From Nitrospinales bacterium (GTDB taxonomy: Bacteria; Nitrospinota; Nitrospinia; Nitrospinales; VA-1), in assembly GCA_965262115.1 (NCBI GenBank), contig OZ253496.1, positions 1,120,001 to 1,184,000 of the forward strand: a stretch of 64,000 nt of DNA. The letters are read 5' to 3'. The translations under genes and the position numbers were made by a program. The stretch's first letter is position 1. Each line of letters opens with the position of its first letter. The notes beneath the pieces are model-generated. The model had not been told where the DNA came from. It saw nothing but the letters and a program-made list of their open reading frames with translations, and ran no database searches. This document shows positions 1-64,000 of this stretch, piece by piece.

Positions 1-606
1 GAAATCCTACCTAATTTATATAACTGGAGCGAATACTCCGAAGAAAAAAAACTGGACTTTAATGGTTACCTGATAATTGGAAAGGACGAGTCCGTTATTA
101 TAGATCCTCCTGATTTAGGAAAGGATGATAAGGAAGAATTAGACAACCTTATAAATAGTCATTCATCCTGCCCGTTAAGGGGAATATTGTTGACCAATGT
201 TCACCATGAAAGAGCCAGCAGTTTATTAAAAAATCGATTTTCTGTCCCGGTTTGGGTGAATGCGCTGGACAAAGAAGCGTTGGAAGTGCCCACCGATAAA
301 ACCTTTCAGGGAGGAGACAATTTGTTTTGCGGTATCCAGGCGATTCAATTGGGCCATCAAAAGTCACCGGGTGAAACGGCTTTTTATATGACAGACCAAA
401 ATATCATGCTAGTGGGAGATGCTTTGATCGGCAAAGTTCCTGGTCAGGTAAATATGTTACCCTCAGACAAATACCAAGACCCTGTAAAAGCCAAGGCCGG
501 TTTGAATCGACTGATGGATTTTGAATTTGAAACATTATTAGTTGGAGATGGGGTGTCAATATTAAAGGCTGCTAAAGAAGCTGTGAAGACTTTTCTTGCT
601 AACTGA
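1..606 (+). CDS. MBL-fold metallo-hydrolase (5' truncated by window edge)
   Basis: Frame is open from base 1 (EILPNLYNWSEY...SVIIDPP...ILLTNVHHER); later HQKSPG, LVGDALIG and LLVGDG motifs fit the metallo-beta-lactamase fold. Confidence 0.8.
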   Translation, partial: EILPNLYNWSEYSEEKKLDFNGYLIIGKDESVIIDPPDLGKDDKEELDNLINSHSSCPLRGILLTNVHHERASSLLKNRFSVPVWVNALDKEALEVPTDKTFQGGDNLFCGIQAIQLGHQKSPGETAFYMTDQNIMLVGDALIGKVPGQVNMLPSDKYQDPVKAKAGLNRLMDFEFETLLVGDGVSILKAAKEAVKTFLAN

Positions 607-681
607 CTTATAAAGCCAATATCAGTTTAGTTTTTTTGGGCTAACAGGAAATGCGGGTCGTCAGGTTTAGGAAGAAACATT

Positions 682-1452
682 ATGATCTGGGTTTTGTCGC
701 AAAATCATATCTTGAAAAATTGCATGGGCGGGTTAGCCGTTTTATTCTTCCTTGCCGTTTCGCCCCCGGCTCAATCGCAAACCTCAATATTCCCAGACAT
801 GGTACGGATCGAAGCAGACTGTTTCATCATGGGAAGCGAGGAGTTCATCGTCGAGGAACCGGAGCACAAGGTTTGCCTCAATGCCTATTACCTTGAAGTT
901 CACGAAGTCACCCAGAAAAAATTTGAGAGCGTCCTGGGCTACAACCCGTCCCATTTCAAAGGGCCGGACCTGCCGGTGGAAAACATTTCATGGCCTGAAG
1001 CCGACAATTATTGCCGAACCTTCGCGGGTCGGCTCCCGACCGAAGCAGAGTGAGAATATGCTGCGCGGGCAGGCTCTACTGCCGCTTTTTCCTGGGGATG
1101 GGACATGGACGACGCCTCCGCCTGGCATCGGGGCAATTCGCAAAACGGCACACACCCGATAGGACAAAAAAAGGCTAATCCCTTAGGCTTTCACGATATG
1201 AACGGCAATGTCTGGGAATGGGTCGGCGACTGGTACCGCGAAGATTATTATGAGGTGAGCGCCCTGTCGGAACCGGCGGACAATCCACTGGGACCCACCA
1301 CCGGACAGTTTGTCATCCTTCGCGGCGGTTCGTTTGAGGATGAAGCTTATTTTCTAAGATCGGCCTCTCGCTACTGGTATCCACCCACTCTGAAACACCA
1401 CAACCTAGGGTTTAGATGCGCCCTCAATCCGCCACAGGAGAATCCACAATGA
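682..1452 (+). pseudogene. Formylglycine-generating enzyme (FGE-sulfatase/SUMF1) family protein with in-frame TGA
   Basis: ORFs 682-1053 and 1105-1452 share a frame. RLPTEAE*EYAAR has TGA (1051-1053) at the conserved Trp; DMNGNVWEW and GFRC motifs follow; N-terminal signal peptide. Confidence 0.85.
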
Positions 1453-1825
1453 GAAAGATTGTTCCTCACCAGCATTCTTTTATCCCTTCTTCTCAGCCCA
1501 CAGGAAGGCTGGGCGGAAACGGTGGAGGTAGAAATCATCAAATCGGTGTTCATTCCCGCAGTCATTAAAGTCAAGAAAGGCGATACGATTCGGTTGGGTC
1601 AATACGGAAGAGCTTCTGCACACAGTAACGAGCGGAAAGGCACCCCAGTCTGACGGCAAATTCAACGCCGCCTACGTTAAAAAAGATTTTGAGGTCACCC
1701 TCGATAATGCAGGGTTCTTCGATTATTACTGCGAACTGCACCCGGCCATCATGCGTGGGGTGGTTATCGTCGACCAGACATCGCCCGGTGGAAATGAGAA
1801 ACCCACTAGCGGTGGCAGCAGATAA
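1449..1825 (+). pseudogene. Cupredoxin (plastocyanin/azurin family) with frameshift
   Basis: Signal peptide and FIPAVIKVKKGDTIR, then after a shift near 1594 WVNTEELLHTVTSG...YYCELHPAIMRGVVIV, containing the type-1 Cu ligands H/C/H/M. Confidence 0.8.
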
Positions 1826-1838
1826 CACCGTTGCACAT

Positions 1839-3452
1839 TCAGGTATTGCTCACACCTCCATAAGAAATTCCCGACAGGTTCGCCATATTCTGGTCCCAAG
1901 TTGTCAAGTCATTGAGTTGGAATTCATTGACATGTCTGTGACCACAAGCTCTTGCCATTACGTTTATCAACTCAACGGATGCCTAAAAAAAGTTTTTGAG
2001 ACGGTTGGCAGATTCTTCAACGATCAACCTTTGCCTCAGGTGATCTTTCTGAGTAGCAATGCCAACGGGACAATTGTTGGTGTGGCAGGCCCGCATTCCT
2101 ATACAACCGATGGCCTGTATGGCCGAGTTGGAAAGGGCAATCGCATCCGCCCCTAAAGCAAGAGCCTTGGCAAAGTCGGCGGGGATTCTTAATCTGCCCG
2201 TGATGATTAACGTCACATCTTTTTCCCACAGGCTGTCTAGGTGGCACCTTGCTCTGGCTAGAGCCGGAATGGTGGGAACAGAAATGTTGTCGCGAAAAAG
2301 AAGCGGTGCCGCTCCCGTTCCACCACCACGTCCATCAAGGATAATGTAATCGACGCCAACTTCTATAGCAGCATCAATATCCTTTTCAATATGCTGTGCC
2401 GAGAGCTTATATCCAATAGGAATACCTCCGGTTGCCTCTCGAACTTGGGCCGCAAACTCCTTGATCGGTTTGATATCTGTCCAATCAGGAAAACGCGGTG
2501 GAGAAATTGCGGCCTCCCCTTCTTTTAATCCTCGCACCTCAGCGATTTTCCCCGTAACTTTATGTCCAGGCAAGTGACCACCAGTGCCGGTCTTAGCGCC
2601 CTGCCCCCCTTTAAAATGAAACGCCTGACATTGTTTAACTTTATCCATCGAATACCCGAATCGGCCGGAGGCAAGTTCGTAGAAATATCTGCTGTTGGCA
2701 CCCTGCTCTTCAGGAAGCATTCCGCCCTCCCCGCTACAGATACCGGTACCTGCCATTTCCGCACCCATCGCCAATGCGATTTTGGCTTCTTCAGAGAGCG
2801 CTCCGAAACTCATATCAGAAACAAATAAAGGAATGTCCAACTTAAGGGGTTTACATGCTCTGGGACCTATAACAACTTCTGTGCCGACCGGCTCATCATC
2901 CAACAAAGGCATGGTCGCTAATTGCGCCGTGACAAATTGGATATCTTCCCATTTTGGAAGCTCCTGCCGAGGCACACCCATCGCCGCAACGCGACCATGG
3001 TGCCCCAGTTTGGATAAACCATCTTTGGCCAGTTTCTGAATAAAACCCGTATGCGGTTCTGCATCTGTCCCGTGAATGTCCACATAGAGCCCCAAGTATT
3101 CGTCTCGATTGTAAGGCTGTGGATTTTCTTTCTCCCATTCTAATATTTCTGTTTCATCCACCAGAACATGGCCATCCTCGACCCAGGCAGAGAATTTTTG
3201 CAATCTTTCGTCATTGTCATATTCGCTGATGCCGGTTTCATATTTAAAATCCCATTGATGAACGCCGCAAATGAGATTTTGGCCTTGGATATGTCCATCC
3301 GCCAGTAGCGCACCGCGGTGAAGACATCGTCCGTATAAAACAGAAACCTCGTTATCATAACGAACAGCGACCAAGTCCACGTTCGCCACCAAAGCATAGG
3401 AAGGTTCACGAACTTTCAAGCCACTCCAGTCAGCAATCACTACCTTTTTCAT
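1839..3452 (-). pseudogene. Rieske [2Fe-2S] + FMN-binding glutamate synthase-like protein with premature TAG
   Basis: Rieske CLHRG...CGVHQW; MSFGALS, GQGAK.G.GG, DGRGGGTG and CIGMRACHTNNCPVG motifs. After TAG 1983-1985 the same frame continues ASVELINVMARACGH...GISYGGVSNT* to 1839. Confidence 0.85.
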
Positions 3453-3651
3453 TTAGTTTTCCTCATATTTGAGTTACTCCGGAAAGTAAACTATCATCAT
3501 TTCTGTCTATATTCCAAATTAGGTAAGTTTTGAACATATCAATTCTCAAAGTTTGTCGAAAAAGCGAAAAGATTCTTACATTGATTTCATCAATAAAAAT
3601 TGCGATTATTGGCCTAATTTAAATCATCCGCGCTAAAACTGAGGAACGATT

Positions 3652-4215
3652 ATGAGTGAGGAACTGATAGCAAACCTTGGGCCCTTGGCCCCACTGGCAG
3701 GCACCTGGGAAGGCAATAAGGGAGACGATATTGCCCCCGACGAAAACCCCAGGGAAATAGAGAACAATAAATATCGCAAGCGATTAGTGCTGGAGCCTTT
3801 CGATCCGGTCGATAACCACGCGCAGACTCTTTACGGATTGAGGTATTCGACCACAGCATGGCGGTTGGACAAAGACAAACCCTTTCATGAAGAATTGGGG
3901 TACTGGCTTTGGGATCCTGCAGAAAAACAGGTGCTTCGATGTTTCATCGTACCCCGTGGCGTGACGGTGATCGCAGGCGGCACGGTGGAACCGGATGCAC
4001 GAGAATTCAAATTAGCCGCCGATGCGGGATCGGAAACTTACGGCATCTGCTCCAACCAGTTCCTTGATCGGGAATTCAAAACAATTCGCTATGATCTGAA
4101 GGTTACCATCCACGATGAAAACAGCTTCAGTTATGAAGAAGACACTCAACTCCAGATCAAAGGCCAGAGCGAACCGTTTCACCACACCGACAAAAACACC
4201 CTGAAACGGGTCTGA
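3652..4215 (+). CDS. Nitrobindin/THAP4-like heme-binding beta-barrel (DUF1794/FABP family)
   Basis: LGPLAPLAGTWEG, FHEELGYWLW and C-terminal FHHTDKNTL motifs. Confidence 0.85.
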   Translation: MSEELIANLGPLAPLAGTWEGNKGDDIAPDENPREIENNKYRKRLVLEPFDPVDNHAQTLYGLRYSTTAWRLDKDKPFHEELGYWLWDPAEKQVLRCFIVPRGVTVIAGGTVEPDAREFKLAADAGSETYGICSNQFLDREFKTIRYDLKVTIHDENSFSYEEDTQLQIKGQSEPFHHTDKNTLKRV

Positions 4216-4339
4216 ATATCAACAGATATGGCCTTAGTTTATTGGAATATATCGGCAGAAGGGAATATATTAATTATAGAAATTGTTTCCTTAATATAGA
4301 GGAGCCTATTTCTTCTAAAACCCGATACCAAAAAGAGCC

Positions 4340-4819
4340 ATGCTGATTTCGCCAATAGACCGTAATAAAGAACCGGATCCGGAGAAACATATAGGCCGGA
4401 TCAATTCTCCTTACTGGACCCTGCCCAGCTATGGCAGATTGGGTGCTCCTCAAAACTTCAATCCATCCCATTCCGGTGAAGGCATCATATTAAGGGTGAG
4501 GGATGCCCGCCTGAATGAGCGGCGCAAACATCTTTCCCCACATGAATCACCGGCACAGGAACGGCGCCAAAGAAATAACCGTACGCACAATGCCCACCCT
4601 TCCAACCATCACGTTCTGGTTATCGCTCTCGAACGCAAAGCCGGAGAGCCCGACCCTTGGAAAGCCGGAGACCGCGTGTCCGTCGTTTCCAAATCCCAAA
4701 CCACGGCTCCGAATCCTCAAAGTAATGCACAACCCGACACCCCAAAACCTCCTTTACTGACCAAAGATGAGGGAGACTATGTTTTACACCTCAGCAAAGA
4801 TCATCCCCCTGAAGTTTAG
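4340..4819 (+). CDS. Hypothetical protein (doubtful)
   Basis: 159-aa ORF filling an intergenic gap; no recognised motif. Confidence 0.3.
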   Translation: MLISPIDRNKEPDPEKHIGRINSPYWTLPSYGRLGAPQNFNPSHSGEGIILRVRDARLNERRKHLSPHESPAQERRQRNNRTHNAHPSNHHVLVIALERKAGEPDPWKAGDRVSVVSKSQTTAPNPQSNAQPDTPKPPLLTKDEGDYVLHLSKDHPPEV

Positions 4820-5084
4820 CGTTTCTGTTTTATTGAAAACCAAGAACAGCAGCCATTCCCCTCCTCTGCATCCTGCGCACAAGGCATGTTCCATAAAAAA
4901 TTGAAATTTCCCTGGCCATGATTCGCGCCTGAAAAACAATTGGCTCGGTCAAAAATTTCCTTGATCCTTCACTTATTTGTAATGTTTTGGTACCTTCATA
5001 CGACTGTATGTGAACTGATATTCATCAAGTGGCTTTGTCTAACCATTAGCTGGCTTCAGAAAAAAATTAGCCGAGGAAAAGGAT

Positions 5085-7220
5085 ATGAAAAAAATAATTA
5101 TACTAGGGCTCATTGGCGGTTTATTTTGGGCTTTTTCCTACTTTGATCTCGGTCATTACTTAACCCTTGAATATATAAAAGAGCAGCAAACCAATTTCTC
5201 AGCTTTTTATAAGGAAAACACTTTATTAGCGATTAGTGCCTATTGCGCAGTTTATATTGTGACGACGGCTCTTTCCCTTCCAGGAGCCGCCCTCATGACA
5301 TTGCTTGGCGGCGCTTTGTTCGGGTTGGTGACCGGAACGATTCTGGTTTCATTTTCCAGCACCATCGGCGCGACTCTCGCTTTTCTGGTCTCACGTTTAC
5401 TACTCCGAGACTGGGTTCAAGGTAAGTTTGGCAGTCACCTGAAATCATTCAATGACGGTATCCAAAAGGACGGAGCTTTTTATCTGTTCACACTCCGATT
5501 GATTCCTGCCGTTCCCTTCTTCATCATTAATCTGGTCATGGGTCTGACCCCCATGAAGACGTTATCATTTTTTCTGGTGAGCCAGGTCGGAATGCTGGCA
5601 GGCACCCTTGTTTTTGTAAATGCTGGGACACAACTCGCTCAAATCGAATCTATCGGGGGCATTCTTTCCGCAGAAATTATCTTTTCATTTGTCTTGTTAG
5701 GGATTTTCCCGTTGCTGGCCAAAAAACTTATAAGTTTCTATAAAGGAAGAAAAGTTATGAGTAAGTTTAAAAAACCAACATCCTTCGATTACAATATGGT
5801 GGTGATCGGGGCTGGGGCCGCTGGCTTGGTCACCAGCTATATCGGGGCAGCAACCAAGGGAAAAGTTGCATTAATAGAAAAACACAAAATGGGTGGGGAC
5901 TGCCTGAATACGGGGTGCGTCCCCAGTAAAGCGCTCATCCGGTCAGCCAAATTCATGGCCGATGCCAGGAAATGCCAAAAACTCGGATTCAAAAGCGCCC
6001 AGATTGAATTTGATTTTGCCGATGTGATGGAGCGGGTCCAACGGGTCATCAGAACCATTGAGCCGCATGACTCCATCGAGCGATACACCTCTTTGGGAGT
6101 CGAATGCCACACCGGCGAAGCCAAAATTTTGTCTCCTTACGAAGTGTCGGTGAATGGGAAAACTCTCACCACAAGGAATATTGTCGTTGGAACCGGAGCT
6201 CGCCCTGCCATTCCCGCGATTGAGGGCATTGAAGATGTCGCCTACCTGACCTCAGATACCGTTTGGGATATTCGCGAAAAACCGGAAAAGCTGCTGGTGC
6301 TGGGTGGTGGACCTATTGGTTCTGAACTGACCCAGGCGTTTGCCCGGCTGGGATGTTCCGTGACCCAGGTTCAGCGTAACAAGCAGCTGATTCCAAAAGA
6401 AGACCCTGAAATATCACAAATGGTTTTAGAAAGTTTCCAAAGCGAAGGAATCAATGTATTGACAGCACACACTCCCAAAAAATTCTTCAAATGCGATGGA
6501 AAAGATTTTCTGCAATGTGAGAATAATGGCAACTCTGTGGAAGTCGAGTTTGACACCCTCCTGATCGCACTGGGAAGAAAAGCCAACACAGCAGGATTTG
6601 GGTTGGAAGAACTAGGCATTGAGTTGACCCCCCAGAAAACAATAAAAGTTGATGCATACATGAAAACCAACATCCCAAATATTTATGCCTGTGGGGATGT
6701 TGCCGGACCCTACCAGTTCACCCATATAGCAGCCCACCAGGCATGGTATTGCGCGGTCAATTCGATGATAAGCCCCTTCTATAGTTTTAAAGTCGACTAC
6801 AGCACCGTTCCATGGTCAACTTTTACCGACCCGGAGGTGGCTCGGTCCGGACTGAATGAACTGGAAGCCAAGGAACAGGGAATCCCCTATGAGGTCACCA
6901 CTTATGGGATTGATGATCTGGACCGTGCTATTGCAGATGAAGCGGCGCATGGAATTGTTAAAGTGTTGACGGTCCCAGGAAAAGACAAAATCATCGGTGT
7001 CACCATTGCGGGACTACATGCCGGCGATATCATTTCAGAGTATGTCGCCGCGATGAAAAATGGATTTGGCATGAACAAAATCCTCGGTACGATTCACATC
7101 TACCCCACCCTGGCAGAAGCGAATAAATTCGCCGCCGGTAACTGGAAAAAGAATCAGGTTTCAGAAAGCACTTTGGCCTGGGGGGAGAGAATCAACCGCT
7201 GGCGGAGAGATTATTTTTAG
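5085..7220 (+). CDS. TVP38/DedA (SNARE-associated) domain fused to a class I pyridine nucleotide-disulfide oxidoreductase
   Basis: N-terminal TM region with LSLPGA and LRLIPAVPFF; GAGAAG, GGDCLNTGCVPSK, GGGPIG and C-terminal HIYPTLAE. Confidence 0.92.
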   Translation: MKKIIILGLIGGLFWAFSYFDLGHYLTLEYIKEQQTNFSAFYKENTLLAISAYCAVYIVTTALSLPGAALMTLLGGALFGLVTGTILVSFSSTIGATLAFLVSRLLLRDWVQGKFGSHLKSFNDGIQKDGAFYLFTLRLIPAVPFFIINLVMGLTPMKTLSFFLVSQVGMLAGTLVFVNAGTQLAQIESIGGILSAEIIFSFVLLGIFPLLAKKLISFYKGRKVMSKFKKPTSFDYNMVVIGAGAAGLVTSYIGAATKGKVALIEKHKMGGDCLNTGCVPSKALIRSAKFMADARKCQKLGFKSAQIEFDFADVMERVQRVIRTIEPHDSIERYTSLGVECHTGEAKILSPYEVSVNGKTLTTRNIVVGTGARPAIPAIEGIEDVAYLTSDTVWDIREKPEKLLVLGGGPIGSELTQAFARLGCSVTQVQRNKQLIPKEDPEISQMVLESFQSEGINVLTAHTPKKFFKCDGKDFLQCENNGNSVEVEFDTLLIALGRKANTAGFGLEELGIELTPQKTIKVDAYMKTNIPNIYACGDVAGPYQFTHIAAHQAWYCAVNSMISPFYSFKVDYSTVPWSTFTDPEVARSGLNELEAKEQGIPYEVTTYGIDDLDRAIADEAAHGIVKVLTVPGKDKIIGVTIAGLHAGDIISEYVAAMKNGFGMNKILGTIHIYPTLAEANKFAAGNWKKNQVSESTLAWGERINRWRRDYF

Positions 7221-7238
7221 GTGGGTGAAAGCCAAACT

Positions 7239-7961
7239 CTAAACGAAAAGGCCATGGGTAATACTGGTCTCGAATATAATGCCCGCCCCAAGAAACAGCG
7301 TTGCCAATCCGATGAAAACCTGTAATCCCTGGTAAGTGCGGTTTGCGGCAAATTCAGAATACCGCAGAGGGATAACCATCATGATGGAAAGCAGGGCCAT
7401 ACCAACGATTGACCCGACTCCAAACAAAAATATGTAAACAAGCCCTGTTCCAATGGATGAAACGGAATTGAGGCTTAATAATATCAAGGCGGCGGAGCCT
7501 GCCATTCCATGCATCATCCCTACCATTAAAGCTCGCCCGGAGAACTGTTGTGAGTGGGTGTGCTGATGAGGGTTGCCTTGATGATCGACTTTATCCTGCG
7601 CATGGGAGTGAAAATGCAGATGAATGATTCCATCTGCATGGCGATGCGCATGAAGATGGATTCGCTTCTTGATGATTTCCTTTATGACTGCTCCGCCCAT
7701 GAACACCAGCATGCACCCAACAAAAAACTCCAAGGTAAGGGCCAACTGCTCGGGAATCATCGTGTCAACCATCAAGACGACCGAACCGAAAACAAATAAT
7801 GTGATCGTGTGCCCCAGGCCCCATGTCGCTCCCAGCGCAAGGCCCTCCCTGAGGGATGTCGCCTTCGAAGCCAAAGAAGCAACAGCAACAACATGATCGG
7901 CTTCCAAAGCATGCTTCAGACCCATCAGGAATCCAAGCAATAATATATTTATAAGTGTCAT
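7239..7961 (-). CDS. Ni/Co transporter (UreH/NiCoT-like)
   Basis: KHALEADH signature, WGLGH, His-rich cytoplasmic loop, GMMHGMAGS. Confidence 0.85.
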   Translation of the reverse strand: MTLINILLLGFLMGLKHALEADHVVAVASLASKATSLREGLALGATWGLGHTITLFVFGSVVLMVDTMIPEQLALTLEFFVGCMLVFMGGAVIKEIIKKRIHLHAHRHADGIIHLHFHSHAQDKVDHQGNPHQHTHSQQFSGRALMVGMMHGMAGSAALILLSLNSVSSIGTGLVYIFLFGVGSIVGMALLSIMMVIPLRYSEFAANRTYQGLQVFIGLATLFLGAGIIFETSITHGLFV

Positions 7962-8130
7962 TAACTATTCTGTTTCAGGGGCAAGCTTTTCAGGTTTAAT
8001 TCCTGACTTTATCTGGTTATGGCAGGTATTACAAGCAGAGCAATAGGGGATGTTCCTTAAATATAAATGCCTCGGTGGATTGAACCTATCAACTTAGAAA
8101 AGTAGTCTTCGTTGCCCCTCTGGCAAGAAG

Positions 8131-8176
8131 TGGTGAGCCGTCTCGGGATCGAACCGAGGACCTACTGATTAAGAGT
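8131..8176 (-). repeat. 46-bp duplicate of the tRNA-Lys 3' end (att site)
   Basis: Identical to 16616-16661; diverges just past the anticodon. Confidence 0.92.
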
Positions 8177-8806
8177 TAAAAACAGCCACTTTTTATAACC
8201 GCTTGGCTTAGAGGCGGTTTCCCTCATTTGTTAATTTTTTAACCATTTAGAAACTGTCACTTAATTCTATTGAGTCCATTAATTCTGCCTGGAGAGCAAA
8301 TTTCTATCAAGGTTTTATCAAGGTCGTTTTTCTCCCATACCATTTCTCCCATACCAACTGAATAGCTATCAATTGGCCCAAACTTTTTACCCTCCGACTC
8401 CCTGCTCCCAAATCTGATGTAGGGTATTTTTTTATACTTTGATTCCAGGCTGGTTTTCCGTATCCCCCTTATTTTAAAGTCTTGCCAGTTCTTCCATTAG
8501 TTCTAGTAAGCCCAAGGCTTCCGCCTTAGTAGTCAATTTCTATCATAATTTTATCGTACATAACTGGCTCAGGTTTCTGGGGCAGGTCAGAATTATAATG
8601 AGGTTGGAAATGTTATAAAAAGGTGGTTTCCTATATTTTATTTGTAAAAATTGACTACATGCCGAATTCAGGTCGCACAGGATAACGATTTGTGGGATAC
8701 ACCTGCAAATTATTCATCTTTTTTACTTTTTCGACTTGTTTATGAGTACGACCGTAGTAAATAAATTTGATGCTGGTGTACTCAAAAACTCTAATTTAAC
8801 AGCCTA

Positions 8807-9922
8807 TCAAGGCATCTTGGTGATTTGTTGCATAATTGGACTGCTGTTTTTCAACCAGTCGAAACGTTTTCTGGACATATAAACGATATGGTCGGTGGCA
8901 GTTAGCATCAGGTCATTTTCCGGATTGAGGCTCAGCTTTTCTCCGTCTTTACTTTTGAGCCCTAAAATCTCAACCGGAAGTTTTAGCTGAATGGCCGCGA
9001 TCTTTAAACTTCCAATGCTAAACTCCCGATCATTCCCCTCCCAGGATTCCACTGGCGAATGGCTGATATAAATCTGATTGCCCTCGGCATTGGAGGACAG
9101 TTCCCGGTAAATTTGATACAAGCCGGGGTCTTCCAATTCCTGCACCAAAAGTCCCATTTGCAAGTCGGTGGTGCTGATGCCGCCATCGATGCCGAAGGTG
9201 CTGAGGTTGTTCAGGGTTTCGGCACGGCTACAGGTCATGACCGTGACGACTTGCGGCCAGTTTTTTTCGATGAGACCGGCTGTCAGGGTATTGGTGTCGT
9301 CCATCGCCGGGTCAGAGGCGGAAGAGGTGAGGACGCAAGCTTTGGACTGGGCCGCGTTGGCCCGTTGCAAAGTTTCCAAAGCCGATGGCAGGCCCATGAT
9401 AAATGCATCTATTTTACGAACCAAAAAATCAGGTATTTCTTTATCCCGGTTGGGTAAATTTGCCGTCACGATCACGCGGGGAATATCCTTGAAATCGGGA
9501 CTGTGGTCCAGCTCTTTCAATAATTCCGTTGTCTCCGCATAGGAAGGAACGTTCACAATGATCAAATGTCCTTTGCCTGTGTAATTGCCCTCGCCTTTCA
9601 TTTTTTTCATCCTCCTTTGCATGGCCCGTTCCAGAATGATCCCGGTCAAAACCCCAAAACAACCGATTCCTAGCATCGAGGTCACAACCGTGGTCCATCG
9701 TCCTTCAGGGGTCGCCGCTGAAATATCCCCATATCCGATCGTTGTTAAAGTGATGTATGCCGTCCACAGGCCGTCTGAAAAGGTCATATCCTTTTCGTAG
9801 GTCGACAGCACGAACGCAAAAATCAGAATCATTGAAAAAAAGATCAAGCCTAGGACGGAAAGCAACCGGATTTCCGGTTGCCTGAATTTTCTCAGGATGC
9901 GTTTAAATGGATAAAAAAACAT
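8807..9922 (-). CDS. Potassium channel (2-TM pore + RCK domain)
   Basis: TTIGYGD selectivity filter, followed by a GHLIIV...LQRANA RCK-type domain. Confidence 0.9.
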   Translation of the reverse strand: MFFYPFKRILRKFRQPEIRLLSVLGLIFFSMILIFAFVLSTYEKDMTFSDGLWTAYITLTTIGYGDISAATPEGRWTTVVTSMLGIGCFGVLTGIILERAMQRRMKKMKGEGNYTGKGHLIIVNVPSYAETTELLKELDHSPDFKDIPRVIVTANLPNRDKEIPDFLVRKIDAFIMGLPSALETLQRANAAQSKACVLTSSASDPAMDDTNTLTAGLIEKNWPQVVTVMTCSRAETLNNLSTFGIDGGISTTDLQMGLLVQELEDPGLYQIYRELSSNAEGNQIYISHSPVESWEGNDREFSIGSLKIAAIQLKLPVEILGLKSKDGEKLSLNPENDLMLTATDHIVYMSRKRFDWLKNSSPIMQQITKMP

Positions 9923-10030
9923 GTTATCGATTTCCGTCCAAAAAGGCTCATTAAAGAACTTATTATAGCGGTTTACTCTAGAGAAGAAAAACTCTCATAT
10001 AAAACAAACGTATGTTTTATCCTTACGGTG

Positions 10031-10059
10031 TTGACACGGCGGGTTATATTTTATAGGGT
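10031..10059 (+). promoter_or_regulatory. Candidate sigma70 promoter
   Basis: TTGACA-N17-TAGGGT upstream of 10104. Confidence 0.35.
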
Positions 10060-10103
10060 GATCAGCGGAAGGATATGTACCTTAATAGTTTGATTTTCTA
10101 AAA

Positions 10104-10841
10104 ATGCATCGAGGCAACCTTTTGACCGAGTTCAAACCATTGTTCAGGGAGACAGGGAGGTTTTCTCTTCTGCCTTTCTTACTTACCGCTCTTCTTTTCC
10201 AGGGTTGCGTGGTCGCACAGAATCCGGTAAAGAAAATTCAGAGTGAACTGAAAGGCGAGAAGGAATACGCCATTATTCTGAATGACATGCGCGAGGAGGG
10301 CAACTTCTTTCCATCCTACTACCACCAATACCGTGTTGATGTGGGAGAACGAAAATCCGTGCGTTCCTTCGTGGAAGTGGACAAATCGTATTATCAAAAA
10401 AATCAACCGTATCTCGGCATGGTCTTGGCCTCCAAAACCGTCGATGGCGCTGTCTCCACCACGCCCTTTCCAAACGGTTACCAATACGTTGGCAATTCCC
10501 AGTATGGCCGCTGGCGGGACAACAGCAGCGGTGGAAGTATGTGGGAGTTTTACGGAAAATACATGTTGATGTCCCAGATGATGAACTGGGCCGGGTTCGG
10601 GCTCAGCCGAAACCACTATAGCAATTATTCCTCTTTTCACAACGCAGGTAGGCCCTATTATGGGCCGAGGCAGGAATATGGGACCGCCGGGACGGTGACG
10701 AAAAAGCAAAAACCTAATTTTTTCAAAAGAAAAATGGCCAAAAAAGCCAGGTCACAATCCCGCTTCCAGAATAAAGTTAATCAACGCATGGGGCGGAGCA
10801 AAAACACCTTTAGAAGTCGCGGGTTCAGTTTCGGTAAATGA
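10104..10841 (+). CDS. Putative lipoprotein of DUF350 operons, with basic Gly/Ser/Arg-rich tail
   Basis: Hydrophobic stretch ending FQGC; GYQYVGNSQYGRW...WEFYGKY core; RSRGFSFGK tail; overlaps the DUF350 start. Confidence 0.7.
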   Translation: MHRGNLLTEFKPLFRETGRFSLLPFLLTALLFQGCVVAQNPVKKIQSELKGEKEYAIILNDMREEGNFFPSYYHQYRVDVGERKSVRSFVEVDKSYYQKNQPYLGMVLASKTVDGAVSTTPFPNGYQYVGNSQYGRWRDNSSGGSMWEFYGKYMLMSQMMNWAGFGLSRNHYSNYSSFHNAGRPYYGPRQEYGTAGTVTKKQKPNFFKRKMAKKARSQSRFQNKVNQRMGRSKNTFRSRGFSFGK

Positions 10842-11689
10842 TTATGAATCTAGATCACATTTTGTCTTCCTTGGTTTACTTGGCCGCCTGTTTTGTTGTC
10901 TTTGTAGCCGGACACCTGGTGTTTAATCTTTTCCGGCGGAACTATGACGTCAAAAATGAACTGTTGGAAAAAGACAATGCGGCGTTCGCCCTGGTGCTGT
11001 GTGGTTATTATCTGGGATTAACATTCTCCATCGGCGGAGTGATCGCCGGGCCATCCGCCGGGATGGAAAGTGACTTGATCGATATTCTGATTTACGGGCC
11101 TTTGGCGATTTTATTGCTCAACCTCTCGGCTTTGATCAACGACCGCTTCATTCTTTCCGAGTTCGATATTCGCAAGGAAATTTTGCAGGACCAAAATTGC
11201 GGCACAGGCGTAGTCGAGTTCGCCGTTTTTGTTGCGACTGGACTCAATATCTTCGGAGCGCTATACGGTCAGGGTGGGTCAATTTTTACCGCTATTGCTT
11301 TCTGGGCTTTGGGGCAGACCGTTCTCGTCCTTGTTGGCAAGTATTATAACCTCATCACAAAATATAATATTCACGAGCATATTGAAAAAGACAATGTTGC
11401 CGTGGGTATCGGCTTTGCCGGAGCTCTGATAGGCATCGGAAACCTGCTACGTGCAGCTTCCGCCGAGCATTTTATTTCCTGGGAGGCCAACTTAACGACC
11501 TTTGGCCTTTACATGGTAGTGGGGCTCATTCTGCTTCCCGTTGCGCGCCTTCTCACAGACCGCATTCTTTTACCTGGACGCAGCTTGGCCGACGAGTTGG
11601 TCAACCAGATGAAACCCAATCAAGGCGCGGCTTTCTTGGAAGCCTCCTCCTACATCGGCGCCTCTTTCCTGATCACTTGGTGCATTTAA
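10838..11689 (+). CDS. DUF350 membrane protein (tandem repeats)
   Basis: Repeated E(L/I)xxxN(A/V)A(F/V/G) motifs (ELLEKDNAAFA, EHIEKDNVAVG) with many TM segments. Confidence 0.88.
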   Translation: MIMNLDHILSSLVYLAACFVVFVAGHLVFNLFRRNYDVKNELLEKDNAAFALVLCGYYLGLTFSIGGVIAGPSAGMESDLIDILIYGPLAILLLNLSALINDRFILSEFDIRKEILQDQNCGTGVVEFAVFVATGLNIFGALYGQGGSIFTAIAFWALGQTVLVLVGKYYNLITKYNIHEHIEKDNVAVGIGFAGALIGIGNLLRAASAEHFISWEANLTTFGLYMVVGLILLPVARLLTDRILLPGRSLADELVNQMKPNQGAAFLEASSYIGASFLITWCI

Positions 11690-11717
11690 AGCTGGGTCTT
11701 TTTAGTCACTGTTAATC

Positions 11718-13295
11718 ATGTCGACACCCGCCATAGATAACTCCGGTAAATCCAAGCTCCGCCGTTTGAGTTTTATTTTGAAAATCTGCGTCTTTACAAC
11801 CGGATGCGCGGCGATGGTGACCGAATACACATTAGCCACCCTGGCCAGCTACCTTTTAGGCGATTCCATTCGGCAATGGACAATAGTGATCTCCCTCATG
11901 TTGTTTTCCATGGGGCTGGGAAGCCGGTATAGCCGTAAATTTGAGGCACAACTACTGGACCGCTTTGTGCTGATCGAATCCGGCCTGTCGTTCCTGTGTA
12001 CGTTTTCCGCCATGTTCTGTTTTTGGATTTCGGCTTACACGATGCATTTCGGGCTTGTGGTATATGCCATTGCCTGCATGATCGGGTTTATGACCGGACT
12101 CGAGATTCCGTTGATCACGCGGATCAATCAGTCCTTTGAATCGTTACGGGAAAATATATCCTCGGTCATGGAATACGATTACTACGGCGGTTTGTTAGGC
12201 GGTGCCTTGTTTGCCTTTGTTCTGCTGCCATTTCTTGGGCTGACTTATACGCCTGTCCTCATTGGCAGCCTCAACCTACTGGTGGCTTCACTTATACTCT
12301 GGTACTTCCCAGATCGCTTGGCGCGGCCACGCATCCTCAATATCCAATTTGCAGCTTTGTTTATGACTGCGATCCTGGCCTTTGCGGTCGCCAAACCCAT
12401 TATCCTATACGGCGAACAGCACAAGTATAAGGATAAAATCGTTTACCAGGAACAAACCCGGTATCAGAAAATTGTCGTCACTCAATGGAAAGACGATTAT
12501 TGGCTTTTTATAAATGGGAGCACCCAATTCAGCACCTACGACGAGGAAAGATATCATGAACCCCTGGTACACCCCTTGATGGGGTTGATTAAGGAACGCA
12601 AGGATATCTTGCTCCTGGGAGGGGGAGATGGGTTTGCCGCCAGGGAAATCCTCAAATATCCCGATATGGAAAATCTCACCCTGGTCGATCTTGATCCGGC
12701 CATGACCCGGCTGGCCCGGCAGGATAAGATTTTTCTTGGTATCAATCAGGGCTCGCTCAACGACCCTCGCGTCCGTGTGGTCAATCAAGACGCCTATCAA
12801 TTCATAAAAAACTCCGGCAATCTGTACGATGCCGTTATCGTCGATCTTCCCGATCCTAAATCGGTTTCGTTGTCGCTCCTTTATTCGCTGGGGTTTTACA
12901 AGATGGTTGAGAAGCATCTAAAACCTTTTGGCGCCATGGTCACGCAAAGTACAAGCCCGTTGTATTCTCCCGAAGCGTTTCTTTGCATTAAAAAAACCAT
13001 GGAGGCCGCAGGCTTCTCGACCATCCCTTACCAGAATTCCGTGCCCAGCATGGGCCAGTGGGGATGGGTCCTTGGAGTCAGACAGAAAACGATGCCTGCA
13101 CAGCGCCTCAAACAAGAACTTTTGATGGTGGGATTCGCGGACATCGAGACCCGTTTTTTAAACCAGGGTGCTATGATCTCGATGGCGCATTTCGGCAAGG
13201 GGTTGTTTGAAAAAGAGGCCCAAATCGAACCCAACACCCAATTTGATCACAATATCTTGAAGTATTACCGGCAGGGCAATTGGGATGTGTATTGA
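11718..13295 (+). CDS. speE: Membrane-anchored polyamine aminopropyltransferase (spermidine synthase)
   Basis: N-terminal multi-TM region; DEERYHEPLVHP, LLGGGDG, LVDLDP and VDLPDP motifs. Confidence 0.9.
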   Translation: MSTPAIDNSGKSKLRRLSFILKICVFTTGCAAMVTEYTLATLASYLLGDSIRQWTIVISLMLFSMGLGSRYSRKFEAQLLDRFVLIESGLSFLCTFSAMFCFWISAYTMHFGLVVYAIACMIGFMTGLEIPLITRINQSFESLRENISSVMEYDYYGGLLGGALFAFVLLPFLGLTYTPVLIGSLNLLVASLILWYFPDRLARPRILNIQFAALFMTAILAFAVAKPIILYGEQHKYKDKIVYQEQTRYQKIVVTQWKDDYWLFINGSTQFSTYDEERYHEPLVHPLMGLIKERKDILLLGGGDGFAAREILKYPDMENLTLVDLDPAMTRLARQDKIFLGINQGSLNDPRVRVVNQDAYQFIKNSGNLYDAVIVDLPDPKSVSLSLLYSLGFYKMVEKHLKPFGAMVTQSTSPLYSPEAFLCIKKTMEAAGFSTIPYQNSVPSMGQWGWVLGVRQKTMPAQRLKQELLMVGFADIETRFLNQGAMISMAHFGKGLFEKEAQIEPNTQFDHNILKYYRQGNWDVY

Positions 13296-13319
13296 GGATG
13301 TAATTTAAACATTGAGCCC

Positions 13320-13874
13320 CTATAATTCACCCGGTAGGATATTGGTGAATTGATATTCCTCGACCTTGAATCCGACTTGCATGTCGAATTTGGTCTCGCC
13401 CCATTGTTCGATGGTGAGGAATTGTTCTTCCGCCTCATCTTCGTAATCCCAGGAGACAAAACTCAGGGCTTCCCCCGATCCGCCGCGAAAAAACTCGCCG
13501 ATATCGTCTTCCTCGAAAGTGAATTGTTTCCCCTGAAACACGACCGCCTCTGGCGGGTCTTCGTTGCGCTCGATTTCACCTGCAATGTCGCCTTCCAACT
13601 CCGAGATGGGGAGTTTACGGCACATGCTCCATTCGACTTCGCCATCTTCCTGGGTGCGCTCCAAAAACCAGGTTTCGTCGCCGGCCTTTAGTTCCCATTC
13701 GTCTGTGACACCGCCTTCGTTCCACTGGTATTTGTTGTATCCGGCGACACAGTAGGTTTGCATATCGTAATCGACCATGAAACCTGTTTTGAGTTTGGAG
13801 AGCACCAGATCTTCAATACGGAATTCTTTTTTGCCAAGCTCTTCTTTTTTCTTTTTGAAAAAATCAAAGACCAT
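13320..13874 (-). CDS. DUF4178 domain protein
   Basis: Acidic beta-rich protein (WDYEDE...LTIEQW) directly downstream of PspA. Confidence 0.75.
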   Translation of the reverse strand: MVFDFFKKKKEELGKKEFRIEDLVLSKLKTGFMVDYDMQTYCVAGYNKYQWNEGGVTDEWELKAGDETWFLERTQEDGEVEWSMCRKLPISELEGDIAGEIERNEDPPEAVVFQGKQFTFEEDDIGEFFRGGSGEALSFVSWDYEDEAEEQFLTIEQWGETKFDMQVGFKVEEYQFTNILPGEL

Positions 13875-13876
13875 GA

Positions 13877-14587
13877 TTATTTGAGCTTCATTTTAGCTTT
13901 AAGGGCGGCAAGGCTGTCAGAGGCTCCTGGCATGGACGAACCTTCACCCAGGGCTTTATTGATCTCATCATCAATGCTCTGTCCCGAATCGGCCATCTCA
14001 CCGTAGGCTTTAGACAAAGATTCGTCTTCCTCGACTTTGTCGCGCATTTTTTCAAGCATGACTATGGTGCTATCGGACCCGACTCTAGCAATTTGCGCAT
14101 TCAGCTTTCGCGTGGCAGCGGCGGTTTTGGCACGAGCACGCAGGGTGACCAGATCATTTTCGTAACGCTGAACGGTAGTGCGTAGTTTGTCCACGTTGCG
14201 TTGTAATTGAAGAACCATGCTTTCCTGGGAGGTCACCTCCTTGCTGAGCCGTAAGGCTTCTTTTGCTGCATCTTCTTTGCGCGAGAGAACCTCGGTTGCC
14301 AGCCTCTCAGCTTCAGACATTTCCAGTGATCCCTGCTCGGCTTTTTGCAACAGAGCCATAGCCTTACTTTCGTAATCTGCCGCAAGCTTCTTTTTGTTTT
14401 CCGCATCGTTTCTCATACGGATCACAATGCTTTTAACTTGCGCCAGGCTTTTCATGGATTCTTCCAAATCCTTTTTAAGTTCACGAATGCCCTGCTCAGT
14501 CATTTTGATAGGGTCTTCGAACTTGTCCACCGCAGAATGCGCCTCGGCCTTGCCCAGCCGCAGTATTCTTGTAAATAATCCGGTCAT
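13877..14587 (-). CDS. pspA: PspA/IM30 family protein
   Basis: GLFTRI...EDPIKMTEQ.IRE N-terminus, long coiled coil, LAALKAKM C-terminus. Confidence 0.92.
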   Translation of the reverse strand: MTGLFTRILRLGKAEAHSAVDKFEDPIKMTEQGIRELKKDLEESMKSLAQVKSIVIRMRNDAENKKKLAADYESKAMALLQKAEQGSLEMSEAERLATEVLSRKEDAAKEALRLSKEVTSQESMVLQLQRNVDKLRTTVQRYENDLVTLRARAKTAAATRKLNAQIARVGSDSTIVMLEKMRDKVEEDESLSKAYGEMADSGQSIDDEINKALGEGSSMPGASDSLAALKAKMKLK

Positions 14588-14616
14588 TTTTTATCTCTCC
14601 ATTACAAAATTTATGT

Positions 14617-15009
14617 TTACCCGCGCACGAATGAAACCAGTTCGCTTGCATATTCTGCCAGCGCTAAACTCAATGCATCTATGCTTCCTTCCAATTCATT
14701 GCGGTCCAGGTTTTCTAATTGCAGGGTATCCCGGAATAATAGTGTTGTGCCTTCTTCGTCGAGAACAAAAGCACCGTGAACCAAAGTGCGATTGATTTGC
14801 AGAAGACGCTTGTAGAAGTCGGAAGAATCCTGAGGCATGGGGATGATGACTTGCTCAAGAATCAGGATAGGGGCTTCGCAATCAATCACGAGATTTTTGA
14901 TTCCTCGTTCATCATCATCTATAACCACCAACTCTTCCTTAGGGTCCTCATGGCTTATGGCAAACCCCATATCAAGTATAAAATCTTTCATTTTCTCAAA
15001 TTTGGACAT
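14617..15009 (-). CDS. CesT/Tir-chaperone (YbjN-like) protein
   Basis: LLQINRTLVHGAFVLDE...LFRDTLQLENLD motif, adjacent to PspA. Confidence 0.8.
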   Translation of the reverse strand: MSKFEKMKDFILDMGFAISHEDPKEELVVIDDDERGIKNLVIDCEAPILILEQVIIPMPQDSSDFYKRLLQINRTLVHGAFVLDEEGTTLLFRDTLQLENLDRNELEGSIDALSLALAEYASELVSFVRG

Positions 15010-15021
15010 TATTTTCTCCTC

Positions 15022-15372
15022 TTACTTTTTTTTAAATGCTGAATCCAGAGTGCGATACTCCTGAGTCAATTGGCGGGTGAGTTCCTCGGCAATCTGTTTT
15101 TTCTTCGGATCAGAGCAATGAAGATCCGGGTGGTATTTTTTCATCTGCGTTTTCCATGCATTTTTTATCGTTGCCCGATCAGAGCCAACAGGTATTTCCA
15201 GGTTGGCGTAGTATTTCGCTAAGGGATCAAGAGCCGAATAAGAACTTGTATCTTTCTGATGGTCATTGAAAAGTTCAGGCTCTGGTGATGGGGTATCCAT
15301 TTTAGCCGATTTGTTTTTCTGTACCAAATCGCTCAATTCGGCTCGCGCAATATTGAAAAGACGCTTAATCAT
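15022..15372 (-). CDS. J-domain (DnaJ) protein
   Basis: YYANLE...IKNAWK...KKYHPD J-domain with HPD. Confidence 0.85.
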   Translation of the reverse strand: MIKRLFNIARAELSDLVQKNKSAKMDTPSPEPELFNDHQKDTSSYSALDPLAKYYANLEIPVGSDRATIKNAWKTQMKKYHPDLHCSDPKKKQIAEELTRQLTQEYRTLDSAFKKK

Positions 15373-15908
15373 GTTGCCGTCGATAAAACCGGTAAACTAA
15401 TAGTGGTCCGGCTAATAGTGGAAATGTCACTTTCGGGATAAGTATGAACAGTGTAAAAGGTATTTGTATCAGAATTCAATGCCAAACCGGTAAAAGGCAG
15501 TGGCTTTCCTGAGAAACCCGGCACGCCGGGGAATTCATGAGTCAGTACCTGTGGCGGGGAAATCCCGTCTAACGAATTTAAAAATTTATCCATGTCATCA
15601 TACAGGTGGGCGACCTGTTCGACGCTGACCCGGTATGCAAGTTTGCCAGATCGATATTCCCGGTCATGCACGGCATCCGGTTGAATGCATACCTTCTCCA
15701 AGCCGTTCTCGGGTAATTTAGGGTCAAAGCAGGTAATGAATTCGGTAATACAGTTTTTTTCCAGGCGGCTTATCACTCGATGGCTTTTCCCAATGATACT
15801 GACTTCAAGAGACACTCCATTGTCGAGAACCCATTGAGTGCTTTGGAAGACACGCACACTGTAATCGGGTACCTGTTCGTACAGGCTGAAGTAAATCGGC
15901 TCTATCAT
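15369..15908 (-). CDS. DUF2617 family protein
   Basis: IIGKSH, HEFPG and TVHTYPE...SRT motifs; polyamine-operon context. Confidence 0.7.
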   Translation of the reverse strand: MIEPIYFSLYEQVPDYSVRVFQSTQWVLDNGVSLEVSIIGKSHRVISRLEKNCITEFITCFDPKLPENGLEKVCIQPDAVHDREYRSGKLAYRVSVEQVAHLYDDMDKFLNSLDGISPPQVLTHEFPGVPGFSGKPLPFTGLALNSDTNTFYTVHTYPESDISTISRTTISLPVLSTAT

Positions 15909-15995
15909 AGTTTGGAGATAGTTTCAGGCATCGTTCGGTGGTAACATCTGTTTCAGACAATAAAATCCTATCATGTTTTACCTTAAAAATATAAC

Positions 15996-16193
15996 TTGAA
16001 TGAAAATAACATTTTGAACCTTAAAATCCTTCTCCTACTATGCGGTCTGGCGGTGGCGCTGTATTTTTTATGGCCGATCCTTGTAATGGGGATTAAGATG
16101 TATATTTACCAGTTGATGATAGAATACGGATTCTATGTTCTTTTTCTCCTGGGAGGAACTGGTTTCTATTTCTGGCGGCGGCTTAAAGGCTAA
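15996..16193 (+). CDS. Small membrane protein
   Basis: Two hydrophobic helices and a basic C-terminus. Confidence 0.45.
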   Translation: MNENNILNLKILLLLCGLAVALYFLWPILVMGIKMYIYQLMIEYGFYVLFLLGGTGFYFWRRLKG

Positions 16194-16271
16194 CCGATTT
16201 AAAGGGAATATTGTGCGCAGTAAAAGGGTTTTTGCAGGGTGTAGAACGGAGATTTTGTCTACGGAGATGAA

Positions 16272-16526
16272 TTGATGCCAAGTGAAATCTGTAAATCGTG
16301 CGGCAAGCCGATGGTTTCCAAATTTCAGATGAATGCGCAGGTGGATGGAGTGGAGTTGCCCGTGCATTCACCTCTTGAAAGCAATATAGGCTATTGGCAT
16401 TGTGAACCTTGCGATGTCTATGTTTTTCGCGCTGAATACGTTGCAGGAAAGTCAAAATTGTTCCATAAGCGAATCAATATGGCTGTGGAAGGTTTGATGA
16501 AAAAGCAGTGGCAATTTTGGAAATGA
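16272..16526 (+). CDS. Small putative Zn-ribbon protein
   Basis: CKSC...HCEPC; GGAG RBS upstream. Confidence 0.55.
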   Translation: MMPSEICKSCGKPMVSKFQMNAQVDGVELPVHSPLESNIGYWHCEPCDVYVFRAEYVAGKSKLFHKRINMAVEGLMKKQWQFWK

Positions 16527-16615
16527 TGAGGCCATCATTTATCAATATAGCCATGTTAGGTATGAGGAAAGATTGAAAAGAGGCTGATGGCGTAAGCCAT
16601 TACCCATTGATAAAT

Positions 16616-16691
<76 letters not shown>

Positions 16692-16748
16692 TCACTATTC
16701 GTCTGGATGGAAATACCGGGCCATTCTACCTAATCTGGTTCGATCTGG

Positions 16749-17078
16749 CTAGCCAAATATCCGTACCAACGCATGGTACTGCATCGCACTGATCGTTGCC
16801 GACAATCCACCCGCGATCAACGACAAAAATAAGAATTGATAGGCCTTGTCTTTATCTTCACGCATTTCCACGATATCGATCAGGAACGATATGAAGAGCA
16901 GCCCCAAAAATATCACCTTGGCCACATCCGGGAGAATGGATTCTGCCGCTTGCGCCGCCCCAGCCTGGAGGACCACCGCGCGCTCCTGAAAAATCCCGAT
17001 GCCATAGAGCCCCATCAGCATAAATGCCCAGACCTGCCGCAGGAGTATTTTTGTCTCATCCAGATTGATGCCAGCCAC
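16749..17078 (-). CDS. Hypothetical 3-TM membrane protein
   Basis: Three hydrophobic segments; GAGG RBS before the GTG start. Confidence 0.6.
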   Translation of the reverse strand: MAGINLDETKILLRQVWAFMLMGLYGIGIFQERAVVLQAGAAQAAESILPDVAKVIFLGLLFISFLIDIVEMREDKDKAYQFLFLSLIAGGLSATISAMQYHALVRIFG

Positions 17079-17343
17079 AAAACCTCTTAGAAATCAGTAT
17101 TAAAAATGTTTGCACCCTCTGTAAGCAGGGATCATCTAATAAGGTACCTTAATAGACATAGCCAATAAGGGGTGACTTCCAACGGGTTTGCGGTCGTTTT
17201 CCCCAGCTTCAGCTATGCTATAATTGCACCCGTTTCCAACGTCTTTTAAAGAACATGTTCACGGCCCCCGGTTTTGGGGTTGTTCGGATAGTATAGGAAA
17301 GCACTTTCATTAATTATAATCTTTTTTGAGAAGGAAGCAGATT

Positions 17344-17979
17344 ATGGCTATAAGATTAGGAGATACCGCACCGGATTTCACAGCAGAAACCACCGAGGGC
17401 ACCATTGAGCTGCATAAATACCTGGGCGACGGCTGGGGGGTTTTGTTTTCCCATCCCAAAGACTACACCCCGGTTTGTACTACGGAACTGGGCCGGGTGG
17501 CCAATCTGAAAAGTGAATTTGACAAACGCAATGTCAAGGTTCTTGCCTTGAGCGTAGACCCTGTGGATTCGCACAAGGGATGGATCAATGACATTAACGA
17601 GACACAAGGTTGCACGGTGAATTACCCCATCATTGCCGACCCGGATAAAAAAATCGCTGAACTGTATGACATGATTCATCCGAATGCACTGAACAACCTG
17701 ACCGTTCGATCTGTATTCATCATCGGGCCTGACAAAAAAGTCAAGTTGACGATCACCTACCCCGCTTCAACGGGTAGAAACTTTGCTGAGATTCTGCGTG
17801 TTATCGATTCACTGCAACTCACCGCCAATTATCAGGTCGCCACACCGGTCGACTGGAAACATGGCGATGACTGCGTGGTCGTTCCCGCAATCAAGACGGA
17901 AGATATTCCCGCAAAGTTCCCCAAGGGACACAAAGTGATCAAACCCTATTTGCGCACCACACCGCAACCTGACCTGTAG
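17344..17979 (+). CDS. 1-Cys peroxiredoxin (Prx6)
   Basis: FSHPKDYTPVCTTE and YPASTGRNF motifs. Confidence 0.95.
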   Translation: MAIRLGDTAPDFTAETTEGTIELHKYLGDGWGVLFSHPKDYTPVCTTELGRVANLKSEFDKRNVKVLALSVDPVDSHKGWINDINETQGCTVNYPIIADPDKKIAELYDMIHPNALNNLTVRSVFIIGPDKKVKLTITYPASTGRNFAEILRVIDSLQLTANYQVATPVDWKHGDDCVVVPAIKTEDIPAKFPKGHKVIKPYLRTTPQPDL

Positions 17980-18000
17980 ACGGTTTTGATTTCCAGCATG

Positions 18001-18030
18001 GCCGGGCAGAAATGCCCGGCTTTGTTTTTT
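18001..18030 (+). terminator. Rho-independent terminator
   Basis: GCCGGGCA-gaaa-TGCCCGGC followed by a T-rich tail. Confidence 0.75.
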
Positions 18031-18035
18031 ATGCC

Positions 18036-18926
18036 ATGAGCAATCAAAAGGCCTTGGGCCAAATTTCATACTTGATCCAATTGTTGACCGACCGGGACGA
18101 ATTCGTCCGGGAAAAGGTTCGCCTGCAGTTGATCGAACTGGGGGAAGACACCTTACCCTTTCTGGAAATGGCGGCCCGCAGCGAAGATGCCCCTCTCCGA
18201 GTTCAGGCGCAGGAAGTGATCCGCGCGATTTTTCCAAAAAAGCTGGGGGAAAAGTTCCGGCAATTGACACAAAAAGGACTGGGTCGGGATGTCAACCTGG
18301 AAACAGGAATGCTGTTGATCATGGAATTTGGTTATCCTGATTTTGATCCTGAAGCCTGCAGGGAAAACCTTGATTCCCTGGCACACCAGCTGGAGCAGAA
18401 CCTCGCTCCAGATACTAATCCTTCCCAAACCATTTCCGCATTGACCCGCCTACTTTTCCAACAGGAAAATTTCAGGGGCAACCAGAAAAATTATCTGGAT
18501 CCGGACAACAGTTATCTCAACAAGGTTCTGGAACATAAAACTGGTTTACCCATCACCCTTTCAGCCCTCTGTGTACTGGTTGCGGACCGACTGGGTTTGC
18601 CAATCGTTGGCGTGGGCCTTCCGGGCCATTACATTGCAAAATACAATCTTCCGCAAAACGCGATTTATTTCGATCCGTTCCATCAGGGCCGCCTGCTGAC
18701 CCGCGCGGACTGTATTCAAATTGTTGAACAATTTGGCCAACCTTTTGAAGAACATTTCCTGTCTCAGTCCACGCACCGGGAAACGCTGATCCGAATGATG
18801 AATAATCTGGTTCAGGTGTATCAGAGCTCTAATGAGCCGGAAAAAGCCGCGACCTTATCGGGGTATATCAAGATTCTGTTGAATCCTTCTAAAAATCCCT
18901 TTTCAGAAAACACCCAGGGAATATAA
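18036..18926 (+). CDS. SirB1/transglutaminase-like protein with N-terminal HEAT repeat
   Basis: FRGNQKNYLDPDNSYLNKVL...GLPITLS...GVGLPGH...FDPF. Confidence 0.88.
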   Translation: MSNQKALGQISYLIQLLTDRDEFVREKVRLQLIELGEDTLPFLEMAARSEDAPLRVQAQEVIRAIFPKKLGEKFRQLTQKGLGRDVNLETGMLLIMEFGYPDFDPEACRENLDSLAHQLEQNLAPDTNPSQTISALTRLLFQQENFRGNQKNYLDPDNSYLNKVLEHKTGLPITLSALCVLVADRLGLPIVGVGLPGHYIAKYNLPQNAIYFDPFHQGRLLTRADCIQIVEQFGQPFEEHFLSQSTHRETLIRMMNNLVQVYQSSNEPEKAATLSGYIKILLNPSKNPFSENTQGI

Positions 18927-19664
18927 ATGCATATTGTTATTTCAGGAGCCGGTTCGGGGATCGGCAGAAGTATTGCTGAAACTCTGGCAGAGCGTGGATA
19001 CTCTCTTATTCTGTTAGGACGCAATCTGGAAAATCTGGAAACCACAAAAAGTTTATTGAAAAACTCCGGACAGCACCAATGCCACACCTGTGATATCAGA
19101 AACTCCGGAGAAATCAGAAAGGCCCTGGCAAATGTTTCTTCTCTATATGCACTCGTCGCCAACGCCGGTATTGGAGGTGAAAACCAATATGCAGACCAGG
19201 ATCGCTGGCAAGAAATTGTTGACACCAACCTGACCGGAACTTATCAGACCATTCAGGAATGCCTTCCCTTTATTAAAAAGGATTCCGCACCGTTCAAAAA
19301 AATTATTATCATCTCATCCATTCTGGCAAGGTTAGGGGTTCCGGGCTATTCCGCGTCTAAAGCGGGGTTGCTGGGGCTCACCCGATCTCTGGCAGCAGAG
19401 TACAGCGGCGATAGAATTCTGGTGAATGCCTTGTGTCCTGGTTGGGTCGATACCGAAATGGCGCAGGAAGGCTTAGAGGGATTTGCCGACGCATTGAAGG
19501 TTTCCAAAGATGAGGCCTATAAAGAAGCTATGAAGCAGGTGCCATTGGGCAAGATGTCCAAACCCGAATAAGTCGCCCAACTGGTTGCCTATCTGGTTTC
19601 TGCAGAACAAACTTCCTTCACTGGGCAAACTCTAGACATAAACAACGGCGCCCTCATGCCCTAA
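18927..19664 (+). pseudogene. SDR oxidoreductase with premature TAA
   Basis: GAGSGIG, ANAG, YSASK. KPE*VAQLVAYLVS...FTGQTLDINNG continues in frame past TAA 19569-19571. Confidence 0.82.
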
Positions 19665-19727
19665 ATACCTCAAAGCCAAATAACCCCTCCCCTAAGAAAA
19701 CAATTTCTTACCCATCTTCCTTAAACG

Positions 19728-20255
19728 CTACAGACTCCTCAGGCGAGGATTGTTTTGATCCTTTTCAGAGAGAACGGGATCTGATATCGGCCAGTCAATC
19801 CCAATATCTGGATCGTTCCAGATAATTCCTTTTTCTTTTTCTGCTGAATAGTATTCAGAAACTTTATACAAAAACTCCGCCGTATTACTGAGCACACAAA
19901 ACCCGTGGGCAAAGCCTGCCGGGATATAAAGCTGAAGATAGCTGACCTCCGACAAAATAAAACTCTGCCATTTGCCAAAAGTGGCAGAGCTTTTTCTGAT
20001 ATCCACGACCACATCAAACACTTCACCTTTAACCACTCTGACCAGCTTGGCCTGTTCAGGGTCAACGCGATAGTGGAGCCCCCTTAAAACATTTTTATTG
20101 GAGAGAGATTGGTTATCCTGAACGAATTCTTCCTGGATTCCCAACGCGCGGTATTTTTCCTTTTCATAACTCTCAAAAAACCGCCCCCGGGAATCAAGGT
20201 GAACAGCGGGCTCAATGAGCAAAACCCCTTCAAGTTCAATTTGGTGGGCTTTCAA
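19728..20255 (-). CDS. rfbC: dTDP-4-dehydrorhamnose 3,5-epimerase
   Basis: DSRGRFFE, QDNQS, LRGLH, GFAHGF and WNDPDIGIDWP motifs. Confidence 0.95.
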   Translation of the reverse strand: MKAHQIELEGVLLIEPAVHLDSRGRFFESYEKEKYRALGIQEEFVQDNQSLSNKNVLRGLHYRVDPEQAKLVRVVKGEVFDVVVDIRKSSATFGKWQSFILSEVSYLQLYIPAGFAHGFCVLSNTAEFLYKVSEYYSAEKEKGIIWNDPDIGIDWPISDPVLSEKDQNNPRLRSL

Positions 20256-20398
20256 AATTTCTCCTGTACAAAAAGTTACCCCTTGGCAGGGAAGGCCGGT
20301 TGCAAGAGATCACCAAGCCGAGACAAATCTTTGCCAGCCCAATAAAACCATTGCTCTTTACCACCGGGCGTTGCCCGGCGCCGAGTGGCCCCTTAGCA

Positions 20399-20569
20399 GG
20401 AGAGCTTTGCATAACCCAAGATTCTTCGTTGCAATAGCTCCTCAGAATGACAAAATGGCCCAGTATTGTCATGCTGAGCTAGTGAATATTCGACCTTTGC
20501 CTTCTTGCCCCGTAGGGGTATCTCGAAGCATCTCGATTCTTCGATTTTTTGACTTATGCAAAGGTCTCC
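20399..20569. mobile_element. MITE with IS5-like terminal inverted repeats (copy 1)
   Basis: GGAGAGCTTTGCATAA ... TTATGCAAAGGTCTCC, flanked by the direct repeat CTTAGCA; homologous to 57323-57529. Confidence 0.75.
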
Positions 20570-20647
20570 CTTAGCAGGGGAAGCAAAAAGAACTTGCCTC
20601 ATTAGCCGTCAATAATTCCCGCCTGCCAGCAAACTTTATTGCACGCT

Positions 20648-20763
20648 GGCCCCACGCCGAGTGGGCGGAGAACCTCCGCAGGTAACTGGTAATAGCGGTT
20701 AAATGCGCTCTGAAAGTGTGGGGTAGCTATAGAATGTTTGCTCGTTGGCCCCACGCCTAGTGG
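20648..20763. repeat. Two copies of a dispersed 17-mer GGCCCCACGCC(G/T/A)AGTGG
   Basis: 20648-20664 and 20747-20763; further copies at 43357, 59667 (inverted) and 59723. Confidence 0.7.
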
Positions 20764-20864
20764 ATTATATAACGCAATTCAGGGCTTAGCAAACAACATT
20801 GAAGATGGGAAACGCCTCTGTTAATATCAGGTTTTACCTTGAAACCTTTTAAGCAAAGCTTCGA

Positions 20865-21593
20865 ATGAGAATAATACCAGCAGTAGATATAAAAGAAGGA
20901 AGGTGTGTGCGCCTTGCTCAGGGAAAAGCGGACCAGGAAACCGTTTATTCTAATGATCCCGTCTCGATGGCCAATCATTGGGATGAAGAAGGGGCGCAGA
21001 CTATTCACGTTGTAGACCTTGATGGCGCCTTCCAGGGCTCACCCATCAACGCTGAAATTGTAAAAAACATTATCTACAGCAGCTCTGTAGATATACAAGT
21101 CGGAGGGGGAATCCGAACTCTTGAAACCATCGAAGCGTATGTTAAAGCTGGCGCATACCGGATTATTTTGGGCACTGTTGCTCAGAAGGAACCGGAGTTT
21201 GTGGAAGAGGCTTGTCGACGTTTCCCCGATAAAATTATTGTCGGCATTGATGCCCGGGACGGTTTAGTGGCTGTGAAAGGTTGGGTGGAAGTTTCAGAGC
21301 AAAAAGCCACCGACCTCGCCCAGAAAATGAAGGGCTATGGAATTGCCGGGTTTATCTTCACCGATATCAGCCGCGACGGCATGCTTCAGGGTCCTAACCT
21401 GGAAAGCATCAAAGAGTTTGCCGAGTCCGCGCAATTACCCGTGATCGCGTCAGGGGGAGTGAGCCGTCTGGAAGACATCACAAACCTGGCCAAGCTGGAG
21501 TCCTATGGTGTTGAAGGCGTGATCATTGGTAAAGCCCTATACGACAAAACCCTTTCCTTCAAGGAGGCGCGAGACGTTCTTCATGCTGGCTAA
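20865..21593 (+). CDS. hisA: ProFAR isomerase
   Basis: [38 protein letters not shown]. Confidence 0.97.
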
Positions 21594-22428
21594 ACGCATC
21601 ATACCCTGTCTGGATGTCAAAGATGGCCGCGTGGTCAAGGGGGTCAACTTTGTCAATCTCCGCGATGCCGGCGACCCGGTTGAAATCGCTTCTGCCTACG
21701 AACTGGAAGGTGCCGACGAACTCACCTTTTTAGACATCACCGCTTCACACGAAAAACGCGATATTATTCTGGATGTGGTCGCCCGCACTGCCGAAAAGGT
21801 GTTCATGCCTTTGACAGTTGGCGGAGGCGTACGCACTCTGGATGATATTCGAAATCTTTTGAAAGCCGGCGCTGATAAAGTCGCCATCAACACTGCCGCC
21901 GTTAAGGACCCGGATTTCGTACAACGCGCGGCAAAACGTTTTGGCAGTCAATGCATTGTTGTCGCCATTGATGCCAAAGAGGTACAATCTTCCCGGTCTC
22001 AACCTATACATCCCGAATGGGCTTTAGAGCATCCGGAACTGTTACTGGAGCAATCCGATTCATCTCCCGCCTGGGAAGTCTACACGCATGGAGGAAGAAA
22101 CCCGACCGGAATTCATGTTCAAAGATGGGCTCAAAAAATGGACTCTTATGGAGCAGGAGAAATTTTGCTCACCAGCATGGACCGCGATGGCACCAAAGCC
22201 GGGTACGATATCGAACTCAACAAAACGGTTTCAGAATCGGTCACCATTCCCGTTATCGCTTCAGGAGGAGCGGGAACCCTTGAGCACTTATATGAAGGTA
22301 TTGTAAAAGGAAAAGCCTCCGCCGTGCTGGCCGCTTCCATTTTTCACTTTAAGGAATTTACTATTCAGGAAACCAAGGCTTACCTGCAATCCAAAGGTGT
22401 GACGGTCAGACCCGGGCAACCTGCTTGA
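21583..22428 (+). CDS. hisF: Imidazole glycerol phosphate synthase cyclase subunit
   Basis: [34 protein letters not shown]; carries a loop insertion. Confidence 0.97.
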
Positions 22429-23359
22429 CCCCACAGTGTTTCAACTCCAGGGTTTTGGATTTGCTGTCCAGAATCGCGGATGTCTCCAAAGGAAGGGTCC
22501 AGACCTCTTTTCCATGACCTATGGGACAGTGAGTCAAAATCGGGAATCCTGGTTTTGGAAAAAGGTCCGCAAGAATATCTTCAATCGCCCCGTCGCCATT
22601 GCGTTGCGGACGGCAGTTGACCATTTCCCCGAAAATTAACCCGCGCACTCCTTTAAACATCCCCGCATTTTTTAACTGCCACAGCATTCCATCAATCCGG
22701 TACAAAGGCTCGTTGACATCTTCTATCAATAAAATCCTGTTCCGGGTGTTAATTTCATAGGGGGTGTTTAATGAACGGCACAACAATGTCAAACAGCCCC
22801 CGGTAATTTTACCTTGAGCCACTCCTTGGGAAAACACCTTCGCCCTGGGAGAATGAAATACCTTGCCCTTGGCATCGCCGGTCAACAATGCCTTAAATTG
22901 TCGGCGTGACTTTTTCATTTCAGCCCGGCCAAAACTCCCGGCAATCATCGGGCCGTGAAACGCGACCAGCCCGCATTCTTGCACCAGAAAATGGAGTAGC
23001 AAGGTTATATCGCTGGACCCCACCACGACTTTTGCATGAGCTCTTATCTCATCAGGCTTAAGATGAGGGAGAACGCGATTAGCGCCATACCCCCCGCGGG
23101 CGCAAAAAATTGCCCGGACCTCGGGGTTTCTGAACATATCCATGAGATCCTGGGCTCGATCCTTATCGGGGCCAGCCATAAAACGGGAACGGGCATAAAT
23201 ATGCCTGCTCAACAAGGGCTCAAACCCCATGGTGCGGATCACTTCCAATCCGGTTTCCAACTGCCCCCTGTCCACTGGCCCGGCAGGGGCCACCACACCA
23301 ACAACATCTCCCTCTCTCAATGAGGGCGGCCGGATGATGGAACGAAGCGAATTCGACAT
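22406..23359 (-). CDS. LD-carboxypeptidase (peptidase S66)
   Basis: VVAPAG, CARGGYG, GSSDIT, FHGPM, IEDVNE and PIGH motifs. Confidence 0.93.
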
Positions 23360-23420
23360 TACAAATTACCTTTGAAGGATTACAATACCGGCCTCAATGA
23401 ACCTTATCCTTTATTGACAA

Positions 23421-23574
23421 ATGATTTCCGTCACCGCTATCATTCAAGCCGGAATGGGGCCTGCCCGGTTTCCCGGTAAAAGCCTGCGCCCGATTGCAGG
23501 CCTACCCTGCTGGAGCATATCATTATTCGTTTAAAACAGGTGCCGGAAATTGCCGGATTCATTGCGCAAGTCTC
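23421..23574 (+). pseudogene. SpsF-like cytidylyltransferase N-terminal remnant
   Basis: MISVTAIIQAGMGPARFPGKSLRPIAGLP/(frameshift)LEHIIIRLKQV resembles the IIQARMGSxRxPGK motif. Confidence 0.65.
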
Positions 23575-23639
23575 CCCCGCCATCTCTTGGCATAGAAAGG
23601 CAACCGGACTCCAGTTTGCTCACTCCTGCAATTTTCCCA

Positions 23640-23760
23640 AGACAGGTAGGGAATACCTATTGTCCGCAATGTCGGAAACTTCTGCTCGAAAGAATCGGGT
23701 TTCAGGTCTTAAGCCTTCATTTAAAAGGATACCGTTGCCCCTTCTGTAATGTTATGACGC
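23640..23760 (+). pseudogene. C-terminal remnant of an AmmeMemoRadiSam-type radical SAM enzyme
   Basis: NTYCPQCRKLLLERIGF...RCPFC resembles the C-terminal Zn-ribbon of that family. Confidence 0.5.
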
Positions 23761-23907
23761 CAAGCCGACGGGTTAATTTTGTTCATAAAACACCATCCCG
23801 ATCATGGCCGTTGGTATAAAAGCAGCCTTCGGTACTATTTCTCGCGAAATTAACGTTCCTGAACAGTCTTTTAGCAATATCCAATTTAAACATTAAAAGA
23901 ACCCCTT

Positions 23908-24409
23908 ATGACTGAAGACCAAAAGAAAAAACTGGAACAACAGCTTTGGAATATCGCCAATACATCACTCAGGAGCAAAATTATCTGGATGCGGTGATCG
24001 GCCTGTCCGCCAATCTGTTTTACGGCACCAGCATTCCGGCCTGTATTCTGGTGTTCAAGAAATGCCGTGTGCATGACGACGATATTCTGTTCATTGACGC
24101 CAGCCAACATTTCGAGAAGGTCGGCAACCAGAACGCGCTGACCGATGACCACGTTGCAAAGATTGTCGAGACCTATCAGAACCGCGAGAACATCGACAAA
24201 TACGCCTATGCAGCACACCACTCTCTGAAGTCAAAGAAAACGACTATAACCTCAATATCCCGCGCTACGTGGATACGTTCGAGGAAGAGGAGCCGGTGGA
24301 TATCGAGGCGGTTGCGGCGGAGCTGAAATCACTGGAAGCAGATATGAAGGATACCGATGCAGCCATTGTCGGATTTTGCAAGGAGCTGAGCATTCCCGGC
24401 CCGTTTTAA
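23908..24409 (+). pseudogene. hsdM: Type I restriction-modification methyltransferase, internally deleted
   Basis: MTEDQKKKLEQQLWNIANT is joined to LDAVIGLSANLFYGTSIPACIL...FIDAS; after a frameshift, NDYNLNIPRYVDTFEEEE...PF*. Confidence 0.85.
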
Positions 24410-24415
24410 TGAATC

Positions 24416-24910
24416 ATGAGCGATATGAAAAATAAAGAAGTTGCTATTTATCAGGCTGAAAGTGGCGCGATTCAATTGCGCTCGGATATTGTTGCGGAAA
24501 CGATATGGGCAACGCAAAAACAGATAGCTGATATATTTTGCGTAAAGATACCGGCGATTAGCAAGCACATTAAAAACATACTGGGAGAAAGCGAATTGGA
24601 CTATTCAACTATTTCCATTTTGGAAATAGTTCAACAGAAGGGTCAACGCGAGGTTAAGCGCGAAGTGGAGCATTATAACCTCGATATGCTTATCTCGATT
24701 GGCTATCGTGTTAACTCCAAAACCGCCACCAGATTTTGCCAATGGGCCACCCAAACCCTGAAGCAGCACATCACCCAGGGCTATACCCTTAACCAACATC
24801 TGCTGGATGAAAAACGCATCAGTGCCGAACAAATTATCAATAACACTCAGCAACTCTCGCAGGGCAATAGTCAAATACAGCCCGATGATGTGTTGGAACT
24901 GGTAAAAGCC
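24416..24910 (+). pseudogene. RhuM/Fic-DOC protein, N-terminal part
   Basis: ETIWATQKQIADIF, YNLDMLISIGYRVNSK.AT.F.QWAT RhuM motifs; similarity stops after LELVKA. Confidence 0.8.
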
Positions 24911-24996
24911 GGTAGAAGCTTGAAGTCCACTTCGCAGGACCCCTTGGCAGCGATGCAAACTCTGATCCTCAATCTCTCCGGGGCATGAATTGATCT

Positions 24997-25104
24997 TCCC
25001 CTCTCATGAGGGGAGGCAAGGCGTAGCCGCGGAGGGGTGTGGATTATTTTTACGGAATTCATAATCCAACCCTCCCCTAACCCCTCCCTATGAAGGGAGG
25101 GGGG
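24997..25104. repeat. Palindromic CCCCTC/GAGGGG REP-like repeat
   Basis: TCCCCTCTCATGAGGGGA ... CCCCTCCCTATGAAGGGAGGGG hairpins. Confidence 0.55.
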
Positions 25105-25190
25105 ATTTCTGCTTCCGCCTTTCTCAAAGTACCCCTGCGGGGCATGAAATTAATGTTGGGAATATCACGTCTCCACTACGTTCGCAATGA

Positions 25191-25232
25191 CAACCCAGGC
25201 AACCCAGGCAACCCAGGCAACCCAGGCAACCC
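25191..25232 (+). repeat. 9-bp tandem repeat (CAACCCAGG) x4 plus a partial unit
   Basis: Directly visible in the sequence. Confidence 0.9.
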
Positions 25233-25321
25233 CACGTTCAGGATGACGATGCAAGGCTGGGGGTTGCCGGAAGCGCGGCTTTAGCCGCACCGCCTAAACA
25301 CACACTCTTCGCGTCCTCAAA

Positions 25322-27158
25322 TTAAAACCGAACCCTCAGCCCCAGATAACCCGATATGGATTCCGTGCCGCCCGTGCCATTGTGATATTCCACATCGCTG
25401 ACCAGGTTGATCGTTTTCCTGACGGCGTAACGCAGACTGGCACCCACATACCCGGCGGGGATGGTCTCGTCACCCGGCACCCGGTAAGAGATTGAATCAC
25501 CTCCGCCCAGGCTGACACCGGCATTGTCATCACCATAATGCGTGAACGTAGCGCCGCCGCGCACCTCAAGCTCTCCCCGGTCCTCGGTAAAGGATTGCGC
25601 CAGCGCCAGTTGCAGGCGGCTGTCGAAAATATGCACATCCCGGCCATCGAAGCGTAAATCGGAGTTTGCCGTGCCGCTCTCGGTGTAACCGCTGTAATGA
25701 CCGTAGGTATAAGCGGCCCGTGCGCTGGGCCGGAACTCAAAGCCGTCTCCCAGATCATGGGACCACGCAAGGGACAGGGACGGGCTGATATAGAAGCTGT
25801 GGTAACTGCCGTCAGCGGTTCCATCCCCTTCGAGGTTGTCGAACACGGAGCGGTCGCTGTTATGGCTTTCATAGCCGCCGACCACCGATCCGCTCAAGCC
25901 CCAGCCACCACCCAGAATCCGCTCTGCCCGTAAGCGCCGACAAACCCGCTGTTGGTGTCGGTCTCAATCGATCTGGCATCGGTTTCAATGTGCCCACGGC
26001 TGCCCCCGGCAAACAGACCAACACGCTGGCCGCTGTCCAGGCGGATGTCGTAGCCCCCGACCGCGCCAAAACGGTGGCTCGACCAAGCCTGCGCCAGGCC
26101 GTCAGCGTCACGCTCGCTCCCGGCACCGAAAAAAGTACCCCAGCCGCCTGCTGTCCTTCCAGCAGTGCCTCTCATCCCCGCCGGGGGGGGGGGGGGGGGG
26201 GGTTGCCCAACCGCTGAAACACCAACTGGTGGAGCTGACTTGTAGCCGTACCCAGCACCACGCGTTCGGCGGACGAGCCTGTCGGGTCGATCACAGCCAC
26301 GGTATCGCCATTCCGCACGGCCAATTCCCCCAGATTGAAGGTATCAGCCCCCTCAATGGTGTAAGTCCGCGACGGGGCCGCAGCGTTCGTTATAATGTTG
26401 GCAATATCATTGTCGGGAACAAACATAGGGGCAGGGGCGTCAGTGCCATCTATAAGGGGGGCAACTTTCTCTCCCAGATCAATGCGTCCGCGGATTTGCG
26501 CTCCGGGCAGCAGGGTCAGCGTTTGATTTGCGTCATCTCCGCCTCTTATCGCATGGGAACCCGCGCCGGTGGCAGACACGCTGCCGCTGATGGTGATCGC
26601 GCCACTACCCCTCGAGAAAATGCCGTCAGCCATATCCCCGCTCGTTGTGATTGAGCCGCTGTTGACAGCCATCCCTCTACTCCCCCCTTCCGCAAACATA
26701 CCGTGTGCACCGGCCCCTGTGGTTGAAATGGTGCCGCTGTTGGTAGTCGTACCTCCACTCACCCCACCCAAATAAACACCGTGAGCACTCGCCCCACCCG
26801 TTTCTATTGTGCCGATGTTGGTAGTCTTTGCGTTATTGGCAGTCGCGGAAATGCCGTCAGATTCATCGCCTGTGGTTGCTATTGAGCCGCTATTGGTATT
26901 AGTTGCGCCGACACCCTGCGAGAAAATGCCGTAAGCATTATCGCCGCTCGTTGTGATTGAGCCGCTGTTGGTGACGGTATCGGATATAACCGTAGCCGTT
27001 CTAGTCTCCCCCTCAGCAATGGTAACGGATTGCGCGAGCGCATTCCCGGCCCCAAGAAACGTGCAGGAGACGGTGATCACGGCGGCGCAAAACAACCAAA
27101 ATATCCCGCTCTGTTCAACATTTTTCTCTATCCCGCTATTCGATTGCGACACAAGCAT
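25322..27158 (-). pseudogene. Autotransporter (beta-helix passenger + beta-barrel) in three frames
   Basis: Signal peptide; repeated NSGSITTSGD.A.GI units; beta domain ending LGLRVRF. Breaks at a C20 tract (26183-26202) and near 25920. Confidence 0.85.
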
Positions 27159-27390
27159 TTATCCTCTGACTTTAACATCTGATTAACTCTAACTCTTTTT
27201 ACAAACCCTGATGATTCTAGCATCAAAGGCATGCCTTCTCAAACAACTTAAACAGCCTCTAACCTGCTGTTTCGTATGCCTTAATCATACTGGGTGGGGG
27301 GGGGGGGGGGGGGGGGGTAAAACGCCGCCCGGATTCCTTTAAAAACAGCCCAAAACCCGCAAAGAAAAAGCCAACCCTTTAAAGACCTAA

Positions 27391-27539
27391 CTCAAAGCCA
27401 AAGGCGAAGCCGCGATCTGTTTGCGCAGGAGAAAACCAAAGACACATTGACAGGCATTATGGGTAACGTTATGCAGAGTGTGTCTGGTAAGGAGGCCTAC
27501 CCCAGCATTGAAGAAAAAGCGGCACACCTGCTTTATTTT
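27391..27539 (+). pseudogene. RhuM/Fic-DOC protein, displaced middle part
   Basis: LKAKGEA/DLFAQEKTKDTLTGIMGNVMQSVSGKEAYPSIEEKAAHLLYF, cut off just before the expected Fic HPF motif. Confidence 0.75.
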
Positions 27540-27540
27540 A

Positions 27541-27853
27541 GGGGCTGACCCAGATAACGCTATTCAGGTGTTATTATGGTGGTTGTGAGGAAGAGCCGAC
27601 TAAGTAAGTAAGATAAAGCAGGATAGATTGATGGAGCATTTTGTAGCGGGAACAACAGCATGAACAGCAACCGGTTTTTGCGGGGTGAACCGCAAAACGC
27701 TGGCGCGTAAATTCAATGGTGTCCCAAAGGCCCGATTCTGGGTAGATTTGAAGGAATGTGAGCGGCGTTTTAATAACAGTGGTCCGCCAAGCTAATTATC
27801 GTAATTAAAACAATTTGTTAGATAGTATTTGATCTGTTTTGCCGGGTCAGTCC
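27541..27853 (+). mobile_element. Internally deleted IS1595-family (IS1016-like) element
   Basis: Ends GGGGCTGACCCAGATAAC / GTTTTGCCGGGTCAGTCC; transposase N-terminus RKSRLSK..QDRLMEHFVAGTTA fused to C-terminus RKFNGVPK...LKECERRFNN. Confidence 0.8.
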
Positions 27854-27995
27854 AAATTTTTAATTGAAAACCATGAATGCCCTGTGATAGTTTTCCCGTA
27901 CGTAAATTTCCTGCATGGTGGTTCACTTCCAGTTTTCTGCTTTACCAAAGAGTTAAAGACCCCTTGGAAAGATTACAGTCATATGGAGAATCGGG

Positions 27996-28931
27996 ATGAT
28001 TGAGGTTGATAATCTTACCAAGTACTATGGGCCAAGAAAGGCCATTAACAATTTAACGTTTCAAATCGCGCGGGGAGAAGTCGTTGGTTTTTTAGGCCCC
28101 AACGGGGCAGGTAAAAGCACGACCATGAACATCCTGTCATGCATTCTTCCTGCATCCAGCGGAACGGCCCGGATTCAGGGGTACGACACCTTTGAGCAAT
28201 CTCTTGAAATCCGAAAAATAATCGGTTACCTGCCAGAGACTCCGCCTCTCTATCCGGACATGAGCGTTCACGATTACCTGGTGTTCGCGGCACAAGTCCG
28301 GGGACTTGCAGGCAAGCAAACCGGGACCGCCGTGGAAAGAGTGCTCGAAAAATGTTCCTTAAAAGATGTCGGTCATCGTATCATCGGGCGGCTCTCTAAA
28401 GGATATCAGCAGCGCGTTGGATTGGCACAGGCCATGGTACACGACCCTGACATTCTTATTCTCGACGAACCCACCCTTGGCCTGGATCCCATTCAAATTA
28501 TAGAAATCCGCAAACTGATTCAAGAGTTGACCGCTTCGCATACCATCATCCTCAGCTCACACATTCTTCCTGAAATCACACAAATATGCCAGAGAGTCAT
28601 CATCATCAATGAGGGTGAAATCGCGGCGGTGGACTCCCTGGAAGGTTTGACCGCCGCACTGAGAAAAAGTGAGCGCCTATCCCTGACTATAAGGAATCAA
28701 GACGATGGAATAGAGGAAAAATTAAATTCTTTAAACCAGGTGCTTTCCGTTTTACCCGGTGAGAAAAACCAATTTCTGGTTGAATGCGAATTGAACTCCA
28801 ACCTTCAGGATGAATTCGCGCGTCTGGCGTTGGAAAACCAATGGGGCCTTGTTGAAATCACACCTATCTCCATGACTCTGGAAGATGTGTTCCTCAAACT
28901 GACCGTTGAAGAAAAGGATGTGAAGGCATGA
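27996..28931 (+). CDS. ABC transporter ATP-binding protein (GldA-like)
   Basis: GPNGAGKST, LSKGYQQRV and ILDEPT motifs. Confidence 0.93.
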   Translation: MIEVDNLTKYYGPRKAINNLTFQIARGEVVGFLGPNGAGKSTTMNILSCILPASSGTARIQGYDTFEQSLEIRKIIGYLPETPPLYPDMSVHDYLVFAAQVRGLAGKQTGTAVERVLEKCSLKDVGHRIIGRLSKGYQQRVGLAQAMVHDPDILILDEPTLGLDPIQIIEIRKLIQELTASHTIILSSHILPEITQICQRVIIINEGEIAAVDSLEGLTAALRKSERLSLTIRNQDDGIEEKLNSLNQVLSVLPGEKNQFLVECELNSNLQDEFARLALENQWGLVEITPISMTLEDVFLKLTVEEKDVKA

Positions 28932-29695
28932 GAAACGCATGGATCATTGCTAAGAGGGATTTGGGGTCCTTTTTCAACTCACCCATTTTTTACGTGGTCA
29001 CTACGGTATTTCTAATCCTGTACAGTTTTATATTTTTTAATATTCTGAATTTTTTCAGCTTCCAGAGTTTACAGGCAGGACAACTCCAAGCCATGGGAAT
29101 GAACATAAACCTGAACGAAATGGTTATTGAGCCCAGCCTCCAAAACATGTCGGTGATTCTACTGATGATCATCCCTGTCATCACCATGCGCAGCTTTGCT
29201 GATGAAAAAAAAATGAAAACTTTCCGCCTCCTGCTTTCTTCCCCGGTTCCTCTCAGGGAAATAGTTTTTGGGAAGTTCCTGGCCTGTATGATTGTGGTGA
29301 CAGTGATGATTTTGATCTCCTCTTATTCGGTGGGCTCCCTGTTTCTACTCGGAGAACCCGAGCCCGGTCCTATTGTTACAGGCTATTTAGGGGTTTTATT
29401 GATGGCCGGCTGTTATGTGTCGGTGGGAGTCTTCGCTTCCTCCTTAACAGACAATCAAATTGTCGCCGCCGTTTTGACCTTCGGATTCTCCCTGTTCATG
29501 TGGGTCATCGGCTGGGGAGCTCAGGCTGTAGGAGCCGCTACCGGGCAGATACTGCAATTCCTTTCCATCGTTGACCATTTGGATCGTTTCTTAAAAGGCA
29601 TGATCGATACCAGCGACCTGGTTTATTACCTGAGTTTCATCTTACTCAGCCTTTTCCTCTGCCACCGCGTGCTGGATTCCAATCGATGGAGATGA
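28928..29695 (+). CDS. ABC-2 permease (GldF-like)
   Basis: FFNSPIFY, TMRSFADEKK, SSLTDNQIVAA; multiple TM segments. Confidence 0.9.
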   Translation: MRNAWIIAKRDLGSFFNSPIFYVVTTVFLILYSFIFFNILNFFSFQSLQAGQLQAMGMNINLNEMVIEPSLQNMSVILLMIIPVITMRSFADEKKMKTFRLLLSSPVPLREIVFGKFLACMIVVTVMILISSYSVGSLFLLGEPEPGPIVTGYLGVLLMAGCYVSVGVFASSLTDNQIVAAVLTFGFSLFMWVIGWGAQAVGAATGQILQFLSIVDHLDRFLKGMIDTSDLVYYLSFILLSLFLCHRVLDSNRWR

Positions 29696-29699
29696 GGAT

Positions 29700-31262
29700 A
29701 TGAAAAAACTTGGACCCATGGCAGGATGGCTGGCTCTGACAACAGGTTTTATTGCCCTGTTTTTATATGTCGTCCTTCCCGACCTCAAAACTGTGTCGGC
29801 CTCACTGGCAGGCGTCTGCCTGATCAACGCAATATTTTTTGGGGTTGCCGAAGGCCCCCAATTAAAGCGAAGCCTTTCCTCGCGTTCTGCGCTATACGGC
29901 GCGAACACCCTGGTAATGACCGCTATATTCATGGGCATACTAATATTTGCGAACCTGCTTGCCTTCCGCCATAAACATCGTTTTGATTTTACGGAAGGAG
30001 GCTACTTCACCCTGGCACCTCAAACCAAAAAGCTTGTCTCCAGTCTTCCGCGCGAGGTGAAGCTGACCGCTTTTTTTCAAACCGAATCCCCTGAAAAAAT
30101 CGCTTTCACTAATTTAATTGCTGGATATCTTGAGGAGACCGATAAAATCAAACTGCAATATGTTGACCCGGATAAAAACCCGGCGGTGACCAAACAATAT
30201 GGCGTTACCACTTATGGAACTGTTGCCCTGGAAAGCGGCACCAAGGAAACCAAAATTCAAAATGCCAGCGAGGAAAACATCACCAACGCGCTGTTAAAGA
30301 TAACTCGCGACGAACAAAAATTAATCTATTTTCTCGAAGGACACAACGAGAGCAAAATAAGCAGCGACGATAACCTGGGCTACTCCACCGCCAAAAAAAA
30401 TCTTGAGCAGGACGGGTTTATCGTGAAACCCCTGCTCCTGCTCCAGTCAGGGGGAGTCCCCAAAGACGCTTCGGTACTGGTTATTCCCGGCCCCAAAAAA
30501 CCGCTTCAGGATGAAGAAAAGGTAATCCTTGAAAACTATTTGAACTCCGGGGGCGCGGTTTTCATGCTTATTGATCCCAAGTCTTCGTCCGGCATGGAAA
30601 CTTTTCTCAAAAAATGGGGCATAGAACTTGGAGAAAATATCGTCATCGATCCTATGTCCAAGCTTTTCGGAGGCGATTTCGCGGCACCCGTGGTCAATCA
30701 ATACACGGTTCATGAAATCACCAGCAACTTTGTTCTGGCAACTATATTCCCGATTATAAGATCTGTCCATGGAGTTCCTGTAGCAGGCATCACCACCACC
30801 GAACTCCTGAAAACCAGCGCTAACAGCTGGGCGGAATCCGACTTCAATTCCGGAACTGTAGACTATGACGAGGATAAGGATATCAAAGGGCCGGTTTCCG
30901 TCTCGGTCATTGCCACAAAAATCCTGGGTGAAGCAAGCTCCAAAATTTCTGATACCTTCAAAAGCGATGCCGAGCCAGAGAAAAATAAACCTTCGGCCAG
31001 ACTTCTGGTGGTGGGGGATTCTGATTTCTCAAATAATCGCTACACCAACTTTTCGGGAAATGGCGATTTCTTTCTCAATGCCGTTTCATGGCTGGCGGAG
31101 GAGGAGCAATTGATTTCCATTCGCCCTAAAGAAAGGAAGAACACACCCATTCAAATAACCCAATCCATGGGGAACGCAATATTCATAATGGGTATCCTTG
31201 TGTTTCCCGGCTTGATTGCCGCAATGGGAATTCGCATTTGGTGGAGGAGACGCCGACTATGA
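29700..31262 (+). CDS. GldG-family ABC auxiliary component
   Basis: DFTE...TLAPQT, YFLEGHNE, VVGDSDF...GNGDFFLNAVSWL, IRPKE. Confidence 0.88.
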   Translation: MKKLGPMAGWLALTTGFIALFLYVVLPDLKTVSASLAGVCLINAIFFGVAEGPQLKRSLSSRSALYGANTLVMTAIFMGILIFANLLAFRHKHRFDFTEGGYFTLAPQTKKLVSSLPREVKLTAFFQTESPEKIAFTNLIAGYLEETDKIKLQYVDPDKNPAVTKQYGVTTYGTVALESGTKETKIQNASEENITNALLKITRDEQKLIYFLEGHNESKISSDDNLGYSTAKKNLEQDGFIVKPLLLLQSGGVPKDASVLVIPGPKKPLQDEEKVILENYLNSGGAVFMLIDPKSSSGMETFLKKWGIELGENIVIDPMSKLFGGDFAAPVVNQYTVHEITSNFVLATIFPIIRSVHGVPVAGITTTELLKTSANSWAESDFNSGTVDYDEDKDIKGPVSVSVIATKILGEASSKISDTFKSDAEPEKNKPSARLLVVGDSDFSNNRYTNFSGNGDFFLNAVSWLAEEEQLISIRPKERKNTPIQITQSMGNAIFIMGILVFPGLIAAMGIRIWWRRRRL

Positions 31263-32995
31263 AGTTTAAAGGAACGGCCCTGATGGCGGCTGTCTTCCTG
31301 AGTCTCGTTCTTTATTATTTTTTCGTTGACCTGCCCGCCGAACAAAAAGAAAAAATCGAAAAAGAGTACGCCGAAAAACTCCTTCCCCTTGAAATGGAAA
31401 AAGTGGTTGAGTTTTCTCTGACTGGCAATAGCGAACCTATAGCCTTAAAGCGCAAAGCTCCGTATAAATGGGATATCATCCGCCCCCTTTCGGCATCCGG
31501 CGACTCACCCGAAGCAGAGGCCTTTATATCAGAAATCGAAAACCTTAAAAAAACCCGGGTGGTGGAAGAAAACCCTAAGGACCTCTCCATTTATGGTCTG
31601 AGTCCCCCAACCCTTAAAATCTATTTCAAATTTGAAAATAAAAATGAGGAAACTTTGTTAATAGGGAACGAAAGCCCTCTGGGGGACCATCTCTACTTCA
31701 AGCGAGAAAACCATCCTGCCGTGATGATGGCTGCTTCATCCCGGTCCCGTTTTGAAAAATCCGTTTACAGTTTTCGCGACAAAACCCTGCTCAACTTCAA
31801 TACGGGTTCCATCCAACGAATACAAATCCTCAGAGAGAAAAATCCTCTGGAATTCAAAAAAACGGGTGCGGTCTGGGAAATATCAGGAGATATTCGTGCC
31901 CGGGGAGACAAGGATGCCATCATGAATTTTCTCCAGGCCATTCAATTTTCCAGAGTCCGTGAGTTTGTCGATGAAAACCCGGACTCTCTCAAATCCTATG
32001 GTCTGAATCCGCCAGCACTGAAACTCACTTTAGAAAATGAAAAAGGTGAGGCCCACACACTTTCTCTAGGCAACCCCCGGGAAGGAAAAGGCTATTTCGG
32101 CAAAATCAATGATTCTCAAAATATCGTATTGGCAGACACCCGGCTTTTTGAAACACTTTCCCAAAAAACCGTGGAGTTTCTTGATAAAACATTGCTGGCG
32201 TTTGATGAAAAAGAAATTCTTGAACTGTCACTGCAATCCGAAAATGAAACCATCCGCGTGGTTCGTGGCGAAAGCGATGGTTGGGACATTCAAAGCCCAA
32301 TAAAAACCACCGCCGACCTGTTCACCGTTAACAGCCTGCTTTTTGATCTCAAAGAAACCCAGATCAGCACATTCATAAAAATCTCTCTAGAGACCCCCGA
32401 ATCGTTTGGCTTGGACACTTCCCGAAAATCTTTTAGCCTGAAAATGAAAGACTCAAAAATATGGACCCTGCAATTGGGCAATCAATCCACCAATGGCCAA
32501 CAGGTATTCGCCCAACGAACCGGCGAGCCAACCGTATTTTCAATTTCCAAAGAAGTGGTCGATAAATTATTTCGCAGTCTTCACGATTTAAGAAATAAAA
32601 AACTACTGAAATTCGAAAGTGCCGAAGTGAATAAAATTTTGATCCAAACCCCTGAAAGCCTCTTTGAGTTGAGAAAAAGTGGACCCCAATGGAATCTCGA
32701 GAAACCCGAAAAAATTAAGACCGAGCATATCGGCAACGATCTGATCTGGATCCTGAAAGGGTTGGAGTTTAGCTCTATTATCACCCCACCCCTGTCCGCC
32801 AATCTCTCAGGGCTGGACTCGCCCTTATTCACCATCCGCCTTTTCAAGCATAACGAGGTTGCCGCCTTAAAGGTCGGCAAACTTTTTGAGCCAGAGCAGG
32901 AATATCTCGTTGAAACTGGAAACCGGCAATATCGGGTTAAAAATAAATTCCTCGACACCATCCCCTTGAACCTGGACAAATTCAAGCTTAAATAG
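31259..32995 (+). CDS. DUF4340 repeat protein
   Basis: N-terminal TM; three repeats with (Y/F)GLxxP motifs and FRDKTLL-type linkers; operon context. Confidence 0.82.
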   Translation: MKFKGTALMAAVFLSLVLYYFFVDLPAEQKEKIEKEYAEKLLPLEMEKVVEFSLTGNSEPIALKRKAPYKWDIIRPLSASGDSPEAEAFISEIENLKKTRVVEENPKDLSIYGLSPPTLKIYFKFENKNEETLLIGNESPLGDHLYFKRENHPAVMMAASSRSRFEKSVYSFRDKTLLNFNTGSIQRIQILREKNPLEFKKTGAVWEISGDIRARGDKDAIMNFLQAIQFSRVREFVDENPDSLKSYGLNPPALKLTLENEKGEAHTLSLGNPREGKGYFGKINDSQNIVLADTRLFETLSQKTVEFLDKTLLAFDEKEILELSLQSENETIRVVRGESDGWDIQSPIKTTADLFTVNSLLFDLKETQISTFIKISLETPESFGLDTSRKSFSLKMKDSKIWTLQLGNQSTNGQQVFAQRTGEPTVFSISKEVVDKLFRSLHDLRNKKLLKFESAEVNKILIQTPESLFELRKSGPQWNLEKPEKIKTEHIGNDLIWILKGLEFSSIITPPLSANLSGLDSPLFTIRLFKHNEVAALKVGKLFEPEQEYLVETGNRQYRVKNKFLDTIPLNLDKFKLK

Positions 32996-33040
32996 ACATT
33001 TTTTGAACAATGTGAACCAGAAAAGATCTGGTTTATAGCC

Positions 33041-33087
33041 CCACACTATATTGTATATTATTATCTAAACCATACATTATATGGTGG
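33041..33087. promoter_or_regulatory. NrdR-box pair 1
   Basis: CCACACTATATTGTAT (33041) and ATACATTATATGGTGG (33072), 31 bp apart. Confidence 0.6.
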
Positions 33088-33187
33088 CCAATGAACCAAA
33101 CGCCCAAAAACCGGTTTTTTTTCACCAAATAAACATATGTAAACAAATGACTTGTGCGTTTTTTGGCAATTTTTTTCAAATTAATGC

Positions 33188-33241
33188 TTGACAGGTACTA
33201 TATGTAGTGGTACTTTTTCGGAAGCATACAATATAAAGGAA
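33188..33241 (+). promoter_or_regulatory. Sigma70 promoter overlapped by NrdR-box pair 2
   Basis: TTGACA-N17-TACTTT; GTACTATATGTAGTGG (33195) and ATACAATATAAAGGAA (33226), 31 bp apart. Confidence 0.68.
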
Positions 33242-33374
33242 CTGCTTATTAGGTTTTGGCACTGCAAAAGGTGCCTGATCGGGTTCCGAGTCCGGTTTTC
33301 CCGGAAGAAAGATGAATTGAGAGTTGTTACAGATCTTCCAACGGTGGGTTACTAGAAAAGCGGGTTCCATAGCA

Positions 33375-33620
33375 ATGAATGAGATGCATCCCAAATTTGA
33401 TTTTTTGAAAACAACCAGCTGGATGCGTGCCAGTCTCAAACCCCTTCCCAAACCCCCAAATGTATTGAGCGCCAGCCGAATCCTCCGTTCAGTCTCGGTA
33501 GATGAATTCCATCCAATTGGCGTAGTATGGAACCTCTTTTTAACGCCGGGTTTAGCCCGGAAAAATAGTAACCCGCCTCCTTTCTTTAAAAGGACGCGCC
33601 CCGCCTTTTCGTGAGTTTGC
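33375..33620 (+). pseudogene. Possible TSCPD/NrdJ C-terminal-like remnant
   Basis: Fragments PKPPNVLSASRI and, across frameshifts, LFNAGFSPEK/IVTRLLSLKGRA, downstream of the NrdR boxes. Confidence 0.35.
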
Positions 33621-33798
33621 AGGTATTGATAGTATTTGCCTCCATGTCAAGGACGGTTGATTGAAGGATCTATTCTAAGATTTAAGATTTCACTCGGGAA
33701 AGGCGGGGCGTTAACCCTCTTTCCCGTTTTTTTGCCTTGGGTTAATTTTAATCGCTTTCCTCCCCCCGCTTGTTTATAATCCTTTCCGAAAACCAATT

Positions 33799-34263
33799 AT
33801 GGAAACCATTGTGAACAAAACCGACCAGGTCCCCGTCCCCTGCAAGGGTGAATATCTTCCCCAGTATGCGCACAAAGGCGATGCCGGTGCTGACTTGCAA
33901 GCTGTAGAAACCCGGGTCATTGCTCCCCGAGGTCGGGAGCTGATTGCTACGGGAACCCGACTAGAGCTCCCGGAAGGTTATGCCGGTCTGATCTGGCCGC
34001 GCAGCGGACCTGCGGTTAAGCTGGGGCTCGATTGCGGTGCCGGAGTGATTGACTCACATTATCGAGGCGAGATAAAAGTTCTTCTCTTCAACCATTCCAA
34101 TGATGAAATCCGTATCCAGTCGGGAGACCGTATCGCCCAGTTGATCATCCAAAAAGTAGAAACGGTTAAGTTCATACTGAGCGACCATTTGAGTGAAACG
34201 GCCCGAAACACTGCGGGTTTTGGATCAACGGGAGATCTGCCTGTTGCGAATTCCGGTCAATAA
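33799..34263 (+). CDS. dut: dUTP diphosphatase
   Basis: AGADL, PRSG, GVIDSHYRGE, RIAQL and R...GFGSTG motifs. Confidence 0.93.
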   Translation: METIVNKTDQVPVPCKGEYLPQYAHKGDAGADLQAVETRVIAPRGRELIATGTRLELPEGYAGLIWPRSGPAVKLGLDCGAGVIDSHYRGEIKVLLFNHSNDEIRIQSGDRIAQLIIQKVETVKFILSDHLSETARNTAGFGSTGDLPVANSGQ

Positions 34264-34570
34264 TTCCACCCTTCAGCTTGAACAGGGGGATATCACCAAA
34301 GCTCTGCCGATGCCATCGTTAATGCCGCAATCAAAAGTCCACATACGGCGCATGGAAGAAAAAGAACTAAAGTCTATAGCCTTTCCCGCTATCAGCACCG
34401 GCATATTCGGATTTCCGCTTGAACTTGCGACAGAGACCCTCCTCAAAACAGTCCGGCAATACCTTTCCCGGAAAACCGGAATTCAAACTGTGATATTTAT
34501 CCTGTTCGACATAGAAACCTTCAATGTTTTCAAAGGCAGGCTGACTTTTCTTGAAAAAGGGGAAATCTGA
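34244..34570 (+). pseudogene. Macro domain (O-acetyl-ADP-ribose deacetylase-like), frameshifted and internally deleted
   Basis: QGDITK/(shift)ADAIVNAA joined almost directly to SIAFPAISTGIFGFP; the GGGV segment is missing. Confidence 0.75.
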
Positions 34571-34640
34571 TTGACCCCATGACCATGAAATCAGATATAA
34601 TAAGGAATGTACTTCCAAACATTATTTTTGTGAGCATCGC

Positions 34641-35321
34641 ATGGGATTACTAGCCTGGATACAAAAACAATTTGGCATTCCAATGAATGAAGAAAACGAA
34701 AGCATCCGGGAATCTACGCCTGCAAAAGAAGGGCAGTTCAGGGTGCTTCGCATACAGCCAACTCCCAACCCGGACGCCTTTCAGTTTATTATAAACGGCA
34801 AGGTCATTGAGGCTGGCACGAAAACTTTCGACTCTCCCGATGATGTCGGGGATGACCCAATGGCCAAAACCTTGTTTGATATTTTCGGAATACAAAGTAT
34901 TTATATCAAAGAAAACTTTGTCACCGTTACCAAGTCCAATGCCGTGGGGTGGCACACGATCATGGAAAAAATCGGCACCGCAATAGAAGCCCATTTGCAC
35001 TATTACGAAAAAGGCGATGACGCAAAAGAGGATCAAGACGTTCATCCGGTATTGGAAGATTTCAACAAGGAAGATTTTTTCAATTACAACGACGATCGAA
35101 AGGCCGAGGTGATCAACGCCCTGCTGGATGTAGCCATTCGCCCTGCTCTGGCAAATGATGGTGGGGGCATCAATCTGCTATCGGTGGAAGATAAGACCAT
35201 TAAAGTTCACTATCAGGGAGCCTGCGGCAGTTGCCCCAGCTCAACCACCGGAACCCTGCAATACATCGAACAATTCCTGAAAGAAGCCATTCACCCCGAT
35301 GTCGAAGTCGAGGCAAGCTGA
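34641..35321 (+). CDS. Nfu/NifU-like Fe-S carrier
   Basis: PTPNPDAFQF N-terminal domain; IRPALANDGG...GACGSCPSS. Confidence 0.92.
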   Translation: MGLLAWIQKQFGIPMNEENESIRESTPAKEGQFRVLRIQPTPNPDAFQFIINGKVIEAGTKTFDSPDDVGDDPMAKTLFDIFGIQSIYIKENFVTVTKSNAVGWHTIMEKIGTAIEAHLHYYEKGDDAKEDQDVHPVLEDFNKEDFFNYNDDRKAEVINALLDVAIRPALANDGGGINLLSVEDKTIKVHYQGACGSCPSSTTGTLQYIEQFLKEAIHPDVEVEAS

Positions 35322-35692
35322 CCGGCCTACCCGGCACTTCGGATTCCTTCGCGGCTCACTCTTCGCCAGAGAAGCAACCACTGTATCTTTCAACCGCAGA
35401 CAATATTCTTTGAGCACAATCTGGTTGGTTCTATTCCCCCACGGCTTACCAAATATATCAAGGGGTCGTATCTTTAGGGCACGGTCTCTTTTTCTTTGCG
35501 CAGGCCCTATGCGGACAAATTATTTAAAGCAGGAACGTTATTCATTCATCTTCGTATTCATCCATTTTATCAAAGTCTCAATGCTCTTGTACTTTCCTCA
35601 TTAAACTGGTAGAATCCGATAAGGGAGTAAACTAAGAATTGTTAAAATGGTACTCAAGTTTTACTAATCTTGTCATAGCCTCAGGAGGAAAG

Positions 35693-36607
35693 ATGCGAAA
35701 TAGAACGTGTCGGAAATTAGTATGCCTTATGGCTGGGATGGCCTTCCTGCTTATTTCCGGTCAAGCATTGGCTAAGGATGGGTGGTACATGGCGATGGAC
35801 TTGGGCGTGGCTGTCGAGCCGGGTCTGGACACTCGCACCTCAGATAATGATTTCCCGACCCTATGTGATCAATTTATCGATCCAAATGCAGTTTGCACTA
35901 CTCTTTCTAATGAGAAATGGACGAACAAGTTTGACGGGGGCACCGGGGTCTTGGCGGGGTTGGCTCTGGGGTATCGCTGGCGGAACTTCAGAATCGAGGG
36001 GGAATATTTCTATCGCAACGCGACCCATGATAACGCGAGCGAGCCGAGCTTCGGCGGTGTGAACCTAAAGACTTTAGAGGAAATTAGTGAATCCGAAGAG
36101 GCGATTGATGACGTGTTATCGCACAACTTCTTCACCAACCTGTACTACGATTTCACCTCAGACTCAAAGTGGACACCGTATCTGGGGGTTGGTGTGGGCT
36201 TTGCGCAGGTCTCGCTTGATTACTTTAGCCGCTTTACACGGTCGAGCGACCCCGGCGATATTAGCACATTCGACAATGTAGGAGGAATTAGCAACGCCGA
36301 CCGCGATGCTCTGAATGGGCGCCTGGCCGGCACGACCACCATCGGCAGGAGTAAGCTCTCGGATACGTTGTTCGGATATCAAGCGATTGCCGGCGTCGAT
36401 TATCGGATCAGTGAACCGGTTACCATCGGTCTCAAGTTCCGGTGGGTGGATTTCGGAGAGTTCGAGGATGACGATGAGTATAGACAGCTCCGCAGTCACG
36501 ATTCCACCAATTCTCCCGATCCTGGCAGTGCTCGTGTGCGATACCAGGTCGCGACGGACGACATCGAATTCTGGGGTTTGAGCCTCAACATGAAGTATCA
36601 TTTCTAA
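35693..36607 (+). CDS. Outer-membrane beta-barrel protein (opacity/P44-Msp2-like)
   Basis: Signal peptide; FRIEGEY, NLYYDF, PYLGVGVG, FGYQAIAG; terminal YHF; AGGAGG RBS. Confidence 0.85.
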   Translation: MRNRTCRKLVCLMAGMAFLLISGQALAKDGWYMAMDLGVAVEPGLDTRTSDNDFPTLCDQFIDPNAVCTTLSNEKWTNKFDGGTGVLAGLALGYRWRNFRIEGEYFYRNATHDNASEPSFGGVNLKTLEEISESEEAIDDVLSHNFFTNLYYDFTSDSKWTPYLGVGVGFAQVSLDYFSRFTRSSDPGDISTFDNVGGISNADRDALNGRLAGTTTIGRSKLSDTLFGYQAIAGVDYRISEPVTIGLKFRWVDFGEFEDDDEYRQLRSHDSTNSPDPGSARVRYQVATDDIEFWGLSLNMKYHF

Positions 36608-36866
36608 GTCGGGTGGACCTTGCGGTCCCTGCTGGTCAAAAAGTATTTGATGCCGTTATCTTTGCATCTCAGGTCACCGTGTGGGGCGCCATTGACTCTG
36701 TGGCTAGTGCAGGACAAACAATGCAGGTGACCCCAGGCAAAACTCCCGTCGGCCAACTTCTTTGGCCGCTCGCGTGATGGATCGAGGATGTAAATGATGG
36801 CGGCCTGGAGAATGTTTTAGATGAAATGCCTGGCCCTGGCGTACCACACAACCCCCTGTAATAAAA

Positions 36867-38528
36867 TCAGCGGAATTCTTCCGCCTGGTAGCGGAGAAGG
36901 GTGATTTCCTGAATCTGTTCAAAATGACTTTCGTCTCCAGACAAAACCACATTTTTATTAGTTCTCAAGTAATAAAAATTTTCCACCAACCACCTTGATT
37001 TAATAATACGAGGAACCAGTTTAAACCACAAAATATTTATCGAAGCTCTGTCGGTACTCACATTCATTTCGACCCCGATGCGGCTGCCATTTTCTAAAGT
37101 TAATTTGATTTGAGACAGATCGTCTCGAGTTAGAAATTGTTTTACTTTTTCGGATTGGTTTTTTAGCTTCAAAACCAAAGGTTCTACTTTCCCCACAAAA
37201 ACAGGCGGAAGACTTTCAGGCGGGGGAATAAACTTTGACCATACCAGTGGGCCAGGATAAAAAATCAGCACATTCCCACTTTCCAAATGATGGGAATGTT
37301 CATCCGGTCGATAATTCCTTTAACTTCGCAATAATCTGCGAAGGAATTAAATTGCTGTAAAAGCCACTCATTAAAAATCGCACCTCCCCAACCAGGTTCA
37401 TAACAGGCCAAACAAGAAGTGCCATTAAAATAATATTTCTCAGAGCAGAAAAATAACTTTTACCCGCCATGCGTTTTTGTGTCCAATTATATATATTGTT
37501 AATCGCATAGAGACCGAAAAAATAACAGGCCGACATGACCTGGAAAAGGTAACGGATCTGATAATCCCAATTGACAAAAGTAATAAATGCCAGAAACCCC
37601 ACAAACCAGCCCCATACAACCATGCCTTTCCATTCCATGCCCTTGAAGCAAGAACAAAGTCCAAGAACCATCAGCATAAACCATGATGTATTTCCAGAAA
37701 TGAAAAATTCGCCAGGAAATCAAATTCGAGCAATACACGGGTTTCGTAATCAAGGCGAAGAAAAAAAGGAGCGTAGGCCATTGACAAATCTTTCCAGGTC
37801 CATCCATATTTAGGAGCAAAAGATATCAGGCTTGCCAGCAAATAAAACCCAACAGATATCAAAGCGACTAAATATATAGATTTGCTTTTAAAAACATCTG
37901 CCCATCTCATTTTTTCATGGGTCCTTAAAACCAGCACCTCCGCCAAGCTAATTATCAACGGAAACACAACAAGACTGTATTTTATGGTCATGCCTAGCCC
38001 ACTGAGCAAACAAACCAATATGAAGTTTTTTCAGCAGGGATTTTTGCGGTAGCAGAAATAGGATCGCATTGCCAGCACCAGCATCAGGGAACAGGGCATA
38101 TCCACCATCGGCTCAAAAGAATAAACCAGAAAACCAGGCTGGATCAGCAGCAGCAAAGCCCCAAGGGCCGCCAACTCCCGAGGAAATAAAGATTTCAGAA
38201 GCAGATAACTTGAGCCAATAAATACAAAAGAAATTATCAGGGCAATAAAATGCGCCGTTTTGATAACCGCCTGGGGGGAGACTCCCAAATATTGCAAAGC
38301 TGCTACGGGAGTTAGCAAAAACGAGTATAAAGGAGGACGGGTATTTAATTCCGGTTCTTCATAATGGGAGAAGCCAGCATTATAATTGGCCATCCCTAGA
38401 TAGGAATAACTATCGTAATTGCTGATTTCTAATTTCATGATGAAAGCCACCATGAACAGGAAAAGTCCCGCAAAAGCCAGCTTGAATAAAATCGAAACGG
38501 GTTTATCCTTCCAACGGCTCAATTCCAT
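36867..38528 (-). pseudogene. GT39/PMT-like membrane glycosyltransferase in four pieces
   Basis: YDSYSY...RPPLYS, EPMVD and GMTIKY motifs; in-frame TGA at 38031-38033 and frame changes near 37675 and 37295. Confidence 0.7.
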
Positions 38529-38761
38529 ATGGTAGCTACCCCATGCACTTATTTATAAATTCAACTTTTCCGCCAAAAAAAATTCCTTTTATATTTTTAT
38601 CATCAAATTCAGCAAGGTGGGGAAATAAAGAAGAGGTTCAAGCTTGTTTAAAACCTATAAGCTGGCGGGAAACCGTCCGGTTTCTAATTAAAAACCATGG
38701 ACAGCCTTACTGGGATGACCTTGGCTTGCAGGCCGCACGAGTGAATCGATTGACTTTTAGA

Positions 38762-39910
38762 TCAATCACCCACATCTGGTGAATAAAGGTTTTTATGTTC
38801 GTTGATGGCATAGCGGTCCGTCATACCAGAGACATAGTCGCAAATCCGGCGCTCCAGGGAACCCCATTGCGAATTTTTCTGGACCGGTTCAGGAAGAAGC
38901 CCGGGCATTTTTGTATAGGCCTCAAAGATTCCTTCCAGCGTCAACTCGGCTTTAAACTCCATGCGTAAAACTTTGCGGTGGGAATACATATTTTTATGCA
39001 GGAACTGTTTTAACTCTTTATTTTTTTCAGCGACCTCTTTTCCAAACGCCGCAATACGAATGGGTGCATGACGCACATCATCCACCTTGCCGACCTGGTA
39101 ATGTTCAAGGTTCTTCAACGTAGCCTGGCGAAAGTCGCTGACAAGATCGTTGATGATGCATCGAACCACCTGGTATTTTTTCAGCCTGAAGTCCAGCCCC
39201 GTATATTTCTCGTCGAACCTTTTTTCATTCTCTTGCCAGAGCGCCACTTTCCTTAGCTGATCGAGATCAAGCAACTGTGAAGTAATCCCGTCATCCAGAT
39301 CATGCGCATTGTAGGCAATGCCATCGGCAAAATCAGCAACCTGGGCTTCTAGAGAAGGAAAGCGAACTGCTTCATCAGAGGTGATCGGGTTCTCTTCGTC
39401 TTGAGCATGTTTGCTGATCCCCTCCATAACCTCCCAGGTCAGGTTGAGTCCATCGAACTCTGGATAACGTTTTTCAAGCAGTTTTACAATTCTCAAGCTC
39501 TGTTTGTTATGCTCAAAACCGCCATGCCCTTTCATCAACCGGTTCAATACATTCTGCCCTGTGTGTCCGAAAGGAGGATGGCCCAAGTCGTGAGACAGGG
39601 CAACCGCTTCCGCAAGGTCTTCATTAAGTTGCAGGGATTTACAAATGGAGCGCGCAATTTGCGCAACTTCAAGGGAATGGGTAAGCCGGGTCCGGTAGTA
39701 GTCGCCTTCGTGGTAGACAAAAACCTGGGTTTTATATTCCAGCCTTCTGAATGCAGAGGTGTGGATGATGCGATCGCGGTCCCTTTGAAATCGGGTGCGG
39801 TAGAGGTGCTCCTCTTCCTGATGCTGACGTCCTTCACTTTCCCCGCTTTTCATCGCGTAGGGAGCCAGGGAGCTGGTTTCAATTTTTTCCAGATCTTGCC
39901 GCTTGATCAA
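38762..39910 (-). CDS. dgt: dGTP triphosphohydrolase
   Basis: FQRDRDRIIH, RTRLTHSLEV, HDLGHPPFGH and DYVSGMTD motifs. Confidence 0.95.
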   Translation of the reverse strand: MIKRQDLEKIETSSLAPYAMKSGESEGRQHQEEEHLYRTRFQRDRDRIIHTSAFRRLEYKTQVFVYHEGDYYRTRLTHSLEVAQIARSICKSLQLNEDLAEAVALSHDLGHPPFGHTGQNVLNRLMKGHGGFEHNKQSLRIVKLLEKRYPEFDGLNLTWEVMEGISKHAQDEENPITSDEAVRFPSLEAQVADFADGIAYNAHDLDDGITSQLLDLDQLRKVALWQENEKRFDEKYTGLDFRLKKYQVVRCIINDLVSDFRQATLKNLEHYQVGKVDDVRHAPIRIAAFGKEVAEKNKELKQFLHKNMYSHRKVLRMEFKAELTLEGIFEAYTKMPGLLPEPVQKNSQWGSLERRICDYVSGMTDRYAINEHKNLYSPDVGD

Positions 39911-40086
39911 AATGTGACCTGAGTTCTAGCGGATTTCCTCCGCAGGCCAGCGTGACGCTGGACATAATGAAAATAGCTGCCGGCGAGCAAAAGTGATCTC
40001 GGCGCAACGAGCCATTGCTCATTACCTCCCTGTGTGAAAATCTTCCGTAGCTGTGATGACCTCTTAAACTTCATGCCCCGCGGGTA

Positions 40087-40758
40087 CTAAAGGGTCAAAT
40101 CATCGGCAAGCTGATCCCAATCTGTTTCTTCGATTTCTTCTTGGGTGATGGGGCCCAAAACCTGGAACCTCTCCATTTCGTCCGGACTCAGGACAAGTTC
40201 CTGGAAAGTAATTTCATCCCCCTCCTTAAAACCGGCTTCTATCATGGCAAGCCTTTCCTGAACTTCTTGACCCATATCGACTGTTGCATCTCCGGAACCA
40301 CCATCTTGTTGGAGCTGCAATGCCTCAAACACCTGATCAAAGTTTTGAATGATGGTATCTCCCACCTCTCCAAACTCGCTGTTGACCGACCTGAAATATT
40401 CCCGATAGAGGTCATAATGGATAAATCGGTATTGGCTGATCTTGTTCGCTTCCAGATAGTCTTCGGATGCCAGACGGTACTGGCCCTCCTTGATATAAAT
40501 CCTGCCCCGGAAAACCCGGGCAAGAAAATGACTGGGGTTTAAACTCAATACCATATTCAGGTTTAGCAAAGCTATGGCCGGTTTTTTTTCATTCATGCTG
40601 GAAAGCGCTTGGTTGAAATGCCGACGCACCTCCGGATTCTTATTTTCAAGGAAACGGAGCATGGGCTCAAAAACGGGAAAGATAAATTCCCCGAGCTTGA
40701 ATTGGGTAAGGCTAATTAAATGGCTGATTTTTTTAAGCTTCACAAAAACCCCATACAT
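40087..40758 (-). CDS. TPR-containing protein with acidic C-terminus
   Basis: LSLNPSHFLARVFRGRIY TPR-like segment. Confidence 0.7.
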   Translation of the reverse strand: MYGVFVKLKKISHLISLTQFKLGEFIFPVFEPMLRFLENKNPEVRRHFNQALSSMNEKKPAIALLNLNMVLSLNPSHFLARVFRGRIYIKEGQYRLASEDYLEANKISQYRFIHYDLYREYFRSVNSEFGEVGDTIIQNFDQVFEALQLQQDGGSGDATVDMGQEVQERLAMIEAGFKEGDEITFQELVLSPDEMERFQVLGPITQEEIEETDWDQLADDLTL

Positions 40759-41098
40759 TGCAAAACCTTGAGAACGTCAAAACGCCCTGGTTTTTTTAAG
40801 CCTATTCATCTTATGGATGGCTGATTCTAACCAAAATCGCGACAAGCGTCAACCTTCAAGAAAAACTGCGCAAAGCCACCAATATAATCACATAATAAAT
40901 AATGACTTCCAGAGCCCACTGGAGGTTTTTGGCTTTCCTGATGTTACCCGAAGCTCTCCTAAAAAGTAAAAAGTGAGCTTTTACCCCGAATCGGTCCGTC
41001 CTGCAGATCCCCTAGGTAAAAACGGAAAATCTTCGCCTGAAAACTTATAATCATTTATTTTTCTTGACGTTAGAGGTTTTTTGATATATTTTTCTAGT

Positions 41099-41782
41099 GT
41101 GCAATGTCCTGATTGTGGTTACATTTCATTTAAACAGGCAAAGGCTTGCAGCAGTTGTGGTTTTGATTTCAAGAAAGCCGCCGCCTCGACAGCATCTCTT
41201 TTCCGCAATGATTCTTTTACTATTTTTAGCGCCCCCGCAAAAGAAGAGGAATCATCAGGTGCACCCACTGCCCAAGCCGGGGAAGAGGTCGCCGTTGTAG
41301 ACCCGCCCGACGGTTCCCAGGAAACCCTGGAACCAGAGCCTGGAGAATTTCTTTTGAATTTACCGGATCCCGAAGAGGGTAGTTCTGATTCCCCAATAGA
41401 AGTTGGGCTGGATGAAGAACCTGTTTTAGAAATTACCCTGACCCCTGAAGAAGACATATCCACATTGAAAATCAACGGCTTAAATGATGCACCCTCCAGC
41501 GAGGACAAAGTCGATGTGGAAACGGAACCCGTGGCTCCGGTATTGGATCTTGGAGACGGCGAAATATCATTGGATCTGGACGAAGACCTCAAACCGGCAA
41601 GTCCCGCCGAGGAACCCTCTCCGCCACCGGCCCAGATTGATGAGTTAGAGATAAAGCTGGAAATTGATGATTCAGAAGGACCGCTCACTACAAAAAGCGA
41701 TGAAACCCCGGAGATTGAAATCGAAGGCTTGGGGCGTGAACTGGAAGGTTCGGACTCCCCACCTGATCCAGAAAAACCGTGA
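41099..41782 (+). CDS. Zn-ribbon protein with acidic, Pro-rich low-complexity tail
   Basis: CPDCGYISF...CSSCG followed by an E/D/P-rich region. Confidence 0.7.
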   Translation: MQCPDCGYISFKQAKACSSCGFDFKKAAASTASLFRNDSFTIFSAPAKEEESSGAPTAQAGEEVAVVDPPDGSQETLEPEPGEFLLNLPDPEEGSSDSPIEVGLDEEPVLEITLTPEEDISTLKINGLNDAPSSEDKVDVETEPVAPVLDLGDGEISLDLDEDLKPASPAEEPSPPPAQIDELEIKLEIDDSEGPLTTKSDETPEIEIEGLGRELEGSDSPPDPEKP

Positions 41783-42127
41783 CCCACAACCCCTCCTGAA
41801 CAGAAAAATTGGATTTTGGGACGAAATTCCTTTATAAAGTGGCATTCATGGCTAAGCATCAACCCCTGATGGGTAGGGTCTCCAGTTTGGTTTTTTTCTT
41901 CTAAATTCCAAGAACCGCGCACCCCACAGCTTACTTTTTCTCCCGGACTCTGATATTCAGGATAACCGCAATCAGTCATAAATTTGGCTGGTGGGGGGGG
42001 GGTTTCGAATGGGAAAAATAAGAAAGTGGGCAACGATTTTTTTTAGTCACAAGCAAGCATATTTTGGGGCCGGGAAAAATGGCCCCTTTAAATTTTATTG
42101 ACAACCCCAATCAGGAAAAACAACAGA

Positions 42128-43273
42128 ATGAAAAAAAAATATCTGCTCGCACCCGGTCCCACCCCTGTTCCAGAACATGTTTCTCTGGAAATGGCTCTTC
42201 CCATGCAACATCACCGGACTCCCCAGTTCAGCAAAATATTCGGTGAAGCCGCAGAAGGAGCCAAATACCTATTTCAAACCAAGCAGGATGTGCTGATTCT
42301 CGCTGCTACCGGAACGGGAGGTATGGAAGGTTGCGTGACCAACCTGTTTTCATCAGGGGATAAAGTATTGGTCATTAACGGAGGGAAGTTTGGCGAGAGG
42401 TGGGGGGGAATTTCCGAGACCTATGGCCTCAATGTTGTCTGGCATAATGTAGAATGGGGAAAAGGCGCTGATGCTAAAGAAATTGAATCCATTCTGGCTC
42501 AGGATAAAGAAATAAAGGGCATCATGGCTCAGGCCAGCGAAACCTCCACAACTGCCGCCCATCCGATCGAAGCCTTGTCGAAGCTGACCCGAGGCCGTGA
42601 CGATATTCTACTGATCGTGGACGGAATCACCGGGGTTGGGGTTTTCAACCTGCCGATGGATGCATGGGGGATCGATGCCATGGTAACCGGGTCACAAAAA
42701 TCCTTGGAACTTCCTCCTGGCCTGGCGCTGGTGGGCCTTAGCGAAAAGGCCTGGAAGTTTGCCGACCAATCGACCTGCCCGCGGTTTTATTTCGACTTTA
42801 AAAAAGAACGCAAAAATCTGGCCAACCGAACCTCCGCTTACACACCTGCCGTTTCACTGGTTGCCGGGCTGCGGGTCGTTCTGCAGGATATTAAGGAAGA
42901 AGGGTTGGACAATGTTTTCAAACGCCATAACCGACTGGCCCGGGCTACCCGTGCCGCTGTGCAGGCCATGGGCTTAGCCATGGTTGCTCCAGATAGTCCC
43001 GCCGATAGCGCAACCGGCGTGTTTGTGCCAGAGGGTGTGGATGGAGGAAAGCTGGTTAAAAGTCTACGTGACGATTTCGGAGTCACTCTGGCAGGTGGAC
43101 AAGACCAATGGAAAGGAAAGGTCGTGCGCGTTGCCCATCTCGGTTACGTAGACACCTTTGACATCATCATAGCGATTTCGGCTCTGGAGATGGCCTTAAA
43201 AAAATTCGGCGCCAAAATCCAACTTGGCAAAGGGGTGGCAGCCGCCCAGGAAATACTATTAGAAGCTTATTGA
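42128..43273 (+). CDS. Class V PLP aminotransferase (serine-pyruvate/alanine-glyoxylate type)
   Basis: LAPGPTPVP, HHRTPQF, ETST, VDG, GSQKSL.LPPG; lies upstream of serA. Confidence 0.92.
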   Translation: MKKKYLLAPGPTPVPEHVSLEMALPMQHHRTPQFSKIFGEAAEGAKYLFQTKQDVLILAATGTGGMEGCVTNLFSSGDKVLVINGGKFGERWGGISETYGLNVVWHNVEWGKGADAKEIESILAQDKEIKGIMAQASETSTTAAHPIEALSKLTRGRDDILLIVDGITGVGVFNLPMDAWGIDAMVTGSQKSLELPPGLALVGLSEKAWKFADQSTCPRFYFDFKKERKNLANRTSAYTPAVSLVAGLRVVLQDIKEEGLDNVFKRHNRLARATRAAVQAMGLAMVAPDSPADSATGVFVPEGVDGGKLVKSLRDDFGVTLAGGQDQWKGKVVRVAHLGYVDTFDIIIAISALEMALKKFGAKIQLGKGVAAAQEILLEAY

Positions 43274-43416
43274 GCCGGCGGACCGCCGGAGGCAGATAGC
43301 AATGACTCATCAAGCCTAGATAACTCTTTGCTAGCAGTGAAAAGCTATTGCCAGTCGGCCCCACGCCAAGTGGAAACCGCCGGTTGTATCCGGCCATCAT
43401 TATTTGGAGTTAGCGA

Positions 43417-44994
43417 ATGAAAGTTCTTGTTTCTGACAACCTCTCCGCAACAGGAGTTGAAATTCTTAAAAAAGAGTCCGGACTTGAGGTTGATGTTAAA
43501 ACAGGTCTGCCCAAGGAAGAATTGATAAAAATCATTCCCGCCTACGACGGTTTAATCGTCCGCAGCGCCACCAAAGTGGTCGCTGAAATTATTGAGGCGG
43601 CCGACAACCTGAAAGTCATCGGAAGAGCAGGCATCGGCGTTGACAATATAGACTTGGATGCGGCAGGCAAAAAAGGCATCATTGTTATGAATGCCCCAGA
43701 AGGGAATATCATAACTACCGCAGAACATACTATGGCCTTGCTGATGTCCATGTCCCGAAACATCCCACAAGCCCGTTCCACCCTGCAAAATAAAAAATGG
43801 GCTCCCAAAGAATTTATGGGAGTAGAACTTTTTGAAAAAACACTGGGCATTGTTGGATTAGGCCGGATCGGCTCCATCGTCGCCGAACGGGCTCACGCTT
43901 TCCAAATGAAGATCGTGGTGTACGATCCCTATATTTCCCAGGAAAGAGCCGAAAAGCTTGGGGTCGAACTGGTGGAACTTAAAGATCTGCTGAAACGCTC
44001 TGATTTTTTGACCCTGCATACTCCAGGCTTGGCCGGCAAACCCTTATTGGGGAAAGAAGAGTTTGCGCAAATGAAACCGGGTATTCGCATCGTCAACTGT
44101 GCCCGAGGTTCCTTGATTGACGACGACGCCCTGATTGATGCCATTCAATCCAAACAAGTCGCAGGAGCCGCACTGGATGTTTACCACAAAGAGCCTCTGG
44201 CTTTTGACAGCCCGCTTCTGCAAGTGGACGAAATCATCTGCACTCCACATCTGGGAGCCTCCACGGGAGAGGCACAGGAAAAAGTGGCTATCGCGATTTG
44301 CGACCAGCTCATTGACTATCTCAAATACGGCAACGTCCGCAATGCAGTCAATGTTCCGTCCATTGATGCCGAGACACTGGCCCAAATCAAACCTTATCTC
44401 GTTTTGGGCGAAGACCTTGGGAACTTTATTTTCCAGCTTGCCGAGGGGCCCATTACCCGCGTTGAAATTCAATATAACGGCGAAGTTTCTACCATGAAGG
44501 TAGAATCCATAACCATCGCTATTTTAAAAGGGCTCTTCAACCGTTCCATTGAAGGGATCAATATGGTCAACGCTCCCTTTATCGCAAAAGAAAGAGGAAT
44601 TGAGGTCCAAGAGTCCAAGAGCAACGAAGTGCACGAATACACCAGCACCGTTCAGGTGCAGGTCATCAGCGAAAATGGAACCCGAAAAGTGACCGGCAGT
44701 GTTTTTGGGAAAGGCGATTCCCGGATCGTGCAATTTGACGAATACCACATGGAAGCCGTCCTCTCTAAAAATATGCTCGTGCTCAACAATATGGATGTCC
44801 CCGGCGTGATCGGGAACCTGGGGAACATTCTCGGGAAAAACAACCTGAATATCGCAGGCTTTCATCTAGGTCGCCAGAAAGAGGAAGGTAAAGCCATTTC
44901 CATTGTCAACATCGATTCCCCACCCACCACTGAAGCCCTGAGGGAATTGCGCAACACATCCCACATTCTCAGTGTCCACAGCGTTACGCTTTAG
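43417..44994 (+). CDS. serA: D-3-phosphoglycerate dehydrogenase (ASB + ACT form)
   Basis: GRAGIGVDNID, GLGRIG, NCARG, TPHLGAST, C-terminal DVPGVIG ACT domain. Confidence 0.96.
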   Translation: MKVLVSDNLSATGVEILKKESGLEVDVKTGLPKEELIKIIPAYDGLIVRSATKVVAEIIEAADNLKVIGRAGIGVDNIDLDAAGKKGIIVMNAPEGNIITTAEHTMALLMSMSRNIPQARSTLQNKKWAPKEFMGVELFEKTLGIVGLGRIGSIVAERAHAFQMKIVVYDPYISQERAEKLGVELVELKDLLKRSDFLTLHTPGLAGKPLLGKEEFAQMKPGIRIVNCARGSLIDDDALIDAIQSKQVAGAALDVYHKEPLAFDSPLLQVDEIICTPHLGASTGEAQEKVAIAICDQLIDYLKYGNVRNAVNVPSIDAETLAQIKPYLVLGEDLGNFIFQLAEGPITRVEIQYNGEVSTMKVESITIAILKGLFNRSIEGINMVNAPFIAKERGIEVQESKSNEVHEYTSTVQVQVISENGTRKVTGSVFGKGDSRIVQFDEYHMEAVLSKNMLVLNNMDVPGVIGNLGNILGKNNLNIAGFHLGRQKEEGKAISIVNIDSPPTTEALRELRNTSHILSVHSVTL

Positions 44995-45011
44995 CAGACT
45001 GATTTTACACA

Positions 45012-45050
45012 AAAAAGCGAGGCTTCCTTTTCGGGAAGCCTCGCTATAAT
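45012..45050. terminator. Bidirectional terminator
   Basis: GCGAGGCTTCC-ttttcg-GGAAGCCTCGC with an A-run on the left, between convergent genes. Confidence 0.75.
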
Positions 45051-45067
45051 TTATTAAAACCCTAAAA

Positions 45068-45646
45068 TCAATCTTCTTTTTTCTGGCTGTCCTCATCCTT
45101 CGCAGCCGGCGCCGACTCAATTTTCTGACCAAAAACACTAGCGATCACTTCATTGATGACCTTGGGACCCAGAATATTATAAACCGTATTCGCCGATTTA
45201 AAATGTGGACTGGTAAAAAGACTCAACACCTTTTTACTGGTGTAACCCAGCATCATAAACTCATGCGCGTAGTTTTCCGCCACCATCCTCAAGGTATCTT
45301 CATCGGCATCTTCATCACCAGTAGGAGGCCCCGCATCCGGATCAACATCTTCCTGAATTTCGTAGACATAGATCAAGTGCCAGCCAAATTCGGTCTTGAT
45401 CGGGCCAACAACATCCCCTTCCTGAGCGGTAAATACAGCAACCTCAAAAGGCCGAACCATAGCTCCTTTTCCAAACCATCCCAAATCTCCCCCGCGTTTT
45501 TTGGATGGGCATTCGCTATACTCCTCCGCCAACTTGGTGAATTCCTCCCCCTCGTCAATCTTGACTCTCAATTCTTCAGCCAGTTCTTTAGCACCCACTA
45601 GAATATGCCGGGCTTGAACTTTTTTAACTTTTCTCTCTTTAGCCAT
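45068..45646 (-). CDS. Parvulin-type PPIase fused to a C-terminal helical domain
   Basis: ARHILV, YSECPS..RGGDLGWF, MVRPFE, TEFGWHLI, then an acidic linker and MVAENYAHEFMMLGY... Confidence 0.88.
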   Translation of the reverse strand: MAKERKVKKVQARHILVGAKELAEELRVKIDEGEEFTKLAEEYSECPSKKRGGDLGWFGKGAMVRPFEVAVFTAQEGDVVGPIKTEFGWHLIYVYEIQEDVDPDAGPPTGDEDADEDTLRMVAENYAHEFMMLGYTSKKVLSLFTSPHFKSANTVYNILGPKVINEVIASVFGQKIESAPAAKDEDSQKKED

Positions 45647-45726
45647 GATTCAATACCATAAATTATATAGAACTCGTTTCCGGAAAACCCGTTTCATCAA
45701 ATGATCTACCGCTCTCTACGTGTGCG

Positions 45727-46515
45727 TCAGTTTAACATCAACGCACAACATTTTTTATATTTCTTGCCGGACCCGCAGGGACAAGGGTCATTGGGTTTAA
45801 TTTTCCCTTCCTGCACCTTAACTCCCGGTGTACTTTTCAATAATTCCTGACCGATTTTTTTTGCATTCTTATAACGCTTCCTCAGTCTCTCATTAAAATC
45901 CGGAATCCCATGATTGATCGCAATAAGCATATCTCGGTTGGAAGATTCCAGTTTGGCCTCTTCCTTTTCTCTCAGGCGCTCATCCAAAAAATAGGTGGTG
46001 GAAAAAATCGGCGCCTGATCGGCATTGTCCAGCTCCAGCTTAAAAAAAGAAAGTTTCAAACTGCGATTATCATTGCGCGGATCAATGTCATAGGAGTCTT
46101 CTGAAAAATACGGGTCATTGTTGAAATTAAAATCGAGCATTCCCTTTTCTTGCGGAAATAATTCGAAAAAATTATAATAATTTCCCGGCTCGAATTCCAG
46201 GTAAGAGGTAGGATTTTTCTCGCCATAGGCTTTCGCTTCCACAACCCTCTGCTTGAAGAGGAGTATCAACTCATCTGGAGCGTTTTTGGAAAATCCCTTG
46301 GCGATTTGGGTTTGCACATCTGTCAAGCGTGGATGATCGGGAAGGGGATTAAAAGTTTTATTAAAATTAACCTGGAAAGCAAAAGCATTGTCCCGGTTGT
46401 CCTGGTCACGAAGACGCACCACAACATAGTTGTATTCGTAAAATGGATGGGTGTGATAAAAGTCTTCAAGGACATACGTGTTCTGGTAATTCTCTTCCTC
46501 GAACCGGTACATCAT
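45727..46515 (-). CDS. SEC-C motif protein
   Basis: C-terminal NDPCPCGSGKKYKKCC. Confidence 0.8.
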   Translation of the reverse strand: MMYRFEEENYQNTYVLEDFYHTHPFYEYNYVVVRLRDQDNRDNAFAFQVNFNKTFNPLPDHPRLTDVQTQIAKGFSKNAPDELILLFKQRVVEAKAYGEKNPTSYLEFEPGNYYNFFELFPQEKGMLDFNFNNDPYFSEDSYDIDPRNDNRSLKLSFFKLELDNADQAPIFSTTYFLDERLREKEEAKLESSNRDMLIAINHGIPDFNERLRKRYKNAKKIGQELLKSTPGVKVQEGKIKPNDPCPCGSGKKYKKCCALMLN

Positions 46516-46661
46516 TTTCGAGTTTTCACTCTCCTGCTGATTGATTTCCCAATAACCTTCGATGACAATTCCCTTTCCACTAAATATTTCAGATCACCGG
46601 ATCTCTATCTGCTCACAAACCGTATAAGTTTAAAAACCCCAAACTTTTTCAATCCCAACCA

Positions 46662-47153
46662 TCAACGAGGAAGAGGAGAATTAGAAAAACCCGGAAATTT
46701 TGTAAACACGCCCTTTTCAGTTTCCTGTTTTTCGATATCTCGAACCGCACGCACAGAATCCTTAGTGATATCTTCCTTATGATTGGCATTCGCATGTCCA
46801 TAACGGTAATAATAGATGGCAGCGGTAGCATGGGGCAGTTCATTAGCGGTCCAACTGGTGAAGCCCCCGCCGGGCGAGAAAGTCGGGCTTATGAAAACGT
46901 CCATGCGATCCATATCCAGAATGACATGGTCTTCATCATAAAGGCTTTCAGCTTCTTCCAAGTTCGGCATTCTCCAGTCCTGGTGCCCGGCAAACTTATT
47001 AATGCCCAAGCCCTTGATATAGTCCATAGCCTTATACCAATTCACCCATTTGCTGGTATCCTGAAAAGAATCGGCCTGCTTCCACATCAGCTTGGTTTCC
47101 AGGTCGGTAACCGTGCCGTCTCCATTATCTACAAATCGTTTTTTTAATTCCAC
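46662..47153 (-). CDS. DUF1566/Lcl C-terminal domain protein
   Basis: RFVDNGDGTVTD.ETKLMW...GHQDWRMP..EE...SVRAVR. Confidence 0.88.
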   Translation of the reverse strand: MELKKRFVDNGDGTVTDLETKLMWKQADSFQDTSKWVNWYKAMDYIKGLGINKFAGHQDWRMPNLEEAESLYDEDHVILDMDRMDVFISPTFSPGGGFTSWTANELPHATAAIYYYRYGHANANHKEDITKDSVRAVRDIEKQETEKGVFTKFPGFSNSPLPR

Positions 47154-47188
47154 GTTTTACTCTCCAATGTTGCTCTTTAATTTCAGTC

Positions 47189-47644
47189 CTAGTCTTCCTG
47201 CTTTTCAATATCGCGGACCAGCCTGGAAGCCCCTCTCGACACGCGAAAAATGTCATCATAAATGGCAACTCCTTTGCGGAAATTCAGGCGCACACCTTGT
47301 ATATTATGTCGCACATCGCTGGTCCAGCACAGAAACCCGCACCCTGGCTCAAACAAGCCGGACAGATAAATCGCCTGCCCCATATTATCGGAATTTTTCT
47401 GTGTCTTATCGAAGAGGCTTTTGGCTTCGCTTGCCGTAGGAAGCCTCCAATTGGAAAAGCCTGCAAACCGCTTTCGGTTCAAACTTTCCGCAAACTCTTT
47501 GACCTGGCGCTGGGCCATCCATTTCCCCGCCATTTGCCAGGTATCTTTTTTAAGCCATACGAGGCGCTTGGCGCCGTCAATCACCGTGTCGCTGTCTCCT
47601 GCCGCAAATCGCCCACCCACTTGCCCCGAGCCCTGTTCACCCAT
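47189..47644 (-). CDS. DUF1566/Lcl domain protein
   Basis: TVID...LVW...GFSNWRLPTASE...RLVR. Confidence 0.85.
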   Translation of the reverse strand: MGEQGSGQVGGRFAAGDSDTVIDGAKRLVWLKKDTWQMAGKWMAQRQVKEFAESLNRKRFAGFSNWRLPTASEAKSLFDKTQKNSDNMGQAIYLSGLFEPGCGFLCWTSDVRHNIQGVRLNFRKGVAIYDDIFRVSRGASRLVRDIEKQED

Positions 47645-47649
47645 GACCT

Positions 47650-48534
47650 TTATGAGTCACCTTCCTGATTCCGGACTGCACGGACACCGTGACTACGCAA
47701 ACCCATCTGGTGCCATTTATAGTCTCCATTATAATAATGGAAACTAATGGCCAATCCTTTATCCGACTTATTCAATGTTTTGGTCCAGCAGGTCAAACCA
47801 CAGCCCGCAGGAAAACCTTTAGTTAAAAATGCCGTGTCACCATAATTGTCCGTAACAGGATTAGAAGCGTCATAAATCGCCTGCGCTTCCTTCCGAGTTG
47901 GCATGCGCCAATCCTTATAACCCGCAAACTGTGTCCGGTTTAGTTGGATTAGGTAGGTCTTGGCTTCGTCCCAACTCACCCACTTATCCAATTCCATATA
48001 GGAGTCCGCCGACTTCCACATCAGGCCTGTCTTGTGGTCAGTAATGGTGCCGTCTTTATGCAGTTCAATGCGGACAAAATCAGGGTCCTCTTCTTCCTGA
48101 ATATTGGCTCGAACCAAGCGCACAGCACTGGGGAAACCATCGTTTTCTTTAGCCAGCCAGAATTCGTAATCGGATCGGTAGTCATAGGCCATGGCGGCCT
48201 TGGCGCCACGGGTTTGGCTGGTCCAAGTCGAGAATCCGCACCCAGAAGTAAAAACAGGATCGATATGAATTTCGCAGCCTTCTACATCTGTATTGCTGGC
48301 TGATCGATGAAAAAGGTATTTGGCTTCTGAAGCGGAGGGAATGCGCCAGTTGTTATACCCGGCGAATTTTTCCTCATTCATTGTTCGAGCTAACTCCTGG
48401 CTTTCATGCCAAGTGATCAAACGCCCCAACCTGACCCAAGTATCCTCTTTCATCCACATGAGGTTGTGCTTCGGATCCGTAACAGTATCATCTCCGTTAT
48501 CCAAATACTGCATTTCCACTTTGGCTTCCGTCAT
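47650..48534 (-). CDS. Tandem double DUF1566/Lcl domain protein
   Basis: Two TD...LMW...WR(I/M)P...VR(L/A)VR units. Confidence 0.88.
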   Translation of the reverse strand: MTEAKVEMQYLDNGDDTVTDPKHNLMWMKEDTWVRLGRLITWHESQELARTMNEEKFAGYNNWRIPSASEAKYLFHRSASNTDVEGCEIHIDPVFTSGCGFSTWTSQTRGAKAAMAYDYRSDYEFWLAKENDGFPSAVRLVRANIQEEEDPDFVRIELHKDGTITDHKTGLMWKSADSYMELDKWVSWDEAKTYLIQLNRTQFAGYKDWRMPTRKEAQAIYDASNPVTDNYGDTAFLTKGFPAGCGLTCWTKTLNKSDKGLAISFHYYNGDYKWHQMGLRSHGVRAVRNQEGDS

Positions 48535-48538
48535 AACT

Positions 48539-49060
48539 TTATTTTCTGCGTGTGGGGGACTGGTGTCTCATGACCTTATCTTTTCTACAGATACGAACCG
48601 AGCCAAAGCTATACTCTTCGACACTGACAACCTTGCCTTCGCTATAGTCAAACCTCGGTCTGCGGGTGGATGTATCCCCCGCAATCCAGGCGGTTTTAAA
48701 CGCACCTTCTGGAAACACTGGATCAAGATGAAGGATCACCCCGCTCTTCCCTGGGTTTTCGCAGGACTCATCAAAAAGTGACGAGACTTCATCAATACTA
48801 GGCAGTCGCCAGTCATCAAACCCACCAATCTTTCTAAGATTCTTCCTATCGGCAAACTCCACCGCTTCATGCCAGTTGAAAAACTTACCCTTGTCCTGCC
48901 AGGAATCTTTTTTCAACCAGTACAGACGGGTTTTATTATCAAAAATAACATCACGGCCTTTCTCCACAAACCTTTTAGGTTTGTCATCCTGCTTGACCGG
49001 AGCCTGTTCCGTCTGCTTGATCGGAGACAGTTCCGAGTTTTTGGGAAGTTCTTCTGTCAT
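48539..49060 (-). CDS. DUF1566/Lcl domain protein
   Basis: IFDNKTRLYW...GFDDWRLPSIDE...SVRICR. Confidence 0.85.
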   Translation of the reverse strand: MTEELPKNSELSPIKQTEQAPVKQDDKPKRFVEKGRDVIFDNKTRLYWLKKDSWQDKGKFFNWHEAVEFADRKNLRKIGGFDDWRLPSIDEVSSLFDESCENPGKSGVILHLDPVFPEGAFKTAWIAGDTSTRRPRFDYSEGKVVSVEEYSFGSVRICRKDKVMRHQSPTRRK

Positions 49061-49120
49061 TTTTCCTATTTCTCGAATGGCCGGTCACATCGGCGGATTG
49101 AAAGCTTTAGAATAATTTTT

Positions 49121-49342
49121 TTAATTATAGCCAGTATATCCTATTTCTACGCTGTCTTCATCGACATTGACAATGACCGGAACGATATACTGGTCATTGG
49201 AATAACCCAATAATTGCTTCAAACCCTGTGGGTCTTTATCAACATTTACGTAAACAAAAGACCTGTGTTGCTTTTTAAAGTCCGCCAGGGCTTTCTGCGT
49301 GTGGGGACAGTCATCCTTGCCAAAAATCATATAATGGTTCAT
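49121..49342 (-). CDS. Glutaredoxin-like protein (Uxx-star-like family, CPHT)
   Basis: IFGKDDCPHT...YVNV...VPVIV...IGY. Confidence 0.78.
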   Translation of the reverse strand: MNHYMIFGKDDCPHTQKALADFKKQHRSFVYVNVDKDPQGLKQLLGYSNDQYIVPVIVNVDEDSVEIGYTGYN

Positions 49343-49380
49343 AACACTCCAGTCAGCACGCCCTTACACCGGGGCCGGAA

Positions 49381-49992
49381 TTAACGTTCGAATGTCTTCG
49401 TGTCCTTGCGCCACTCAGGTTCCCAATCCTCCTGAACCACATCACGGGTCACCCGACAATGAGAATATTCGTTGTCCTTATGCTCCCACATATCGTTACC
49501 CGTCACATAACTGAATTTTTGCGCATACTGTTGGTAGTCCGGCTTTTCTTCATAGGTCCAGGTATTGTGCCCTCCTGCCGGCTCAAACAGATCTGAAATA
49601 TGGGTCTCGGCCCCATCCTTATCATGATTCGACTGGGTAAACGAAAAAAGGCTTTTAGCCTCTTCACCGCTGGGCAACCTCCAATCATCAAAGCCGGCGA
49701 ACTTTTTGTCATTCAACATTTCGCAATAATCATGGGCCTCAAACCAGGTGATTCCATAACTGTACTCTTTGTATGAATCATCCTTTTTCCACATCAGGTT
49801 GGAATAGGTATCGCTGATGGTGCCATCGCCGTTATCGACGAAATTAGGAACTTCCTCCTCCACCACAGCAACATCTTCTTCGTCCTCATCGCCCCATTCA
49901 TCCTCGCCAACCCATTCAGTCTCCGGCTCATTTTCTGAAGTCTCCGGATCTACAGCATCATCAAATTCGGTTGGGTCATCATTTTCAGACAT
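49381..49992 (-). CDS. DUF1566/Lcl domain protein with acidic N-terminal extension
   Basis: About 50 D/E-rich residues, then NFVDNGDGTISD...LMW...DWRLP. Confidence 0.87.
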   Translation of the reverse strand: MSENDDPTEFDDAVDPETSENEPETEWVGEDEWGDEDEEDVAVVEEEVPNFVDNGDGTISDTYSNLMWKKDDSYKEYSYGITWFEAHDYCEMLNDKKFAGFDDWRLPSGEEAKSLFSFTQSNHDKDGAETHISDLFEPAGGHNTWTYEEKPDYQQYAQKFSYVTGNDMWEHKDNEYSHCRVTRDVVQEDWEPEWRKDTKTFER

Positions 49993-50023
49993 TTTAAACC
50001 TCAACTTTTCAAGCAAACATTTA

Positions 50024-50467
50024 TCAATCCAGGTCCCTGACCATACGCACCGAAGTGCCAGTGGTCGACACCGACTGGTCCACACAAACCTCTCTCATAT
50101 TCGGGAAATAGCTTTTCCACGCATAAGAATCGTACCGGGTTTCAGAAGTCCACACACAGGTTTCACCGCCAGCCTGATAATTGGAAACCCGCCGTGCCGG
50201 CTTTTTGGGTAAGTTCAGGAACACATCCCGGTAATCATTTTGGTTACGAAATAACGAGCGCACCTCACTTTTAGTCGGTAGCCTCCAGTCGTTATAACCC
50301 AAATATTTTTGTTCATTGCTGGCCTTCACATAAGCATGGCCTTCATCCCAGTTGAGCCACTTTCCCAATTCCTGCCGGGAATCTCTCAGCACCCACATCA
50401 AATCATTATCTGGATCTTCGACCGTACCATTATCATTCTTGACCCAACCACATTTTGATTCCGCCAC
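50024..50467 (-). CDS. DUF1566/Lcl domain protein
   Basis: NDNGTVED...LMW...GYNDWRLPTKSE...SVRMVR. Confidence 0.85.
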   Translation of the reverse strand: MAESKCGWVKNDNGTVEDPDNDLMWVLRDSRQELGKWLNWDEGHAYVKASNEQKYLGYNDWRLPTKSEVRSLFRNQNDYRDVFLNLPKKPARRVSNYQAGGETCVWTSETRYDSYAWKSYFPNMREVCVDQSVSTTGTSVRMVRDLD

Positions 50468-50814
50468 ACTTAAGCCTCGAACCTGTCAGCAAAATAAAAA
50501 ACACCCTTATATTTCCCGCTCATTCATTCTGTCTCGGTGGAATATTCCCCCATCCCACCAGTGGAAAAAGCAGGACAAATATTGACCTAAACAAATGAGA
50601 CAAGGAGAAGAGTGTTCCTCTCTTTCACCTATATGAACAAACCAAAAATTTTCGTTTCTATTAAAGTACCACCCGACCACCGGGTTTTCAAGCCAAATTC
50701 AAGAAGCTTTCTGCTCGGAAACGCCTGAATATCCACATGAAAACCGTAAACTCCCCAACGCCCCCCAGCCCTCCAAAATACAACTTAAGCCCGTTACGCA
50801 GGGCAAATTGGGGC

Positions 50815-51309
50815 CTATCGCCAACCGCCCCCCTGAGTGATTTTATCTCGGACTTCCGGCACATGGGCGATTTTGGCTTTTGAGTTGTCAAATTCACCGC
50901 GCACGAGACGGACACTGGAATTGAGGATATCATCGACCTCCTTATGTCCGCCGGCCCCACTGCTGAAAGAATAAACATAGGCCGTGACCTTGCCCCGGGT
51001 ATTGCTGGTCCAGGTATCGTGACCACAACCTTCGGTGAATACCGAATCGATATGTACGAACATGTCGTACTTGTCTTTCAAGGTTTTCTCTATGTCATAA
51101 AGGGAGTGCGCCTCTTTCTTATTGGGAAACCGCCAGTCCTGATAACCGGCAAAAGACCCCTCATTTTGTTTTCCCAAATATTTTAAAGCCGCTGTGTAGC
51201 TGACGAACTTCTGGAGGTCCAGATAGGAGTCGTTTTTCTTCCACATCAACTGGGTCAGATTGTCGGTGACCGTGCTATCCCCATTATCCACAAACCTGTT
51301 TTCGCTCAT
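50815..51309 (-). CDS. DUF1566/Lcl domain protein
   Basis: RFVDNGDSTVTD.LTQLMW...GYQDWRFP...SVRLVR. Confidence 0.88.
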   Translation of the reverse strand: MSENRFVDNGDSTVTDNLTQLMWKKNDSYLDLQKFVSYTAALKYLGKQNEGSFAGYQDWRFPNKKEAHSLYDIEKTLKDKYDMFVHIDSVFTEGCGHDTWTSNTRGKVTAYVYSFSSGAGGHKEVDDILNSSVRLVRGEFDNSKAKIAHVPEVRDKITQGGGWR

Positions 51310-51367
51310 AATTGTCCTATTGCAAATTCAACGGATTTCTATTTTATGCTTCCTGCCAGATAAAATA

Positions 51368-51402
51368 CAAAAAAAAGCCGGGGGGCAAAAAAGCCCCCCG
51401 GC
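51368..51402 (-). terminator. Rho-independent terminator
   Basis: GCCGGGGGGC-loop-GCCCCCCGGC, followed on the minus strand by a T-run. Confidence 0.8.
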
Positions 51403-51421
51403 ACAAAAATTAAATCTTAGC

Positions 51422-51937
51422 TTAGCGGTTTGCTTCAGCTGTTGCGCCACCACCACCATCAGCATCCATACCACCCCTTACGCTGAAGAGACCGCGCTCG
51501 GTACCTTCAGGCTGACCCATACCCGGCTCAATATATGTAGACGGCGTTACATGGTCCAGATGGTAATCAGGTTGATAGGTCTTTTGAGAACCAGGATCCA
51601 TTTTCCAGTCATGGTGCGCTTGGGCTTCTCGCTTTTGACAGTTCAACTGGATATCTCCGGGACCTTTGTTGGCAAAAGTGGATTTCGGCTGCAGAGCATG
51701 ACTGAAAAATCCTCCTGGAGGCAGTGTCCGATCAAAATTCTTGTTCCATGAATATCCAATCGGCCCAACATTGATGTGTACCGTTGTTGCTTTGTCTTCA
51801 CTCAGGTTGACAAGATTCCAACCCGCATTCAAACAAACGCTGGATTTCCCAGCAGGGATGGTGGAAACACCTGCACTTGCAACGGCAACAGAAAACACAA
51901 AAAATACTGCGAATAAAACTAAAACGGTCTTTCTCAT
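51422..51937 (-). CDS. Secreted hypothetical protein
   Basis: Strong RBS; Sec signal MRKTVLVLF...AVASA; one Cys pair; has its own terminator. Confidence 0.75.
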   Translation of the reverse strand: MRKTVLVLFAVFFVFSVAVASAGVSTIPAGKSSVCLNAGWNLVNLSEDKATTVHINVGPIGYSWNKNFDRTLPPGGFFSHALQPKSTFANKGPGDIQLNCQKREAQAHHDWKMDPGSQKTYQPDYHLDHVTPSTYIEPGMGQPEGTERGLFSVRGGMDADGGGGATAEANR

Positions 51938-52277
51938 TTTTGCTCCCCCTTTCGAAGCGTAAATAAAAGGTAACACTGAAACAACCTAAAAAAACTCTAT
52001 TTAATTCATCAACCACTTCGGTGATTCGCGCTCAATACCTTAAATCCGGCAGTTCTACAACTGCAACAAAACGGCGGATTTTTCCCCGCAAAACCTCCGG
52101 GTCTGGCTAGGGTGGCCTGAAAATATCAAAAGCCCTCTAGGAAGTCAAGCCTTTAATATCCCTCCCAAGATTGGACAAAAACCCCTTAAATATCAATGCG
52201 CTGCAAAACAGAAAAATCCTGACCCCCCACCCGATTGGGGTGCTGTTTTTGTAGCAGATGTCAATATTTTGTGACTT

Positions 52278-52673
52278 TTAAACTCTGAACTTCAAGGACG
52301 TCAGTTTTATCAGGTCCGTAGAGTTTCTGAGGGCTTTTTCACCGTCCTCGGAAATGTCATTGACCACCAACTGCAAACTGCGCAGGCTGGGTAAATTTTT
52401 CGACGTCGCAAGATAGGTGGCTCCCACATCACTGATACTGTTTGAAGCCAGATTGAGAGTTCTCAGATTGGTAAACATTGTTGATTCGGCAATGGCCTTG
52501 ACCCCTTCATCACCAATACTGTTCTGCGAAAGATCCAAAGCCCGGATGCCCTTCATAGTTTCATGCTGAGCCAACTCTTTCGCACCCACCTCTCTCAAGA
52601 ATTGCGCCTTCAAGCTCAGCACTTGCCCGTCCTTGCTCAGCCGGTCCCGGATCAACTCATTCAAATTTGCCAT
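52278..52673 (-). CDS. Leucine-rich repeat protein (RNI-like)
   Basis: LDLSQNSIGDEGVKAIA and LNLASNSISDVGATYLA repeats. Confidence 0.88.
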   Translation of the reverse strand: MANLNELIRDRLSKDGQVLSLKAQFLREVGAKELAQHETMKGIRALDLSQNSIGDEGVKAIAESTMFTNLRTLNLASNSISDVGATYLATSKNLPSLRSLQLVVNDISEDGEKALRNSTDLIKLTSLKFRV

Positions 52674-52685
52674 AGCATGCCTCCC

Positions 52686-53507
52686 CTACCCGGTACCCGG
52701 GATTTCCTTAGCTACAAATCCGTATTCATCGTAGATGCTATAACCTTCCTGAAGCATCTTTTTCCCATATTTGACCATCAGGTTGGCCTGGCTGTGACTA
52801 GGATCAATATCGATAGTTTTCTTCAAATACTTCAATCCCTTTTTGATATCCTTGACTTCGTCGCCATAATTTTCAATTTGCCGGGCTTTATCAAACAAAT
52901 CGGAGGCCCACTTGTAATAAACCGTAGCAATTTGTTGGGGCGCATTCTGGCTGATATAGTCGATAATTTCCTCATCTGCCTTCAACTTCGGAATATCCTG
53001 GACAGCCGCCTCAAACTCGCGCAGGGGGGTAGCATAATCGTCATCCGTCACCGAAGAAATCTGTGCACCGGCCCTATGCTGGGAATGCAGACCCACAGAA
53101 CTTTTAACCACTGTGGACTGAATCCCCGACATCAACTGGTGGTAATAAAGGTTGCCGATGCCGAAATGGATGATGGCGCTGAATTCCTGGTTTACGTCCA
53201 GCAACAGGGCCTGCTCAAAAGATTCCTGGGCATCGTCCATCTGCCCCAGTTCCGAGAGGGCTTCCCCCATATTGTAATGATGGACACAGTTATCCGGCTC
53301 TTCCTCAATCTGGAGCTTGAACTCCTGAATCTGGGCTTCAAGGTCAAACTCAGCCTCTTCCTCATCGTCAAACTCCGAAACTTCAGCCTCTTCAGAGTCT
53401 TCAGCCGTAAGAGACTGGTCAGCCTCAGGCTGGGAAGGATCTTCAGCATTTTCCAGCGGTTGCCCGGCTTCTTCCTCCGATTCCGCTTCTTTTTCGTCTT
53501 CAATCAT
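52686..53507 (-). CDS. TPR protein with acidic N-terminus
   Basis: D/E-rich first ~55 aa; HHYNMGEALSELGQMDDAQESFEQAL TPR. Confidence 0.82.
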   Translation of the reverse strand: MIEDEKEAESEEEAGQPLENAEDPSQPEADQSLTAEDSEEAEVSEFDDEEEAEFDLEAQIQEFKLQIEEEPDNCVHHYNMGEALSELGQMDDAQESFEQALLLDVNQEFSAIIHFGIGNLYYHQLMSGIQSTVVKSSVGLHSQHRAGAQISSVTDDDYATPLREFEAAVQDIPKLKADEEIIDYISQNAPQQIATVYYKWASDLFDKARQIENYGDEVKDIKKGLKYLKKTIDIDPSHSQANLMVKYGKKMLQEGYSIYDEYGFVAKEIPGTG

Positions 53508-53509
53508 AA

Positions 53510-54529
53510 TCAGACACAATAAGGGGGAATCCCTTCTTCCGCCCATTCCCCCGCTTTGCCATTGTTTATGTTCTGACGATTTTTTATCGCGCCTGAAACC
53601 ATCTTTTTCCGAGACACTTCTATCTGATTCATAATTTCATCCGGCGAATCGTTTAAGAGATTGCCAAACTTGGGCTGACACTTCAGATTGCCCACATCAC
53701 AACAAGGAGTTATCTCCCCGGTTTGCTGGACAGTGACAATCTCGATGGTACCACGAGGAATGGTGCATTCCAGATGGTTAATATCCCGGGGGAAAGGCTG
53801 GGAATTCATAGCCCGCTCGCCATTTTTATCGACATAAAACCCCGGGATCATATTCAGCCCAAAAGTAAAGTTGTCCGTACAAATATAATTTTCAACGCCT
53901 TCCATATGCTTTAAAAATACGCCTTCATCACATTCCGGATTATCCCGCAAAAGACTTTCAAGCTTCGTGCGATAAGCCCCAAGTAAAGACATGACGGAAT
54001 CAAATTTCTTTTCCCGTTCTCCAAAAAACGTGATCAAAATTTCAATCTGGCTCAACAAGTCCGACACTTTTTCAAAGATCATGTTGACGATCAATTCGTC
54101 CTGCAATCCCAGAATCTCGATAAGAAGTGGTTTTTGCCGCTCCTCCCAAACGGTTGGATACAACGTAAAGTCCACCCGTCCGGACAATTTCATGATCTCT
54201 ACCAATCTTAACCAACGCTGAGATTTTGCTGAGTTGATGTCCAGATTGGTGTGGATGCGTACATTTGACGTCAGCTTCCTGAAGATTTTAAATATTTCAA
54301 CGATGTGAGGGTTTTGTGAAGGCTCCCCGCCGGTCAGATTAATTTCCCTTTTGGCCAATTCACGGAACACCTCCATCTGGAGAATTTTATCCACCATGAC
54401 CTGAGCCTGCTCCGGCATTAAATGCCAATCGCTCTTGGCAATCTTGCTAAGCGGTTCGTAGACATGACAATACTGGCACTCATCTCGCACATAGCGATTA
54501 CAATTGGCTTCGGCAAAAATATTTATCAT
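53510..54529 (-). CDS. Radical SAM protein with CX7CX2C motif and Twitch/SPASM-like C-terminus
   Basis: CNRYVRDECQYC, LTGGEP, HTN, GEITPCCD...FGNL. Confidence 0.82.
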   Translation of the reverse strand: MINIFAEANCNRYVRDECQYCHVYEPLSKIAKSDWHLMPEQAQVMVDKILQMEVFRELAKREINLTGGEPSQNPHIVEIFKIFRKLTSNVRIHTNLDINSAKSQRWLRLVEIMKLSGRVDFTLYPTVWEERQKPLLIEILGLQDELIVNMIFEKVSDLLSQIEILITFFGEREKKFDSVMSLLGAYRTKLESLLRDNPECDEGVFLKHMEGVENYICTDNFTFGLNMIPGFYVDKNGERAMNSQPFPRDINHLECTIPRGTIEIVTVQQTGEITPCCDVGNLKCQPKFGNLLNDSPDEIMNQIEVSRKKMVSGAIKNRQNINNGKAGEWAEEGIPPYCV

Positions 54530-54576
54530 AGCCTTACCTCATAATCCCTGCCCCACTGAAAAACATCGACCTTTTT

Positions 54577-55209
54577 CTATTTAGCAGGTTGCCCCAAAAC
54601 AGTCCGTACAGGTCTGAGGGTAGATAAAGAAAGACTGGGTCCACCCCTCATGCTGGGATAGGTTTTGCCCCCGATGTAATTAAAACCCCAAGCGTATTTT
54701 TCCTTATAACGCTCGCTGGACCAGAAACAACAACTTGAATAACCGAAGATCGGGTCAATATGAAGGACATTTTCGGTCCAATAATATTTCCAGGTAACAT
54801 TCTTTTTCTCTTCGTAGAGAGATTTCAGTTCTTCCCGGGTCGGCAGTCGCCAGTCCGAAAAACCCGCAAAACCTTCTCGATTGAATTTTTCCATGAAGTT
54901 CTGAGCATCGTCCCAGTTGATCCAAACCTTTTTTTCCTGATAGATATCAATTTGCTTCCACATCAGCTTATTTTCAAGGTCTGTAATGGTCCCATTTTTA
55001 TTATCCCGAAATCGGGGATCATTGGAAGGCTTTAGGGGCGGCTTTTCTTCGGTGAGAGAAAGAATCTGGCCGCCAAATATCTCATCGGTGCCTTTACCGT
55101 TCGCATTCGCCTGCGTGGAACACAGCCCACACACTGCCAGCAGCAAAAAAGCAACCTGCAGGGGTTGGATCAAAAGGCGAAAAAAACGAATCATGTCTTT
55201 TGGAATCAT
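54577..55209 (-). CDS. Exported DUF1566/Lcl domain protein
   Basis: Signal-like N-terminus (..TQANA); RFRDNKNGTITD...LMW...DWRLPTREEL. Confidence 0.87.
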   Translation of the reverse strand: MIPKDMIRFFRLLIQPLQVAFLLLAVCGLCSTQANANGKGTDEIFGGQILSLTEEKPPLKPSNDPRFRDNKNGTITDLENKLMWKQIDIYQEKKVWINWDDAQNFMEKFNREGFAGFSDWRLPTREELKSLYEEKKNVTWKYYWTENVLHIDPIFGYSSCCFWSSERYKEKYAWGFNYIGGKTYPSMRGGPSLSLSTLRPVRTVLGQPAK

Positions 55210-55246
55210 TATAAAGGCTTCCTAAAATCAGACTTGCTAATAATAG

Positions 55247-56245
55247 CTACTCTTCCTGTGGTGCCCAGTCTGGCTCCCAGGACAGGCAAATTCCGGAGGG
55301 ATTTAAAAATTGCCCCGGATCCTTACCGACAATGCCCCATTTGGAAACAAAGTTCAGGTCCGGGTCAAACTTCTGGATTCTCTGGTTCAAAGTATCGACG
55401 ACGAACACGTATCCATAAGGATCTTCCACCAGCGAAACGGGACAGTTGAACTGACCGTCGCGCTTGCCCGCCTCGCCAAGAATGTCGAGAGAGTGTCCCT
55501 CCCGATCAAAAAGCTGTAACCGGTTCTGACTTTTTTCGGCCACTATGATGGTGCCATCTCTTCGCACGGCTATCCCGGTGGGAAAATTCAACCGGCCTGG
55601 CTCGAATCCATACTCACCAAACTTGGACAGGTATTGCCCGTCCTCATTAAAAATCTGAATGCGCTGGTTGTCCCGGTCGGCCACATAAATATTGCCTTCC
55701 CGATCCAATGTCAGACCAACGGGAAATTTCATGAATCCGTCGAAGTTCCCGGCAAATCCAAAACTGATAATAAAATTGCCATCGCTGTCATACCGTTTGA
55801 CACAATGGTTGGAAGTGTCCGCCACCAGGATGGTCCCGGTGGGTTCCGCGACAATTTCCTCCGGCATATAAAACTTTTCCTGTCCCCAGCCTTCACTACC
55901 AAATTCAAGAAAGAAATCTCCATCCGGGTCAAACTTTTGTAGCCGATGACAACCGGTATCGACAACCCAAATATAACCCTCGTTATCCACGGCCACTCCA
56001 CTTGGAGTCTTAAATTCTCCGGGGAGATAAGGAGGGCGGGTGCCGCCGGATTTACCAAAACACATCAGAAATTTCCCATTGCCGTCGAATTTCTGGATCC
56101 GGTCATTGCCCGAATCCGCTATCCATACATAAAGCTGACTATGATCAACCTGAGGACTCTCTTCAGGTAGAGTCTCTTCGACACCGGCTACTTCCAGCGC
56201 CTGAGACGGAGCGTCCTCGCTGTTTTCCGTATTATCTTCCACCAA
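55247..56245 (-). CDS. NHL-repeat beta-propeller protein with acidic N-terminus
   Basis: About six repeats of F..P.G..D..G..(W/Y)VAD..N.RIQKFD. Confidence 0.92.
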   Translation of the reverse strand: MVEDNTENSEDAPSQALEVAGVEETLPEESPQVDHSQLYVWIADSGNDRIQKFDGNGKFLMCFGKSGGTRPPYLPGEFKTPSGVAVDNEGYIWVVDTGCHRLQKFDPDGDFFLEFGSEGWGQEKFYMPEEIVAEPTGTILVADTSNHCVKRYDSDGNFIISFGFAGNFDGFMKFPVGLTLDREGNIYVADRDNQRIQIFNEDGQYLSKFGEYGFEPGRLNFPTGIAVRRDGTIIVAEKSQNRLQLFDREGHSLDILGEAGKRDGQFNCPVSLVEDPYGYVFVVDTLNQRIQKFDPDLNFVSKWGIVGKDPGQFLNPSGICLSWEPDWAPQEE

Positions 56246-56504
56246 AACAAACCTCTCTTGCTGCTAGCCACAGGGGCAAATTGCAACAGCCCATTGAGCC
56301 GAGAATACCGTTGCTAACGATAGAAAATATCGCATTTTCCTGCGGAGGTACTCCGCCCCAATCGAGAAAAAAAATCGAACTCCAAATAAGAAAAAGCCCC
56401 GAAAGGGGCTCTTCCGCACCACACATTGCACTTACCGTTCAAGGCAATCCCAAGATTATCTAAATAAACTGCAAATCGTTTTTTAGAACAGAGCCACGCC
56501 CCAT

Positions 56505-57140
56505 TTATCTTATCAGGAACCCTTTCACATCCAGAATCTGGTATTCGAAATTACAGGTTTTTTGAAGTTCGTCGAGCCTTTCATTCCAGTTTTGCTTGAA
56601 ATTATCCAGGCTTTCAGACTTGGGTTTCTTTTTCATCAGGCCGACCTCACGATATAGCGGCTTCACCATATTCTTGAAGACCAGTTGAATGATATTTCGA
56701 AGGTTAAGAATGCATTGTTTGGTCACCTCTTCCCGAGTCACGCCATCGACCTTTTCAAGAAGGCGCAGGAACGACTGGATCGTGGTGATCTGAACCGTGT
56801 AGCTTTCAGCCAACCTGTGATCGTATTTCAGACCGCAGTCAATGTAAGCTGGCATGAGATACATACCAACATGGTGATCAAATTTGACAGCAAGAGTGAT
56901 CAGCTTTTGCAGATAATCGACTTCACGCAAATCCTCCTCTTCTTCTTCACCTTCAGCCAGTTCTTTAGTGGCTTTTTCTTTTTCCTTTTGAAGCTCGAGT
57001 TTGATCTTTTCCAACTCGCTCAAATCAGAAAGATGATCGACCTCTTTCTCTTCAGCAGTGTCTTCCGACGAGCCTTCCGGCCCGGCATTTTCCTTAGTTT
57101 CAGTATCCTGTTCGCTCAACGCAAGTCTCCTTCCTGACAA
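56505..57140 (-). CDS. Hypothetical helical protein with acidic/coiled-coil N-terminus
   Basis: Long ORF with normal composition; true start possibly the TTG near 57119 after AGGAG. Confidence 0.7.
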   Translation of the reverse strand: MSGRRLALSEQDTETKENAGPEGSSEDTAEEKEVDHLSDLSELEKIKLELQKEKEKATKELAEGEEEEEDLREVDYLQKLITLAVKFDHHVGMYLMPAYIDCGLKYDHRLAESYTVQITTIQSFLRLLEKVDGVTREEVTKQCILNLRNIIQLVFKNMVKPLYREVGLMKKKPKSESLDNFKQNWNERLDELQKTCNFEYQILDVKGFLIR

Positions 57141-57322
57141 GGGTAAAACAATAAACCAATACTTTTAAAAGAGTTCTGGGAATTGACCCGTAAGTATAAT
57201 CCTTTTTCCGGGAAAGTGTCAACCACCACTCCGCGTGAGGCGAATGACCTATAACCTACCCCGTCTGTCAATGGGTTAGCGTGGCAGAAATAGTCCCCTG
57301 CGCAACCACCTCCCCTATAAAG

Positions 57323-57529
57323 GGAGAACTTTGCATAACCCAAGATTACCCCTACGGGGCATGAAGTTTAAGGAAAAATATCACATCTTCGTCACCTTGT
57401 TCCTCAGAATGACAAAATGGCCCAGTATTGTCATGCTGAGCTAGTTATATTTGACCTTTGAATTCTTGCCCCGTAGGGGTTCTCGAAGCATCTCGGTTCT
57501 TCGATTTTTCGACTTATGCAAAGGTCTCC
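57323..57529. mobile_element. MITE with IS5-like terminal inverted repeats (copy 2)
   Basis: GGAGAACTTTGCATAA ... TTATGCAAAGGTCTCC; homologous to 20399-20569 with one extra ~38-bp module. Confidence 0.75.
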
Positions 57530-57864
57530 TAATAAAGGGGCCGCAGGGGCAGATAGACAGCTTTATTTGGGCTAACAACAGATCAGCAAAACGAGCCCTT
57601 GGCCAATTCCCTCCCACTGGAAGCGGGCCACTAACCGCGGGGCAAAAGGGGGTAAGAAAAAATGGCGGAGCATGAACATTTTGATCTGAGAAAAACGGTT
57701 TCTCTCCAGACAAAACTGTTACCGGTTACCTCTGCGGCTAGCAGTTGACAGGTCTGGCCTGTGGGTATACTCTTTTTCTATACAAAACCTGATTTATATA
57801 AGGTTAACCGTTTCCACCGGGAGAGGAATACCCCCATGTTGGAATATATAAGAGTTTGAATATT

Positions 57865-59661
57865 ATGAAAACCACTCTCCTGTTTCCACCGCAATGGTAC
57901 CCCAGCCAGCCCTATCTCGCCCTGCCTACCTTGAAGGCCCATTTGGAATCCAAAGGCCATGAAGTAGATCAGTTCGATTTCAATATAGAAAGTTATGAGA
58001 TTTTCCTGTCCAATGACTATCTGGCTCAATGTGTGGAACTCGTGCGACAACGGCTGTCCACCCCCGCTTACACGACCGAGGAACAGGAAGCCAAAACCGT
58101 GTACCGGGATATTCTGGCGGACACCGGTTTTCTCGACTCCGTTCTCAACGAAGTGGAAGACGCTAAAAATGTTCTGCGGGATAAAGAACGGTTTTTCCAG
58201 TTTGAAACTTATAAAAAAGCCTACACCACGCTAAAAATTGCCATGAAGCTCATTTCCTACGCCCACCATCCCAGTCGGCTGGATCTGGACTCCTTTTTCA
58301 TGCTGGGGAATCCGGAAGAGAACCTTTCCGGCATTCTCTCGGCCACGGCAGACACGGTTCGGAATCCTTTCATCCGCATGTATGAAGATTACCTGCTTGA
58401 GAAAGTCCCTTGGAACGATTACGGGTTGGTGGGATTATCCATCATCCACATCGGGCAGGTCATACCCGGCCTGACGCTGGCGCGTCTGTTGCGCAAACGC
58501 TTTGAACATCTGCATATCGTCATCGGCGGGAGCGTGTTCAACCGTCACGCCGACCTGCTCGACAACAAACAGGCTTTGTTTGAGGAATTTTTTCACAGCG
58601 TGATCATCTCCGAAGGCGAGAAACCTTTAGAAGAGTTGGTCAGCCATCTCAAGGCCAGTAAACCCCTGACAACCATTCCCAACCTGATTTATATGGAAGG
58701 GCAAAAAGTTATTCATAATACTAAAACAGAAGCCCTGCCTTATGAGCAGTTGGTGTGCCCGACCTTCGACCAGTTGCCGCTGGAAAAATATTTAATGCCC
58801 TATCCGGTACTGCCCTATATGTCGAGCCGTGGTTGTTATTGGGGTAAATGCACGTTTTGCACCCATAGTTTTATCTATGACTCGTATTACCGCAAAGCAA
58901 ATGAAACCCGGGTGGCTGAAGAACTCGGGCATCTCGCAAAAAAATACAATACCAAATATTTCACGTTTTCGGACGAAGCCATATCCCCCAACGCTTTCAA
59001 CCGCATGTCGAAGGCTATTCTGAAACAGGGCGTGGAAATGCGCTCATTGGGAATGCTCAAGTTTGAGTCCGGAGACAAGGAAACTCCTGAACTGTTTGAA
59101 GATATCTATAAGGCCGGATTCCTCATGCTGTTTTTCGGGCTGGAAAGTGCTAACAACCGCATTCTTTCCATCATCGAAAAAGGTTGCGATCAGGATACAG
59201 AACGGAGCGTGCTGAAAAACAGTTCCGACGCCGGCATCTGGAATCATCTCTACCTGTTTTTCGGGTTCCCTACAGAAGAGCGCGAAGAAGCAGAGGACAC
59301 CATCCAGTTCGCCGTGGAAAACTCGGAAATCGGTACCGGCACTATCCATTCTGTCGGCCAGTCCATCTTCGCGCTGGAGAAGGATTCCGCCATCTTCCAC
59401 AATCCGGGTAAATTCAAAATCGACCGCATCATTCATGACCCTGATCGGGATATGGCTATCGTGTTCGATTTTGATATCAAAGAGGGAATGCCTCAGGAAG
59501 AAGTGATGGAAGTCTACGAACATTTTGACTCCGTAATAGATGAAACCTTCCCCTCCCGCAATGTCTGGAATTACCTGTCGCGCGAGCACTTCCTGCTCTA
59601 TCTCGACCACTTCGGCAAAGAAGAAATCCTCAACATGGCTAAAACAACAGTCACTCCTTAG
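57865..59661 (+). CDS. B12-binding-domain radical SAM protein (class B methyltransferase-like)
   Basis: FPPQW.PSQPYLALP.L, IVIGG, SEGE, SRGCYWGKCTFC, FSDE, GLES, GFPTE. Confidence 0.9.
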   Translation: MKTTLLFPPQWYPSQPYLALPTLKAHLESKGHEVDQFDFNIESYEIFLSNDYLAQCVELVRQRLSTPAYTTEEQEAKTVYRDILADTGFLDSVLNEVEDAKNVLRDKERFFQFETYKKAYTTLKIAMKLISYAHHPSRLDLDSFFMLGNPEENLSGILSATADTVRNPFIRMYEDYLLEKVPWNDYGLVGLSIIHIGQVIPGLTLARLLRKRFEHLHIVIGGSVFNRHADLLDNKQALFEEFFHSVIISEGEKPLEELVSHLKASKPLTTIPNLIYMEGQKVIHNTKTEALPYEQLVCPTFDQLPLEKYLMPYPVLPYMSSRGCYWGKCTFCTHSFIYDSYYRKANETRVAEELGHLAKKYNTKYFTFSDEAISPNAFNRMSKAILKQGVEMRSLGMLKFESGDKETPELFEDIYKAGFLMLFFGLESANNRILSIIEKGCDQDTERSVLKNSSDAGIWNHLYLFFGFPTEEREEAEDTIQFAVENSEIGTGTIHSVGQSIFALEKDSAIFHNPGKFKIDRIIHDPDRDMAIVFDFDIKEGMPQEEVMEVYEHFDSVIDETFPSRNVWNYLSREHFLLYLDHFGKEEILNMAKTTVTP

Positions 59662-59666
59662 CCGGC

Positions 59667-59739
59667 CCACTCGGCGTGGGGCCAATGGTGTAATAGCACT
59701 ATACTGACGGGCAAACATTCTGGGCTCCACGCCGAGTGG
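59667..59739. repeat. Inverted pair of the 17-mer GGCCCCACGCCGAGTGG repeat
   Basis: 59667-59683 (reverse) and 59723-59739 can form a stem-loop. Confidence 0.7.
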
Positions 59740-59832
59740 TGGTTGACAGGGTGTGAGGGATGACCTAGAATTTAGAACATCACCAATCAAATCAAACCGA
59801 ATTTAGAACCTTTTAGAGAGAGCGATCCTATT

Positions 59833-60969
59833 ATGGGCGAAGCAGGCAAACCGACAGACTGGATCACGATGAAAATCGATCCTGATATTTTTGAAGAGTT
59901 AGGGGTCCGCGACCCTGAAGAAACCAAGCGGGAAATGGCAATCACCAAAAAAACCCGTCAGGTCACTAAGGAGTTGAAAGCTGAACCCGACAATGTGGAT
60001 CTTCAGTTAGAACTGGCCACCTTGATGATAGATGGTGCGAATTATGAAGAAGCCATCAAACAACTCTTCACCATTCGCAACAAAGCCCCCAAAAACGCCC
60101 GGGTTTACAAACTGCTCGGTACCGCATACGTGCTGTTCAATCATGAAGAGGAAGCCCTGATTGAATTGAACCGGGCCTGCGAACTGGACCCCACCGATGT
60201 AGAAAACTACTTCAATCTCGGGGGTCTCTATTTGCTCAGGGACATGTTCCCAAGCGCTGCGGATGCGTTTGAAAAAGTCATTGAACTCGATCCTACCGAC
60301 ACAACAGCCTATGCCAACCTTGCGGCGGCTTATGACATGCTCAAATTTTATGACAAGGAAATCATCGCCCTCAGAAAAGTGTTGATGTTCAAACCGGAAG
60401 ACAAGGAACTGCGCTCAGCACTGTCCAACGCTTATTTTCATGCTGGACGTTATGAGGACGCCATTGATGCCGCCCTGTGCGTGGTCGATATTGACGAAAA
60501 AGACCCGCAAGGCTATTGCAACCTGGGCAGTTGCTATTCCGTGCGTAATATGATCGATGATGCCATCGCAGCTTTCAAAAAAGCCAGCGAGCTGGCACCG
60601 GACTATTCCCTGCCGCACACCAATCTGGGGACCCTTTATGCCAATATGGGTCGGCCGGAAACCGCTATCAAGTCGTTCAAAACAGCGGTGACCCTGAACT
60701 CGGCGGACGCAGGAGCCTGGATGAACCTGTATACCTGCTATAAAGATGTCGGGTTGATGGAAGACTCGCAGGCGGCTTACCAGAAGTATGAAGCGTTGAT
60801 GGAAGGACCCGCGCTTGCTTCGACCGGAGCAACGGAAGGAGAGAACCCCTCAAATATCCCCGGCGGTGTTTCCCAAACCAGCAAATATGCCGGAGGTGGA
60901 GACATGGACGGAAACCAGCCTGGCATGGAATCGTTGGCGGATGCGGATGCAGATGCAGATTCCCGATAG
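59833..60969 (+). CDS. Multi-TPR protein
   Basis: About eight consecutive TPR units (YFNLGGLY, YANLAAAY, YCNLGSCY, HTNLGTLY). Confidence 0.9.
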   Translation: MGEAGKPTDWITMKIDPDIFEELGVRDPEETKREMAITKKTRQVTKELKAEPDNVDLQLELATLMIDGANYEEAIKQLFTIRNKAPKNARVYKLLGTAYVLFNHEEEALIELNRACELDPTDVENYFNLGGLYLLRDMFPSAADAFEKVIELDPTDTTAYANLAAAYDMLKFYDKEIIALRKVLMFKPEDKELRSALSNAYFHAGRYEDAIDAALCVVDIDEKDPQGYCNLGSCYSVRNMIDDAIAAFKKASELAPDYSLPHTNLGTLYANMGRPETAIKSFKTAVTLNSADAGAWMNLYTCYKDVGLMEDSQAAYQKYEALMEGPALASTGATEGENPSNIPGGVSQTSKYAGGGDMDGNQPGMESLADADADADSR

Positions 60970-60988
60970 GCTCCCTTGAAATCCTATC

Positions 60989-62380
60989 ATGACCCATCCT
61001 CCCCAAAATCTGGTTGCGCTTGGTGATTTCAAGCCTTCCGATACTTGGCAGACCCATGTCAATGCCATTTTCTATGGCATCAAGGGTCCCGAAATCCACA
61101 ACCATTTTCAAACTTATGTGAGCTTGGACTACCGTCTGGCTCACGCGCTCGCCAATGATTTTTATGCCAAAGCCCGAGGCGGCGAGCGTCCTGAAAATGA
61201 TGTCTGGGTGGTGCAGGAATGGGGAGTGGGCAATGGCAACCTAGCCGCGTGTTTTCTCAGCCACCTGCGTGCAATTGACAGCGAGAATGAAGTCTATCCT
61301 TTTATCTATTACATTCTTTGCGATGAGTCCGAAGAAATTTTAAAAGGCGTGTGGGCCAACTTCCGCTTACAGGAACACGCCGGTAAATTTTCCACGGTTC
61401 GCGCCCACGCCGAACACCTGGATTGTTTCCGGCCTCACTCCGTAGCAAAGATCATCTCCAACGAAATTTGGGACGACCTGGCAACCAAAGTTCTGCTGAA
61501 GCATCAGGGTCTTTTTTATGAGGAATACCTGTGCCCTTTCCTGAACCCGGAAGCACTCCCTGCCGAAGCAGACGCTTTCGTTGAACAATTTGAAAACAGG
61601 GATCTGGAAAAACTCGCCCAGCTTACCAACTTTCTCAACACCATTCACTGGGAACGGGATTTTCAAAGGGTGGACCTGGATGACTGGCCCTTTGCGGAAA
61701 TCTTGAAGGCTCACGCCGAAGAATTTAAAGATGAAATTCCCATGCCCATTAATACCGGAGCTTTTTCCGCCATTGAAAAAGCAAAAGAACTTTTAGGCCC
61801 TAACAATTTTGGTTACACCAGCTTTGACTATGGCATGAAAGAAATTCAGGATCTCAATCAGGAAGGACGGCACTATTTTAATTTATACGGTGGGCAATAC
61901 ACGTTCATGGTGAACTTTCCCCTGCTTGAAAATATTGGCCGGTCTTTAGGATTTACTGAAATCACCCGGGAATACCAGAATCAGTTTGTCGAAAAAGACC
62001 TCGGATCAGCAGTCGTCAGTCTGGTGGATCTGGTGCAAAACCATCCGCAAGCAGTCAACATGGCTCCGTGGGACAGAGACATTCTAATGCTCGGAACACT
62101 CAATGCTCTCAATACCGTTTATCGAAGTCCCTACTCTGGAAAACTCAACTACCCTGCACTTGAAGGAACTCCCAAAAAACAAAGAAAGCAAATCGCCCAA
62201 CTGGCTAAAAACCTTAGTAGCCGGGGTGTTCCTGATACTGTAGCCTATGTCACCCGGGAGGAAGTTCTGGCTGCCTTGAAACCTCTTAGAAACCTGGGCT
62301 ACAGGGAAAAAGATATTCAGTCCGCTTTTCAATCCCCTCCACCTCCTGTTTCATTCGTTCACATTCAATTCAGATCTTAA
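60989..62380 (+). CDS. SAM-dependent methyltransferase, MidA/NDUFAF7-like
   Basis: EWGVGNGNLA motif I; ISNEIWDDL, FDYG and TFMVNF match the family pattern. Confidence 0.78.
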   Translation: MTHPPQNLVALGDFKPSDTWQTHVNAIFYGIKGPEIHNHFQTYVSLDYRLAHALANDFYAKARGGERPENDVWVVQEWGVGNGNLAACFLSHLRAIDSENEVYPFIYYILCDESEEILKGVWANFRLQEHAGKFSTVRAHAEHLDCFRPHSVAKIISNEIWDDLATKVLLKHQGLFYEEYLCPFLNPEALPAEADAFVEQFENRDLEKLAQLTNFLNTIHWERDFQRVDLDDWPFAEILKAHAEEFKDEIPMPINTGAFSAIEKAKELLGPNNFGYTSFDYGMKEIQDLNQEGRHYFNLYGGQYTFMVNFPLLENIGRSLGFTEITREYQNQFVEKDLGSAVVSLVDLVQNHPQAVNMAPWDRDILMLGTLNALNTVYRSPYSGKLNYPALEGTPKKQRKQIAQLAKNLSSRGVPDTVAYVTREEVLAALKPLRNLGYREKDIQSAFQSPPPPVSFVHIQFRS

Positions 62381-62437
62381 AATCCCGTTTCCTCACAGGA
62401 AAACAGGGAAAACCTGATAACATAGTAGTTCTCTGAA

Positions 62438-62556
62438 GTCATTGCGAGGAGGCGAAGAGGACGAAGCCGTGATATCTCCTCATTAATTTTCGTGCCCCGC
62501 AGGGGTAAATCCAGAAAGAATGGATCGCCGCGCCGCTTATAGCGACTCGCGATGAC
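62438..62556. repeat. GTCATTGCGAG...CTCGCGATGAC palindromic repeat with a nested 39-bp module
   Basis: Near-perfect 11-bp terminal inverted repeat; internal module related to 25130-25168. Confidence 0.7.
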
Positions 62557-62603
62557 AGTCAGCGTTCTGAAACCGTTAAAAAAACTCCGGAGTTTTTTGA
62601 CCG

Positions 62604-63611
62604 ATGCTCAGTATTTTTGTCGAAACCAGTTGCAACCGCTACAACAGGGACGAATGCGAGTTCTGCCATGTGTATGAACCGCTGATGGCGGACCCGGTCT
62701 CTGAATGGCACCTGACTTTGGAGCAAGCCCGGGTAATGGCAGAAAAAATCCAGCGTGTCGAGGTGCTTAACACCTTGGCCCAGCAGGAGATCAACCTGAC
62801 CGGCGGTGAGGCCTCGCAGAACCCCGACATTATCGAGATTTGTAAGGTGTTCCAAACCCTCACACCGCATGTTTGCCTGCACACCAATCTCGACATACTC
62901 TCAGAAACATCCAAACGCTGGCAAAGACTGCTGGGGATCATGGAGCTCGGCGGCCGGGTCGATATCACGCTTTATCCCACTGCATGGGAGAAGTCGCAGA
63001 AACATTTTCTTGGGGCTCTATTGGAAAAACAGAACAACCTGATCATCAATGTCGTTTATGAAAGTCTGGAGCATTTAAAACTTCAGATCGACCTTCTGCT
63101 CGATTTTTTTAAGGAACAGGAACATGTCACGCAACTGCTCGAAACCTACTCAATAAAAGTGGAGACCCTTTTAATCGAACACCCCAACTGCGATGAGAAA
63201 CTGTTCACCACGCATTTTGGAGATACCGAAGCCTTTGCCCGCAAACCGGAACTCACTGTAGGATTGAGTTTGCTACCGGCGTTCAATATTGATGACAACG
63301 GCCAGCGGTCTATGGCATCGATGGCTTTTCCCAGAGACCAATACCTCATTGGCTGTCCCGCCGCACGAGGCTCGATAGACATCATGACCATTCAGCAAAA
63401 TGGTGAAATGACGCCCTGTTGTGATGTTGGCAATTTGAAATGCAAACCCGCGTTCGGCAACCTGTTAATGGATTCGCCGGAAGAAATCATGGAAAAAATG
63501 CAAGTGTCCATGAAGGTACTGGCATCAGGAATCCGCAAAAATCAGGAAAACCAGACAACCGGGAAAGCCGGGCATCTGGTCGAAGAAGGAATCCCCCCTT
63601 ACTGTCACTGA
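62604..63611 (+). CDS. Radical SAM protein with CX7CX2C motif (paralog of 53510-54529)
   Basis: CNRYNRDECEFC, LTGGEA, HTNLD, GEMTPCCDVGNLKC, EEGIPPYC. Confidence 0.82.
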   Translation: MLSIFVETSCNRYNRDECEFCHVYEPLMADPVSEWHLTLEQARVMAEKIQRVEVLNTLAQQEINLTGGEASQNPDIIEICKVFQTLTPHVCLHTNLDILSETSKRWQRLLGIMELGGRVDITLYPTAWEKSQKHFLGALLEKQNNLIINVVYESLEHLKLQIDLLLDFFKEQEHVTQLLETYSIKVETLLIEHPNCDEKLFTTHFGDTEAFARKPELTVGLSLLPAFNIDDNGQRSMASMAFPRDQYLIGCPAARGSIDIMTIQQNGEMTPCCDVGNLKCKPAFGNLLMDSPEEIMEKMQVSMKVLASGIRKNQENQTTGKAGHLVEEGIPPYCH

Positions 63612-63658
63612 CCGGCGCACGGACGGGGGGGATTTAAAACTACTTATGCTATTGCCCA

Positions 63659-64000
63659 TCAAGCTGAAGGAAGTTCTCCAGGAGGCACTTCTTCCTCTTC
63701 TTCTTCGAGGAAATCGTCGTCCTCCTCCTCACCGATCAACAGATTTTCATCATCGACCTTGAGTTCTTCAAACTCTTCTTCCTCTTCTGCTTCTTTCGGA
63801 TAGGGAAGTTCGTTCCAGACCACGATGCGAGAATTGCCCCGGTCACAGATAAAAAGCCTGAATTTGGGTTGCGGCTCCTCTTCGGCAGATTCGCCTTCGG
63901 CTGCTACGAGAGCCGTTTCCCCATTATCATTATCGTCATCATCATCCGCCATGGGAATGCCACGAAATTCTTCCTCCTCCTCGTCCTCATCGATCAACAA
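63659..64000 (-). CDS. C-terminus of an NHL-like protein with long acidic tracts (5' end outside window)
   Basis: LFICDRGNSRIVVWNELP blade flanked by poly-D/E segments. Confidence 0.7.
   Translation of the reverse strand: MLIDEDEEEEEFRGIPMADDDDDNDNGETALVAAEGESAEEEPQPKFRLFICDRGNSRIVVWNELPYPKEAEEEEEFEELKVDDENLLIGEEEDDDFLEEEEEEVPPGELPSA

Follow-up and report, generated by a model that had tools for sequence, protein, structure and literature searches.

A Nitrospinales gene cluster as the densest locus of an apparently fixed, genome-wide set of Lcl-domain proteins

The genome carries 22 Lcl_C genes with 23 domains in all, and they are most densely packed in the block at 45068-64000 of the window (the whole stretch of 64,000 nucleotides that was analysed, from a Nitrospinales bacterium). 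Sequence comparison indicates that this set is fixed in Nitrospinales, vertically inherited and kept one-to-one. Our leading reading, a tentative one, is that these roughly 22 small proteins of C-type-lectin fold serve as dedicated adaptors for different constant protein partners. The original prediction had taken the block for a single 19-kb pathway; 14 of the 22 genes lie elsewhere in the genome, and the block combines several transcription units that lie on both strands.

Results

The features of the block are collected in Table 1. All eight minus-strand DUF1566 genes listed by the original prediction (nine domains, 46662-55209) were above the Pfam Lcl_C (PF07603) cut-off, scoring 56-139 bits against a gathering value of 34.9. 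Profile searches also recovered the genes described as interleaved with them, namely parvulin, SEC-C, glutaredoxin, LRR, two TPR, NHL and three radical SAM genes. The MidA-like methyltransferase was present, but its Methyltransf_28 match was weak (E 8e-5, below cut-off). Two orphan genes, hypSP and hyp211, had been absent from the earlier list. Every open reading frame was full length relative to its orthologues, in agreement with the claim that the block carries no internal stop or frameshift. The minus-strand genes are faced by a divergent plus-strand arm of B12 radical SAM, TPR, methyltransferase and second SPASM genes. The block continues beyond the window end with the remainder of an NHL gene (63659-65278), an alternative-NxrC-type cytochrome c/EB_dh gene (65459-67057) and a gene for an exported 157-aa protein.

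Table 1. Coordinates of features in the block (window positions)
Feature	Position	Strand	Basis or remark
Parvulin (PPIase)	45068..45646	-	Pfam Rotamase above cut-off
Protein with C-terminal SEC-C motif, otherwise no known family	45727..46515	-	profile match
Lcl1, leaderless Lcl_C	46662..47153	-	PF07603, 70.5 bits
Lcl2, leaderless Lcl_C	47189..47644	-	PF07603
Lcl3, leaderless, two tandem Lcl_C domains	47650..48534	-	PF07603
Lcl4, leaderless Lcl_C, basic face and tail	48539..49060	-	PF07603
Glutaredoxin-like protein	49121..49342	-	NF041114, 74 bits (cut-off 72)
Lcl5, leaderless Lcl_C, acidic N-terminal tail	49381..49992	-	PF07603; start taken at 49992
Lcl6, leaderless Lcl_C	50024..50467	-	PF07603
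Lcl7, leaderless Lcl_C	50815..51309	-	PF07603
Intrinsic-terminator-like hairpin	51377..51402	-	10 G-C pairs, T run; closes hypSP gene
hypSP, exported orphan, 171 aa	51422..51937	-	predicted signal peptide, no family match
Small RanGAP/RNI-type LRR protein	52278..52673	-	order-specific family, 23 genes in this genome
TPR protein, acidic N-terminal tail	52686..53507	-	profile match
Radical SAM/SPASM, CX7CX2C motif	53510..54529	-	accessory insertion, not core
Lcl8, sole predicted exported Lcl_C of cluster	54577..55209	-	PF07603 and hydropathy
NHL beta-propeller, leaderless, acidic N-terminal tail	55247..56245	-	profile match
hyp211 orphan	56505..57119	-	TTG start near 57119
B12-binding radical SAM	57856..59661	+	one of five close paralogues in genome
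TPR protein	59833..60969	+	profile match; own promoter-like site 59743-59771
MidA-like SAM-dependent methyltransferase	60989..62380	+	weak Methyltransf_28 match
Second radical SAM/SPASM, CX7CX2C	62604..63611	+	accessory
Second acidic NHL protein, C-terminus	63659..64000	-	whole gene 63659-65278

Eight of the 22 Lcl_C genes fall inside 8.6 kb, which occurred in none of 20,000 random placements, and acidic tails were commoner in the block than elsewhere (3/21 versus 33/2,150 genes, with a threshold set post hoc). The gaps among Lcl1-5 measure 4-60 bp. Lcl7 is separately regulated, and in one relative (G035) it is relocated outside the cluster. The parvulin is 76-84% identical across families and bears a conserved C-terminal helical extension without known family, matched by close relatives only. 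Some orthologues of the neighbouring protein lack the SEC-C motif. The glutaredoxin-like protein passes the cut-off of UXX-star selenoprotein family 1 but has cysteine: there is no in-frame TGA, and a CxxT motif is found here and in 12/12 orthologues among those listed.

Gene order at the cluster was conserved, but equally so around the 14 dispersed copies, whose neighbours stayed put in 46/49, 41/49 and 34/42 cases in three other families; the unrelated serA was still adjacent in 8/9 genomes reaching it. With so high a background, cluster gene order says little, and the cohesion of the block largely reflects how seldom these genomes rearrange.

For every one of the 23 domains a single best orthologue stands out clearly in all four genomes compared, which come from four Nitrospinales families (G009, G025, G027 and G035), and the full set is kept even in G009 with its 1.7 Mb. 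A quick tree placed 22/23 domains in five-member clades (SH-aLRT 97 or more) and gave the paralogues a star-like radiation. All 51 genomes that are at least 90% complete carry 21-28 Lcl_C matches, compared with 0-17 in 15 genomes of other orders and 0-18 in 251 Nitrospirota genomes, 118 of which have none. Values of dN/dS over 40 pairs were 0.04-0.44, demonstrating purifying selection, and the nine cluster domains are 25-43% identical pairwise (mean 30%), consistent with the ancient divergence claimed for them. Copies from the sister order group as a clade next to the Nitrospinales radiation, and their best score is against an exported paralogue; the set may have arisen when an exported ancestor underwent a burst of duplication as the order originated. 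The LRR family was found in 44/44 genomes of the order and 0/5 outside, with 17/18 reciprocal best hits, and as judged by homology it is a second family fixed in the same order-specific way.

Leader calls were made with an 11-residue N-terminal hydropathy test. Seven of the cluster proteins gave -0.4 to 0.9, bearing out the predicted lack of signal peptides, and only Lcl8 was hydrophobic (2.9). By this test 17 of the 22 Lcl proteins in the genome are leaderless, hence likely cytoplasmic, and 5 are exported. Most dispersed leaderless copies adjoin ordinary housekeeping genes; two dispersed exported ones directly precede cytochrome c or alternative-NxrC genes in 4/4 genomes.

On the C-terminal hairpin face (residues 99-136), columns that vary across the family are identical within orthologue groups at a rate of 0.63; the rate elsewhere is 0.46 (p 2e-7). 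A distinct conserved putative binding face, under purifying selection, is present in every paralogue and, together with one-to-one orthology, upholds the proposed non-redundancy. Charge on this face differs sharply, Lcl2 and Lcl4 being basic and Lcl5 acidic. Near-invariant columns over 132 aligned domains consist of T, D, W, G, R, P, E and F only; none is an invariant Cys or His, and therefore the domains share no FGE/EgtB-type catalytic site.

Expression values come from a published transcriptome of N. gracilis, a single species, whose genes were matched to those of the cluster indirectly, through gene order. All cluster genes were expressed (100-1,300 TPM); their stationary-phase ratios diverged (0.02-0.72): Lcl7 and Lcl8 dropped 50-fold, and Lcl1-6 1.4-3-fold. 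The eight Lcl genes stood at 116-588 TPM (EF-Tu, about 1,400), each transcript being some 30 times rarer than nxrA, and Lcl1-5 were near equal at 401-585 TPM. In the same mapping the hypSP counterpart (IMG gene 2917508924, taken as the orthologue) reached about 29,000 TPM; the hypSP gene probably has about double the transcript level of nxrA, the gene of the key nitrite-oxidising enzyme.

The hypSP protein has a beta-rich domain with invariant Cys35/Cys100 and a conserved His/Asp/Glu tail, and matched no Pfam or PDB family. It is single copy, occurs in 72/77 genomes of the order and 0/15 outside, and has a strong ribosome site that is identical in 12/12 relative loci among those listed. It may have a structural role as an abundant protein of the periplasm or envelope, and is possibly an Lcl client. 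Relatives of hyp211 in Nitrospirota adjoin NxrC-like and cytochrome genes, and in three Nitrospirota MAGs hyp211 precedes an EB_dh and multihaem cluster. Since Lcl_C matches in these MAGs number 0, 0 and 1, the EB_dh module is older than the Lcl set and independent of it. A fusion of hyp211 to parvulin in one genome only (G043) connects the genes at either end of the minus-strand block with protein folding.

Discussion

We tentatively propose that each Lcl adaptor recognises its own partner during folding and assembly of lineage-specific cell machinery, and that the Lcl proteins would co-operate with the products of neighbouring genes (parvulin, glutaredoxin-like, TPR, LRR and NHL). The ligands would be proteins rather than sugars; the sole characterised Lcl binds glycosaminoglycans (PMC11162425), which makes sugar or polyanion ligands just as possible. 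The cluster neighbours are foldases and repeat scaffolds, and we counted this for the adaptor reading.

The original prediction also offered two other roles. By analogy with microcompartment shell genes, which have a main locus, satellite loci and a tandem-domain member, the paralogues could be non-redundant subunits of one hetero-oligomeric intracellular shell, lattice or filament. The tight spacing and near-equal transcription of Lcl1-5, the fused pair in Lcl3, trimerisation of the Legionella domain (PMC11162425), full retention in the 1.7-Mb genome and the enriched acidic tails would fit, but five members are exported, Lcl7/Lcl8 and Lcl1-6 respond differently in stationary phase, the transcript levels are low for a structural shell, and the private conserved surface is a classic ligand face; we regard this as unlikely. 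In a sensor or carrier array, each Lcl would be tuned to one small ligand (metabolite, glycogen- or peptidoglycan-type glycan, or polyanion). The CLec fold, faces of very different charge and the binding of sulphated glycans by Lcl (PMC11162425) speak for such an array, which is nonetheless rather improbable: none of the 22 genes carries a fused output, kinase, transporter or DNA-binding domain, nor does the block encode one, and 22 indispensable sensors would be many for an obligate chemolithoautotroph. More doubtful still is a bolder combination, in which a very abundant hypSP forms a lattice of the periplasm or envelope for periplasmic nitrite oxidation, and 17 cytoplasmic Lcl, about 23 LRR and the acidic TPR and NHL proteins build an obligatory, order-founding hetero-oligomeric scaffold with every subunit indispensable, even in the 1.7-Mb genome.

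Leaderless export, by Tat hitch-hiking or a one-step system, would give the Lcl proteins a periplasmic or surface role alongside hypSP. A surface location is known for other DUF1566 proteins (PMC11162425, PMC5758913), the sister-order copies score best against an exported paralogue, and NxrB is a precedent in this lineage for export of a leaderless protein, by proposed hitch-hiking (PMC3578206). However, synonymous divergence is raised in the exported Lcl8 and hypSP, as is typical of allele exchange, whereas the leaderless genes track their neighbours, and the operon partners (small parvulin, glutaredoxin, leaderless NHL and TPR) look cytoplasmic. We consider export very unlikely.

The predicted maturation of Lcl proteins by co-encoded radical SAMs and methyltransferase, as one system, fared worse and is highly improbable. 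In its favour, the B12 radical SAM, TPR and methyltransferase genes are adjacent in 7/8 distant genomes reaching them, and the methyltransferase occurs in 43/44 genomes of the order. Yet the SPASM family is present in 25/44 Nitrospinales genomes while all carry the Lcl set; several of the 19 genomes lacking it are on one contig, and it sits inside the Lcl block in 1/10 distant genomes. In G035 the plus-strand arm lies apart from the block, four close paralogues of the B12 enzyme are found elsewhere in the genome, and background gene order is as high. A RiPP-type radical SAM/SPASM maturation cluster was rejected, since the maturase fails to co-occur with the Lcl genes.

That the set is a DGR target repertoire, active or frozen, is scarcely credible: DUF1566 is a target class, half of whose members are short and single-domain (PMC5758913), and the star-like paralogues differ most on the face that DGRs rewrite, but that face is conserved within orthologues, the two RVT_1 matches both have internal stops and lie near genome position 50 kb, 1.1 Mb away, and blastn of the 22 genes gave no template-like copy, only two short non-Lcl matches with 12-17% of their mismatches at A, neither at a 3' variable region. 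The NNY codon excess (0.60 versus 0.51) shrank with helices set aside (0.60 versus 0.55, p 0.056), and four-fold sites showed none (p 0.25). For this genome an active DGR is refuted; an ancient DGR origin may still apply.

Nitrospinales are the ocean's main nitrate producers. About 45 genes of two scaffold families, Lcl and LRR, are kept one-to-one across the order without a described role, and the protein encoded by what seems to be one of its strongest transcripts belongs to no known family. That protein, hypSP, is probably abundant and would serve to mark marine nitrite oxidisers in metatranscriptomic and metaproteomic data. Strains are in culture, making these readings accessible to experiment.

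As the original prediction held, the literature searched contained no described system of this composition. The Lcl1 model (pLDDT 94) had no Foldseek match with E < 0.001; its top structural match was the C-terminal domain of Legionella pneumophila Lcl (PDB 8q4e; Z 11.6, rmsd 4.0, 119 aligned, 20% identity), which shares the PF07603 domain, the fold and the Trp-Arg-x-Pro...Glu core. The Legionella protein, the only characterised member, is a single secreted, collagen-stalked trimeric adhesin (PMC11162425), whereas here 22 stand-alone paralogues, 17 of them leaderless, are found order-wide. A collagen repeat occurs in 0/22 genes (NF046116 best 15 bits, cut-off 500), and identity as a collagen-like adhesin was rejected for want of the signal peptide and stalk combination. 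DGR targets of the CLec2/category 'd' type, TvpA and Mtd (PDB 2y3c, 1yu0; PMC5758913), have the same CLec fold (Z 9.0 and 8.4) and diversity gathered on the C-terminal face, but in the Lcl set there is no reverse transcriptase or template and diversity lies between fixed paralogues. FGE-sulfatase-fold proteins (PvdO, CarF, EgtB, PorK/GldK) are alike at fold level (Z 7-8.5); the Lcl domains are half the size, with no invariant Cys/His and no FGE-sulfatase Pfam match. Bacterial microcompartment gene sets likewise comprise a small fold multiplied into many non-redundant paralogues, with main and satellite loci and a tandem member, but their fold is another, some Lcl members are exported, and no BMC shell domain (Pfam) was found among 24 proteins scanned. 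The cytochrome c/EB_dh gene just past the window and its exported neighbour resemble alternative NxrC modules of Nitrospina (PMC3578206). An adhesin fold kept as a fixed, probably intracellular repertoire would be the reverse of the known surface use of this fold.

Content of the cluster

Eight genes on the minus strand passed the Pfam cut-off for Lcl_C (DUF1566, PF07603), one of them twice (Lcl3, domains a and b), exactly the eight genes and nine domains on one strand of the original prediction. The nine domains are 25-43% identical to one another and have only a Trp/Asp/Arg/Pro/Glu core in common, as expected of paralogues sharing only family motifs. A hydropathy test of the N-termini (not SignalP) detected no hydrophobic N-terminus in seven of the eight, in line with their predicted lack of signal peptides. 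The glutaredoxin, LRR, TPR, NHL, SEC-C, parvulin, radical SAM and methyltransferase genes were all present as listed, and every open reading frame was full length against its orthologues, which agrees with the reported absence of internal stops and frameshifts. The plus strand carries the B12 radical SAM, second TPR, methyltransferase and second SPASM genes, and the block extends beyond the window end.

Features of the cluster and related loci
Feature	Location	Strand	Remark
Short copy related to dispersed repeat	40063-40080		
Zinc-ribbon protein, long acidic tail	41081-41782	+	syntenic in distant genomes
SEC-C gene	45727-46515		
Lcl1-Lcl8	46662-55209	-	eight genes
hypSP	51422-51937	-	exported orphan, 171 aa
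hypSP promoter-like site	52148-52120		
LRR gene	52278-52673		RanGAP-type
First SPASM gene	53510-54529	-	
Lcl8	54577-55209	-	exported
hyp211	56505-57119	-	orphan
Stretch common to two sites	57217/59728		21 nt
Dispersed palindromic repeat	57300-57540		160 blastn hits genome-wide
Inverted repeats	57312-57540		copies of this repeat
B12 radical SAM	57856-59661	+	
Second TPR gene	59833-60969	+	
MidA-like methyltransferase	60989-62380	+	
Second SPASM gene	62604-63611	+	
Two small exported proteins	G000:C1 748460-750339		related; Gly/Ser/Gln-rich
nxrABC operon	G000:C1 1404512-1410462		220 kb from cluster
hyp211 relatives, Nitrospirota	L175-L177, ~10000-18300		
Parvulin-hyp211 fusion, G043	L181:7-834	+	
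vWA lipoprotein, G037	L179:5819-7795	-	YfbK-type

Some candidates were rejected. The inverted repeats are not part of the system but belong to the dispersed element. The 21-nt 'inverted repeat' marks no regulon: it is a shared stretch preceding each of two −35 boxes, occurs just twice in the genome and is weakly conserved among distant relatives. The MamA match of the second TPR gene (168 bits, cut-off 200) is a generic TPR match. An Rfam search of 38000-64000 gave 0 matches. In the SEC-C gene, an N-terminal Cys motif and the SEC-C tail were both present in four printed orthologues and both absent in three; the window's genus has retained SEC-C alone.

Synteny and accessory genes

The run secC-Lcl1-6-glutaredoxin-hypSP-LRR-TPR-Lcl8-NHL-hyp211 was kept in 10 distant genomes, with Lcl7 in place in nine of them and Lcl2 and Lcl3 swapped in G035. 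However, the neighbours of the dispersed Lcl genes were equally stable (46/49, 41/49, 34/42 and 50/53), and serA was still adjacent to the block in 8 of 9 genomes; linkage is therefore weak evidence for joint function. Of 44 genomes, 25 had the SPASM family, which lay inside the minus-strand block in one of the 10 distant ones; the methyltransferase, present in 43 of 44, is detached from the block in G035. A single ~19-kb pathway with co-encoded modifying enzymes was too wide a claim, and these enzymes are bystanders. Since the SPASM and methyltransferase genes are patchy or detached and the hyp211 module occurs apart from the Lcl set, the 19 kb is a composite in which an Lcl operon stands together with a monocistronic orphan, scaffold genes, accessory enzymes and an older module of the hyp211/alternative-NxrC type.

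The two SPASM genes, mobile within the order, share an unusual CX7CX2C motif and a conserved C-terminal end, and no NCBIfam family passed for the pair. Lcl8 showed a dS of 0.81-0.95 to all five close relatives against 0.11-0.55 for its neighbours, so recombination in this genome has probably replaced its allele. For hypSP, dS reached 1.2-1.5 to two of the five.

A fixed repertoire of Lcl domains

Across the genome, 22 genes encode 23 Lcl_C domains, and 14 of these genes are dispersed outside the cluster. Cluster domains are as distant from each other as from dispersed copies (mean identity 30% both). By the hydropathy test, 5 of the 22 genes have a signal-like N-terminus, a sixth scoring 2.0 only via an upstream start. 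In the phylum search, Lcl_C matches were found in all 77 genomes of the order, numbering 21-28 in every genome with a completeness of at least 90% (51 genomes), and 0-17 in 15 genomes of other orders. Orthology was examined against all Lcl_C matches of four genomes: G009, a 1.7-Mb genome of the same genus, and G025, G027 and G035, which represent three other families. In each of the four, every one of the 23 domains had one clearly best partner, the weakest case being 118 against 92 bits, and these genomes held 0, 2, 5 and 3 further domains. A quick maximum-likelihood tree took in all 155 rows; in it, 22 of the 23 groups formed five-member clades with SH-aLRT support of at least 97, Lcl3b being without resolution; 21 groups radiated star-like from a node at 92, which also includes one short outgroup fragment, and sister-order copies formed a separate clade. 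The predicted ancient divergence of the paralogues is thus borne out by one-to-one orthology. Directly before one dispersed Lcl gene lie the two small Gly/Ser/Gln-rich proteins, one of which is kept beside that gene in three other genomes.

A second scaffold family behaved similarly. The cluster LRR gene has 22 paralogues elsewhere in the genome, and with it as query the family was matched in all 44 Nitrospinales genomes and in none of 5 from other orders. Among members recovered from the best 30 matches, 17 of 18 in G027 were reciprocal best hits, and the relation between families is mostly one-to-one. Several binding scaffolds were apparently expanded, and then fixed, in the order's ancestor.

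Fold and binding face

The Lcl1 model (pLDDT 94, 132-row alignment) best matched the Legionella Lcl-CTD (Z 11.6, rmsd 4.0, 119 aligned), in keeping with the C-type-lectin-like fold, followed by Bd2740, TvpA, PvdO and Mtd; Foldseek returned nothing under E 0.001. An AlphaFold2 model of tandem Lcl3 (22 sequences) reached pLDDT 54 and is unusable for domain packing. Residues 99-136 form the hairpin face that diversity-generating retroelements (DGRs) rewrite in this fold; the variable repeat of DGRs is C-terminal (PMC5758913). Paralogues resemble one another least over this face (0.20-0.22), which is nonetheless among the best conserved parts inside orthologue groups (0.63 vs 0.46 in other family-variable columns); every Lcl paralogue therefore has a private, stable surface. 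For the eight cluster genes, dN/dS against five close relatives, a comparison called for by the original prediction, was 0.04-0.44.

Expression in Nitrospina gracilis and the orphan genes

A sequencing-run search for the window listed no RNA data set. Expression was taken from Bayer et al. 2024 (PMC11428151), whose Table S1 gives the N. gracilis Nb-211 genes in order. Counted from serA (2917508913), the annotated anchors, namely glutaredoxin (20), RanGAP-like LRR (25), TPR (26), propeller (28), TPR (31), MidA methyltransferase (32) and cytochrome c (34), matched the SPASM-less cluster order exactly. Because they fall at the expected places, we infer that the 'hypothetical' rows correspond to cluster genes, by position rather than sequence identity. 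On this gene-order mapping, mean exponential values for Lcl1-8 were 585, 401, 492, 417, 522, 116, 588 and 273 TPM, with 1,309 TPM at the hyp211 position. The hypSP position (2917508924) gave, by the same mapping, a mean of 29,140 TPM, against 15,439 for nxrA and ~1,400 for EF-Tu; it ranged from 27,400 to 31,200 in exponential and from 8,100 to 10,600 TPM in stationary phase. This is the top exponential value among the ~250 N. gracilis rows covered, not a proven genome-wide maximum. Stationary/exponential ratios of 0.36-0.72 for Lcl1-6, 0.02 for Lcl7 and Lcl8, 0.05 for NHL and 0.03 for the methyltransferase indicate several transcription units. The N. gracilis gene matching the zinc-ribbon protein stood at ~660 TPM.

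Within the order, 72 of 77 genomes had the hypSP gene, against 0 of 15 outside it, and a search of 201 Nitrospirota genomes, run without a positive control, did not find it. The gene has a strong terminator besides its promoter-like site, and a strong ribosome site that does not vary among the 12 relative loci printed. The protein has invariant Cys35 and Cys100 and a His/Asp/Glu tail; nothing under E 0.05 was returned from Pfam or PDB sequences, and its residue spacing, judged by eye, may be cupin-like or Ig-like. Its C-terminal 50 residues recur (70% over 46 aa) in the N-terminal linker of the G037 vWA lipoprotein, in this genome only, which suggests a portable binding or anchoring tail.

Within the order, 74 of 77 genomes carried hyp211; of the 15 outside, one did. 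Three MAGs of Nitrospirota, whose Lcl matches number 0, 0 and 1, have distant relatives of it ahead of an EB_dh/cytochrome cluster. There hyp211 (41%) stands ahead of a porin and an EB_dh/NxrC-like protein, and the two long loci also hold five cytochrome c genes and a homologue of the exported 157-aa protein encoded beyond the window end. In G043, of another order, parvulin is fused to a hyp211-like domain, and a B12 radical SAM belonging to the same family as the cluster's lies two genes away. Neither hyp211 nor the parvulin tail had a usable match in ESM Atlas, and word-index searches with these and hypSP gave only close relatives among the matches listed (best 120 of 960 and 440).

Interpretation and comparison with known systems

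We tentatively favour the reading that Lcl paralogues are dedicated adaptors. Each would recognise a single, constant partner (most likely a protein) and would act alongside the parvulin, the glutaredoxin-like protein and the repeat proteins in folding, assembling or positioning lineage-specific machinery. This reading draws on the private faces, the absence of both catalytic residues and output domains, the foldase context and housekeeping-level expression. That the paralogues build a hetero-oligomer is unlikely. Sensing of small ligands, a use of private surfaces that would here proceed without output domains, is equally unlikely. Export of the leaderless paralogues by a signal-less route is quite improbable. 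Maturation of the Lcl proteins by the cluster enzymes is very doubtful, those enzymes being patchy or detached. A DGR target repertoire is hardly credible: the genome showed no DGR and only a broken reverse transcriptase fragment far away, no template-like copy was found for the Lcl genes, and a DGR codon footprint in them was rejected after controls.

In the full-text literature searched, no description of the Lcl genes came up, and judged by title none of the papers listed for DUF1566 concerned Nitrospina, although subscription papers and supplements (e.g. the PMC3578206 annotation table) may mention the genes; Nitrospinales with leucine-rich repeat gave nothing. Neither DUF1566 nor lectin occurs as a word in the main texts of PMC10839748 or PMC13768755. 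Within that literature, the view that no pathway of this composition has been described stands. The Lcl repertoire is real, order-wide and undescribed, though built from a known domain family, and this larger fixed set and the highly expressed exported orphan hypSP are what is worth pursuing. Within the phylum, the available part of PMC10839748 assigns nitrite oxidation only to the class Nitrospinia. Among 251 Nitrospirota genomes, Lcl_C matches numbered none in 118 and 1-18 in the remainder; therefore, the fixed Lcl set is not a general trait of nitrite oxidisers.
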